This document shows, in pieces, positions 1 through 64,000 of a stretch of DNA of 64,000 nucleotides (within the stretch, counting starts at the first letter, position 1; each line of letters starts with the position of its first letter). A program made the translations under genes and the position numbers. Location of the stretch: positions 40,461,273 to 40,525,272 of the forward strand of contig NC_057718.1 of the NCBI RefSeq assembly GCF_004010195.1. Direction: 5' to 3'. The DNA comes from Chiloscyllium plagiosum. Taxonomy: Eukaryota. The notes below the pieces were generated by a model, which saw only the letters and a list, made by a program, of their open reading frames with translations, searched no databases and had not been told where the DNA came from.

Positions 1-867
1 GTCATTTCTGCCACCTCCAAACAGACCTCACCACTATCAGCGTTCCAAAAAGACCAATCCCTCCGCGACTCCCTCTTCAGCCCCACCCTCCCCACCAACC
101 AAACCTCCACTCCCGGCACCTTCCCCTGCAACCGCAAGAAATGCAAAACTTGCACCTACACCTCCCCCTCATTTCCCTCAGGCCCCAAGGGATCCTTCTA
201 TATCCATCAGAAATTCATCTGCACCTCCACACACATCATTTACTGCATCCGCTGCACCCGATGTGGACTCCTACACATTGGGGAGACAGGTCACCTACGT
301 GCAGAACGGTTCAGAGAACACCTCTGGGGCACCCGCACCAACCAACCCAACCGCCCCCTGGCTGAACACTTTAACTCCCCCTCCCACTCCGCCAAGGACA
401 TGCAGATCCTTGGCCTCCTCCATCGCAAGACCATGGCAACAGAATGCTTGGAAAAAGAGCGCCTCACCTTCTGCCTAGGAACCCTCCAACCACAAGGGAT
501 GAATGCAGATTCCTCCAGATTCCTCATTTTCCCTCCCCCCACCTTTTCTCAGTCCCAACCCTCAGACTCAGCACCACCTTCTTGACCTGCAATCTTCTTC
601 CTGACCTTTCCGCCCCCACACACGCTCCGGCCTATCACCCTCACCTTAACCTCCTTCCACCAATCGCATTCCCAAACGCCTCTCCCCCAAGTCCCTCTCC
701 CTACCTTTTATCTTAGCCTGCTTGGCACATCCTTCTCATTCCTGAAGAAGGGCTTATGCCCGAAACGTCGTTTCTCCTGCTGCTTGGATGCTGCCTGACC
801 TGCTGCGCTTTTCAAGCAACACATTTTTAAGCTCTGATCTCCAGCATTTGCAATTCTCACTTTCTCC
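1..867 (+). mobile_element. 3' part of a Penelope-like element (Neptune-type: Cys-rich linker + GIY-YIG endonuclease) with terminal repeat
   Basis: Frameshifted GTFPCNRKKCKTC linker, HIIYCIRCTRCGLLH(I)GETG GIY-YIG motif and ERLTFCLGTLQPQGMNAD C-terminus, then a pyrimidine-rich UTR, hammerhead and tail ending ctcactttctcc. Confidence 0.9.
742..769 (+). ncRNA. Minimal type I hammerhead ribozyme in PLE terminal repeat
   Basis: CTGAAGA-a-GGGC-ttat-GCCC-GAAA-C-GTC: core boxes, 4-bp stem II, palindromic ACGT in place of stem III, GUC cleavage triplet. Confidence 0.85.
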
Positions 868-1294
868 ACCGCCACTTCAACTTTGGTATTCGCAGCTGTG
901 CCACAAAGTTTGTCTGATTCTGGTTCCAGGAACTGGAGTGATGTGCCTGACTGCAGCAATGTGTACTTCCTTGTGTGTGGAAGTTGGTGAAGAAACTGTT
1001 ATTAACGCATAGTTAATAACACATTGTTAATGAAACATACATTGCACCAATATCTCGCACCATCCCCTGAACCTTTTTTTTCTAGAAATCTATCAAACTC
1101 AGTCTTCAACATGCAGTATTCGATGAAACCACCACAGCGTCTGGTGATATCGAATTTAAAGATTCACCTAATTCTGAATTCCCACATGTCTGCAGTCGCT
1201 CAAGTAATATTCCTGCTGTGTATCTGCTTCTCTTCCTAACGCATCCTCTGTCACTGTAATTATTGCTGTTTTTAAACGCGGGACTTTGCATGAC

Positions 1295-1367
1295 TCAGTG
1301 GTGGTTTGAATGTTAAAATATTCTGCATTGTGGCCGCAGTAAGATCGTTCGAATCCGAGTCACTGCA
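1295..1367 (+). pseudogene. Degenerate tRNA-His(GTG)
   Basis: ctgcattGTGgccgcag anticodon arm, gttcgaatcc T-loop, acceptor stem cagtgg/tcactg, followed by TTTT; D-arm degraded. Confidence 0.8.
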
Positions 1368-1979
1368 TTTTATTCCTTGTGATTAATGCTGAAGAAACAC
1401 AGAAAGGAAACAGTTGATTTTACATGAAGGCATTCTCTGAGATTATGTCTTTTTTCCATCAAAACCCTCTCTCTCTCGCACATCTCTGCGAGTCATATAT
1501 CAGGATCCAGACTCACCATTCTCGGAGAATTCCCTACCTCCCGTAATCACATACCTCCTTTAAGTTCCTCGTCCCATTTCCCTTACAATCACTTTCACAT
1601 TCACCTCCTTCAGTCTGTGTTGCTGTGCTCACTGTTACAGGGTGACCATGCCCAAGTCTTACCATCGGGACGTTTCCTCTCCCAACCAATGCCCCACCCT
1701 TGACCCAGGCGCTCCTCAATAAAATGAGGAGAATTCAGATATAATACAAAGCTAGAGTTAACAGTGAGCACCCTACCCCCACCCACACCAACACCTGGAT
1801 ATGTTTGGTAATGTTAATACAAAAATAAACATATAACTATAAAATTACAACCTCAACAAATAATAATTAAATATAATAATACAAAATAACAAGGGAGAAA
1901 CAACCCCGCTCCTAAAGATAGAGGAAAAATAGAATAAGGTAACCATCTCCTCCCACCAACATTAACCAAACCCCCCAGC

Positions 1980-2056
1980 TTATATATATATATATATACA
2001 TACATACATATATATATATTTACACACATATACATACATATCCACATATATACATA
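1980..2056. repeat. (TA)n/(TACA)n microsatellite
   Basis: Directly visible. Confidence 0.95.
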
Positions 2057-2223
2057 AAATACTAAAAGAAAACAACCCCAAGGGGGAGGGGGGAGAAAAT
2101 CAAATCCCTCTCCCCATCCCCCATGATAATATTAAACAGTAAGGTAAGAAAAAAGAAAAAAAAGGGGGGGATATAAACCAAAGCGGGGGGAAAGGCAAAC
2201 CAACATCCATTATCTCTTACAGT

Positions 2224-2908
2224 TTATCTAAGAGAGTCCAAGAATTCCTTAGCCTTTTCTGGTGATCCGAAGTTATACACGGATTCATCATGGTCAAAGC
2301 GTAGCGTCGCTGGGTAGCGTAAGGAGTACTGAATATTTAAGTCCCTTAAACGCTTCTTCGCCTCATCGAATGCCTTCCTCTTTCGGACCAGAACTGGGGA
2401 AAAGTCCTGGAATAACATGATCTTGGATCCTTTATAGATCATAGCTTGGGGGTCTTTTCCAAGATTTCTAGAAGCTTCTAGGAGTATCTGCCTCTCCCTA
2501 TAGCTCTGCAGCCGGAAGAGGACCGGGCGTGGGCGGTCGATTATCAAGGTCATCAACGTGATTCTCTAAGGTCCGGACTCGCTGTTCGAGAGTCCGGACC
2601 TGATCCACGGCCGATTGTGCTGTAGTTTCGGAGGTCGCGGCCTTTAACTCTGCCCCTCTAACTCGGCGCTCGATTTCCTGGATGTCTCAGTCATGCTTCT
2701 GCAGAGCGGCCGAAAGTGAGTCCCATCGATTTCGGGATTCTTCAATAAAAGTGTCGATCTTCGCATCCAGTTTGGAGATCATTTCTACAAGGCTTGCCAC
2801 TGTAGGTAAGTCCCCCGGGGCGACTGTGGACGCCTCTGCTGCAGCTGGAGAGAGTGGGGGAGGGGGTCCTGCTTGCTGAGAGCTGTGGGGTCCCTTCCCT
2901 TTGGTCAT
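2224..2908 (-). pseudogene. L1 ORF1p (coiled coil/RRM/CTD), disrupted and internally deleted
   Basis: RPRPVLFRLQSYRERQILL...IMLFQDFSPVLVRKRKAF...YSLRYPATLR is typical of L1 ORF1; stop at 2687 and the RRM N-part is missing near 2535. Confidence 0.85.
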
Positions 2909-3080
2909 TTTTACTAAATATTAGATTGTTTAAATTTAATATTAAACAACTAATTAAATTAAACAGCTATTATAAATGATTTGGTGAGTGTGGTGGGGGT
3001 GGGTGACCCACTTTACCCAAGTCTTGGGAGGAGCACTATAGACTCAGACTTGCTGGGTCACCGCCATCTTGGATCCCCCC

Positions 3081-3240
3081 TGTCTATCCCTTTAAGTATT
3101 TTGCAGGTTTTAATGAGATCACCTCTCAGTCTTCAAAATCTGAGAGAATATAAGCCCAGTTTGCCCAATCTTTTTCATATAACAATTCTGCTATCCCAGG
3201 AACAAGAACTTGCATTGTAGTCTCTTGGTGGCAATAATAT
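3081..3240 (-). mobile_element. CR1 LINE fragment
   Basis: Reverse complement matches the RLRGDLI-type CR1 RT C-terminal segment of other copies in the window. Confidence 0.7.
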
Positions 3241-3365
3241 TGTGCAATTAAATTTTTATCATTCAATTAAAACTTTATCGTTCAATTAAATCTTTAGTAT
3301 CTTTCACTAAATATTTCATCTGACACATGGCTCCCTACTGTACCAATTTAAGTTCTCCTGAGTGC

Positions 3366-4152
3366 TAATACTCTGGGAAATGCTCCTCACAGCTGCATAT
3401 AATGGGAATTGTTAAAGTTGGGGATTCTCGATGAGCACAGATTGGATAAATACAAGAGGGCTGGAGGATATTATGGAGTAGCAAGGAGGAGTATTGCTGA
3501 ACAAAGAGACCTTGGAGTGCAGGTTCATAGCTCCTTGAAAGTGGAGTCACAGGTAGATAGGATAGTGAAGAAAGTGTTTGGTATGCTTGCCTTTGTGGAC
3601 AGAGTGGGAGGTTATGTTGTGGCTGTACAGGACATTGATTAGGCCACTGTTGGAATATTGTGTGCAATTCTGGTCTCCTTCCTATCGGAAAGATGTTGTG
3701 GAACTTGAAAGGGTTCAGAAAAGATTTACAAGGATGTTGCCAGGGTTGGAGGATTTGAGCTATAGGGAGAAGCTGAACAGGCTGGGGCTGTTTTCCCTGA
3801 GCGTTGGATGCTGCGGGATGACCTTATAGAGGTTTATAAAATTATGAGGGGCATGGATAGGGTAAATAGACAAAGTTCTTTTTCCAGTGATGGGGGAGTC
3901 CAGAATTACAGGGCATAGGTTTAGGGTGAGAGGGTGGTACATGCATGGAATGAGCTGCCAGAGGAAATAGTGGAGGCTAGTACAATTGCAACATTTAAGA
4001 GGCATTTGGATGGGTATACGAATAGGAAAGGTTTGGACAGATATGGGCTAGGTGCTGGCAGGTGGGACTAGATTGGGTTGGGATATCTAGTTGAGTTGGA
4101 CGGGTTGGAGCAAAGGGTCTGTTTCCATGCTGCATTTCTCTATGACTCTATG
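3366..4152 (+). mobile_element. CR1/HER1-like LINE, 5'-truncated
   Basis: EQRDLGVQVHSSLK and LYRTLIRPLLEYCVQFWSP...LERVQKRFTRML; 3' tail ctctatgactctatg. Confidence 0.9.
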
Positions 4153-4159
4153 GGGAAAC

Positions 4160-6420
4160 CTGAAATCAAGAATGAGGACTTTAAAATCAAAGTGTTGCTT
4201 AACTGAGAGGCAGTGCAGGTCAGCAAGCATCAAGGTTATGGCAGAACACAAGATTATTTTGGGATAGTCTTACATTTACAGAGAGTAGGACATGGGAGAA
4301 CAGCTCAAAGTGCATTGAGAAGTCAGATCTTGATGTAATAACACCATTGATGAGGGTTTCAGGAGCAGACAGCCCGAAGCAACCATCAATTCTGATTATT
4401 TTACAGCCATGTGTGATTGGTGGTCAAAAGCTCATCAAAAAAACCGTTACCGCAATTGCAATCAGTTTCAAACAGCCTTAGGTCATTTTCAGGGAGAGGA
4501 ATGGATTGGTAGCTATAGAACTGGATTTGTGATGGGGGGTCTGACAGAAGATGGTGGCTTTGTTCTTCTCAAAACCTAAGTTGGAGGAAATTTCTGCTCA
4601 TGCAGCACTGGATGTGGGAGAAGCGATGTGGGACATTAGGGGCATTGGAAGGGTTGGGAGAGGTGATTGTGAATTGTGCGCACAGCAGTGTGAATGATGC
4701 TGAGTTTTTGGACGTTCTTGTCAAGGAGTAGCATGTAGATGAAAAATGTGAAGGAATGAAGCACAGATCCTTCGGGAAAAAAGAGGGAATGAGGTACAGT
4801 AGGAGGAAGGGAAATCATTTCAGGAGAGTCCTTGGCTATTACTGGGTAGATAAGATTGTAACGAGGTAAGCTAAAACTTTCTTGATGATGAAGAAGAAGA
4901 GTTGGAGGAGGGTTGTGTGATTAAATGTCAAAGTCTACGAGAGAGGTCAAGAGACACTAACAGGGATTCTTTATCTTTGTCCTGTTTTGGATGAGACCAA
5001 ATCCTCTCAAAATAGGAGATAGTCTAGGCCCTTTTTATTTCTTATTTTAAAGGGAAGGTGTTGCATTCCAGATGCAATTCGATTTGTCAAACTCCTTGAC
5101 TTTTAACAAAACACACTTAATATTTACAGCATTGTTAAAACACAGACAAAATAAAAAGAAAATAAAAGAATTGGCTTAACTGTAACCCTATCAAAATGCT
5201 TAACAACATAATATATATTAACTACAACTAATTAACTTTCCAATATTGTGACATTCCATAAACACACTCTTAGCAAAGGCAAAGTCAGTAAAATAGATCG
5301 TCCCACATTCAATTCTAGCAGCAGGAAGAGATCCCCAGCTTTTAGCAGAGAGAGGAATTAGAGCTTCCACATCCCGCTTCAAGAACCCAGCAACTGCAGA
5401 GAGCCAAAACTAAACATCCTGGTTCTGTGGGAATTTGACCGCACTGTTCAGGCTGCTTCTACTGTTCCAACTTAAAAAAAAAACAAAGCTTCACAAGCTG
5501 TTTACTTTATTGGCTTTGAGCAGTCTGTTCAGTACATCTGTCTCAAAATCCTTTCTTCATCAAAGAAAACAGGACAAAATATACCTCTTAAAGCCACAGT
5601 ATCATCACAGTCCATCAGATTGGATATCTTTTGAGACTTTCATTGGAAACATTTAGACACTGTGGTAAGGTTGGAAAACTGATTGAAGCAATTGAAACTT
5701 GGAATTCTGGAAAAGGCTGATAGGATTTATCAGGTGACAACATGGCTTTGGAGAGGAAAGAGGATATGAATGGCAAGGTTTAAAAGCAGTAGGATCGAGA
5801 GCTGTTTTCTTGAGATGAGGGGTAACGGCACTGGATTTGAAGAAAAGGGGAACAATTCCTGAAGAGAGAGAACCATTAACAATGTCAACGTGAGAGCCAG
5901 GAAGGGAAGTTGAATGGTCATCATCCATTCAGTGAGAATGGTGTCAAATGAGCATGAGGTGGGTCCCATGAACTAAATGAGCTTGGAGGGGGACTAAGGG
6001 GAGATAGGAGAGAAATGAGAGAAAATTTCAAGTTTGCTTTAAGGTAAATAACCCCAAACCTCTCCTATTTCTACATACATTTAAAGTGCTCCATCGCTGG
6101 TACCATATCATGCTTATCTCTTGCATCTTTTCTTGACATCCTTCCCATGATGTCTGGTGTGGAACTAAATTTGTGGTGAGGGAACAGAAGATTGTGGCTT
6201 CAGCGTGTGTGGGAAAGGGAGTACATGAGGAAAATGGCTAGGGGAAGAGAAACAAGTGATAGAGGCAGTTGGTTGGGTGTCTTAAACCAAGTGACTAAGC
6301 AGTCCAGGAGCTCCCTCACAATTATCATGGGGGTTAACAATGGAAGAAACGATAGTGAGAGGTTTAAGAGGGTTGTTTTCATTTTAGTAGGGAGGCTGAA
6401 GTGTGTCAATTGATTCTAAA
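4160..6420 (-). mobile_element. Old L2-clade LINE, interrupted by a solo LTR
   Basis: PTSCSFDTILT, DIVNGSLSSGIVPLFFKSSAVTPHLKKTALDP and LQSVFQPYHS remnants typical of L2 ORF2. Confidence 0.7.
4983..5609 (-). mobile_element. Solo LTR with 4-bp TSD
   Basis: TG...CA termini flanked by GTCC at 4979-4982 and 5610-5613; homologous to 54390-55126; strand inferred. Confidence 0.8.
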
Positions 6421-8271
6421 AGTTATAATTTTAAAGAAGTTGCAGGAACTGAAAGATTGGTTGACGGACGTTTGAAGGTAGGATGACAAGTTGGGAAGGC
6501 TACTGAAAGGAAGCATATAGGACCCTTAGTTTTATACATGCAGGCATACAAATGTGATTGCAGTGGTGACAGAATATGCTGGAAATGCTCAGTTGGGACA
6601 ATCAGATACTGCTTGATCCCCTGAGTATTTGCCAAATAATCTGATTTTTTAATGTCAGATTCTAGTACCTACAATCTTTTACTTGTTGTTTTAGAATAAA
6701 GTAAAGCCTATTAGTTATGATACCAGTGATGAGGCACTTTAAATTTGTGTAGCAAAGGGAAAAATTAGGGGTTATTCTCCTTAAAGCAAAGGAAGTTTAA
6801 AGTTTGATTCATTTCTCCACTAATGCTTCTTATAGATTAGGTACAGAGAAATAATTTCACAGCTAATTCTTCAATTGTCCTTCCATACAACAATCAAGTG
6901 ACTGCCATTGAATGACGAAAGCTGACAGAATATCTGTCATCTTTCTGATTATAAAGGCATCACAGATTGTTACTGATTAGCTCTGTAACGCATGTCTACA
7001 TTTGAGCTCTTTCAACAGGATTTGGAGGGTTGGTGTGGACTCAATGGGCTGAATGGCCTGCTTTCACATTGTCGGGATTCTATGGATGAGCTTGTGCCCT
7101 GGATCTGTACATGCATCAAGTCTTCAATGGACTATAGCTGTAGAGATTGTGTTCTGTTCTCTCCTCCACCTAATTACGGCTTCACTTAGGGTTAGGATTG
7201 TATTGGGAGCAGAGTAATTTTTCTACTGATCCAGGAGCACAGTTAAGCTAAGTAACAATTCAAAGCAATTTGCAGGAGATAAGCAGTCCTGCTGTCCTTT
7301 GTTAATTAGTTCTCTCAAACCATATTGGAAGTGCAAGTATCACTTTAAAAAGTAATATTAACACGCTGTATCTCCTGCTCAGGAAATCCTGACGTTTCAG
7401 CATAAAACTTGGAAAGCAATACATAGCTGTGTGTAAAGGATGTGAGAGTGGAAAAGTTGGGAGGCTATGTTTGCCTGGCAAAACATGCTCATGCCTCTTG
7501 TAGTGGCCATAGCGGACAGTTATATCCAATGAAAGACATGAACTAACATAAAGTTGTGTTTTTCATAGTTGGTCTGATGTCACTATTTACAACAGTTAGC
7601 AATCTTGATGATAGTTGTTAAAAATTCATATTTACGAAAATGAAATTGCTGTGCTTGGCATTTTGCAGAAAGTTTAAAGAACTTTCATATACTTCAGATC
7701 CAAAATTGTTCCTCATTAGAATTGAAAGATGGAGTGTATTCTGTTAAAAAATTGAAATGAACTTTTTCGAAAGCTTCTCCACCTTTCCATTAACATGGCA
7801 TTAAAATGTCCATTCGAAATAACAAACTATAACTCCAAGCTTCTTCCCACTTTGTGATACCAGAAGGTTGCCAGAAGGTTGCAAATAATAACTGCTTATG
7901 AATTTTAGTACATCTGGGACATTGCTACTCCGTGGTCACAAACTGGTGCAGAACTACCAAAACCTTACTTCCAAGTGGATTTTATGTCAACCGTAGAGAA
8001 ATCTTATGGTCTAAATAAATAAATGAAGCATGGGTATGTTCTGGACTACAAAATGAAATTGGGTCAATCATATGCTTATGAGGTCTGAAACATGGGGGAA
8101 ATGATAACTGTGACTAGTGGATAGTCATTCTATTAGATCAGTTATTTAAACATAGGAACCAGTAAAAACACTACAAAAGCAGAGATGGAAACATGATTTA
8201 ATTCTCCCAAAGAGGATAGTTTGAGAAAAATGAAAATAATTTTCTCTTTCCATGCATGCACATTTCAGATT

Positions 8272-8398
8272 TTATTGTCTGTTCTTGTCTTGACCTCCCC
8301 TTAAATGTGTTTCTGGTATCAGTAATACTGTTTCCATGGTTATGGATAAGATGAGTTCCTCCAAAGGCCTTGGCTGGAATTTCCGTGTTGGAGGAGGC
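8272..8398 (-). CDS. Candidate terminal coding exon of an unidentified gene
   Basis: Acceptor cctatcacAG at 8399-8400; phase-2 frame (W)PPPTRKFQPRPLEELILSITMETVLLIPETHLRGGQDKNRQ* matches the phase of exon 17920-18112; AATAAA overlaps the stop. Confidence 0.3.
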
Positions 8399-8428
8399 CT
8401 GTGATAGGATTAATTCTGAAGTCATAAA

Positions 8429-8540
8429 GGCCCTTTTGTGATGCAGTGGTAGTGTCCCTACCCTAGGACCAGGAGGCCCGGGTTCAAGTTGTAACTGCTC
8501 CACAGGTGTGTAATAACATATCTGCACAGGTTTATTAGAA
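8429..8540 (+). mobile_element. Short tRNA-derived SINE
   Basis: A-box-like tgatgcagtggtag and B-box ggttcaagt, followed by a non-tRNA body. Confidence 0.55.
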
Positions 8541-8555
8541 AAACAGTTCTTTTAA

Positions 8556-9056
8556 AATTCACTCATGAGACATGGATACCATTCCCGATGAAGGGCTTTT
8601 GCCCGAAACGTCGATTTTCCTGCTCCTCGGATGCTGCCTGACCTGCTGTGCTTTTCCAGCACCATTCTAATCTAAACTCTGGTTTCCAGCAACTGCAGTC
8701 CTCACTTTTGCCTAGACATGGGTGCCGCTGACTGGCCAGCATTTATTGCCCATCCCTAGCTGCTCTTGGCTTGCTAGGCCATCTCAGACAGTTAAGAGTT
8801 AACCACATTGCTGTGGGTCTGGAGTCACATGTAGGCCAGACCAGGAAAGGATGGCAGATTTCCTTCCCTAAAGGGCACTCATTATCTCAATGGGTTTTTC
8901 TGACAATTGACAATGGTTTCAACATCATCATCAATAGATTCTTAATTCCAATTTTTTTAAAAATTGAACTTAAATTCCAGCACCAAGATCTCCACAACAT
9001 TAGCTGAGTTTCTGGATTAATAGTTTAGTGGTAATGCCACTAGTCCATCACCTCCC
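8556..9056 (-). mobile_element. Deu-domain SINE (SacSINE1-like), tail interrupted by a ribozyme mini-element
   Basis: ccacattgctgtgggtctggagtcacatgtaggccagaccagg...ccttccctaaag core; homologous to 51316-51661. Confidence 0.7.
8581..8713 (+). mobile_element. Ribozyme-only PLE mini-insertion
   Basis: cCGATGA-aGGGC-tttt-GCCC-GAAACGTC (8585-8612) plus full tail; TSD agacatgg(a/g)t(a/g)cc at 8568-8580 and 8714-8726. Confidence 0.85.
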
Positions 9057-9439
9057 CTTAATCTTAGAGTCATGATGTTGCATATGACTCTATGGGACTA
9101 GCACATAGGATTTTTATCTTGTGGAGTGGAATGGCCTAAAGTCAGGAAAATGTTGAAAGTCCAGATTAAAAGACATTTGTTTAGTTCCACCGAACCATCC
9201 ATCCTCTTCAGAAGATTATAGATTTTGTCAGAAGGAAAAGCAACGATTACTATAACTATTTGCAAATGACATTGTTCTCTTTTGAAGCTCATTAAACACA
9301 TTTTAATTGAACAGGCATTGAAAAAACTATTACCCTCTTCAGGAACTAACAAATCCATCAAAAGTATTAAAGTCTCATTCTCCATGTTTGAATAAACAAG
9401 CTCTACATTACAGATTCCATTAGTACTTTAGAAAATAGC

Positions 9440-10875
9440 GGTGACGTAGCTCTGCTTGACCTCCTGGAATCATGTGGCTTTTGCCCACAGAGGGGCACAA
9501 CAGACATGATTTTCACGTGGCAACAGCTGCAGGAGAAATGTAGAGAAAAGAACCTTCCCTTGTACGTGACCTAACAAAGGCCTTTGACACCGTCAATCGG
9601 GAAGCGTTATGGTGTGTCCTTTTCAGCTTTGGTTGCACTATGATGTTTGACACTATGCTTCCCTTGCTCCAAGACAACAACATGGAAGTTGTGATAGTGA
9701 CAAGTAGCTCCACCACCAACCCATTCCCCATTCAGACTGGTGTCAAGCAGGGCTGTATCATCACCCCGACATTGTTCTTGATCGACCTCGCTGCAATGTT
9801 TCACCTCACGGCCAACAAGCTCCGTGCCAGAGTGGAGCTAACTTACAGAAATAGTGGCAAATTTTTCAACCTCTGCTGCCTCCAATCCAAAACCAAAGCC
9901 ACCCCAACCCGTATCATCGAGCTGCAGTACGCAGATGATGCTTTCTCATGTGCAATCTCTGAGTATGTATTCCAGACCATTGTCCGCATCTTTACAAAGG
10001 TATATGACAGCATGGATCTCACATCCTCAAGATGAAGGTGCTCCACCAACCTGTCTGGCATGGTGGAGTGAACACCGATCATCAAGAGACGTGGGGAAGC
10101 CTTAAAGAACATTGACCAGTTCCAATACCTCGGGAATGTCCTGATGGCCAACGCAGCTATTGACGAAAAGATCCAGCACTGCCTCCATTGAGTTAGTGCA
10201 ATCTTTGGCTGCCTGAGGAAAAGGGTGTTCAAAGCCAACATCATCAGATCCAACACCAAGCTCATGGTTTAGAGCCGTGGGGGTTCCCGCCCTCCTACAT
10301 AGTTCTGAGACATGGACAGTCTACAGCAGACCCCTCAAGGCACTGGAGTAGTACCGCCAATGCTGCCTACGCAAGATCCCCATAATCCGCGAGGAAGAAA
10401 GATGCACCAACACCAACGTCCTCAACCAGGCCAACATCCCCAGCATTGAGGCACTGATCGCCCTTGATCGGCTATAATAGGCTAGATATAACCCACATAA
10501 CCAACACGAGACTCTCCAAGCAGGTGTCCTATTCTCACTTTGAAACGGCTAGTGAGCTCCAGGCTAGTGAGCTCAAGGTCTCACTGGAACAATGCGGCAT
10601 TTCCACAGACACCTGGGAATCACTGGCCCAAGACTGCCCAATATGGAGGAGGAGAAAGCATCGAGCACCTCGAGACTTGCCATCGGTAAAAAGTGGAATC
10701 CAGGTGAAAACTGCCACACCAAAAACCCCACCCACCCCTTCCTGCAACCACCTTCTACTCCAAATATAACAGAGCCTGTGAATGCCACATCGGTCTATAC
10801 AGCCACTTACAAACTCACCCTTAGTGTGGAAGAGAGTCATCCTTGTCTACGAGTGACTTCTAATGTTGATGAGAA
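9440..10875 (+). mobile_element. RTE-clade LINE, 5'-truncated, degraded RT
   Basis: GFCPQRGTTDMIF, DLTKAFDTVNREALW, TGVKQGCIITPTLF and ELQYADD RT motifs. Confidence 0.9.
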
Positions 10876-11329
10876 GATAGCCAAGCAATCAAACCCACAT
10901 TCCTGGGACACATGAATAGACAAATCCTACTGAACAGAATCCATTAAGACTTTTGAAAGTATTTAGAAGTTCAAACAAATGTCAACAATTTCAAACAGCC
11001 AAACAGATGGCTGGTCTGTTTAAAATGTTGTTGACAGTGGATCATAAATAATTTAGTAGTCACATACCTTTTCAATCACTGCCCTGTCATCACTTTGGTA
11101 AACACAGGTGTAACTAGGCATTTCATGCTGAACTGTAAACCCCACTTCAACTGATCATATATAGTCTCACACTTGGCTGAATAAGAACTGGTATGATTCT
11201 TCAAACATTAACTCTGTTTTTCTCTTCACAGATTCTGCCAGACCTGTTGATTTTCTCCAGCATTCTCTGTGTTTGATCCATTTCTGGAACCAGTGGAATC
11301 TTCAAGGATTATATTAACAAGCACCCATG

Positions 11330-11765
11330 GAGTGTATTAGCTATAAGGAGAGGTTGGACAAATTGGATTGCTTTTGCTAGAGCATCGGTGGCTGTGGGAT
11401 GACCTTTTAGAAGTATACAAAATTATGAGAGGCATAGATAGAGCAGAGAGTTGGAGTCTTTTTCCTCAGGTGGAAATGTCAAATATTAGGAGACATATGT
11501 TTAATGTGAGGGGGGGGGGAGAGCAGTTTAAAAGGGAGGCAAGTTGTTTACTCAGACAGTGGTAGAGGTGACTGGAACAAACAGCCAGTGAAGGGGTAGA
11601 AAAAATACTATAGCAACATTTAATGGATATTTAGACAGACACATGAACAGGTAAGGAATGTAGAGGTACAAACCATGTGCAGGCAGATGGAATTAGTTCA
11701 GATTAGCATAATGATTGGCACAGACATGGTGGGCTGAAGGGCCTGTTCCTCTACTGTACTGTTTG
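11330..11765 (+). mobile_element. CR1 LINE 3' end
   Basis: DLLEVYKIMRGIDR segment and CR1 tail gggctgaagggcctgttcct. Confidence 0.85.
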
Positions 11766-12724
11766 ATCCATTATCATACCATACTTAGATAGCATAGCAT
11801 CTTACTGTCTTTGATGCCTTGAATAAGAGTGAGAATGAATTCAATGAAACATTCACATTACAAGGTTTAGATTCTTTGAGATTCTACAGAGAATTCATTA
11901 ATTACATTTGGTTATTAAATGTGTCGTACAAGAGTACAGCAATCAATATAATGGCCAAGTGTTTCTCAGTTAATACAGGAAATGATTGTTAACTGGATTC
12001 CTTTCTATGTAAATAGCCAAGAGAAGAAAGCAAACATGACTACTGTCATCTCTTCCATCAAGGCCATGGGATTGTTTGGAAAAGATTTATTTGAGTTTAA
12101 AGGTAAAATCTCCCAAGACTGTTATTCAAGATGGTTTCAAATAAACTGTCAGTACAGAACCAGAGCAGAGGTGGTGACTGATCCACTCAAGAAAATCTAC
12201 ACAACTGGCATTCCAGACATTGTGCGAGCAAACAAGAGTCACGGTTTGGAAATAAGCAGTTTAAGAGGTTTGCATGTGAATATGATTTTATTCATGTGAC
12301 CAATTCATCCCACCATCCTCATGTGAGTGGAGATACTGAGTGAAAAGTGTAAACAATAAAAGTATTAGTGAAGAGCAATGTCTTAATGTTGTGTTGTTAA
12401 GCTATAGATCGTAGTCAATACAAATGGCATATCACTGTCAGCGTTATACAACTTCCAACTGTTCTCAATAGTTGCAAACTAACATCACTGCAAATGTCCA
12501 TAACACAGTGAAACAATGGGAGAAGAAGCAGTGGGATAACGAAACTCAAAACTTTAATAAAAATCAGAGTACAGAAGTTATTAGAGTTGCAGCTGAGCCA
12601 GACATTACTGGAATGAAATTGACCGACAGAAACAAATTTATAGCAAGATCATTTAGGGTTTAAACAGATAATAGGACTTTAAGAAGAATTCATATAGAAT
12701 TGATTAAGAAACTAATGCAAATAA

Positions 12725-14030
12725 ACAGATGCTACAGGAAGGATAAACGGGGAGGCAAGAGAGGAGGGGGAGTGGTGTTTTTGATTGGGGAATACATCAC
12801 AGTAGCACTGAGGGATTGTCCAGTGAAGCGATATGGGCGAAACTGAAAAATAAGAAGGGGATGACCATCTTGATGAGATTGTGCTGTAGGCCCTCCAATA
12901 GTCACCAGGAAATTGAGGAGCAACTATGTAGGAGATTACAGACAGCTGTAAGAATAATGGGGTTGTCATAATTGGAGATTTTAACTTTCCAAACATAGAC
13001 TGGGACTGTCAAAGTGTTAAGGGCTTGCATGAGGAGGAATTTGTAAGTGTTTTTAGGAAAACTTTCTCAATCAATAAGTAGATGGCCCTACTCGAGAAGG
13101 GGCAAAACTCAACCTGCTTTTGGGAAATAATGCAGAGCAAGTGACTGAGGTAATAGTAGGGGAGCACTTTAGGACCAGTGACCGTAATCCTAATAGTTTT
13201 AAAATAGTTAGGGAAAAGGATAGGTCTGTTCCACAAGTTAAAGTTCTAAATTGAGGCAGGGCAACATTGATGGTACTTGACAGGAACTTACAAAAATTGA
13301 TTGAGGGAAGCTATTCGGAGGTAAAGGGAGGTTTGGAAGTGAGGAGGCTTTTAGAACATAGAACAGTGCAACACAGATACAGGCCATTCGGCCCACCATG
13401 TTTGTGCCAACCATGCTGCCATTCTAAACTAATCCCATCTGCTGGCACATTGTCCATATCCCTCTACTCTCTGCCTCTTCATGTGTCTGCCTAAATGCCT
13501 CTTAAACTTCGCTACTATATTTGGTTCGACCACCTCTCCTGGGAAGGCATTCCAGGCACCCATGATCCTCTGTAAAAAGACTTGCCTCGCATATCTCCTT
13601 TACATTTTTCCTCTCTCTCCTTAAACATTTTCCCCCTGTTATTTGACATTTCCACCCTGAGAAATAGACTCTGAATATCCATCCTGTCCATGTCTCTCAT
13701 AATTTTATATACTTCTATCAGGTCACCCCTTGGTCACTAATAAATTAGTGAAAACAATCCAAGTTTGTCTAACCTCTCCTGACAATGAATACACTCCAAT
13801 CTATTTAAAAATGAGATAACATGAGTTCAGGGCCAGCATGTTCCCGTTAGCATGAAGGCAAGGCTGGCAGGAGTAGCGAACACTGGATGACTAGAGATAT
13901 TGTACATACTGGAGGCCTGTGACCAGCAGTGTGCCACAAGGATTGGTGCTGGATCTGTCATTTATGTAAATGGTTTGGTGGGAATATAGGAGGAATGGTC
14001 AGTAAGTTTACAGATGACAACAAAATTTGT
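12725..14030 (+). mobile_element. Fragmented CR1 LINE (APE endonuclease and RT pieces)
   Basis: RGGGVVFLI, VIIGDFNFPNIDW and VSKFTDDNKI; interrupted at 13353-13800. Confidence 0.75.
13353..13800 (-). mobile_element. CR1 LINE 3' end
   Basis: Reversed tail agaacatagaacag...aggccattcggccc; YKIMRDMDRMD segment. Confidence 0.85.
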
Positions 14031-15004
14031 GCATTTCTGCAGTGCATCTTGGAGATAGTGTACTCTGATGTGACTGAGCATTGGTGGTGGGGAGAGTGGA
14101 TACTTGTGGATGTGGTGTCAATTAAGTAGGCTGCTTTGTCCTGGATGCTGTCAAGCTTCTTGATTGTTGTTGGAGCTGCACCCATCCAGACCTGTGAGGG
14201 ATATTCAATCACACTCCTGGCTTTGCCTGGTAAATGGTGGGCAAACTCTGGGGAGTCAGGACGTGAGTTATCTGCTGCAAGACTCCGAGCCGCTGACCTG
14301 CTAATCAAACCTCTGTGTTTATGTAGCAAGTTTAGTTGAGTTTCTAGTCAATGGTAACTCCCAGGATGTTGATAATGGAGGAATTTGTGGATGGTAAAGC
14401 AATTGAATGTCAAGGAGTGCTAGTTGGATTGTCTCTTATTGGAGATAGTCATTGCTTGGGGCTTGTATGGCATGAATGTTGCCTGTCACTCGTCAGCCCA
14501 AGCCTGGAGTTACAAATGGTGCAGAACACTGTGCAGTCATTAGTGAACATCTCCACTTCTGACCTTATCATTGATGAAGCAGCTGGAGATGGTTGAGCCT
14601 AGGACACTAACCTGAGGAATTCCTGCAGAAATGTTTTGGAACTGAGATGACTAACCTCCAACAACCACAATCATCTTCCTTTGTGCCAGGTATGACTCCA
14701 ACCAGCAGAGACAGTGCCCCCGATATCCATTGATTCCAGTTTTACTGGAACTCCTTGATGCCACACTTGGTCAAGGGCTATCACTGTCACCTCACCACTG
14801 GAATTCAGCTCTTTTGTCCATGTTTGAACCATGGCTGTAAAGAGGTCAGGAGCTGAGTGGTCTTAGTGAAACCCAAACTGGACATCACTGAGCAGGTTAT
14901 TGCTGAGCAGGTGCTGCTTAATAGAACTGTGGATGACACCTTCCATCACTTTACTGATGATCAATAGAAGACTGATGGAGTGGTAATTGACTGGATTGGA
15001 TTTG
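14030..15004 (-). mobile_element. CR1/L2-group LINE of a second family, degraded RT
   Basis: RSVIEYPSQVWMGAAPTTIKKLDSIQDKAAYLI; homologous to 30035-30635. Confidence 0.7.
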
Positions 15005-15192
15005 TTCTGCTTTTTGTGATCAATGAGGAAGATGTTAAAGGGTCAATTGTTTGAGATTGCCTTGGTAATCTTTAGCTGAAAATGTGTTGCTGGAAAAGCG
15101 CAGCAGGTCAGGCAGCATCCACTTCTGCTTTTTGTGATCAATGAGGAAGATGTTAAAGGGTCAATTGTTTGAGATTGCCTTGGTAATCTTTA
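15005..15192. repeat. Perfect 70-bp direct duplication enclosing a 48-nt PLE terminal-repeat fragment
   Basis: 15005-15074 is identical to 15123-15192; reverse complement of 15075-15122 matches ~786-832. Confidence 0.9.
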
Positions 15193-17067
15193 TCCTGGAA
15201 TGATATCTGGATAGTAGCTGATGTTACTATTGCCCCTTTCCATAAAGAACACAGTGCTCCGCATTCTCAGTCCCTTTGTAATAACAATTGCTGTTGTGCT
15301 CACTATACTGAACGATGTTAGAGGCAGGCATTGGAAATCTTCCCAATTTAGAGCTTCAGTGACAGCAGTAAGCTCTCCCAGATCAGATATAATACAGCCT
15401 GATGCAGAATAAAGCTTTCCTTACTTTGTCCAGCAACATGTTTCTACAAGCTTAGTATCTTTTTTTCAGTATTCTCTTGGGTACAATGTTGATTGTCAAT
15501 TCCATAACAATTTCTGCATCTTATATTTCAGGGTGTGCTTATGTAGTCTAATATCCAACTATAAAAATAGTGTAACCTAGTGCTGTAACAATAGTATCCC
15601 TCTGTGATCTAAACTGGAAATGTATGCCTTTTGCATGTGTACTTTCTCAATCTCTTTCAAGGCAGATCAAGGAAACACTGAATAGGATATGATGTGATAT
15701 AAGTCATTAAGTTGCTTTATTTTTCTGCATGTGAACACATGTATTAAATTCACTTATTTTATTCAGACCAACTTAGTCTTTCTGTAATAATGCAAAATAT
15801 TTCCCAAATCAATGGCTCTTAGTTAGCTTTCAATATAATTACCTTACTGACAACTTCCACTTTCTACTCTTATAACCTTTTTTGAGTTTGAAAGCCTGTG
15901 CAATTTTGTTTTATTTTTGCAGATATCATGCAACATGTGGATCAACATCCTATTATTTCCTATTTTACAAGCAGTTGAAGATTGATTTCTGACCAGTCTT
16001 CCTCATTGGATAACAGCTTGAAGAGCTGTTAATCGATCCTGCGACTGTTACCAATAGTCTGAAACTGCCTTCCCGCAAAACTCTAAGGATGGGCCATTCT
16101 ATAAACTTGAGGTGTCAGCATGCATGAGGAGTACATGAGTAAGGTAGTGGAACTTCCTCTTGCTGAGCCCACATGGGAGGAACTCAGCGGAATTATGGGA
16201 ACTTTATCCTGTGGAGTTTATTGAGGGTAATCGAAGAGAGGTGGCGTGTGTGATGGATTTGGATCCACTGCCTCAGCAACAGATTGGGGTCTGTCAAAAG
16301 GGCTGCTGAGTGCCAGGATGTGTTGTTAAAAGACTCATCTTGGTTCGTTGCTACTTTGGCTCCTTGTTAGGGATTAGGTCATCTCACACTTCTCCATCCC
16401 TCCTGCCCAAGCCCCTTCCCTGACATGCAAGGCCCAGGCTCTCCTATCCAACCTACAGTCCCTTAGAGGCCCATGTATCCCATGCTCTGCCCACACCCAC
16501 AGCCTCTTGTAGACCTCATGTCAACACTTGTCAGTCAATGCATGCCAAACCATCCACACCACCTTCTTCTTAGATCTTACATGTCAACTCACCCAGTACC
16601 TATTGTGCTCATTCCCTTTCCAATCTCCTTCTTGTTCCTAGCTTTCTTGCAGCTGCTGCCTCCCACTGTAAAAGTAGGGGGAAGCTTCCTTCTACCCCTC
16701 AGCCTGCTAACAGCTACCTCCTGTCACCGCCCTACGCTTGCAGCCTTCTACTCCCGCCCCCTCCCCCAACCTTTTCAGCTTGTGGAACTAGCAATAACAA
16801 GCATGGGAGAGGAATAGCCCATGAGTGGAGGAGTAGCTGCTCACTGAGTTTGTAATCGCTACTTATGGATTCTACCACAGGGATGACATTTTTTAAACTT
16901 GCCCAGATATTTTGTGGACTTTTCCGGGAGAATTTGCCCATAGCTCGACTGCAGCCAGTTTTAAGAAAAGAAAAGGCTGGCCATATAAGTGACGTACTGT
17001 CAGTTCCCTTTGACAGATCTGTTAGATAGCTCCCTTTGAGAGTTCCAATGAGCTTGACAAATCCAAA

Positions 17068-17765
17068 GAGTCTCAGCAACAAACCTACACAAGCAGACAA
17101 GACGCATCCAGAAACCCTAGCCACTCTCCCCTACATCAAAGACATTTCGGAAATGACTGCCAGACTACTCAGACCCCTTGGCATCATGGTAGCCCAAAAT
17201 CCCACCAATACACTAAAACAGTAGTTAATGAACTTGAAAGACCCTATACAGACAACAAGCAAAACTAATGTCATCTACAAAATACCTTGCAAGAACTGTA
17301 ACAAACACTACATTGGACAAACAGGCAGAAAACTAGCCACCAAGATACATGAATATCAACTAGCCATAAAACGACATGACCCTCTGTCACTAGTATCCTT
17401 ACATACAGGTAAGGAAGGACACCACTTCAACTGGGACAACACATCCATTCTAGGACAAGCCAAACAGAGACATGCACGAGAATTCCTAGAAGCATGGCAT
17501 TTCAACTGGAACTCTATTAACAAACACATTGACTTGGACCCCATTTACCACCCCCTGAGAAAAAGAACTGGAAATGACATCACCATAGGAAATGATGTCA
17601 CCACAGGAAATGACACCACCAACCCAAGGAAATGCAAACATATAAATAGAAAGCAGGAAACACCAGCAGTGCTTTGTCTGGAGGCCGACTCAAGATGTTA
17701 CCTCGTATGGTGACGAAATGTTTGAAAAATGAACCTTCCAGCTAAGTGAGCATACCTACATCCAG
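17068..17765 (+). mobile_element. PLE of a second clade (Poseidon-type), 3' part with GIY-YIG endonuclease
   Basis: LPYIKDISEMTARLL and NVIYKIPCKNCNKHYIGQTGRKL...REFLEAW; no Cys-rich linker; degenerate hammerhead at 17689-17722. Confidence 0.9.
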
Positions 17766-17919
17766 TTTATGAACATTTACAAACATTCATGTCTACTTTT
17801 AACAATGCCAAAGATCTCTTCCCAAAGGTCCCTGGACCATATACAAAAGAGTATCTTGTTTCTCCAAAAGGACAGTCTGCCTCTTTAAATAACTCTGGTA
17901 AGTTTAGATATTCTCTTAC

Positions 17920-18112
17920 CAGGTTTTATAGGATGTGACTCTTGTTTTGAACATACCACAAGGAGAAATCACATCCAACTGAAGGAAGCTGTTGTGCAAA
18001 CTGCAACCTGCTCTTGCTGCCTCATTGCCAAAAATGGCAGGACAAGGTGTGGGGTGGACTTTGAGATTTAGATATCTGGCATTATTTTCACGACGATAGA
18101 GAAGGTCTCCAT
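17920..18112 (-). CDS. Candidate internal coding exon (193 nt, phase 1 to 2) of an unidentified gene
   Basis: Acceptor gattgttttatgcAG, donor CTG|GTAAGA, one open frame GDLLYRRENNARYLNLKVHPTPCPAIFGNEAARAGCSLHNSFLQLDVISPCGMFKTRVTSYKT; not repeat-like. Confidence 0.45.
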
Positions 18113-19769
18113 CTGCATAAAACAATCAAGCCTTTTTGTCTGTAACTTCCAGCCTTTGGGTCTAGGTCCTTGCTACAGTGTTAAACCCACAACATTGACT
18201 TTTGCAATTCCTGAGGCTGCCTTGCTCGCTGTGTTTTTTCAGCTTCCTGCTTGTCTACCTTGGATTCGAACATTTGCAGTTTTTTTGTCCCTAACTGTGA
18301 AAATTATGCCATTATGACCTCAGAATGGAATTTGAATGACCCAGCTTGGGTAAACCATTCACCTCATCCCCTCCCGATGAAAACTGGATCAGTGGAAATG
18401 GAAGGTGAGATGTCTGAATCTGGGTACTACCTGCCTGTTTAGAATTTCCATAGACTCCCTGTGAATGAGCAGAAACCCAAGCTTTAGTAAACCACAGTTA
18501 GCATTACCAGAGCCTTCAAGCAAGATGAGGCCCTTAACAGAAACTAGGCCCATTTCACCAAAGAGAACAAAAATCAGGTGCATAAGCAATACTAGTGATG
18601 AAACATACATACTTGCATTTCCAGATAGGTACAGCTATATTCTACCAAAGCCAGCAATTTAAAAAAAAGAAAGTAAATCGAACTACCGTGACAGATGAGG
18701 AAGAAAAAAAGCAGCTGTTTTATTGAAGAAAAAACACCCAGATCCACTTTGCCACACCACCCAATCCCACAGGTTACAGTAGAGGCGTGAAATCCAGTCA
18801 CTCCCTGATTGAAAAGAAAAGTCAAGGTCAGAGAGGGAAACGTAAGAGAAGAACAGCTGCTGTTAGTGTCCCAGTGGGACTGGAGAGATGCCAAAAAGTT
18901 TTAACCACATGATGTAACAATAACTTGTTCAGCTGAACATCATTTGTTGTGACACACCCAGGCAAACTGAAATGACAGAAAGTGAACTGTGTCTTTTGCC
19001 TGATGTGCTTGCCAGACTAAATTAAAACTGAACTAGGTAACACAGCTGCCTGGGAAATTGTTCCCTTCTGCCGTGTTCCACCTCTGGGTATACATGTTTC
19101 GACCCAGCCAAGGAAATTAAAATGGAGGCCTACTTTTCCTGATGACAGTTAAAGGGACTGTTTTATTTAACATTTCTGGTTTGCGAGCAGCCTTCATAAT
19201 GCAAAAGAAAAGTCTGCCCTGTTTCTTTCCTAGACTGCTTTTAAAGCATTCCAACTGAAAATTTCATCAAGCTTCTCTATAAGTATTGTATTGCGTAAAG
19301 TATTGAAAAGTAGTATAAATTCATTGAAAAGATGGAAGCAGACTCTTAGTCTCCTATCTCCTTCTGTGCTGCCAAGAAATTGTTATGATGCCAAACCCAG
19401 AGTCAAAACCCAAATGATGCCAAAACATAAACACTCCCAAGAAACTGAAATTTGGCCCAATTCATAGTGTTTTGTGTTTTGATGTGGCTAATCTTTTAAA
19501 AATAATAAAACCACTCCTATTTCATGTTTTTGCCTATGGCTTCTTTAAATTATTTATTGGAGCTATTACCATAAAAATAGATTCCCCAACATTTTTTACT
19601 GTTCTTTACTTGATCCTTTCTTTCCCTTTCTTTTCTGAAAATGCTGATTCATGCTGGGGTGTAGCCCCATGAACCCTAATGATGACACTGATTCATTTTT
19701 CATCTTGGGGACCGAATGGGTAGGAATGAAATCTAGAATATGAGGTTCATAGCTGAGACTGATTTTGCT

Positions 19770-20366
19770 AACCAGAGTTGTAATGAGTTGTTGCAGTTAT
19801 GCAGGACCTTGGTGAGGCCTTACCTAGAATAATGTGTGCAGTTTTGGCCTCATTTTCTAAGGAAGGATGCTTTTGCTCTCGAGGGAGTACAGCAAAGGTT
19901 TAGCAGGCTGATTCCAGGGATAATGGGACTGACATATGAGGAGAGATTGACTAGGTCAGGATCGTTTTCACTGGAGCTCAGACGAATGAGTGGAGATCTC
20001 ACAGATTTATAAAATTCTAACAGGACTAGACAGGATAGGTGCAGGAAGGATGTTTCCGATGGTGAGTGTGTCCATGACCAGGGGTCTCAGTCTGAGGATT
20101 CTGGGAAAACCATTTACGATGGAGATGAGGCGACATTTCTTCACCCAAAGCGTGGTGAGCCTGTGGAAGTACTTGATGCTCAAACATTGAATGTATTCAG
20201 AGGTGGCTAGATATAGCACTTGGGGTGAATGGAATCAAAGGTTATGGGGAGAAAGCAGGATAAGGCTATTGAGATGGGCGATCAACCATGATCACGATGA
20301 ATAGCTGAGCTGGCTTGGAGGCCTGAATGACCTCCTCCTACTCCTTTCTTCTTTGGTTCTATGTTT
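19770..20366 (+). mobile_element. CR1 LINE 3' end
   Basis: YKILTGLDR...EMRRHFFTQSVVSLW; tail ttctatgttt. Confidence 0.85.
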
Positions 20367-20489
20367 TTCTGTCATGTTTAACATTCTCCTTTCAGTACTC
20401 TTCACGGTAAGCACACAGAAGGTCAGCTTTTTATTTTCTTCCATAGTATAGGAGATTGAAAACATTTACATCTAGTACTTAGCAACTTG

Positions 20490-21208
20490 GTAAATAGAAA
20501 CAGGAATAGACCATTTGGCCCATGAACCTGTTCTGTCATGCAATATGATCATGGTCGATCATCCAACTGAATAGCCTGTTTCTTCCCATACCGTTTGATC
20601 CTTTTAAGCCCTAAGAACGATAATTACCTCCTTCCTGAAAACCTTCAATGTTTTGGGCTCAATTGCTTTTTGTGGCAGAAAATTCCACAGGCTTACCACT
20701 CTCTGGGTGAAGAAATTTCTCCTTGTCTCAATCCTAAATGGCCTACCCCAATCCTTAGTCCCCTCCAGACCTCTGCTAATTGGAAAGATAATTTCTGCAT
20801 TTACCCTGTCACGCCCAGTTAGACATTTACAGATTTCAATGAGATTCCCCTCCAAGCCCTCCTTCGAAACTCGAGTGAATATAATTCTGACTGAACCAAT
20901 GTCTCTTCATATATCAATCCTGCACTCCAGGAACCAGTCTGGCAATCTTTCATTGTACTCATTCCATTGTCAGAGCAACCTTTCTTAGACAAGGAGACCA
21001 AAACTGTATGCAATTCTCCAAGTGTGGTCTCACAAAGGCCCTGTATAATTGCTATGAAGGCCAACATACCATTTGCCTTCTTCACCATCTGTTGCATTAC
21101 TTACTTACAGCAACTGGTGTACAAAGTCACCCAGGTCTTGTTGCATCTCCCTGTTTCGCAGTTTATTGTCATTCTGATAATAATCTGCCTTCCTGTTTTT
21201 GTTTTGGT
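20490..21208 (-). mobile_element. CR1 LINE 3' end
   Basis: QQMVKKANGMLAFI; ETRRNFFTQRVVSLWN. Confidence 0.85.
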
Positions 21209-21566
21209 CAGGCGTTTCCTTGTAGCTCCCATCAAATTTTGAATGATATTACAGTGAATAAATAGGCACAACTCTGAGGAAAGTGTTTTGAACAGTTGGT
21301 AACCTGTTGGGTAAATGCTGACACAAGATGAATTCTTCCTTTTTGGTGGTTGATCAAATGTTCAAGTTGTAAACTTTGAATATTATTCATTTACAGAGTC
21401 CCATTTCAGCCACAAAGTTTCTTAAAGTCTCAATAACAACAGCCATGTGTGGAAAGCCTTGTTCTACAGTAGCAAAACATAGGGAAGTGCCACTATTGGA
21501 AAATAAAATATCTTTAAAAGCAGATTAAATACCTAATTATATTAACAAGTTATGAAATTAGAAACA

Positions 21567-21773
21567 AAAACAAGAATTGCTGGAAAAGCTCAGCAGGTCT
21601 GGCAGCATCTGTGGAGAGAAATCAGAGTTAATATTCCAGGTCTGGTGACCCTTCCTCAGAACTGGACCCAAAACGTTAAATCTGATTTCTTGTCACGAAT
21701 GCTGCCAGACCTACTGAGTTTAGCAACTCTGTTTTTATGTCTGATCTACAGCATCCGAAATTCCTCTGGTTTG
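21567..21773. mobile_element. Inverted (head-to-head) PLE terminal-repeat insertion, third subfamily
   Basis: Minus arm with CTGAGGA-aGGGTC-acca-GACCT, plus arm with tail; TSD tatgaaat(t/c)agaaaca at 21551-21566 and 21774-21789. Confidence 0.8.
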
Positions 21774-21989
21774 TATGAAATCAGAAACAGTATTTCTAAG
21801 AAGATTTGGTATTAGAAAGGGGTCACAAGAGATAGAACACAAATTGGACATCCTGGAGAAAAGAATTCTTGGGGAATTCCATTGCTTCCCACTGACATTA
21901 AGACACAAGCTGAACAAGTAACTATACTCCTGTACATAATTGTGAGTACAATATATTATGTCATTGTTTGTTAAGGGGTAAATAAAACA

Positions 21990-22340
21990 TCAGACAAATT
22001 TGAAGTATTGAAAGTCTTTGACAGTTATTATGACCCCAGAACTAACAAAATTCTTGAAAGTCCAATTCTCAATGAAAGGGTCAAACATCCAGGTGAATCC
22101 ATAAATGATTTCATGAATGATTGCATCAAACTAGTAGGAAGATGCAATTGTTGAGATGTAAAGTCAGAATTCAATGAGATTTGATTGTTGTAGGCATGAT
22201 TATTGAGACTTGTCACATTTATTTCACTTCAGAGAAGAATGACATTTAGAGAAAGCTAATCAAATGGTGAGTCAAGCAAAAGTCAGGAAACAAAACAAAG
22301 CAATTTTAAAAGGAAAAGCTAAAACTGGGCACAGGAGATC
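21990..22340 (+). mobile_element. Gypsy gag remnant
   Basis: VLKVFDSYYDPRTNKILES...RVKHPGESINDFMND...LIVVG resembles Ty3/Gypsy capsid. Confidence 0.65.
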
Positions 22341-22867
22341 AACAGAATCTATGTATTATTGGGGAATAAGTATATTCCAAATCCAAACCAGTTTATGTGA
22401 AAGATTTCCCTCATGCTTTCTCTGGTACTTTAGATAAATTAAGTTTAATCTAGGTCAGCTAGTTATTGATCCTTTAGCCTTTAGAAACAGTTTCCATTTT
22501 TTCCATCTAAACACTTCATAATTTTACATCTCTCATGCCCTTAGACTTCTTGACTCTCATGTGACCAACTTTAGCTTTTCTGTAGTCCCTTATCCCAAGA
22601 CCCATTTTAGGAAATCGCTTATGAAATTTTGACTAAACCTTCACATCATTCTAGATTGGAAAATCTTAGTCGACTGATTTATGTAGGTTCAGTTAAACCT
22701 CTTTGCTTTTGTACTCCTATGCCATCAGATATAAAGCCCATCAAACATTCAGCTTAGCATTCTACTTTAGAACCACAATTTGGTCAGATCATTGCATACA
22801 ACTTGATCATTCACATTATACAAACAGCTCTGTTTCTCTGAATGTGGCCATATGTCAAAATAATTTT

Positions 22868-23140
22868 CATAGGATCCCTACAGTATGGAAGCAGGCCATT
22901 AGATTAATACTGACCCTCCAAGAAGTGCCCTATCCAGACCCACTCCTCTATGCTGTCCCTGCATATTCCCATCGCTAGTCCACTTAGCCTGCACATCTGT
23001 GGAGGAAACCAGAGATCCCCCACGAAAACATGGAGAGAACATACAAACACCATGCAGCCAGTCACCCAAAGCTGGGACCAAACTGGTGTCCGTGGCATTG
23101 TGAGGCAGCAGTGCTAACCACTGAGCCACCATGCTGCCTA
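22868..23140 (-). mobile_element. HE1-like V-SINE
   Basis: tRNA-like head ggtggctcagtggttagcactgctgcc, V-domain and HER1-type tail. Confidence 0.85.
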
Positions 23141-23152
23141 TAAGGTGCACCA

Positions 23153-23220
23153 TGCATTGGCTGGGAATTGAACCCAGCTCTCCCTTGTGGCAGGCAAGAA
23201 TTCTACCACTGAACCAATGC
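23153..23220 (-). pseudogene. tRNA-Gly(GCC)-derived copy
   Basis: gcattgg-ttcagtggtagaattcttgcctGCCacaagggagagctgggttcaattcccagccaatgca; 3-nt deletion after the acceptor stem; no T-run terminator. Confidence 0.85.
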
Positions 23221-23344
23221 AAGCACCGCATCTTGTCCAAGAGCAGTTCTTGAGATTTTCTTGCTGGTTATCTTATAATATTATAATTTTTGGCTTTCAG
23301 GGATTACTTTTACATTCTCAGTAATTCATTTGTTAGGTGATGCA

Positions 23345-23439
23345 GTGATGAAGCGCTCTTGCCTGAAACGTCGATTTTCTTGCTCCTCGGATGCTGCCTG
23401 ACCTGCTGTGCTTTTCTAGCACCACTCTAATCTTGACTA
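23345..23439 (+). mobile_element. Ribozyme-only PLE mini-insertion, tail-less, degenerate
   Basis: gTGATGA-agcgc-tctt-gcct-GAAACGTC; degenerate flanking repeat tgcagtgatga / tacagtaataa. Confidence 0.75.
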
Positions 23440-23683
23440 CAGTAATAACACCTTCAGTATTTGAGTTAACACATGGTGAATTTAAACTGACACATAAGCA
23501 GAGTTAGAAGAACTTATCAATATCCTCACTTATTATCTCTTTGCTCAATTAAAAATACATTTATTGTTGCATTCCTTTCCCAGATACTACAGTATTTAAA
23601 TTGACACAAGACAACAGATATAAGCTAGCAAAAAAGGTTTTTTTTCAAAATATCTGACAGACATTTCTACAGAAATAATCACC

Positions 23684-23771
23684 TGAAGAAGGGCATGTGC
23701 CCGAAATGTCGAATCTTCTGTTCCCTAGATGCTGCCTGACCTGCTGTGCTGTTCCAGCAATAAAGTTTCAG
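23684..23771 (+). mobile_element. Ribozyme-only PLE mini-insertion, tail-less
   Basis: CTGAAGA-aGGGC-atgt-GCCC-GAAAtGTC; TSD ctacagaaa(t/c)aatcacc at 23667-23683 and 23772-23788. Confidence 0.85.
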
Positions 23772-24099
23772 CTACAGAAACAATCACCCTAAACACATAT
23801 TCCACGGACTGGCATGGTCACAGCTACTGCATGCTTATTGCCCAGCCGCAAAGTTGGAACATTTTAACCAGGCAGGCACTACCTGACTTACTGCATCTCA
23901 AATTTCAATCACAGTTTTAAATTTAAAATTGACAATGTTGATTTAAAAAGCATCCATTTCATTAGTCCTAAAGTAGTAGCTGCTGATCTAATGCAGCCTC
24001 AAGCCAGAGATTCCACATTCATTTGCTAGGAATTCATTAACCAGTGATATCAAGTTTTTCTGGTGAATAAGCAGTTGAGGACTCCATTGTTGATAGGTT

Positions 24100-27000
24100 T
24101 AAGAACAAAGAGCAATACAGCATAGGAACAGGCCCTTTGGCCCACCAAACCTGCGCCAATTCCAAATTCTTATTTAAACCCATTACTTATTGCCCATGCG
24201 TGCTTTCTATCCCTGTGTCTGCCTCCCATTCATGTGTCTATCAAGATATGCCTTAAATGTTGCTAATGTGCCTGCTTCCACTGGCAGTGAGTTCCAGGCA
24301 CCTACCACCCTCTGTGTGAAATATTTTCCCCACACTTCTCTCCTAAACTTTCCCCTACACACCTTGAACCCATGCTCTACTGTGGTTGAGCTTTCCACCC
24401 TGGGATAAAGTCTCTGACTCTCCACCCTATCTATGCCTCTTATAATTTTATAGACCTCTATCTGGTCGCCCCTCATCCTCTGTCTTTCCAGTTAAAACAA
24501 TCTGAATTTATCCCATCCCTTCTCATAATGTAAACCCTCCAGACCAGCATCCTGGTAAATCTTTATTGCACTCTCTCCAAAGCACCCATGCCCTTCTGGT
24601 AGTGTGGCAACCATAACTGCATGCAATATTCCAAATGTTGTCTAACTAAAGTTTTATACAGCTGTGGCATAACTTGCCAACTTTTATATTCGGTACCCCA
24701 GCCAATGAAGACAAGCATGCAGTATGCCTTCTTGACCACCGTATTCCACTTGTGTTGCCACTTTCAGGGATCTGTGGACCTGTGTGCCTCGATCCTTCTA
24801 GATGTCAATGCTTTGAAGATTTCTGCCATTTACAGAGGAACCTCAATTATCCAAATATGAATTATCCAAATTTCAGATTATCTAAAGAATATCTCAACGT
24901 CCCTATAGAAACATTGCATCAAAGAGGTGATTCAACACTGATGGCATCTTTTCTTTACAATGACTAAAAATGATCTCGGCTTACTGAAATGCTGCCGAGA
25001 ACAGTCCTAGACATCGATGGGAGCCTGGGTACCGTCTCCAAATGACTGACCTCCCACCCTTTCTCTCTCGCCACACTTTCCCTGGAGCTCTACACAGGGG
25101 TGTACCCTAAACCTCCTTTCCCCAGATAATCTCTCCAACATTGTCCTGAACAGGGCAAAGGTGGAACCTGTCATAAGGTTGCAGTGAGAGGGTGTGTGTG
25201 TGTGTGTGCTATTTTGAGACTCACCGATCCCCCAAAGGCAGCAGCAGTCTTACTGTTGGTGTCCAGTCCTGCTGCCCCGGGGGGGTGGAGATGGACAGTG
25301 TGTGGATGCGGACAAGGGCACGGAGGCGGCGGGGGCTGCTGCCTACCTCAATGGGGAGCGGACTTAGCAAGTGCTCGCTGTGTTAATCCCATTGAACTGA
25401 TGGGGGTGGGGGATGTGGGAGGCTTGAGCAGTGCTGCAAGTCCCTTACACACAAATGTGTGTCTGCTCAGAAACAAACCCTGAGACAGAGAGAGGGAGCA
25501 AGGCAGACAGAGCGAGGAAAAAGTAAACTTCAGAAAACACCGAGCCCCAGAGGAGAGGCATTGAATCAATTAACTGGATAATCAATTATCTGAACAAAAT
25601 AGTGCCTGCCCATCTCATTTGGATAATCGAGGTTCCTCTGTATTGTATACTTCACATCTGAATTTGATCTTTCAAAATGCAATACCTCACATTTGTCTGG
25701 ATTAAATTCCATCTGCCATTTCTCTGCCCAAACCTGCAATCTATCTAATTCAGCTGTATTCTTTGACAATTCTCCTCATTCACTGCAACTTCGCCAATTT
25801 TGGTATCATCCACAAACTTACTAATCAGACCACCTATATTTTCCTCCAGATCAGTTATATATATTGCAAACAACGAAGGTCCCAGCACTGATCTCTGTGG
25901 AACACCACTAGTTACTGATCTCCATTCTGAAAAGCACCCTTCCATTGCCACTCTTTGTCTTCTATGACTAAGCCAGTTCTGGATCTGATGAGACTCTACC
26001 GTTTGCACAAGCCTGCCATGAGGTACTTTATCAAATGCCTCACTAAAGTTGATGAAGATAACATCCACTACCCATTCGTCATCAATTATTCTTGTCTTCT
26101 CAAAAACTCAATAAAGTTGGTGAGACATGACCTTCCATGCACAAACCCATGCTGCCTAAAACTTTTAAGTCAACTCACTTCCAAATTTAAATAAATCCAG
26201 TCTCTTAGTATCTTCTCCCACAATTTCCGCACCACTGACATCAGGCTCACTGGCTTGTAGTTACCTTGATAATCTCTTGTTTCCCTTCTTAAACAAAGGA
26301 TCAACACTAGCCATTCTCCAGTCTTCTGGAACCTTGCCCGAGACCAAAGAGAATGTAAAAGTATCTATTAAGGCCCCAGCTGTTTGCTCTCTTGCCTCCC
26401 ACAGTGCCTTGGGATAGATCCCATCTGGCCTTGGGGAATTGACTACCTTAATGCATTTCAAGTCACCCAACTCTTCCTCCTATATTATGTCGATCTGCTG
26501 GAGAGTATTCACACACATTTTCCTAACCTTAATATCCTTCATTACTCATTAAGCATCTCAACCAATTCCTCTGGCTCCACACATAATTTCCCTCCTTTAT
26601 CCTTGAGTGAGCCTACTCTTTCCCTCACTACCCTCTTGCTCCTAATATATCTATAAAATGCTTTAGGATTCTCCTAAAGCTTTAGGCTGAGGACATTTCA
26701 TGGATATTTTTAGTCCTCCTAATTCCCTGTCTCAGCTTCTTCCTACTTTCTCTAGATTCTTCAAGGATTTTGTCTGACTTTAGTTGCCTTTTCTTTTTCG
26801 CTTCCTTTGCTTTTGACTAAGCTGATGATGTCCCCTATCATCTAAGGTTCCTGAATTCTGCCACTCCTGTCCTTCATTTTCACAGGAACAATTCTATCTT
26901 GCGTGTTAATCAACTGGTCTTTAAAAGATTCCCCCATGCTAGATTTGGATTTACCCTCAATTAGCCACTCCCAATCCACTTTCTCTAATTCTTGCCTAAT

Positions 27001-27280
27001 TCGGTTATCATTGGCCTTCCCACAATTTATCCGAGTTCCACTCTACACCTTATCCATAAGTATTCAAAAACTTATGGAATTATGGTCGCTATTCCCAAAA
27101 TGCTCTTCCACTAAAACTTTGATCTCCTGGCTGGGCTCAATTCCCAATACCAGGTCCAGAAAAGCCTCCTCCCTTATTGGCCTATCCACATACTGTTTTA
27201 AAAAACCTTCCTGGAGGCAGCTAACAAATTGCTCCCCACCCAAACTCCCGGCCTTAAGGGAGTCCCAATCAATATGGTGA
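24100..27280 (-). mobile_element. Long CR1 LINE (APE to 3' end), interrupted by a MITE
   Basis: SPRPDGIYPKALWE, FSEAFDKVPH, SGVPQRSVLGP, SKFVDDTKI and WAEKWQMEFNPDKC. Confidence 0.9.
24833..25640. mobile_element. Non-autonomous Tc1/mariner-pogo-type DNA transposon (MITE)
   Basis: TIRs cagaggaacctcaattatccaaat / atttggataatcgaggttcctctg, TA on both sides (24831-24832, 25641-25642); CR1 continues across it. Confidence 0.9.
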
Positions 27281-27289
27281 AGTAATTTT

Positions 27290-29720
27290 CAGGATGCACA
27301 AGTTTGTGTTCATGTTAATGCATAGATATGGAATGTGATTTCACTGAAGTTAGTTAAAAATCTACGGAACTGGTCATTGCATTTAAAGCAAGCAAATCTT
27401 TCAGAAAAGCACTTTTGGACAAACCTAAGGAATATGCCATTAATGCTCTACTAGAAGAAGGACACAAAATCACTGCAATTCTAGCAGGCCAGCAAAATCT
27501 GCCAGTACTCAAAACTGAAACAACTATTGCAGTCATCAACAGTTTCAGTGGAACATCTAAATCTTATTCCATCAGCAGCTTATCCCACCTACTGAAACTG
27601 GGTCCAGCATTTTGTGAGAAATAGATCTAAATTCCACAAGAGACTTTGGGCTAAAATGTGCATGAAATCCAATCACCTATGGAAATGTCACAGCAATGTA
27701 TGAAGGAAAGATATTTCCTCAGTTCTGTTCATGGATCTCAGGCATGTCAATGAAGTCCAAGAGGCAACTGTAGCATTACAGCTTACAGACTCCAGTCAGA
27801 CAGATAATGGGCTAAACTTGATACACCATTAGGACACTGTCAGAAAAGTTCCATCTAGGTGATAATGGCAAAAGGAATAGACAACATGTAGTATATGCCA
27901 GTGTTGATGATGCTGCAAGTGCAAAAATCATCCCTTTAAGCATTTTAGAAGAGATGTACTCAGCAAATTAGTACCGATTCATGCAGTCCATACAAAATAA
28001 TTTAACTGCTTACAATGGATCTGTCATTCCATCCATCTTAAATGTCAATACTCACCCTCAGAATGGATGCCTGTAATTATTCACATCATTGCAACACATT
28101 GACCACCTATCATTGGTTTTCCAGTAAGTCCGGATCCATATATTACCATAAACCATGAGGTGACAATCTGTCACTTGCAACAACAAAGATTCTAATCCAA
28201 AGATTGAGTCAATACAGTCTTTACTCAGATAGGTTTGATGCTATCAGCAACTTTGGACACAATGTAGCGTTACATCTGAAAGATGATACTGAACCCAGCA
28301 TCGACCCTCTTCCTTGGTGCAACATTCACATCCAAGAAAAGCTCAGACTGGAATTGGATTCATCTGAAACAGTGTCCTGAAAGTTGATCATCACACTGAT
28401 TGGTGCATCTCTATTACTTGTGTTTTGAAGAAAGACAGCAAATGACATTATATGTTTTAATCCAATGCCCTAAGATGATGTCCACACAAGATTCTGATCT
28501 TGGAAGAGGTTAATCTCAAGTTCTCAGATGCTAAGTGTTTTTCCAGGCTCGATGCTGAACATGGCTATTGGTCCATATATCATTCCCCAGAGCCACAGAA
28601 AGTGACAATTCCAAGAACACCACTTGGTAGATAATGTTTGCTCAGATTGCCATTTGGATTATGCATCAGTGAGGACACATTCCAACAACATATGGATCAT
28701 ATCATCGAGAATCAATCAGGTCGCCTCTATATTGCAGGCCATATCACAGTTCTCAGAAAGAATTAATAGGGAACATGACCCACCCCTCCATCAGTTCACA
28801 GCAGCAGGAAGGAAACATGATTATCTTTTCAACAATAAAAAAAACACATCAATGTGAGCCAAATTAAATTCTTCAGTTCAATCTACTTGCCAACTGTTAT
28901 TAAACATGATCCGATTAAAATAGAAGCTATATGGAAGATATCTCTTCCTCAACACAAAGGTGTCTTATAAAGGTCTCTCAGTTCATTTACGTTTTTATCC
29001 TTACATGTTCTTGAATTTTATGAGAAAGGTATCGCCTCTTTAAGAGCTTCTCCACACAAACATACCACACATGGAGTAGGAAGATCCCCAACATATTTCT
29101 TGATGTCTCAAAAATGTTCTATCATCGATTAAGCATAGTCTTTAATGGGATGATCCCACCAAGCTCACCACGTTGGAAGTAAGTGCATCCACTACAAGGA
29201 TGAGAAGACCTCAGACCATCAGGAAGTCAGTGTAAGTCAATTACCTTCTACTCAGCAAACAATCATTTTTCCAAGTCTTGGAGAACATGTTCAGGGAAAA
29301 TACCGAAACTTACAGATTCTCTGAATTCGTTAAATCAAAGAGGGAGGGAGATGGGAGTACTGGTGAATATAAATATATAAACAAATATATCACACTAATA
29401 GTATAAGGGAAAACATATTTTGAAAGCTGATGTTATATATAAGTCAGAAGTGTTTGAAAGGGTTAATAATTGATTGAGCCCAGTAAGCACCTCATACTAC
29501 AACATGCCACAAAGAATTGGACAGAGTAAAGAAGGAGCTTGTTGGAGACATAACTGAGGCTAGAGTGCTCCTAACAGTCTCCATGGCAATGTAAGTCACG
29601 TTCATGTAATCTGTAACTAGTTGCAATAATGTAATGAATGTCCTATTGTTTACTCAATGAGATTCTTCTAGTTAGATCAGAAATGTGGTTATCCTAATCC
29701 ATGCTATACTACTTTGGGCT
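27290..29720 (+). mobile_element. Degraded Gypsy LTR retrotransposon (gag-pro-RT, probable 3' LTR)
   Basis: FRKALLDKPKEY (gag), VDDAASAKIIP/LTAYNG (protease), FSRLDAEHGYW and LPFGLCISEDTFQQHMD (RT); boundaries approximate. Confidence 0.8.
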
Positions 29721-30034
29721 TGAAGGAACCCATACATGCAATACAAATAACTGCCACAAAGGCTTAACTGAACAAAAGCTAATTAATATTCTGCATTCTA
29801 TCAGTTACAATGGTTACAGTCTTATCTTCAGCAGCTGCCAGTAGGGGTAGTAAGAAGCACAGAGAAAGAGGAAATGTGCAAAGAGCTCTGATTCAGAATA
29901 GAATGTAACCTGAACAAATGAGTGAAATGCAAAGTGTGGAAGAATTAGACATCTGCCAATCAATATTGCTTATATTAGCACACAAAATGATTTATTAGCC
30001 TGTAGCCCATTTTTCCAGTATGTGATTTTTTTAA

Positions 30035-30635
30035 CCATTTATTAGATGTGGGCATCACTGGCTACACTAGCACTTATTACCCATCTCTCATTGCTCTAGA
30101 GAAGATGGTGGTAGGTTGCCTTTTGGACTGTCTTTTGCATTTCTTGAAATATGAAGGTACCCATAAAGCATTTCAGAAGGGCATTCTTGTATTTTAACCT
30201 AGCAACAGTAAAGGAACACAGATCTCAATCCAAACTAGGACAGTGCATGATTTGGCAGGGATCTTGGAGGTAGGAGGAGTGACAGTACATGATTTGGAGG
30301 GGAGTTTGGAGGTAGGGGAAGCTTTCCCATGAATCGACTGCTTTTGTCCGTTAGATGGTGAACATGGCATGTTTGGAAAGTGCTGTCGGAGAGTTTTATA
30401 GTAGGCACTGCATATCTGTGGTGAAGGTAACGAACGTGGTGGATGTGGTACCAATCAAGTGGGTTGCTTTGTTGTCAATATTTTTAGTGCTGCACTCTTC
30501 CAGGCAAGTGAAGAGTATTTCTTCACACTCCTGACTTGTGCATTGTAGATGGTGGACACGCTTTGGTGAGAAGGTGATTTATTTACTCCTGAATTCCTAG
30601 CCTCTGACCTTTTCCTCTGTCTATATTGCATTAAC
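30035..30635 (-). mobile_element. LINE 3' end whose tail matches the Deu-SINE tail
   Basis: IYNAQVRSVKKYSSLAWKSAA; terminus gggcatcactggc...cacttattacccatc matches ~51329-51365. Confidence 0.7.
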
Positions 30636-31928
30636 AATTACAGGAATTGAGTTACTGTCTGCTTCTACAACTGTACTCTGGGTGCATACGACATTTTAAG
30701 AGGTTAAATTTGAAATATCTCCATTTTGAAAGTTTTTGTGTGTGTAGATTTTTATAATTTGCTGTAATGGATATTTTTTAAAAATGTCATAATTTGGATT
30801 TTTTAAAGCTACTTAGTCCACACAGTTTCTCACTTTAAACTTCTACATTCCTATGAGTGAACATAAGAAGACTTAAAAAAATCACCCAAAAACATATGGT
30901 TTGCAGACATGGCATTGCAGTTTGTACAGAAATAATCCAGTTCACGACAGAAGGTAGTACAAAGTAGAGCTAAAAATATAAAACATGATTAGAAGATGAA
31001 GGGTATATCATTAAATAAGGCAAGTTGGCAAAACAATCTTGTTGCAATAGCTGACAAAATATTGGAAGTGCAGTCACAGGAAGGAACTTTTACCAAAGTC
31101 AAGTTTACATTTTGAAAGTGTAAGGTAAATTTTGAAAGCCCCAAAGCAATAGTACATGAAGGTAGTGCATGGTGATTTCAACAGACAGTGAATTCCTAGC
31201 ACCATCTCATCTGGACTGTCTGTCAGTGGTATCAGACTTTTGCTAAATTTACCCGGAACGAACTAGACAAACGTAATTCCAATCCAAGGGAATGTTACTG
31301 GCATACGTTTGTAATCCTTATTATGCGGAGATGCTAGCTTAGAAAGTATGCTCTGCTCCAGTTTCTGTGATTAAGATGCATATTTAAAGCATCAGTGTTA
31401 AATAATTATTTACTGTATTAACAGAGACATTTCACCCCATTTACTGCATAAATGCCTCTATTACAATTACACCCAGTAAAAACATATTGTGTCTGGTTTT
31501 GCATTGAATTCTAATGAGTGACACCAACCGAACCCTTGATTTGCACTTCTGTGTAGACATTCGATGGTAGCTGCCAGCCAACCATAATGCACCTCGACAG
31601 GGCCTCTGGGAATAAGGCAAATGCCTGTATATCCCATAAACAATCAGATTGAAGAATTATTCCTGAGGTACGTGGGGCTGAATTTTCACTATGGTACCTG
31701 GTTTTAGGGTCAGAAACCTATCTCTGGTGGGAAAATTTAGATTTTCAGACTGAAAGCCCATTATTGATCAGGAGATGGGTTTTCTTTGTTTTTTTTTTCT
31801 TTTATGGAATATGGACATCTCTGGCAAGGCCACTCTATTGTGTAGCAGAGGCACCTCTCTGACAGGGTCATCTCCCTCCTCTCTTATCTCCAGCTCCTAA
31901 CTCCGTGAGCCGCGTCCTTACAGGGCTT

Positions 31929-32149
31929 GGAGAAAGTCAAGTCTGCAGATGCTGGAAGTCAGAGTCGAGAGTGTGGTGCTGGAAAAGCACAGCAGGTCAG
32001 GCAGCATCCGAGGAGCAGGAGAATCAACGTTTCGGGCCGGAGCTCTTCATCAGGAATGAAGGGCTGATAAAGGGCTCCGGCCCGAAACTTTGATTCTCCT
32101 GCTCCTCGGATGCTGCCTGACCTGCTGTGCTTTTCCAGCAACACTCAAC
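31929..32149. mobile_element. Inverted (head-to-head) PLE terminal-repeat insertion with two hammerheads
   Basis: Minus hammerhead 32026-32053, plus hammerhead 32064-32091; TSD tcctt(a/c)cagggctt at 31915-31928 and 32150-32163. Confidence 0.9.
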
Positions 32150-32755
32150 TCCTTCCAGGGCTTCACTACTCAAAAAATCCCGTACTTCCCTGGAGGGCCA
32201 TGTAATGCAGAGGGCAGTAGGCCACCACTGTGACTGAGATCCTTGCAGAGGATATTGGAGTCCAACACCTAACTAGTCCTGGCAATGGAATCACGTCTTC
32301 AGAAAGCTGATGACCAGCTTGGTTGTTGCTGTATTCAGCAGCAGGAATTAGTGATATTGTCTCTGTTTGGAGCTCTACAGGCAGGCCACTTATTCACAGG
32401 CTATCTGTTCAAATGAAGATTTGAGGCATCTGGAACTGTCAGAGGGTGAAGGATTCATGGCAGCTGCAAGGAAAGTGAGCACACACAGAGGACACGCTTC
32501 ATGTGGTCACAAGGTAGTTGCATATTGAAGGAATGGAATCCCTTACTGTTGAAGAATCACATTGGCTAGTCACTGTCTGCCTTGATAGCCATATGGGTGC
32601 ACCAAATGATGCCCTTCTTCAGATAGAATCCAGCGAAGGAAGCTAAACCCAATAAACCCTGGCTCTGCAGTACCACGTCTGTCCTTCAATGAATATGCTG
32701 TCCAGCAGTGGGTATGAGATGCAGTACAAGGAGCAAAGAACATAGAAAATTACAG

Positions 32756-33627
32756 ATTCTGGATTAGTGGTGCTGGAAGAGCACAGCAGTTCAGGCAGCA
32801 TCCGAGGACAGGCAGCATCCGAGGACAGGCAAAATCGACGTTTCGGGCAAAAGGCCTTCATCAGGAATAAAGGCAGAGAGCCTGAAGCGTGGAGAGATAA
32901 GCTAGAGGAGGGGTTGCTGAACAAAGAGACCTTGGAATGCAGGTTCATAGTTCCATGAAAGTAGAGTTGCAGGTAGATAGGATAGTGAAGGCAGTGCTTC
33001 GTATGCTTTCCTTAATTGGTCAAACCATTGATTATAGGAGTTGAGAGGTCATGTTGCAGCTGTACAGGACATTGGTTAGACCGCTTTTGGAATATTGTGC
33101 GCAATTCTGGTCTCCTTCCTATCGGAAGGATGTTGTGAAACTTGAAAGGGTTCAGAAAAGATTTACAAGGATGTTGCCAGGGATGGAGAATTTGAGCTTT
33201 AGGGAGATGCTGAATAGGCTGGGGCTGTTTTTCCTTGAGCATCAGAGGCGGAGGGGTGACCTTATAGAGGTTTATAAAATCATGAGAGGCATGGATAGGA
33301 TAAATAGACAAAGTCTTTTCCCTGGTGTGGGGGAGTCCAGAACTAGAGCGCATAGGTTTAGGGTGAGACAGGAAAGATTTTAAAGGGAATTAAGGGGCAA
33401 CTTTTTCCACATAGAGGGTGGTGCGTGTGTGGAATGAGCTGGCAGAGGAAGTGGTAGAGGCTGGAGGCTCTCTGCCTTTATTCCTGATGAAGGGCTTTTG
33501 CCTGAAACGTCGATTTTGCCTGTCCTCGGATTTTGCCTGTCCTCGGATGCTGCCTGAACTGCTGTGCTCTTCCAGCACCACTAATCCAGAATCTGGTTTC
33601 CAGCATCTGCAGTCATTGTTTTTACCC
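32756..33627. mobile_element. Composite insertion: inverted PLE ribozyme arms enclosing a CR1 RT fragment
   Basis: Minus arm 32756-32913 (hammerhead 32837-32864), CR1 32914-33464, plus arm 33465-33627 (hammerhead 33484-33511); perfect TSD catagaaaattacag at 32741-32755 and 33628-33642. Confidence 0.9.
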
Positions 33628-34899
33628 CATAGAAAATTACAGCACAGGAGTAGGCCTTTCTGCCCTCCAAGCCTGCACCAATCTAGATCCTCTATCTAAA
33701 CCTATCACGTCTTTCTCCTCTGGAAGTATTAGCTTTCTTTTCCCTTAGGAAGCCTGAGTGGAGAATGTTGCATCTTGTTATTCTGAAACCCTTTAAAATA
33801 AGACCATTCATCTCAGTGGATCTTAATCACCATCTCCAGGAGGGGTGGTTCTAATTGAGAGTTAAAAACTGTTAAGACAAAGTATTTCTCTGCAGTCAGT
33901 TCAGGTCTCTGGGAAGCTCAGGCATAGTGACAAGGAGGCTGGATGCTGCTGTCACAGCCTTGCATAGGCCTGTCTCACTTTTCAAGTATTCAATTGGAAA
34001 TTGGGAGGTCGGGCAAGGGTGGGTGGGCTTACATCAGCAATGTGTGATTCCAGGAATTTCTGTGACTCCTCCTTCACGGACTTACAAAACTAGACAATTC
34101 TGGCCCTCTATGCCTAAGGCACAGTAGGCAAGATGTAACAGCACAAGCGAGCCCTGAACTTGGCAAGCCTAAAAGGCTCCATTGGAAATTTCAGAACAGT
34201 ATAATAGGGATACACTGTTGAGGTTTGTTGTTTAAAGTTCATTGTCAGGGAAACACAGCACAAATGACTTACGATTCTCAGTATCATCATTGTTTGAAAA
34301 GTGGCAACTTGCCCTGCACTGCAGCATGCCAGCTGCCCATCCTAATTAGTGGTTAGAAAGCAATAATAAGTGAACTGTGTTTTAATTTAATGAATAGACA
34401 GTAATTTGCATCTGATACCATTAGCTATACTTTCCCAGTAATCAATGTTGGTGCCATTTAATCAGTCCTGTGGGTCAAAGTAGTCAGAAAAGGATATCTG
34501 CCAACATGGAAATACATTAATCCAAAGCCTTTAGAGTCATAACTTCATTAGCATTTTTGGCAAAGAAATTGCCAGAGCTATTCATTACTGAATTCAGCAG
34601 AGTTCATAAAATACCCTGTGGTATCTTTTTGTTTGCTTCCTCGACTCCAAAAATAAGATATATTTATACAATTGTTCACATTTATAAGGGAAGGAATAAC
34701 AGCAATTAAAACAGAACTGTTTCTCATTGCTTGGCTTTCTTTACACTGGAGGGCTTCAGTGCAAGTTCCTCTACTTTTTCTGTAGCCTTATGCCCTTCTT
34801 TCTCTTGCTGAGTGCCTCCAAATTCAAGATGGAGGGCAGAATCTTTGAGGCAGAATCTGAATGAGGTGGGCTATGTTGAGAATTGTAGCAGAGTCACAT

Positions 34900-35145
34900 G
34901 ACAGTGTATAGCACAGTTGCTTCACAGCACCAGGGACTTGGCTTTGATTCCAGCCTTGGGTGACTGTGTGAAGTTTGTATGTATCCCTGTGTCTGTGTGA
35001 GTTTCCATCAGGTGCTCTGGTTTCCCCTCTCAGGTTGGGTGGCCTAGCCATAGGAAATGTGGAGATAGGGTGGGATGGTAGGTCTGGGTGGGATGCTCTT
35101 CAGATGGGCTGAATGGCCTTTGCCTGCAAGGATTCTATGATTCTA
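34900..35145 (+). mobile_element. HE1-like V-SINE, degraded
   Basis: cacagcaccagggac head, V-domain, tail gattctatgattctat. Confidence 0.75.
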
Positions 35146-35252
35146 TAAAGTCTGATGAGCCCTATCTCAACATTGGGAGAAATTGCTGCATCTTCTTTCC
35201 AACTGCTAGGCGTCAAGCCAAGATTGTCTCTAGGTAGCGATGAGTTACCTAT

Positions 35253-35895
35253 TAGAATATAGAACAGTACAGCAAAGCAATGGGCCCTTCGCCCCACAAT
35301 GTTTGCCTAACATGATGCCAGATTAACCTAATCCCGTCTGCCTGCCCTTGGTCCACATCTCTTCAGTCCTTGCATATTCATATGCCTATCTAAAAGCCCC
35401 TGAAATGTCCCTATCGTATCTGTCTCCATCACCGCATCTGGCAGCCGGTTCCAGACTCATACCCCTCCCTGTGTAAAACTCTTATCCCTCATGTCTCCTT
35501 TGAACTTTCCCCCTCTCGCCTCTCATCTAATCTACGATTAGATGTTTCAACTCTGGAAAAAAGATTCTGTCCATCAACCCTATCTATGCATCTCATAATT
35601 TTATAGACTTCTGTCAAGTCTCCCCTCAGCCTCTGCCGCTCCAGAGAAAACAACCCGAGTTTTTCTAGCCTCCTGTTATAGCTCATACCCTCTAATCCAG
35701 GCAGCATCCTGGTAAACCGTACCTGCACCCTCTCCAAAGTCTCAACACCCTTCGTCTAATGTGGTAACCAGAATTGAACACAATACTCTTAAGTGTGGCC
35801 TAACCAAAGTCTTACAAAGCTGCAACATGAGATCCTGACCCTTGTACACAATTCCCTGACCAATAAAGGGAAGTATGCCATTTGCCTTCTTTACT
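35253..35895 (-). mobile_element. CR1 LINE 3' end
   Basis: ERVQVRFTRMLPGLEG...RLRGDLTEVYKIMR. Confidence 0.9.
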
Positions 35896-35999
35896 TTTTG
35901 CTGTTTACTTTAGATTATTGCTCATGAATAACCTTATTAACAGTATATCTTGTGTCATCAACATACAGCTTCATATCATACCAAACCCGCTGAACAAAC

Positions 36000-38900
36000 T
36001 AGGTGATGAGAATTTTTGACATGAAAGTCAGAGCAAGTCCTGGCAAGTTTAGCTCACTGCTGGCTGTGAGGAGTCTCCATTTTGTTCAGCACAAAACAGA
36101 ATGGGCACCAACTGCATACACCCCTCGCTCACAGACGTTGGCACCTGGTAATTGTCAACCCCTCAGGATCCTCACAGAGCACTGTAACCCACTTGCAGGA
36201 TGAAGCACAGGCCTGCATTGCAGATGCACCAGCAACCAGCATTGAAGGATGTTGCACACAGGGACAGGCGCCTAGTTCATGGACCAGGCTGTATCTCTTC
36301 AAGCTCGCTCACACGGTGTCTACCTGCCTGCTCACAGCCTCCTTCCCTTGTCAGGCCATGTCACCATATTGGTGCTTTAGCCAAAGCAGTGTGGCTGGAT
36401 TGATGTGCTGTTTCATACAGATATAGATTCAGGCTGCTAGTGATACTGGTCAGTTGGCATCTGTCTGCTGTAGGGGATATCTTTCTGTACGGCACACTGG
36501 GGTGTAAATCGAACACCACAGCATGTGCCAGCTGACAGTATGGCAAACACACATTGGCTTATTCAAGCAAATGGCCATGCTGGAAAGTCTATCAGGGCTA
36601 ATCCTCAGCTCAGCTTGTTGGGTGGAGGTGGAGGGGGAGGGGTGCAAGTCAGAGGGTGGGATTTGGTGCATGTCAGTTGGGGAGTGGGGTGAGCGGTGGG
36701 GAGGGGGTAAGCAGTATAGACGCAAGTGCACACACAGTTCAGGGTTTTGGCCACAATCAATCGCCGACTTGGGAATATGTTTGATGACAGTCCAGAAAGT
36801 GTTCAGAGGTCAGCCCTATAGAGCCATCACAGGCTGTTCGGGGAATCACATATCATTAATCAGGGGTTGCCGTCACAGTGGTCAGGCCTCTGTCTAGTCA
36901 TGTTTGATGCTGCTTGTTGAAGTGTTTCAAAGTCTGGACAAATACCATCCTCAGGGTTACTTGTGTTAATTATTGAGGAGGGTGCAAGGTGTGGTGGGGN
37001 NNNNNNNNNNNNNNNNNNNGGGGGGCGGGGGGGTGCGCTGGTTTAAAGGGAAAGCAGGGCTCAATGCTAAAAGGGGTAGTTAAAGTAGAGGCATATTTTA
37101 AAGTGGAGACAAGGACATTGATGGGGGAGTCTCAGGGTACAAGTGGTGTAGACGGAACAGAATTAGAGGGTGTGGTAAGCTTTTGGAGGCAGGAGAGTGT
37201 GTCTGTTATTGACAGCGGCTATCACAACAGCTTCCACAGGGAGAATATAGAGGAAGGGATGTGTCCCATTAAGGTGTAATGTTGGGATTCAGGCGAGAAG
37301 GAGCACAGTTGGAGATGAACTTTGATTTGTTGTGGGGAGGTGTGAAATGGGGAGTCAGAGTAGAGTGAGGTAAAAGAGGATATGGAGGCTCTGGGAAGGT
37401 ACCTGTTGGCCGGGCAGAGCCTGGAGCTGAAGGTGTCCACTTCAAGCTGCATTTCCTGCTACTCCCTCGATGTGAAACCCAACGGGAAATTGGCTGGACA
37501 GCGCTCAGGGTGGACGGACTCAGGGTCACTTTGATGGGCAAAAAAATTGGCTCCACATTTACTGAGCTCTGGGACATTAAAGCGGCAATTAGATGAAGGA
37601 TGCCCTTTCAAAATGCAGCTACCTGTGACTTGCAATTATTTCTTCATCCCTTGCAAACCATACAGAGTGAAGGTGGCTAAGGTTCAAATACTAGTCAAAG
37701 TTGATTTGCACCATGCCATTGGTGCTTGCAAACCTAACACTGGCATCGCAATGACCAAAATCATCAACGATGACTTCTAAGGAAATGATACTATCCAAAA
37801 GCATCCCATTACTTGTGAAACTTCCAAGGGTGGAGGGGAACATTGCTACATCATTCGTCAGGCGAGGATCACAATGGACTCTATTGAACTCATTAAGTTG
37901 AACAATGGATAACAGTCTGGATTGGAAGGGGCTTTGAACTCAGCAGACACTCTCTTTTTGATGTAATGTGGTGGTCGCTTTACCAGTGTGGCATCTTCAT
38001 CTAGTTGGTACACATGCTGTGACTAGGGCAGTAATGCAGCAGGCAATAGGGCTGCTGAAGATGTGATTTTATTGTTTGGACCAGCATTGGGTGGGGAGGT
38101 GCTGTCCTGTACAGTATAGGAGAGTCCACTGCATCATCCAGTGGTGCTGTGCTATGCAAATTGGTACAGGAAGCAAGGGAGATCTAATAGATGCTGGAGA
38201 ACTGGGAGAATAGGAGTAGTATTCCAAGGAGGAGGAGAGGACCAAGGTAGAGAAAGGTCTCTTTATGCCTGATAGAGCTCAGCTGCACTGGGCATTACAG
38301 CCACAGAGGAGCTGAGTGACACCTGGTTCCAGTAGATGAGAGCTGGGTGCAACGACCATCATGGAATGTAAAATACTCATTACCAGCATTTGGTTTGCAT
38401 TGAGGAGGCAAACTGCAGTTTCTGTTAATTTTTCCAGTGTTCATTTTGGATGGTTGTAAATAAAAGCTCATGTTTGGGATTATTTGCCTGTGTGTGATGT
38501 TCCCCTATTGGACAATAACAAGTTGGGAGTGGGCCGTCAACAACATGACAAAGCATGACTGAGTGAGAGTGTTTACAGGGATAGAGGTAAACTTGTGATG
38601 TGGTGGGTTATCCAGTGTCTAGGATGAAAGGGTGGGGTTGTAGGTATGAGGGAGTGTCAGCCATGCTGGTTATGTGCAGTGAGATGCATGGCTTTGTGGT
38701 TATTGTATTATTACACTGCCAGTGAGGTGTAACACCAGGTTGCCAGTGCTGGTTTGGGTACACCATAGCCTACTTAAAGACAGTGTAGGCACCAGGGTTG
38801 CCAGCTTCTCAGCAGAAACCCAGTGAGTGGCGAGTTGTTTGGGAATGGTGTGTAGTGAGATGGGGCTAGAATCAGGTGAGTGGTTTGGCGTAAGGGCCAA

Positions 38901-39000
38901 GTAGGTAATTTATTCAATGAGTTTGATAAGAGATAGGCCTCAGAGTGAGAAACCTTCTAAAAACACTCATGCAACGAACACTTATCGAAAAAAATTGAAA
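36000..39000. mobile_element. Possible very old Harbinger-type DNA transposon debris
   Basis: Only weak resemblance of minus-strand 37780-38010 to the PIF/Harbinger DDE region; no intact motif or TIR pair confirmed. Confidence 0.25.
37000..37019. other. Assembly gap (20 N)
   Basis: N run. Confidence 1.
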
Positions 39001-39189
39001 AATTCAGGTCAGTATTTGTTGCTTCAGTCAAATTAGTCAATCTATTGTCCTATCACCATTGGCTAGGAATGATCAGATACCATTCTCTTGCACACCACCG
39101 TCCCCCTTTCTTCTGCATGTTGCTGGGAATCACTGCAGCCCCTTGACAGAGTCTTCCTGCTCCCCACACTGGTTGGGAAATCAGCAGAG

Positions 39190-39570
39190 CAGAAATCAAA
39201 CATATGCCCATCTGGTTGTATTTAGATTTCCCCCACATCCTTGCCACTTCCTACCTTTGTAACATTCTCCATCACCATAACCTTCCCTGAATTTTGAATT
39301 CCTTTGACTCTGTAAAGGGTCTCTGCATCCACCCTTTCTTAACAGCCCATCTTCAATACTTATGATCATGCTGTTTAATTCCACCCCTAAATCTGTCTCT
39401 CATTCTCTCCTCTTTAAGACTTACCCATAAAGCCTAGTTTTTTTGCTCAGCTCACCAGTCCTCATAACTCCTCCATTGGCTCAGCATCCGTAAATTTCCC
39501 TTAGGTTTGTGAAGTACCTTGGAACATTTCTTTCAATATTAGAAGTGCTATATTAAAGTCAGTTGCTGTG
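39190..39570 (+). mobile_element. L2 LINE 3' end
   Basis: tgtgaagtaccttggaacattt...agtgctatattaaagtcagttgctgtg L2-type terminus. Confidence 0.6.
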
Positions 39571-42500
39571 GCTCAGAGCTACGATGTTGATCAAACTATT
39601 TCTTTGGTGTTTCCCCCAAAACTCTCAGTTCCCTGAAGGCCTTGAATCCTCATGGCGGAGCCTAATAGAAGGTGTTGATAATGCAGGCATTATAGCCAAG
39701 AGTGAACACACATAAGAATCAGACTTTGAAACTCTGGCTGATTTTTTTTTACCTTCCCTAGCTCAGGGGCATTGAGCCCACATTTGGCACTTGAAATTCT
39801 GTCCCAGATGGTCAGCTGACTTAACGCAAACTAGAGAGCAAATCATATAGCCTATTGTCTCCCTGGCTTAGTACTAGGCTAGGCGGAACCTATTCTTATT
39901 AGGCTGTTAGCTTTTGAAACATAAGAATATTTCTTATCTAATTTTCACCCTGGAGTTTTAGACAACTGATTAAAAATTTGGCTATGTACCAACCACATCA
40001 TATTGTCTATACAAGAATATTTTATGGCATTGGGCCAAAGGTAATTACCTGAGGAAACAAAACTCCACTGTCAGTGGTCTGGTAAATAAAGGCATCATCA
40101 TACAATGCAGACAGCCCAGGTTAGTTCATCATTTATGCTGAGTTCAGTGAAAACAACAATTGTCTTTTGGGCTAGGACAGATCAGAACTATTTTAGCAGC
40201 ATTCATGCTCACAATTGTTCTTCATAGAACTTTGATTGCAAAATATTTCGCTCCATAACGACTGAATCACACGACAAACAGAGAATTTAGTAACCCAGGT
40301 GTTCGCAGTGCTAGGTGAGGGCAGATTTGGGTGCAGTATAGCTAAGCTCACACCGAATGACTAGGTGCAGAGGTCTGTGGAATCAATACATCTAGGCTTT
40401 CAGAAACAGAGGGCAGGAGGCAAAATGATAGGTCAAAAATATGGCAGAAACATATAACTATCAAATAGGAGCTCAAAACTCTAGAATATGAACATTTATT
40501 TTGTTACACAGAATGTAATTCGCAAGCTGTTTATGATATGAGTGAAGGAGACATAATCACATTTTTTGCAAGTAACTTCACTGGCGGAATAATACTAATT
40601 TTCAACAATTTATAATGAAACAACCATTTATGTAACATCCTCATGTCTGTTGCATGATATTTTGATCAGAGTTTCATAGGAAACAGTGGAGTTCAGGACT
40701 TAGATTTTTTTTCCAATAGTGACATCATCAATTGATAGTTAGATATCCTGAGGCTTGCACATAGTGAATACTGAACATGTTAGCATGGAGAGAGAAAAGC
40801 AAAGAATGGTGAGCAGCTCTTCAAAATTGGTACGAGGTTATAAAGATCCACTGGATTGACTGGGGAAATAAGGTGGCACAGGGAGAGATGAGGGGCTGTG
40901 GGGTGTGGATGGATGAGCAGAAGGGAGACAGGGGCTATGAAAGGGTCTGCGGGTGGATATCTAGTAAAGATAAGCACAGGGGCCTTAAAGAGACATAGGG
41001 GATGGGTAGAGAGGCATAGGGTGGCACAGAGGGTGTGAGGGCTGCGGTAATGGTAGGTTGGCAGAGGATGTCATTAGGGTATGAATGTTCATGTGGATGG
41101 GTAGAAGGATATAGAAGATTTAGGTGAAGTAAGGAGAGTATGTGGCGGTGAGGGAGTCTGAGCTGGAGGGATGTTTGATGTTTCGTTATTTGATTTTCAA
41201 TTTTGCCCAGAGTTCTGGAGCCCTGAGGCAGGAGCCTACCTGAGGAGCTAACATACTCTTAGGCTGTCCTCGGGCAGCCTGGTTTGATTGGCAACCCAGC
41301 CTGACCATTGTAGATAGAGGGTCAGATAATTCATCAAGAAAGATTGAGTTTGTGGAGCTAAGATTTGTCTGTCGACCTGACTCAGGAAAGAACAGCAGAT
41401 GTGGCGATAATTGTGCAGCACAACAATACCATTGAGCTGAATGTTATGTTATATTGGAAAAGAATCATTTTCCTCAAGCTTTGTGGAGGGTTTCTCTCTG
41501 TGGGGCCTAGTGGGTTTATTTGTGCTGTCACCCCAAACTTGGCCCATTTACGACCTATCAACTCCCGCTCCCCCACCGTGACATTCCGCTCGTTTGATGC
41601 TAGCCAAACTCTCTTAGCATCGGAAGTACTCACCTCTACCTGATATCCTGGGATATTGGCATTCCTGGTGCTAGCCCTGTATTTAAAGTGTCTCTAACTG
41701 AGTCCCGCTTACCCAGCCACACTCCCTTACAAGGGTTCTTGGATATTAGTACTTTAGAAAGAACAAAATTGTACAAACAGAGCATTTGGCTCAACCACAA
41801 ACATGTTTATTAAAATAAACATCTTAATGTCCTGATATAAAACCTCTAAACTAGTCGACACAACAAATGCAGAGAATGCTGGAGAAACTCAATATATGAG
41901 GCAGCATCTGCAGAAAGAGAAGTAGAGTTAACTGACCATGGCCAATCCCCAGGACTGTAACTGGATGACTGACATTGATGGTACCCTCTGACTATGATAC
42001 CCCAACTAAGAACTGGTGCCCTTTGACATCCAGTTGCAGCTTGTTTGCTGCAAAAGTTAATGACACATGCTGGAGGTGTGATGTATTCAGAGCATGGTGC
42101 AATCCAGTGACACATCCATCCTCTTGACTATTCAGTGTTCTGAACCTTGACAAGCTGCCTGCCTCTTCCTTTGCATTAAAAAGCAATGGAAGGCACACAA
42201 ACTGGCAGCTCCAAATAAGCACAAACTGAGTAAGTGCTAGGAAATCAAGCTCAGAGCTGTTTAGATGCCTGACTTGTGTCTACGTCCATGTATGCAAAGA
42301 GACCTGCCAGAAACATGCAAGTCAGACGTAAACCTGAGGTTCAAAGTGTGGTCCTGAAGTGGTGTCTGAGTTGGTCTGAAAATGGTCATGATGATGTGGT
42401 GAGTCCAGTGGCTTGGTGATGCCCATTTGTGGACAAAGGATGGAGAGGACGGTGTCCATGGAGCATGAAGAGATGTTGTGGTGAAAACAGAGCAATCTGA

Positions 42501-43045
42501 AGGGCAGAGAAGCAAGTGGTGAGCTGCTGCCACCAGCTAACTGCTTTGACTTTCATGTCAGGAATTGGCACGATCTAGTTTCTCAGCTGAGGAGAGAATT
42601 AGAAGTTGTATAGAAATGAGATGAGATTAGCTAATAATGAGATGCAAATGTATGTAACTAAGAATATTGATGCTCATTAACAAGATTCAGAAATTGCTGA
42701 TTAAACCCCAAGAGGAAAATTGGAAATCCTTGACATTGAGAGTCTAATTTTTCCATTTTTGCTGTATTTTGCCAACTTTTTCAGCATTGTTCATCCTGCT
42801 CAAGGAAGGCAGAACATTTCACACCAGTGACAGATAAAATATTCTGGCACTAGTTTTTAACAAAAATGCATTTTCCATTAATCCAGATGGCAAGTATGTG
42901 ATTTTACTTTATGTATAACATCCAGTAAGAATTTTTTTCTTTGAAAAAGACTCAATAGCCTTGATATTTGTGAAGAGGAGTGGGGTTGCAGAAGGAACTG
43001 TGAGGAAAGTTGGATCTGAGATCAGGTGGGGGGAGGAGGAAGCAG

Positions 43046-43410
43046 AGGAGACAGGACGCCTACTTGCAGAGTGCTTCAAAGAACATCTCCTGGACACCCG
43101 CACCAACCAACCCCACCACTCCATGGCTGAACACTTCAAATCCCCCTCCCACATGCAGGTCCTGGGCCTCCTCCATCACCAAACCCTAACCACTCGATTC
43201 CTGGAGGAACAACGCTCATCTTCCGCCTTGGGACCCTTCAACCACACAGGATCAATGTGGATTTCACCAGTTTCCTCATTTCCCCTCCCCTCACCTTATC
43301 CCAGATCCAACCTTCCAACTCAGCACTGCCATCATGACCTGTCCTACCTGTCCATCTTCCTTCCCGCCTATCCGCTCTACCCTCCTCTCCAACCTATCCC
43401 TGCCACCCCG
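43046..43410 (+). mobile_element. PLE endonuclease C-terminus/UTR fragment without ribozyme
   Basis: ETGRLLAECFKEHLLDTRTNQPHH. Confidence 0.85.
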
Positions 43411-43844
43411 GGATCGTTTGTTGCCAGACGGCCCAGATATTCTGAGAGTGACCTGCCCAGAGGCAGGTTTCACATCTTGGGTTGGAACTGCCACAGAGCT
43501 GAGGGCAGCAGGTGGGTAGAGGTGAAAGGTTGGGTCCCATTTGGAGTGTCCTAAGAGGAGGTTTGTATGTATGTAGCTGTATGTATGTAGCTCCTCCTCT
43601 GGTTGGATACTAATTGGAATCACTCTGTCTACTTGTGAGGAAGAGGCACCTGGGACTGAGAACAAGGTGCCTGGTCACCCTATTGCTTTGGTATTAGGAC
43701 CAATGGCTAGAGCACTGAAGTACAGATCTAACATTTATCCAACAGAGTCCGAGAGTGCTCTGGCTGTCCATTGGCAGCCACCAACGTCTCCGTGGAGGAA
43801 GGCAGATACTCGCATGCTGGAGACAGCAGGGTCCCAGTGGGACC

Positions 43845-44095
43845 CTCTTTGGAGGGTTGGTGCAGACTCAATGGGCTATTTATCATGGCTAATCCACTTA
43901 GCCCACAAATCCCTGAACACTGTAGGACTATTTAGCCAAACTACCTAACCCGCACATCTTTTGGCTGTGGGAGGAAACCTGGACGAAAAACACGTAGATA
44001 TGGGGAGAATGTGCAAACTTCACACGGATAGTCACCCCATGTTGAAATCGAACCCAGATTCCTGGTGCTGTGAGGCAACAGTGCTAACCAGTGCT
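43845..44095 (-). mobile_element. HE1-like V-SINE
   Basis: Reversed V-domain gggagaatgtgcaaact and head. Confidence 0.8.
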
Positions 44096-44598
44096 AAATA
44101 CATACCAAAACTATGGGTGGGAACTATCAGATCCTGCAGGGGAAAGAGGAAAAGTGGGATTGAGTCTAGCAGGGGCCAGAGGGAAGGTTAGGTTCCTGGA
44201 GGGGTGGGGCATGGGTGGAGATGAGCGAGGGATTCGGTCTGTCAGTGGGGAAGGAAGGTGTCAGCTCTGGAGCAGGAAGGTGGGGGTTGGGTCTGAAGGC
44301 TTGGGAGGGAGTTTCAGATCTTGGGAGGGTTTGGACACTGTTTGTTACACTCCCTGGTGTGGTGGCAGTCTTGAATTCCCAGGACCCTGCAGAGGACACT
44401 TCTTCATTGCACGATGGGATCTTCTTTGTGCTCAGATGGCCTCTCCAGTTATGGCTGACAGTCTTAGCTCCCTTCTGCTGACAACATCCCGCCCCCCCAC
44501 CCCATTGATACCAGTTGCTGTGGGCCCACTTTGCCTCAAGGCTGCACTCATCCAGTGACGTCATAACCCTCTCTTCACTGTTCATCCTTTCATAGGGA

Positions 44599-45294
44599 TT
44601 GGTCAGTCACACAGTAACAGGGCCACATTATCGAGGGGACTGTCAGTCAGTCACACAGTGACTGGGCCACACCATCAAGGGGTCAGTCAGTCAGTCACAC
44701 AGTGACTGGGCCACATTATCGAGGAGACGGTCAGTCAGTCACACAGTGACAGGGCCACATTATCGACGGGTCAGTTAATCAGTCACACAGTGACAGGGCC
44801 ACACCATCAAGGGGTCAGTCAGTCAGTCATAGAATTACAGGGTCACACCATCAAAGGGTTAGTCAGTCAGTCACATAGTCACAGGGCCACACTATCAAGG
44901 GGTCAGTCAGTCAGTCAGTCACAGAGTGACTGGGCCACACCATCAAGGGGTCAGTCAGTCAGTCACAGAATGACTGGGCCAGTCAGTCAGTCAGTCACAG
45001 AATGACTGGGCCACACCATCAAGGGGTCAGTCAATCAGTCAGTCACACAGTCACAGGGCCACGCTATCAAGGGGGTCAGTCAGTCAGTCACACAGTCACA
45101 TGGCCACATTATCGATGGGTCAGTCAGTCAGTCACACAGTGACAGGGCCACACTATTGATGGATCAGTCAGTCAATCACAGTGACAGGGCCACACTATTG
45201 ATGGGTCAGTCAGTCAGTCAGTCAGTCAGTCACACAGTGACAGGGCCACACTCTTGAGGGGTTGGTCAGTCAATCACACAGTGACAGGACCACA
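44599..45294. repeat. Minisatellite, ~40-50 bp unit with variable (CAGT)n
   Basis: About 16 copies of (cagt)n-cacacagtgacagggccacaccatcaaggggt. Confidence 0.95.
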
Positions 45295-45684
45295 GGACAC
45301 CAGTCGCTGATATTTTTGAACGTTATGTCCCCGTACCTGACCCTGTCGGGATCCGAAAATTTATTTTGGTGTGATGGAATTGAATTGACAACAATGGACT
45401 TGTTAATCTTTACAGAAATTTAATCTAATCAGAGTTTTGTTTGGAGAAATGCAATTGTACCCTTGTTTTTACAGTTTGGCTTGCTGTAGTCATGTGACAT
45501 CTACCTTGGCTGTAAATACCAATGAGTGCAACCTGTGGCATCACCTGGCTGAGCTACCACAGAACTTCGCTCTGCCTATGGGATTTCCAGCCGAGTCTTG
45601 ATTTAACAGGATTCCCATTCCAATGTGGTTCCACTGATTCAGGTAAAGCAAGGCTTATATTTATTTTGGTACTTCTCCCTGCCA

Positions 45685-48292
45685 TGTCTTCACCATTCCC
45701 CCAGACCTCCCCCTCATTGAGGACGAATGTTTGGTCCTCAGTAAAGGCCTCACCTTTATTCCTCTACACTCTCAGATTAATGAGTTTGACACACACTGCG
45801 ACCTTGAACGTTTCTTCCACCGCCTCTGCCTACTTTTTTAACCAAGGCACCCGCCCACCCACTGAGGACCCCTTCTCCTGTTTCCAACACACCCCATCCA
45901 CCTGGACACCCTGTGCTGGCCTGCTACCTACCTTTGACCTCTTCATTTCAAACTGCCTCTGTGACATCGACCACCTCAACCTGTCCACCCACTCCAACCT
46001 CTCACCCTCACACCCTCCACTCCCTCTGCTCCAACTCCAACCTCACCATCAAACTAGTAGACAAAGGGAGTGCAGTGGTAGTTTGGCACACTGCCATCTA
46101 CACCACTGAATCAGGTGCCAACTTGAGGACATCTCCTCTTTTTGCCCCCTCCACCATGACCTCGCCCCCCACCCCCATCACCAAACCATCATCTCCCAGA
46201 CCATACACAACCTCATCACCTCATGAGATCGCCCACCCTGAAGAAGGGCCTGTGCCCGAAACGTCCAATCTCCTGTTCCCTGGATGCTGCCTGACCTGCT
46301 GTGCTGTTCCAGCAATAAAGTTTCAACTTTGATCTCCAGCATCTGCAGACCTCACTTTCACCTCATGAGATCGCCCACCCACAGCTTCCAACCTCATAGT
46401 TCGGGAACCCTTCACCGCCCTGTTCTACCTCCTACCCAAGATCCACAAGCATGACCACCATGGTCGACCCATTGTCTCAGCCTTCTCCTGCCCCACAGAA
46501 TTCATCTCCACATACCTCGATACTGTCCTATCCCCTGGTCCAGGAACTTCCCACATACATTTGGGACACCACCCACGCCCTCCACCTTCTCCAAGACTTC
46601 CGTTCCCCCGGCCCCCAATGCCTCATCTTCACTATGGACATCCAGTCCCTCTATACCTCTATCTGCCATGACCAGAGCCTCCAAGCCCTCTGTTTCTTCC
46701 TCTCCCGACATCCCCACTAGTACCCTTCCACTGACGCTCTTATTCGTTTGGCTGAAATGGCTCTCACCCTCAATGATTTCTCCTTCCAATCCTCCTACTT
46801 CCTCCAGATGAAAGGGGTAGTCATGGGCCCCAGCCATGCCTGTCTCTTTGTCGGCTATGTAGAGGAGTCCATCTCCTGGAGTTACACCGGCACCACTCCC
46901 CACCTCTCCCTCCGCTACATTGATGACTGCATCGGTGCCACCTCGTGCTCCCACGAGGTGGTCAAACAGTTAATCAATTTCACAAACACATTCCACCCCA
47001 ACCTCAAATTCACCTGGACCATCTCTGACACCTCCCTCCCCTTCCTAGACCTCTCCATCTCCATCCATGAGGACCGACTCAACACTGACATTTTCTGCAA
47101 ACCCACCGACTCCCACAGCTACCTGGATTAGACCTCATCCCACCCTACCTCCTGCAAAAATGCTATCTCGAATTCCAATTCTTCTGCCTCCGCCGCATCT
47201 GCTCCCAGGAGGACCAGTTCCACCATAGAACACACCAGATGGCCTCCTTCTTTAAAGACCAGAATTTCCCCTCCCACATGGTTGAAGATGCCCTCTAATG
47301 AATCTCATCCACGTCCAGCACCTCTGCCCTTGAAATCCACCCCTCCAATCGCAACAAGGGCAGAACCCCCCCCACTCCTCATCTTCCACCCCACCAACCT
47401 CCGCATAAATCACATCATCCACTGACATTTCTACAAATGGACCCCACCACCAGGGATATATTTCCCTCTCCACCCTATCCGCTTTCTGCAAAGACCGTTC
47501 CCTCCGCGATTACCTGGCCCACGCTCCCTAACAAGTCACCCTCCCCCCCCCGACACCTTCCCCTGCCACCACAGGAATTCCACCCACACCTTCCCCCCTC
47601 ACCTCTATCCAAGGCCCCAAGGGAGCCTTCCACATCCATCAAGGTTTCACCTGCACTTCCACACATGTCATTTATTGTATCTGTTGCTCCCGATGCTGTC
47701 TCCTCTACATTAGGGAAACTGGACGCCTTCTCGCAGAGCGCTTTAGAGAACATCTTTTTTTCACCAGCACCAACCAACCCAATTGCCCCGTGGCTGAACA
47801 TTTCAACTCTCCCTCCCACTGTGCCGAGAACATGAAGGTCCTGGGCCTCCTCCATCACCACTCCCTCACCACCTAATGCCTGGAGGCAGAACACCTTATC
47901 TTCCACCTTAGGACCATTCAACCCCAATGCATCAACGTGGACTTCATCAGTTTCCCCATTTTCCCTTCCCCACCTTACCCCAGTTCCAATCTTCCAGCTC
48001 AGCACTGTCTTCATGACCTGTCCCAACTGTCTATCTTCCTTCCCACCTATCTGCTCCATCCTCCTCTCTGACCTATCACCTTCAACCCCACCTCCATCCA
48101 CCTATTGCACACCCCAACCCCACACCCCTCCCATTTATCTCCCATTCCAGAGACTCCCAGCCTCATTATTGATGAAGGGCTCCGGCCCGAAACGTCGATT
48201 GTCCTCCTCCTTGGATGCTGCCTGAACTGCTGTGTTTTTCCAGCACCACACTTTCGACTCTGATCTCCAGTATCTGCAGTCCTCACTTTCTC
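45685..48292 (+). mobile_element. Long, decayed Neptune-type PLE (RT + GIY-YIG + ribozyme terminal repeat)
   Basis: [72 protein letters not shown]; hammerhead 48169-48196; multiple stops. Confidence 0.92.
46239..46357 (+). mobile_element. Ribozyme-only mini-insertion nested in the PLE ORF
   Basis: CTGAAGA-aGGGC-ctgt-GCCC-GAAACGTC plus tail; perfect 23-bp TSD at 46216-46238 and 46358-46380. Confidence 0.92.
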
Positions 48293-49906
48293 TGAGCTAG
48301 TTGGGTTAATGTCATGTACGATACACCGGTTAATAGAGGGTGACTTGGTGACGGGATACTGGCCTTCGTGGGGTTACGTCAATGTGCACTTCCTAAAGGG
48401 GCATGCTTGGCCGTGGCTTAATCCCTCTGGCAGATATGGAGCATGTTCTGTGCTTCCAGAACATTCCACCCTCAACACTTTCATCTGTTAATAGTTAAAC
48501 TGATATTACTTTAGTATTTCACTTTCTAATTCTGTGTAACCAAGACAAAAAAGCATTAGTCAGAGAGAATATTGAAATAAATTGACCTGCAATTAAACCA
48601 ATTTTAACATTGATGAAGGACCTGCCCCACAAAGTATAAAATGAAAGCCAAAAGTTCTGCAAATGTCCAGCTGGTCAGTCAGATTCTGGGCAGGATAATA
48701 TTTCAGATGGAATCCTTTACCAGAAAGTATGTATCTTCGTGAATATTCAGCTTTATTTAGATTTAAAAACATGACACTGAATTACAAATTGAAGTATGCT
48801 GCCTTAAGATCAATCTTGCTCTTTACATTGTGGAGCCAGGACATAGGGCTTGAGATCAATCAATACTACTGTAAATTCTTTGAAAAGAGATGATGCTTTT
48901 AAGCTTGCATGCATGGTTTCAATATAAATTTGTAATATAAAACAGATATTCTCAGTTGAATAATTCCAGAGTTTCCTGGCTGTATTCCAAGGACTTCAAA
49001 GTATTGTTATCAGCAAATTATCACCACTATATTAGCCGAACAGGGCGATGTTCTGAGGAAATGTCAGTTTGAAATCTGAGTTTCCTCTCATTTTCGTGTG
49101 AAGAGGCCAAATTAACACTGGCTTAGTGCAGATGTGAGCAGTTTTCCATAGTCCTAATTAAAGGATTTGGGTCTGCCATAACTCCTTAGAGTTATGTCAC
49201 ATTATGTCAACATCCTTGATGCTGACAAAACTAGTGTAAATAAAATTACATTTCCCCAATCTTTGCATCTCTGTCGACAAATCATTTTATACTTAAGTTA
49301 TGGTCAAAATCTTTCACACTTATAACCTTTATTCCACATAAGCTTTCTATTCCAGTCTAATTTTGAAAGTGTGTACCTTTACTTTCATTGGGAGCTTTCT
49401 TTGTTAAATGAAAACTATCCCTTTATTCACAATGCTTATGTAACTCTTAAGTTGGCAGTCACAATTTTAGCTTTTATCATTCTTGATCTTTTAAAACTGG
49501 CCAATTTACAGGAATTGTTGGCACCTTTTTAATACTAGAATTGGACCTTTCAAAAAGCCAGTAAGGGCTTATGATCTGCTCTGTTATTCCAAATATGAAT
49601 CAATGGCTTTGTAACTAGGTTTGTTTTTGTTTGATGGCCTTATATAAATATATGTAAACAGCGTAAGTAAGTAACTAAGACTGGAAATTCAATTTAAGAG
49701 AAAACTATTTATATTACTTTTGCAATTAGTGTGCTTGTTTTATAAATCCTGACCACTAACACTTATAAATTGTTTGTTGACTACTACACCTCAGCTCCTT
49801 GCCCTTAAAAAAAAAAGGGAACAGATAATGTTGAGTTAATGCAATGGAAATCCCTTTGCCCTCCATTCGTTGTTTGGAAAATTAAAAGGTTTTTTTTCAA
49901 TCACAG

Positions 49907-50006
49907 GAAGATTTTCAAATGGAAATAAGTTGTTCCAGTAAGCTGACAATAGATCTGCAACTGCACACAGCGAATAAATTCCGCCAACCAGATGTGAAGA
50001 TTAAAG
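49907..50006 (+). other. Weak candidate exon (100 nt)
   Basis: Acceptor ttttttttcaatcacAG, donor AAG|GTTAGC, open frame EDFQMEISCSSKLTIDLQLHTANKFRQPDVKIK; no recognised homology. Confidence 0.2.
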
Positions 50007-51315
50007 GTTAGCTTATGTAATAGATTTGAAGGTGGGAAAGCTGATTCATTTTTGTGTCCTCAATAAAGTAAAACGTTTTTTTAAAATGACTCCTTATGCA
50101 GTGTCATATGCCCTTTCAATGCCTGCATATTTTGAAGAGCCTGTATTTTGATTCATTTTGTTTTCTAGGACATAAAAAGTCCAAAAATAATGGAATGCTT
50201 AAGCATTGGCCCTTCCCTCAAGGATCAAAAATACCAAAGTTCTCTTATGGAACATTTTATCAGCAAAATAAACTTATGTCCAATGAATATTTTATTGCCA
50301 TCTTTAAGTCCAGAAAATAAACTGTTTGGGAAATAAGTCATAGGGTCCCTAATGAATGTTTCTGAACTCTAATCAGAAAAGCCACCTTCACCTCCATGAT
50401 GAAAACATATCAAATAGAATTTCAGAAGCTTTGTTCATAGTATGATTCCTTACATCCAGGGACAATTTATGTCTTGTGGTCTGGATTATGCCAATGAGAG
50501 GGAGAATCTCACAATTAATATTTCTTAAGTTGTGTCCCCAACTTTTAGCCTAATCGAGTTCTATTGATGTTCCTAAGTTTCAAACATTTAACATGTCTTT
50601 GAAGGTACATAAATATGTTCACTTAATAGTAGCGTAATGATGATACTGTTTGAGAGTACTGAGCAAGGGAATTGAGAAGGACCTTCAGCAACACGTAGCG
50701 ACAGTGAGGGAGGGCAACTGCAGCCGTCAAACAGACTCTCTCGGTTGGGAGAGAAAGCATTCTTTGGTGGAAGGTGTCCTGCTGAAGTGGGAGGAGATAG
50801 TCAAATGAAATCCTCAACCCAGTGTAACCCAGGGGCTTCATTTCATGGACACACACTTCATTTCCATATTTTTCCTTAGTTTACCTTCCTGGCTGAAATG
50901 ACCTGATGCCAATGGAATAAAGAATTCCTGCCTCATGGTCTATGGCCCATCCATGTACTTAAGTCTCATGTTGTCTTTCTGGCATTGTTGACATGATTCC
51001 GCAGCACTGGGAATAGGTCATGGCAGATGAGGTTAAAAGGTATCTGGTTGAGGCTGACCAGATGCTGGAGGATACTGAAACTGGCAATGGTCACATGGGA
51101 GGCTGAAGTAGCTCCAGCATCGTCAGAAGCTCAGGTATTGACATTGGTCCTTTAGGCCAAACCCAGGTTCCACATGTGTGTTCCCTTGACGATATGAAGA
51201 AAGGACTTGTTACTCCAGGTCAGATATTTTAATTTCTGATGAGCAGGAAGCTGGACAGAGTTGAGGAAAAGGCCAGAAACATCTGATGATTCCATGTCAT
51301 TTAATTAAAAAAAAA

Positions 51316-51661
51316 TTCATGGAATGAGGGCATCTCTGGATAACCAGCATTTATTGCCCATCCCTAATTACCCAGAGGACAGTTAAAAGTCAATCACATT
51401 GCTGTGGGTCTGGAGTTGCATATAGGCCAACTCAGGTAAGGATGGCAGCTTCCTTCCCTAAAGGACATCAGTGAACCAGATGAGGTTTTCCTGACAATCA
51501 ACAATGGATTCATGGTCATCATTTAGTTCTTAATTTCAAACATTTATTGAATTCAAATTTACCATCTGCCATGGTGGGATTCAAACCCAGGTCCCCAGAA
51601 CATTTCCTGGGTCTCTGGATTAACAGTCCGCCGATAATACCACTAGGCCATTGCTTGCCCC
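51316..51661 (-). mobile_element. Deu-domain SINE (SacSINE1-like)
   Basis: tRNA-like head on the minus strand; core ccttccctaaaggacatcagtgaaccagatg; homologous to 8556-9056. Confidence 0.75.
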
Positions 51662-52127
51662 AAACAACTGGATTGAGGAGCATAAGAACATAAGAACTAG
51701 GAGCAGGAGTAGGCCATCTGCCCCTTTGAGCCTGCTCCACCATTCAATAAGATTATGGCTGATCTTTTCATGGCCTCAGCTCCACCTACGTACCCTCTCA
51801 CCTTAACTCTTAATTCCTTCATTGTTCAAATAAAAGTCTGTTAGCTTTAAAAACATTTACTGAAGTAGCATCAACTACTTCACTGGGGAGGGAATTCCAT
51901 AGATTCACAACACTCTGGGTGACGAAGTTCCTTCTCAATTCAGTCCTAAATCTGCTCCCTCTAATTTTAAGGCTATGCACTCTTGTCCTATCTTATCTCT
52001 ATTCCCTTCATAATTTTATATGTTTCTGTAAGATATCCCCTCATTCTCTTAAATTCCAAAACATGTAATCCCAGTCTACTCAGTTTCTCCTCATAAACTA
52101 ACCCCCTCAACTCCAGAATCAACCAAG

Positions 52128-53203
52128 GTAAAAACAATGACTGCAGATGCTGGAAACCAGATTCTGGATCAATGATGCTGGAAGAGCACAGCAGTTCAGG
52201 CAGCATCGAGGAGCTTCAGCAAAATCCCTTCATCAGGAATAAAGGCAGAGAGCCTGAAGCATGGAGAGATAAGCTAGGGGAGGGTGGGGCTGGGGAGAGA
52301 GTAGCATAGAATACAATAGGTGAGTGGGGGAGGAGATGAAGGTGATAGGTCAGGGAGGAGAGGGTGGAGTGGATAGGCGGAAAAGGAGCTAGGCAGGTCG
52401 GACAAGTCCGGATAAGTCAAGGGGACTGGAAGTTTGAAACTAGGATGAGGTGGGGGAAGGGGAAATGAGGAAGCTGTTGAAGTCCACATTGATGCCCTGG
52501 GGTTGAAGTGTTCCGAGGCGGAAGATGAGGCGTTCTTCCTCCAGGCGTCTGGTGGTGAGGGAGCGGCGGTGAAGGAGGCCCAGGACCTCCATGTCCTCGG
52601 CAGAGTGGGAGGGGGAGTTGAAATGTTGNNNNNNNNNNNNNNNNNNNNNNNNNNNNNNNNNNNNNNNNNNNNNNNNNNNNNNNNNNNNNNNNNNNNNNNN
52701 NNNNNNNNNNNNNNNNNNNNNNNNNNNNNNNNNNNNNNNNNNNNNNNNNNNNNNNNNNNNNNNNNNNNNNNNNNNNNNNNNNNNNNNNNNNNNNNNNNNN
52801 NNNNNNNNNNNNNNNNNNNNNNNNNNNNNNNNNNNNNNNNNNNNNNNNNNNNNNNNNNNNNNNNNNNNNNNNNNNNNNNNNNNNNNGTTACGGTTGGAGG
52901 GATGGGGTCTGAGGGCGGAGGTGCGGGATGTGGACGAGATGCGTTGGAGGGCATCTTTAACCACGTGGGAAGGGAAATTGCGGTCTCTAAAGAAGGAGGC
53001 CATCTGGTGTGTTCTGTGGTGGAACTGGTCCTCCTGGGAGCAGATACGGTGGAGGCGGAGTTATTGGGAATACGGGATGGCATTTTTGCAAGAGATAGGG
53101 TGGGAAGAGGTGTAATCCAGGTAGCTGTGGGAGTCGGTGGGTTTGTAAAAGCTCCTCGATGCTGCCTGAACTGCTGTGCTCTTCCAGCACCATTGATCCA
53201 GAA
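52128..53203 (-). mobile_element. Young 5'-truncated PLE with short inverted 5' arm; ribozyme partly deleted
   Basis: MASFFRDRNFPSH...ERLIFRLGTLQPQGINVDF; inverted arm ~53149-53203; perfect TSD tccagaatcaaccaag at 52112-52127 and 53204-53219. Confidence 0.9.
52629..52886. other. Assembly gap (258 N)
   Basis: N run inside the PLE. Confidence 1.
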
Positions 53204-54389
53204 TCCAGAATCAACCAAGTCAACCTCCTCTGCTACCCTTCCAGTGCCAGTACATTCTTTCTCAAGTAAGGAGACCAAAACTGCATGCAGTACTCAGATG
53301 TGGCCTAGCCAGCACCCTATACAGCTGCAACATAACCTCCCTGCTTTTAAAATTCCATTTGCCTTCTTAATTATTTGTTGCACTTGCAGACCAACCTTCT
53401 CTGATTTGTACACAAGGACACCCAGATCCTTGTGTATGAATCACAGAAAGTTGGTATGCATGAATCACAGTTGCGTGCTGCAACTTTTTACCATTCAAGT
53501 ATTACACAGAGAGTGATAAGTATCTGGAATGCGTTGCCAGCAGAGGTGGTAGAGGCAGGCATGGTAGATTAACTTAAGATACGTCTGGACAAATGCATGA
53601 GTAGGTGGGGAGTAGAGGGATCCAGATGCTTAGGAATTGGACGATGGGTTTAGACAGTGGATTTGGATCGGCTCAGGCTTGGAGGGCCGAAGGGCCTGTT
53701 CCTGGGGTGTAAATTTTTTTTGTCCTTTGTTATTAGTCCTTTTTACTGTTACTCCTACCAAAATGGATGATCACATTTATTAACATTGTATTCCATCTGC
53801 CAGACCTTTGCTCACTCACTTAAAGTATCTATGTTCCTCTGCAAAATTTCACAGTCCTCTGCACACTTTGCTCTGCCACTTATCTTAGTGTCATCGGCAA
53901 ACTTTGATACACTACAGGTGGTCTCCAACTCCAAGTCATCTATGTAAATTGTGAATAACTGCGGTCCCCGAGGCACACCACTAATTACCGATTGCCAACC
54001 AGAATAGCACTCATCTATCCCCACTCTTTGCTTCCTGTTGGTCAACCAATGCTCTATCCATGCTAATAATTTACTTGTAATGCCATGCATCTTTCTCTTA
54101 TGTAGCAGCCTCTTTTGTGGCAGCTTGTCGAAGGCCTTTTGGAAGTCTAAGTACCACATCTACTGGATCCCTATTGTCCACCGTGCTCGTAATGTTTTCA
54201 TAGAAGGCACACAAATGGTTCTGGCATTCAGGGCCCACAAAAAGAGTGAGCAGGCGGCATTCGTGATTGAACCTTTGTGCAGTAAAGTCTGTTGAGAAAT
54301 ACTGGGAAGATCTACAAGCTTTCAAAGAAGCCTGTCGTGGATCTTTGAAGTATTGACAAGGATTTTTGCAGACAGCAGTAGCCTGACAT

Positions 54390-55126
54390 TATCATGGACC
54401 ATACCAAACTCCTTCAAGTGTATCAAGGAGATAGCCTACACCCTAACTTTTATCTTATTTATAGGCAAGTGTAAGGTGCTGTGTTTCAGATGTAATTTGA
54501 TTTGTCCCACTTGGCTTTAAGCAAAACACACTTTATTCTGACACTACAATTAAAACACAAACAAAAGAAAGAAGAATTGGTATAACTTTAACTCTTTTGA
54601 AAAAACTTAATCTATTATTCTCTTATCTAAATACTATGCAGCAACTGTTCCAGTAAGTAACATCCCATAAACACACCGTTGGCCAAGGCAAATTCAGTAA
54701 AAGAGATTGTCTCACATGTGGTGTTTCTTCTGTCCTGGAGTAAAGAACACCAAGAGAAAATTCTCCAGAGACGAAGAGCTCCAGCTTTTTGCTGTGGCAG
54801 AGAGAGATCTATAATAGTTTCCACAGCCAACTTTAAAACCTCAATGCCTGCAAGCTAATCTAAAGCCCTGGTTCTGTGGGAGCCTGACTCCAGCTTGTGG
54901 GAGCCTGACTCCACCTTGTGGGATCCTGACTCCACCTTGTGGGAGCTTGACTCCACCTTGTGGGAGCCTGACTCATGCTGCTTCTATTGGTTTAATTTTA
55001 AAAAACTCCAGCACCTCACAAGCTGTTTACTTTATTGGCTTGGAAGGGTCAACTTGGCACAATCTCAATCTCTCTTCATTTAAAAAAAGGACAGGATGCA
55101 CCTCTTAAAGCTGTAGTGTTGTTACA
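54390..55126 (-). mobile_element. Solo LTR, same family as 4983-5609
   Basis: Shared blocks (ggcaaa.tcagtaaaa, cctggttctgtggga, cacaagctgtttactttattggctt, cctcttaaagc); ends gttaca; flanks acat/atac. Confidence 0.75.
54876..54974. repeat. 21-bp minisatellite (~5 units) inside the LTR
   Basis: (tgtgggagcctgactccacct)n. Confidence 0.95.
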
Positions 55127-56600
55127 ATACAAATGAGACAAAGGGGTAGGCTCTGGTTTCTGTGCCCATGGAACTGGTGAAGATGTTCAGTTGATTCATC
55201 CTTCTAGATCCTTCCTTCTAATCGACCAGGAGGAGGATAGTGAAGACTGTCCAAGCAGTGAAGAATGGGAACATCCAGATAGATTAGAGGAGGTTTAATA
55301 GTTGATGGAGATAGGGATGTAGATCTCAAGCTGAAGAGGTAGGGTGCAATAAGTTGCGAACTCTGATTCATTCCATACCACCTTATCTCCATTGTGGTTA
55401 GTTCTGGACCAAGGGACGATCCAATGAAATGTTGGGAATACAAGAGGGTTGGACACTTCAATGAAATGCTCCTAACAACTATGGTTACCAATCAGTTCAA
55501 TGGCCTTCCCTTCTCACCAGATATTCAACTATCTGGGTGACCCACCAAGAACCAGACAAGGAGCTGGGTTCCATTAGGAAGAGCCATCATCTTACGTTGG
55601 GTGGTGATAGGAACTTGTCCTGAAGTGAGTGTGAAATTTGGCAAAGTAGTAGCATTGTATCTGATTCAGATAGGAGCAGGATGTTAACCATTGTTCAGCA
55701 GCAGTTCCATGGGTATCTGGCTCAGGAAAGCAGGCTGATTAACATTGCTTCCCTCATCCAGGTCTCTGCTTCACAAGGCATTCCCTACCATGGCTGCATT
55801 GTGCTCTCCCTCTCTGTACTTAGATGCACCTTTCATAGTCTGGGGCTTTGGGTAGGCCATGACCCAATCGATACTGCAGAAGTAAGGAACAGAGAATCAA
55901 GCGGCTTTTTGATTTGCCTGCACTTTCACTGTTGTTAAGTCATTTCCAACTGGTCAATGTTAGGCCTTGCTAGAGTGTCAATATATCACATTTATCTCTC
56001 ATTTGGCTTCATTTTGGAAGCCAGCTTCGTCTCTGTGGAAGAAAAGGTTTGAGTGTCCATGGAAATTGTCAATTTCAGTGCCAAACACATTTTACCTTCA
56101 AACAGGAATGTCCATAGATATCCTAAAACCTGTCCATGTCATAGACAGTGGGCCAATTGGAGGAGATATATCTATCCTAATTTGAAAGATGGACATTGGC
56201 GAGTTATACAACACCCAGAGGAGGGACCTTGTTTCTTCTCTTATCAAGTACAGAACAACATTCAGTGAAGGTGATGATAACATTGATCTGCTACGTCACA
56301 CGCTTAACTAAAGATGACCATCCAATAAAGATTCCTTTGTGCTGAATCCTCGCCCATGTGTTATCAACTATCCTTGGATTACCTACATGACAGTCTCTCT
56401 TTCAAGTTGGAAATCAGCATCAGTTACCTTAGCCCAGGAATGTGCTGTCACAGGTTTGAGAGCAAAAATGGTATAGCTATCACCTGTGCCAGTCAGACAC
56501 TCAAACCGAATGAGAAAAATATGAAGAATTATTCCAGAATGAAATACAAACTGCTATCTTTGAGATGAGCTATTTCCCAGAAGTTGTGATATTCTGATTG

Positions 56601-57716
56601 GTCGGCAGAAGTAGGTCCTGAAGATGCTGGAGATTAGAGTCAAGATTAGAGTGGTACTGGAAAACCATAGCAGGTCAGGCAGTATCTGAGGAGCAGGAAA
56701 ATCAACGTTTCGGGCAAAAGCCCTTCATCAGAAATGAGGCTGACAGACTCGGGGGTGGAGAGAGGGGAAATGAGGAAACTGGTGAAGTCCACACTGATGC
56801 CATGGGGTTGAAGGGTCCCAAGGCGGAAGATGAGGCGTTCTTCCTCCAGGGGTCAGGTGGTGAGGATGTGGCTGTGGAGGAGGCCCAGGACCTGCATGTC
56901 CTTGGCAGAGTGGGAGGGGAAGTTGAAATGTTCAGCCACAGGGCGGTGAGGTTGAATGGTGTGGGTATCCCGGAGATGTCCTCAGAAGTGCAGGGGTGGG
57001 GAGGGAAATATATCTCTGGTGGTAGGGTCCGTTTGGAGGTGGCAGAAATGTTGGCAAATGATGCGATTAATCCAGAGATTGGTGGGGTGGAAGGTAAGGA
57101 CCAGAGGGGTTCTGTCCTTGTTGCGGTTGGAGGGGTGGGTTTTGAGGGCGGAGGTGGGGGAGGTGGATGAGATGTGTTGGAGGGCATCTTCAACCACGTG
57201 GGAGGGGAAATTGCGGTCTTTAAAGAAGGAGGCCATCTGGTGTGTTCTATGGTGGAACTGGTCCTCCTGGGAGCAAATACAGCGGAGGTGGAGGAATTGG
57301 GAATGTGGGATGGCATTTTTGCAGGAGATAGAGTGGGAAGATGTGTAATCCAGGTAGCTGTGGGAGTCGGTAGGTTTGTAAAAAATGTCAGTTTTGAGTC
57401 GGTCATTGTTGATGGAGATAGATAGGGCCAGGAAGGGGAGAGAAGTGTCAGAGATGGTCCAGGGGAATTTAAGGTCAGGGTGGAATGTGTTGGTGAAATT
57501 GATGAACTGTTCAATCTCGTCGTGGGAGCACGAGGTGGTGCCGATGCAGTCATCAATGTCGCGGAGGAAGAGGTGTGGAATGGTGCCAGTGTAACTTCGG
57601 AAGATAGACTGTTCCACGTAGCCGACAAAGAGACAGATATAGCTGGGGCCCATGTGGGTGCCCATGGCTACCCCTTTCGTCTGGAGGAAGTGGGAGGATT
57701 CGAAGGAGAAAGAGGT
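56601..57716 (-). mobile_element. 5'-truncated Neptune-type PLE with ribozyme terminal repeat
   Basis: ORF 56982-57755 (QTKGVAMGTHMGPSY, DIDD, KPTDSHSYLDY); hammerhead 56704-56731; TSD tattctga(t/c)tg at 56590-56600 and 57717-57727. Confidence 0.9.
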
Positions 57717-58132
57717 TATTCTGACTGATGCAGAGTTTGAAGTGTTTACAGACAATAAACAACTCAGCTACCTTCAAATGTCCATCTCCAAAAAGTTGGA
57801 GTATCAGAGTCAATTGGCACTGAACCATATAGTTATGATTCCGGATCTCGGATAAGGCCAGGAAAAAGTAATGCAAATGCTAGCAAAGTTGGCTCATGAT
57901 GAAGTTCTGACAATGTTTCTCTCTACAGATGCTGCCAGACCTGCTACGCTTTTTTTCCCATTACTCTCTGTTTTTGTTTCACTTTCCAGCACTGTGGTTC
58001 TTTGGGGTTATTGTAACACAAAAGCTGATACTTGCAGTCAGAAGACTGACCATGGCGGGGAACCTAGCCCTGCTCAGTTGGAAGGGTCTGTGACTCTCGG
58101 CTCACTAGATTGATTTAAATTACGGAGGGTTT

Positions 58133-58860
58133 TTTTATGTAGAGAGGTTGAGTAGGCTGAGCTTGAACTCATTGGAGTTTACAATAATTAGGGGAGACCT
58201 TCTTGAAACATAGACTCTTAGGGGCCTTGACAGGGTAGTTGTGGACAGTTTCCCTTTGTGGAACAGTCTAGGAAAAGTGAGAGATGAAGAGGAATGCCTT
58301 CCCTTCAAAGCTATTAAATTGATGATCACCATAGTGGGCTGTCAAAGCTAGGTCATTAATTTTTTTTTTAGATCCCCTACAGTGTGGAAACAGGCCCTTC
58401 GGTCTAACAAGTCCACACCAACCCTCTGAAGAGTAACCCACCCATACCCATTTCCCTCTGACTAATGCACCTAACACTATGAGTTAATTTAGCGTGGCCA
58501 ATTCACCTAACCTGCATATCTTTGTACTGTGGGAGGAAACTGGAGCACCCGGAGGAAACCACACAGACATGGGTAGAATGTGCAAACTCCACACAGACAG
58601 TCACCCAAGGCTAGAATTGAATGTGGGTGCCTGGCGCTGTGAGGTAGTAGTGCTAGCCACTGAGCCACCATGCTGACCCTTTGCATTGTATGAATTGTTG
58701 TATTGTTAAATTGTATTGAGATAGATTTTTAATTAATAAGGGAATCAAATGTTATGGGGATAAGGCATGGATAGTGGAGTTGAGGATCTTTATTATTTCA
58801 TTGAATGATGGAGCAAACATGACGGGCCAAATGGCCTACTTCTGTTCCTATGTCTTATAG
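58133..58860 (+). mobile_element. CR1 3' end with a nested SINE
   Basis: RGDLLET segment and tail ttcctatgtcttat. Confidence 0.75.
58368..58680 (-). mobile_element. HE1-like V-SINE
   Basis: Head, V-domain and tail present. Confidence 0.88.
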
Positions 58861-59497
58861 GCTTGTGCCATGTCCAATCCCTGTCTGAAAACAAGGGCAG
58901 CAAGCCAATTCTGATTCCTTATGACTTTTGGATTTAGATCCAGCAAAGCATCACTGATGCACTAATGAGTGAGCTCCAAACGAGGTCCATACAGCTAGAG
59001 CCAGGGGAGTTTCACCTTTGTCACTGAGCTTGAGAAAGGACCTCAGACTGCTTCAGCTGATTGATGCAGACACCAGTAGACCATTATTGGATGGTCCAAT
59101 TTTCACAAATCATACGGCAGCTGATGAGAGAGTCTAAACTGACCCAGAAACAGTTGATGTTTCGGAAGAGGATCTGGGAGGAGGATGGAGTCCTCTACCA
59201 GTTGGTTCATGACAAGGAGCGAAAGATGAAGCAACTTATCCTTCCTGAGAACCTCAAGTGTTGGCAGCAGTTCATGATCAAGCAGGACACCAAGCGACAG
59301 AAAAGCCAACTGCCCAGACCAGAGAGCAGTGTTCCCGCTCCAGGGAGCCTGTTGATGTTGATGGCTACTGTTGCAATTACTTCTGCTGAAGCAGGAAAAT
59401 GTGTTCATCCCATGATCGTCAAGAGACCTCTAAAGATCCTTGTAATAAATTTGATGGCCCTTAAGCCCAGTAAGAATTAGAGTGAATCTCTATGGAT

Positions 59498-60139
59498 TGT
59501 CACCTTGTCGTGGTGGAGAAGCTTGTGTGGTCATAGAGTCATAGAGATGTCCAGCACGGTGAGATTTTGTAACAATGCCATCTGGAGCTATGCTCCTGGT
59601 AGGTTACCCACGGTGGTAAGGTCAAGGGTGAGATCCTTGACAAAAAACAATACAACCAAGTCCTCAACAATGGACCAGGCAGATGAAGTTTCTTTGAACT
59701 CAGTGGATGTGAAGGTGGATGAAGGCTGCGACAAATCCATCAGCTCCAATCTTAGTGCTTTCCGTGCCATTGGAATCAGTTGGTTGATTTGTGAAGTATT
59801 GTGTGCTTCTTGGAGTGCAACATCAAATACACGCACAGGCATCTTCGCTCCGTGGGACAATTCTTCAAGTCTTTTGGTGATCAGGGAGGGTGACAGGAGC
59901 AGGTAATGTGCTGTCTGGGAGCTCCTAGTCAAGAAACGGCACGTAAGTGCTGAATACATGATTCAGTCACTCAACCTTTGGATAAGAGCAGGAAAGTTGT
60001 TCGGTAGCCGTATTCACATTTGAGCAGCCCTATTTAGGATCCACTCTGCTCACCGTGAATTGGGAGGGGACTAGAAAAGGTGCCCTAAAAATAGTCTGCC
60101 TCAACCCGTTCTGTCTGTAAAGCCACGTCCAGAGGGATC
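59498..60139 (+). mobile_element. RTE-clade 5' UTR without the downstream ORF
   Basis: caccttgtcgtggtgg...agctatgc...ggtaggttaccca...ggtc...tgacaaa resembles the RTE/BovB 5' head. Confidence 0.6.
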
Positions 60140-60447
60140 TGGGCGGCACGGTGGCACAGTGGTTAGCACTGCTGCCTCACAGCACCAGAGACCTGGGTTC
60201 AATTCCTGCCTCAGGCAACTGTCTGCGTGGAGTTTGCACATTCTCCCCGTGTCTGCGTGGGTTTCATCCGGGTGCTCCGGTTTCGTCCCACAGTCCAAAA
60301 ATGTGCAGGTTAGGTGAATTGGCCATGCTAAATTGCCCGTAGTGTTAGATGTAGGGGAATGGGTCTGGGTGGGTTGCTCTTTGGAGGGTTGGTGTGGGTT
60401 TGTTGGGCCGAAGGGGTTGTTTCCACACTGTAAGTAATCTAATCTAA
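60140..60447 (+). mobile_element. HE1-like V-SINE, well preserved
   Basis: A box tggcacagtgg, B box ggttcaattcc, V-domain, tail taatctaatctaa. Confidence 0.9.
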
Positions 60448-60689
60448 CCATCATGTGGTTGATAAACATCAAGAAGTGAAACTATGAAATTTGGATCAAA
60501 GCCAAGATTGGACTCATAAGCCACTTGAGAGCCCATAAATAGATCAACTGAACAAAGACAAGTATTCTCGACCTCAAGGAATAGTCACAGCAATGATGAC
60601 AAGGAATGGGACTGAACATGTTCTTGTATTCACAGATGTCTTCAGTGAGTTTGCGCAGGCAAGTTCAGAACCCAGTATACAAAGTAATG

Positions 60690-61305
60690 CCTGAGGCAAT
60701 GGAAGAGCTTCTACTGAACTGCTTTGAGTCGGTGGACTGGGCCATATTCAGCAGCCAACCTAAATAAGTATGCCACTACCATCACATCAGTGAGGGAGAA
60801 GGTGTGGACGCAGGTGGCAGGGGAGGGTGCCAGGAAGGGAGGGTGGGTTGTTTGGGGGGGGGGGGTGCGTGGACCTGACCAGGTAGTCACGGACGGAACG
60901 GTCTTTGCGGAAGGTGGAAATGGGTGGGGAGGGAACTATATCCCTGGTGGTGGGGTCCATTTGGAGGTGATGGAAATGTCTTCGGATGATGTGGTTTATG
61001 CGTAGGTTGGTAGGGTGGAAGGTGAGCACCAAGGGGTTCTGTCCTTGTTACAGTTGGAGGGGTGGGGTTTGAGGGCAGAGGGACGGGATGTGGATGAAAT
61101 GCATTGGTGGGCATCTTTAACCACGTGGGAAGGGAAATTGCGTTCTCTAAAGAAGGAGGCCATCTGGTGTGTTCTGTGGTGGAACTGGCCCTCCTGGGAG
61201 CAGATATGGCAGAGGCGGAAAAATTGGGAATAAGGGATGGCATTTTTGCAGGAGGTAGGGTGGGAAGAAGTTAATCCCAATGTTCCCAACCAGAAACCAT
61301 GAATT
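60690..61305 (+). mobile_element. Rex1/Babar-like LINE fragment split by a PLE piece
   Basis: CFESVDWAIF..ANLNKYATT before and PNQKP after the insert. Confidence 0.6.
60790..61272 (-). mobile_element. Internal PLE fragment (thumb/linker) with no terminal repeat
   Basis: SSHPTSCKNAIPYSQF...MASFFRERNFPSH. Confidence 0.88.
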
Positions 61306-61974
61306 TCACATTTGAAGACTTTTAATATAACAGATTAAAACACAATTAGCACTGTTCTTATAGGTAACGTGTATTACATTTATATTGAACAGAACTCTCC
61401 CCTTTTATTTTTAACACAGCCATGAAACCCATTCACACACCCATTCACAGTGCTGGCCTTTAAATTAAAAACCATGAAAGTACAGAGAAAATGGAGTTTC
61501 TCAGAGTATAGTACAAGTTATTTTTAAAAGGATATAATGCTTGATGATGTAATGTGTTATTTGGTTGACATCCATGGTGTAAGATTTTAGTATTATGGTG
61601 TTGGGTTAATGCTTCAATTTGTGATCTGAGAAAATGGTTCATTTAAAAACCATTGTGTTTGAGCCCCTGTTTTGACGAGGTCCAAATTTTGCCTGTGGAA
61701 CAGGAGTGCAGAGATAGGACATTTCCCAGCCCTGCAGACCTGACCCATAAGATTGGACTTTCTTTTTCTGGGTTGGCAGTATTTTGTTCTTGGTGAGTCA
61801 CCTGAGCCCAGAGTGAGAATGGAGGCTGCTGGCTGTGGACATGGACTGGCTACAAGGAAATGGCACTACTGTAAGTTAATGAAAGAAGAATAACACCAAA
61901 AACATTGCTCCAACCTTCACTTTCAATGCCCTGCTCATCATACTCTCCCCATGTCCCATCCATGCTAACTTAAT

Positions 61975-62155
61975 GCTGGATTGTTAAGTCGATTCAAGAC
62001 TAAGATAGGCAGATTTTGAATCAGTAAGGGAATCAAGGATTATGAGGAGAAAACAGGAAAGTACAGTTGGAGATGATCAGATCTGCCATGACTTCATTGA
62101 ATGGAGGAGCGACTTGATGGGCTGAATGGCCTAATTTTGATCCTACGTCTTATGG
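61975..62155 (+). mobile_element. CR1 3' tail
   Basis: gggctgaatggcct...cctacgtcttatgg. Confidence 0.75.
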
Positions 62156-63579
62156 TCCATGCTCCTCTCTGCATCCCCTAGAATCCCTTATGTTCCCTGT
62201 GCCTCCCAATACTCCTGTCCCCACCCATCTGGCTCTTTACTGATCCTACAGCAACTCATTATAACCCATGCCACTCACACAAGCTCCTTGTCCCTTCCAA
62301 CTACCATGATAACCCTACTATCTGCAATGGGCAAACCTCAGTTGGCATGATATGAAATTAAGTAATTTGTCTATTGATGATGTTATTATTTAAGGAAACG
62401 CAATCCCTGATTATAAAGAAGACGTAATGCATTGACATTTCCTCAACTATGACGATAAGCATTTCTTTTTGAAGTTGTTTGACAGATTTGGTAGTTTTTT
62501 TGACATCTTTGGCAATTCTTTCATTGGTTGATGGTTTTTCTGACAGTTTTGATTATTCCAATAGGTTCATGTAGCTTTTACATAAATGTGTGTATACTTC
62601 TAACAATTCCAAAGTTCACTTGACCCTGCAAAGTGTATTTGACCTTGCCCTGCCCAAGGGCACCTGATATCCCTCATGAATCATGTGGAACCATATGCAA
62701 AGAAGTACCTCTGCTCTCAAAGGTGTACTCTGATTGCTTAAAATAACGTCATTGTAACTGCCTTACTCCGATCTGGTCTGCTTTGTCAACTCTGGGTTTC
62801 AACTAGAGGAGATGCCAAAATATGATTTAACTGAAGACAACAGATCAATTACATCCATCATTGGTGGATAGTGATCTTAGTGATCAAGCCTTCTACATTC
62901 ATGTTTAGAAACCATGCATTGGTGATGCCTGAGCTATCACCAAAGACACCCCAATGAAAATCAGAATTGATGCATTTGAGGATGGGACTTTAGATTTTCA
63001 TTGTGATGGAGAGGGGCTTACTTATGCTGAAAATGTGGTTGTTTGCTCTTGAGCAATTTTCTGTTAAATTGTAACATATCCTTTTATAACATGCACTAGA
63101 ACTTGCTGGCAGCAATGCTTATTTGGTTGTTAACATCACAGCCCTTATGCACTTTTCCTGTTCTGCACCATTTTAATTGATGGATTTATTACTGTTTTGC
63201 AGATGTTCGTTCATACATGCATATCCTAACTAAAAGACTGAAGTTGTTTTCTGATGATATCTCATGTACTTCTGCTGTATTTTGATTTGATTTTGCAGAT
63301 GGTCCATCTCCCCTTAGGTCAGCCAACACATTCCAGCTGGATTGGTGCCTGAGGGACACTAAAGTTGTATGAGATGGGGCTTTCAACTGGAGTTCACTGG
63401 GTTATAGGACCGTTTCCTGTCAGGATTGCAAAGCAAGCTTTCAGCTTCCAGGTTGTCAACTTCTACACTTTTGCTGCTGTGCAAGATTTTGCTGCTTGTG
63501 TTTCTTCTTCTGGGAGTCATTCTTAGTTCTTTCCTTTTGAGGGAAGAAGACTTTGATGAGGAGAAGACACAGCCTCAGT

Positions 63580-64000
63580 AATCACCAGAGAACATCTCCG
63601 GGACACCCGCATCAACCAACTCCACTGCCCCATGGCCAAACACTTCAGCTCCCCCTCCCACTCCACCAAGGACATGCAGGATATGGGCCTCCTCTATTGA
63701 CAAACCCTAACCACCCAACGCCTGGAGGAAGAACGCCTTATCTTCTGCCTTAGGACCCTCCAACCACATGAGATGAATGTGGATTTCACCAGTTTCCTCA
63801 TTTCCCCTCCCCCACCTTATCCCAAATCCAACCTTGCAACTCAGCACCACCCTCATGACCTGTCCACCTGTCCATCTTCCTTCCCACCGATCTGGTCCAA
63901 CCTCCCCTCCAACCTATTACCATTACTCCCACCTTTATCCACCTATCGCACCCTCAGCTACCTTCCCCCCAGCCCCACTCCATCCCATTTATCTCTCCAA
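63580..64000 (+). mobile_element. PLE endonuclease C-terminus/UTR, running off the window
   Basis: RLEEERLIFCLRTLQP. Confidence 0.85.

What the first reader, a model, noticed from the sequence alone, without database searches (positions are those of the whole stretch)
8568..46380. Ribozyme-only mini-insertions that start at the hammerhead core
Seen: 8581-8713, 23345-23439, 23684-23771 and 46239-46357 are ~90-135 nt long. Three have clear TSDs (13, 17, 23 bp) and one is degenerate. All begin within 0-4 nt of CUGANGA, often using target microhomology (acc|tgaaga, ccc|tgaaga). The inner ends of ribozyme-bearing arms at ~21660 and ~32059-32064 fall at the same place. This is ~28 nt upstream of the predicted GUC cleavage site, so self-cleavage does not explain it. 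Inference: either RT drops off at the folded ribozyme, or a short non-autonomous retrozyme-like RNA is mobilised on its own.
Basis: partly seen in the sequence, partly recalled or inferred. Interest (0 to 1): 0.8.

Follow-up and report, generated by a model that had tools for sequence, protein, structure and literature searches.

The report
Fixed-length Penelope retroelement hammerhead mini-copies
The short insertions are real, very short copies of the tail of a shark Penelope-like jumping gene, and across the genome most such copies start at the same spot, the upstream edge of the element's small hammerhead ribozyme, which is a clue to how these elements are copied.

Summary
Observation confirmed. 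The four inserts exist as described. Target-site duplications (TSDs) match 11/13, 16/17 and 23/23; the fourth has only a 7-nt flank repeat.

They are the 3' module of an endonuclease-bearing Penelope-like element (PLE): minimal dimer-type hammerhead plus about 90-125 nt of tail, sense strand, downstream of RT and GIY-YIG.

The 5' ends are far from smooth. With C of CUGANGA = 0:
- In a position-ordered sample of one family, 47 of 88 copies start at -11..+4 (p=2e-29).
- Genome-wide 45-mer counts jump from 5,920 (-22..+22) to 16,716 (+1..+45).
- 52 of 89 copies are head-to-head pairs, and 41 of 52 partner arms end in the same window.

Best explanation (about 0.5): run-off cDNA on RNAs that begin at an initiator-like CA|TTCC at the helix I edge, primed at the PLE's internal reverse-transcription start sites (+88-93 or +124). 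RT drop-off at a folded ribozyme is disfavoured. A separate self-mobilised lineage found no support.

A minor class starts at +26..+28, at the cleavage site. The elements are a known kind; I found the fixed 5' boundary in no paper searched.

The parts
8581..8713 (+). Mini-insertion of 133 nt. It starts at -4 (ATTCC), has a changed core (CCGATGA) and the long 3' end (...CCTCACTTTTGCC). Flank duplication 8568-8580 / 8714-8726.
   Evidence: duplication 11 of 13.
23345..23439 (+). Mini-insertion of 95 nt. It starts at +1 (TGATGAAG), has a decayed stem II and the short 3' end. No clean duplication.
   Evidence: only a 7-nt flank repeat.
23684..23771 (+). Mini-insertion of 88 nt. It starts at 0/+1 and has the short 3' end (+88). 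Flank duplication 23667-23683 / 23772-23788.
   Evidence: 16 of 17.
46239..46357 (+). Mini-insertion of 119 nt of family A. It starts at 0/+1, has the long 3' end and the rare variant C at +28. Flank duplication 46216-46238 / 46358-46380.
   Evidence: 23 of 23; variant counted 26 times genome-wide.
21560..21659 (-). Arm of a head-to-head pair (CTGAGGA family). Its inner end is at C0 = 21659. The outer end is approximate.
21660..21760 (+). Partner arm. Its inner end lies inside stem II (about +12). The outer end is approximate.
31929..32057 (-). Arm of a head-to-head pair. Its inner end is at -4 (ATTCC) and it has the long 3' end (...GACTTTCTCC).
32064..32152 (+). Partner arm. Its inner end is at C0 = 32064. 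It has the short 3' end (outer end approximate).
682..870 (+). Long copy that runs on upstream of the hammerhead (C0 = 742). It has the TTTTATCT box about 30 nt before the ATT. The ends of the copy were not mapped.
32740..32924 (-). Long copy of family C (C0 = 32864) with an internal duplication of about 18 nt. The ends were not mapped.
48109..48300 (+). Long copy (core TTGATGA, C0 position 48169). The ends were not mapped.
56600..56791 (-). Long copy (C0 = 56731). The ends were not mapped.

Best explanation
The mini-insertions are complete run-off cDNAs of short templates, not randomly broken copies.

Proposed mechanism:
1. The 3'-terminal region of this shark PLE (its pseudo-LTR, pLTR, when copies lie in tandem) carries a core promoter. 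It has a T/A-rich TTATCT box about 30 nt upstream of an initiator-like CTCA|TTCC. RNA therefore begins at or near the A at -4, which is the first base of hammerhead helix I.
2. PLE reverse transcriptase does not start at the RNA's 3' end. It starts internally, here at about +88-93 or +124-130.
3. Every transcript that starts in a pLTR thus offers a start site only 90-130 nt from its own 5' end.
4. Priming there and copying to the end of the RNA gives a unit of about 95 or 128 nt.
5. When both target strands prime, the result is a head-to-head dimer of about 215 nt, with one short-tail arm and one long-tail arm.

What is shown:
- the fixed 5' boundary;
- the two 3' ends;
- the dimers;
- template switches at the boundary;
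- the PLE identity.

What is inferred:
- that the boundary is an RNA 5' end;
- that this end is a transcription start.
For: Evidence for a sharp boundary:
- 47 of 88 sampled copies start at -11..+4, none at -20..-12, and 14 lie further upstream (sample).
- Genome-wide 45-mer counts (up to 2 mismatches, controls 0): 3,547 at -124..-80; 5,405 at -49..-5; 5,920 at -22..+22; 16,716 at +1..+45.
- That is about 470 ends lost per nt at the boundary, against 19-25 per nt upstream.

Two independent cDNAs stop at the same place:
- 41 of 52 partner arms end at -11..+4.
- The junction sequences vary between pairs.

Behaviour typical of the end of a template:
- In L040 and L118 the copy reaches -3/-2 and then continues on another RNA.
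- Short fillers copied from the target sit at the 5' junctions of L042 and L058.

Promoter-like features:
- ATT at -4..-2 and the TCT of the TTATCT box are invariant in 8 long copies of several families.
- -4 is one of only two positions in -330..+124 that fit both initiator consensus patterns YYANWYY and BBCABW (both recalled from memory).
- Minor 5'-end clusters at -76..-73, -118 and -149 also sit at such matches.
- The rare G28C variant creates a new YYANWYY match at +29. Its carriers are enriched for starts at +26..+28: 4 of 14 by script, 6 of 14 by eye, against 3 of 88 (p = 0.006).

Published support:
- The transcription start lies in the pLTR in the two PLEs studied (Schostak 2008, passages; Craig 2021, passages).
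- RT starts internally at two sites and copies to the template's 5' end in vitro, and both strands are extended (Frangieh 2024, main text).
Against: - No RNA 5' end was observed. In the one raw RNA run that gave reads (polyA single-cell library), 487 reads showed no pile-up of starts, and 97 in 100 ran on into unrelated flanks. That library type is poorly suited to the question.
- Starts spread over -11..+1 rather than falling on one base.
- No extra G (a cap trace) is seen at the junctions.
- Initiator and TATA-like matches are weak evidence in pyrimidine-rich DNA. ATT may be conserved simply because it is helix I.
- The upstream pLTR of L130 starts at about -95, and the multi-unit insert L118 starts at +15, not at -4.
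- In D. virilis the start site lies further upstream: 46 nt, then a 75-nt intron whose end meets helix I.
- The G28C comparison uses 14 of 26 copies, taken from a BLAST-ranked list.
- The G28C starts are mostly at +28, not at the A at +29 where the new initiator match would place the transcription start.
Confidence: 0.5

Rival explanations
1. Programmed stop. The PLE protein, a sister of telomerase RT, stays anchored on or near the hammerhead. A long RNA cannot be pulled through beyond -4, as with a telomerase template boundary.
For: - The boundary coincides with the first base of helix I.
- It is shared by several families.
- About a third of copies pass it, as a leaky stop would allow.
- PAc protein binds the first 172 nt after the hammerhead and assists its cleavage (Frangieh 2024).
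Against: - In vitro, PAc product length followed the template's 5' end from -126 inward, and hammerhead mutants did not change product size.
- The fold is no more stable than shuffles (z = +0.53).
- A block should act before the bound structure is copied, not after.
- It does not explain the new cluster in G28C carriers.
Confidence: 0.15
2. Endonuclease resolution. The element's GIY-YIG nuclease, which prefers 5'-ATT-3', cuts the new DNA at the ATT at -4..-2 and trims away what lies upstream.
For: - ATT occurs only twice in -330..+124, at -74 and -4, and both are 5'-end clusters.
- ATT is invariant across families.
- ATT is the preferred cut site of PAc on both strands (Frangieh 2024).
- Craig 2021 suggest that nuclease-mediated resolution produces the tail.
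Against: - The -74 cluster rests on few independent events: L038, L048 and L114 are the same composite.
- Starts at 0/+1 and at -7..-11 do not sit at the ATT.
- AAT at +29 is present in both variants, but starts there are common only in G28C carriers.
- No experiment shows such trimming.
Confidence: 0.12
3. A separate short non-autonomous element (SINE-like or retrozyme-like) with its own master copies is transcribed and mobilised by the PLE.
For: - Defined length at both ends.
- Very high copy number.
- Tandem 224-nt units made of the PLE's 5' start joined to its 3' module do exist: L118 and 729 tandem junctions.
- A preprint derives animal retrozymes from PLE pLTRs (Li 2026, Results part 1).
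Against: - No substitution separates 47 mini from 14 long copies. The sample was chosen for an exact 45-mer, so it has little variation.
- Mini copies lack the upstream TTATCT box.
- No tRNA-like head is present in the window.
- Tandem units are few next to 12,711 long 3' ends.
- The spacer of the 224-nt unit was almost absent from the reads.
Confidence: 0.1
4. Hammerhead self-cleavage sets the 5' ends.
For: A minor class starts at the predicted cleavage product:
- L011, L012, L019 and L098 have target-site duplications directly abutting +28.
- L025 is a fold-back that turns at +28.
- 6 of 14 G28C copies (by eye) start at +26..+28.
Against: - The main peak lies 27-32 nt upstream of the cleavage site.
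- In the unbiased sample only 3 of 88 start at +26..+29, against about 1.5 expected from the local background.
- G28C removes the first pair of helix I and should weaken cleavage, yet its carriers are the enriched ones.
Confidence: 0.03
5. Ordinary random 5' truncation with no preferred point.
For: 5' truncation is the rule in PLEs (Craig 2021). Ends do occur at many positions.
Against: - 47 of 86 ends within -130..+74 fall in 16 of 205 nt (p = 1.8e-29).
- There is a threefold step in genome-wide counts over 23 nt.
Confidence: 0.01

Closest known systems
Solitary minimal hammerheads (min-HHR) of metazoan Penelope-like elements (Cervera and de la Pena 2014, PMC4209133; parts 1-2 read)
   Same: - CUGANGA and GAAA boxes.
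- 4-bp stem II.
- No helix III, only a palindromic ACGU.
- Short helix I.
- Thousands of dispersed single motifs and close pairs on opposite strands, in pLTRs of PLEs.
   Different: That paper calls the single motifs 'probably truncated PLEs' and gives no breakpoints. Here the 5' ends pile up at the first base of helix I, and the copies have two fixed 3' ends.
Poseidon PLE of Anolis carolinensis, PAc (Frangieh et al. 2024, PMC11167929; main text read)
   Same: - Internal start of reverse transcription at two nearby sites about 110-150 nt after the hammerhead core.
- A 30-40 nt tail.
- Both target strands cut and extended.
- Hammerhead close to the start sites.
   Different: - In PAc the ORF starts inside CUGAUGA. 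In the shark families the hammerhead lies about 200 nt after the ORF, and the ATG in CUGAUGA opens only 17 codons.
- That paper does not describe fixed-length mini copies.
Animal non-LTR retrozymes (Cervera and de la Pena 2020, PMC7229834, passages; Li et al. 2026 preprint, Results part 1)
   Same: - Short non-coding units with a type I hammerhead, derived from PLE pLTRs and mobilised in trans.
- The 224-nt tandem units of L118 fit this description.
   Different: - The mini-insertions are single or head-to-head, not tandem.
- They hold less than one unit.
- Most lack helix I's 5' strand, so they cannot give self-cleaved circles.
Pr77 / L1TcRz of the trypanosome L1Tc element (PMC3383444; only the abstract in a search listing seen)
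   Same: The same stretch of an element would serve as promoter in DNA and as ribozyme in RNA, with the RNA beginning at the ribozyme's first base.
   Different: - That ribozyme is HDV-like and cuts at its own 5' edge, at the element's 5' end.
- Here the hammerhead cuts 27 nt inside, at the element's 3' end.
- Promoter activity is not shown here.
Telomerase template boundary elements and L1 twin priming (both recalled, no call)
   Same: - A fixed stop of a telomerase-related RT next to an RNA structure.
- Head-to-head copies made by priming from both target strands.
   Different: - No anchoring element has been shown.
- L1 twin priming inverts part of one copy, whereas here two near-complete short copies meet at their 5' ends.

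Membership tests
Penelope-like element, endonuclease-bearing (EN+) | Reverse transcriptase domain | tested here: met
   RVT_1 upstream of the hammerhead on the same strand in L004/L031 (E = 2.2e-8). 73 matches to a 654-aa RT protein in the genome.
Penelope-like element, endonuclease-bearing (EN+) | GIY-YIG endonuclease C-terminal to the RT | tested here: met
   PF01541 in L130:3336-3857, 24.5 bits against a cut-off of 22.6. L129 scores 18.3 bits, below the cut-off. In family A copies L031 and L128 this stretch reads N (withheld), so it was not seen in the family of the 46239 copy itself.
Penelope-like element, endonuclease-bearing (EN+) | Partial tandems (pLTR), adjacent inverted 5'-short copy, 30-40 nt tail at one end, variable target duplications | tested here: met
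   - Upstream pLTR in L130.
- 729 tandem junctions.
- 52 of 89 copies with an inverted partner; partner outer end at +88..93 in 37 of 52, against +124 for the sampled arm.
- Duplications of 5 to about 68 bp.
Penelope-like element, endonuclease-bearing (EN+) | RT groups with PLE/telomerase RTs in a tree | not tested
   No tree was built. Motifs such as KPTDSHSYLDYTSSHP and the CNRRRCNTC linker are recognised from memory only.
Minimal hammerhead (min-HHR) of PLEs | CUGANGA and GAAA boxes, stem II with G10.1-C11.1, palindromic 15.2-16.2 without loop 3, helix I of 4-5 bp, GUH site | tested here: met
   - Family A reads AUUC CUGAAGA A GGGC CUGU GCCC GAAA CG UC | GAAU.
- The free-energy fold gives helix I and stem II.
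- The boxes are invariant in 8 copies.
- In the window's four mini copies the motif is incomplete or mutated.
Minimal hammerhead (min-HHR) of PLEs | Self-cleavage | not testable with these tools
   Only indirect evidence: a minor class of copies starting at +26..+28.
Rfam hammerhead families | Match to a curated covariance model | tested here: not met
   No hit at gathering score in the window. No hammerhead hit at E up to 10 in 31800-33800. This is expected, because these models require helix III.
Non-LTR retrozyme | Tandem repeats of 150-450 bp, each with a type I hammerhead | tested here: not met
   The four mini-insertions are single copies with their own duplications. Tandem 224-nt units exist elsewhere (L118).
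Non-LTR retrozyme | Linear and circular monomer RNA | tested here: inconclusive
   The polyA single-cell reads showed one back-joint in 2 reads and almost no spacer coverage. The library is unsuited to small non-polyadenylated RNA.
SINE | Head derived from tRNA, 7SL or 5S with an internal pol III promoter | tested here: not met
   ARAGORN finds no tRNA-like gene in the window. Rfam finds no 7SL or 5S.

The most novel reading that the evidence does not exclude
The hammerhead module is a self-contained retroposon unit. Its DNA would serve as the downstream part of a core promoter that starts RNA at the ribozyme's first base. Its RNA would carry the PLE's entry sites for reverse transcription. 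Mini copies that land behind a T/A-rich box could then breed further, and PLE activity would shed ribozyme-sized retroposons by the ten thousand as an intrinsic by-product. An even bolder variant is not excluded for these shark families: the boundary is a telomerase-like template boundary enforced by the protein bound at the hammerhead.
Probability: 0.15. Interest if true: 0.8.

Novelty: new variant of a known kind. Interest (0 to 1): 0.55.

Why it matters
How PLEs are copied is known from a single in vitro study. The role of their hammerhead is still open.

A fixed 5' boundary at the ribozyme's edge, seen in about two thirds of some 16,700 copies of one family, gives three things:
- A testable link between three separately published facts: a start site in the pLTR, internal RT initiation, and run-off to the template's end.
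- An explanation for why animal genomes hold thousands of solitary minimal hammerheads and back-to-back pairs.
- A simple way to read template ends of PLE RNAs from genomes alone.

It also bears on annotation. These units have defined ends and could be catalogued as such, rather than as random fragments.

Tried and rejected
Searches and runs that led nowhere:
- Rfam found no hammerhead.
- A 68-nt DNA search of the genome returned nothing, because common words are skipped. I switched to pattern counts.
- The look-up of sequencing runs: no RNA holder listed.
- Read laying: run X20 laid 0 reads. X19 gave 487 reads with no pile-up of starts or ends. Contig runs X4 and X1 cannot show ends.
- The promoter/terminator scan is a bacterial model, found nothing and is irrelevant here.
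- The first protein search of the genome failed and was repeated.

Incomplete analyses:
- Full-length architecture. No copy in hand shows an upstream pLTR that starts at -4. L126 has none, and L130's starts at about -95.
- Fetching the remaining 12 of 26 G28C copies and a second-family sample was not possible.
- The second-family test is therefore coarse. Family C gives 14,332 at -22..+22 against 40,858 at +45..+89 with up to 3 mismatches. That is the same 35 in 100 as family A, but the drop is not localised.
- Bystander copies in held DNA: 26 with a core. Of these, 13 have no shared upstream sequence and 13 share 20 nt or more. By eye, 8 of the latter 13 are inverted partner arms and 5 are truly long. 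The sample is small.

Ideas rejected:
- A 3' splice site at -4: there is no AG.
- An HDV-like ribozyme cutting at its own 5' edge: no Rfam hit.
- Pol III transcription: no T-run and no tRNA-like head.

Full report
**What is at the coordinates**

The four short inserts are present as described. Coordinates below count C of CUGANGA as 0.

| Insert | Length | Start | Flank duplication |
|---|---|---|---|
| 8581-8713 | 133 nt | -4 (ATTCC) | 11 of 13 |
| 23345-23439 | 95 nt | +1 | only a 7-nt flank repeat |
| 23684-23771 | 88 nt | 0/+1 | 16 of 17 |
| 46239-46357 | 119 nt | 0/+1 | 23 of 23 |

The two head-to-head arm pairs meet at 21659|21660 and at 32057-32064. The 19-mer they all share occurs 18 times in the window, against 0.02 expected.

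**What the module is**

The sequence is AUUC-CUGANGA-A-GGGC-loop-GCCC-GAAA-CG-UC|GAAU. It has both conserved hammerhead boxes, a 4-bp stem II, a 4-bp helix I, a GUC site, and the palindrome ACGU in place of helix III. These are the features of the dimer-type minimal hammerhead that Cervera and de la Pena described in pLTRs of Penelope-like elements (PMC4209133, parts 1-2 read).

Rfam's hammerhead models, which need helix III, find nothing.

Longer copies place the module on the sense strand. It lies about 200 nt after the ORF and about 125 nt before the element's 3' end (...CCTCACTTTCTCC).
- An RVT_1 domain lies upstream in L004/L031.
- A GIY-YIG domain lies between RT and hammerhead in L130, at 24.5 bits against a cut-off of 22.6. 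L129 scores 18.3 bits, below the cut-off.
- In the family A copies L031 and L128 the endonuclease stretch reads N.
- The nearest named protein is an uncharacterised shark protein.

The genome is held (3.56 Gb). A 45-mer from +75..+119 of the 46239 family (family A) occurs 12,711 times with up to 2 mismatches; the reversed control gives 0.

I took the first 93 places along contig C1, which is an order unrelated to the 5' end. The four places of one tandem array I set aside. I aligned the other 89 to a long natural copy. One copy (L110) is N-masked upstream and was dropped.

5' ends of the remaining 88:

| Interval | Copies |
|---|---|
| -21 or further upstream | 14 |
| -20..-12 | 0 |
| -11..+4 | 47 |
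| +5..+12 | 7 |
| +13..+22 | 4 |
| +23..+33 | 4 |
| +34..+74 | 12 |

Of the 86 ends within -130..+74, 47 fall in 16 of 205 nt (binomial p = 1.8e-29).

Whole-genome 45-mer counts (up to 2 mismatches, controls 0) agree:

| Tile | Count |
|---|---|
| -124..-80 | 3,547 |
| -49..-5 | 5,405 |
| -22..+22 | 5,920 |
| +1..+45 | 16,716 |

About 10,800 copies, roughly two thirds of all that hold the core, therefore end within about 23 nt. That is some 470 ends per nt, against 19-25 per nt upstream.

A second family gives the same overall fraction: 14,332 at -22..+22 against 40,858 at +45..+89 with up to 3 mismatches. For that family I could not localise the drop.

Among 26 bystander copies of mixed families in the held DNA, 13 have no shared upstream sequence. 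Of the 13 that share 20 nt or more, 8 by eye are inverted partner arms and 5 are truly long.

**Forms of insertion**

- Single copies have their own duplications and start at -4, 0/+1, or sometimes -7..-11. Several show microhomology or a few bases copied from the target.
- 52 of 89 sampled copies have an adjacent inverted partner.
- The partner's inner end lies at -11..+4 in 41 of 52.
- The partner's outer end lies at +88..+93 in 37 of 52, whereas the sampled arm ends at +124.
- The junction sequences differ from pair to pair, although one type recurs in 9 of 89.

This is the inverted arrangement, and the 30-40 nt tail at one end, that are known for PLEs (Craig 2021, passages). It matches the two RT start sites and the extension of both strands found for the Anolis element (Frangieh 2024).

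The window's own four copies show both 3' ends: two short and two long.

Tandem 224-nt units also occur. L118 is one insertion with its own duplication. Its spacer is the PLE's 5' start (compare L130) joined to the last roughly 20 nt before the hammerhead, so it is an internally deleted, retrozyme-like derivative. The tandem junction occurs 729 times.

In L040 and L118 the copy reaches -3/-2 and then continues on a different RNA. A reverse transcriptase does this at the end of a template.

**Minor classes**

- In the BLAST-ranked hits to the window's copy, several copies start at +26..+28, with duplications directly abutting them (L011, L012, L019). L098 in the unbiased sample does the same.
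- In the unbiased sample this class is not significant: 3 of 88, against about 1.5 expected from the local background.
- It is concentrated in carriers of the rare variant C at +28. That variant has 26 exact copies in the genome, of which I hold 14. Four of the 14 by script, and six by eye, start at +26..+28 (p = 0.006).
- Further small clusters lie at -76..-73, at -118 and -149 (partner arms), and at +52/53.

**How it most likely works**

Three published facts combine.
1. The transcription start of the two PLEs studied lies in the pLTR (Schostak 2008; Craig 2021).
2. The RT starts internally, near the pLTR's end.
3. It copies to the template's 5' end; in vitro, product length followed 5' truncation from -126 (Frangieh 2024).

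If RNA starts just upstream of the hammerhead, each pLTR transcript offers an RT start site 90-130 nt from its own 5' end. Run-off then gives exactly the units seen.

Sequence features fit this reading.
- ATT at -4..-2 and a TTATCT box about 30 nt upstream are conserved in 8 long copies of several families.
- -4 is one of two positions in -330..+124 that fit both initiator consensus patterns (both recalled from memory).
- The minor clusters at -76, -118 and -149/-150 also sit at such matches.
- The G-to-C change at +28 creates a new match at +29 in just the lineage that shows starts there.

I rate this explanation at about 0.5. The boundary, the two 3' ends, the dimers and the template switches are shown. 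The RNA 5' end and the promoter are inferred.

**Against the best explanation, and the rivals**

Points against:
- No RNA end was seen. The only raw RNA run that gave reads (polyA single-cell) laid 487 reads, 97 in 100 of which ran on into unrelated flanks. No pile-up of starts appeared.
- Starts spread over about 12 nt.
- No cap trace is seen.
- Initiator matches are cheap in pyrimidine-rich DNA.
- The upstream pLTR of L130 starts at about -95.

Rivals:
- A protein-anchored stop is disfavoured by the Anolis in vitro data and by the weak fold (z = +0.53).
- Trimming by the nuclease at its preferred ATT is suggested by ATT occurring only at -74 and -4. It rests on few independent events and no experiment.
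- A separate mini lineage finds no support in 47 mini against 14 long copies. That sample has little variation.
- Self-cleavage can explain only the minor class, and there it competes with the new initiator match.

**Known or new**

The elements, the ribozyme, the truncation, the inverted pairs, the tail and the retrozyme-like derivatives are all in print.

I found no statement of a preferred 5' breakpoint at the hammerhead's edge, or of fixed-length mini copies. This rests on the searches and on the parts of the six papers that I read. Supplements were not read.

Earlier notes of this scan describe the same element type and fold-back insertions on other DNA, but not this boundary. No note lies near this window.

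**Limits**

- Detailed mapping covers one family.
- BLAST boundaries in palindromic junctions are uncertain by a few nt.

Noticed in passing
window 15000-15195 (- strand copy, motif at 15101-15119): A micro-insertion of about 50 nt, holding only +42..+90 of the module, is flanked by an unusually long direct duplication of about 68 bp.
   Followed up: no
window 9544-10035 (+): An open frame with an RVT_1 match (E = 8.6e-11) of a different, LINE-like kind. It lies between the 8581 mini copy and a decayed hammerhead-family motif at 11231.
   Followed up: no
L118 700-1800 (G000:C1:26521699-26522799): One insertion with its own duplication (cttgaagaggcaat) holds 224-nt tandem units plus a foreign 165-nt stretch joined at -2. 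The foreign stretch was not identified.
   Followed up: partly
L038, L048, L114 (and spacing patterns): The same head-to-head composite of two long arms, with inner ends at -76 and -149, recurs at several loci. So does a second spacing type. These composites may themselves be copied as units.
   Followed up: no
window 32784-32864 (-) and 33484-33564 (+): Both long arms of family C carry an internal duplication of about 18 nt (GATTTTGCCTGTCCTCG-like) between the cleavage site and the conserved 19-mer.
   Followed up: no
L031 7390-7660, L128 3216-3861 and other PLE loci: The stretch that should encode the endonuclease reads N in most PLE loci fetched. L129 and L130 have no N.
   Followed up: partly
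family A, +52/+53: Four of 88 sampled copies (L045, L049, L057, L088) start at +52/+53, inside the conserved GATGCTGCC|TGACC. A fifth, the N-masked L110, was dropped from the count. No explanation.
   Followed up: no
window 33113-33201 (+): A weak U6-like Rfam match (22.1 bits, gathering score 44, E = 0.013). Probably chance.
   Followed up: no
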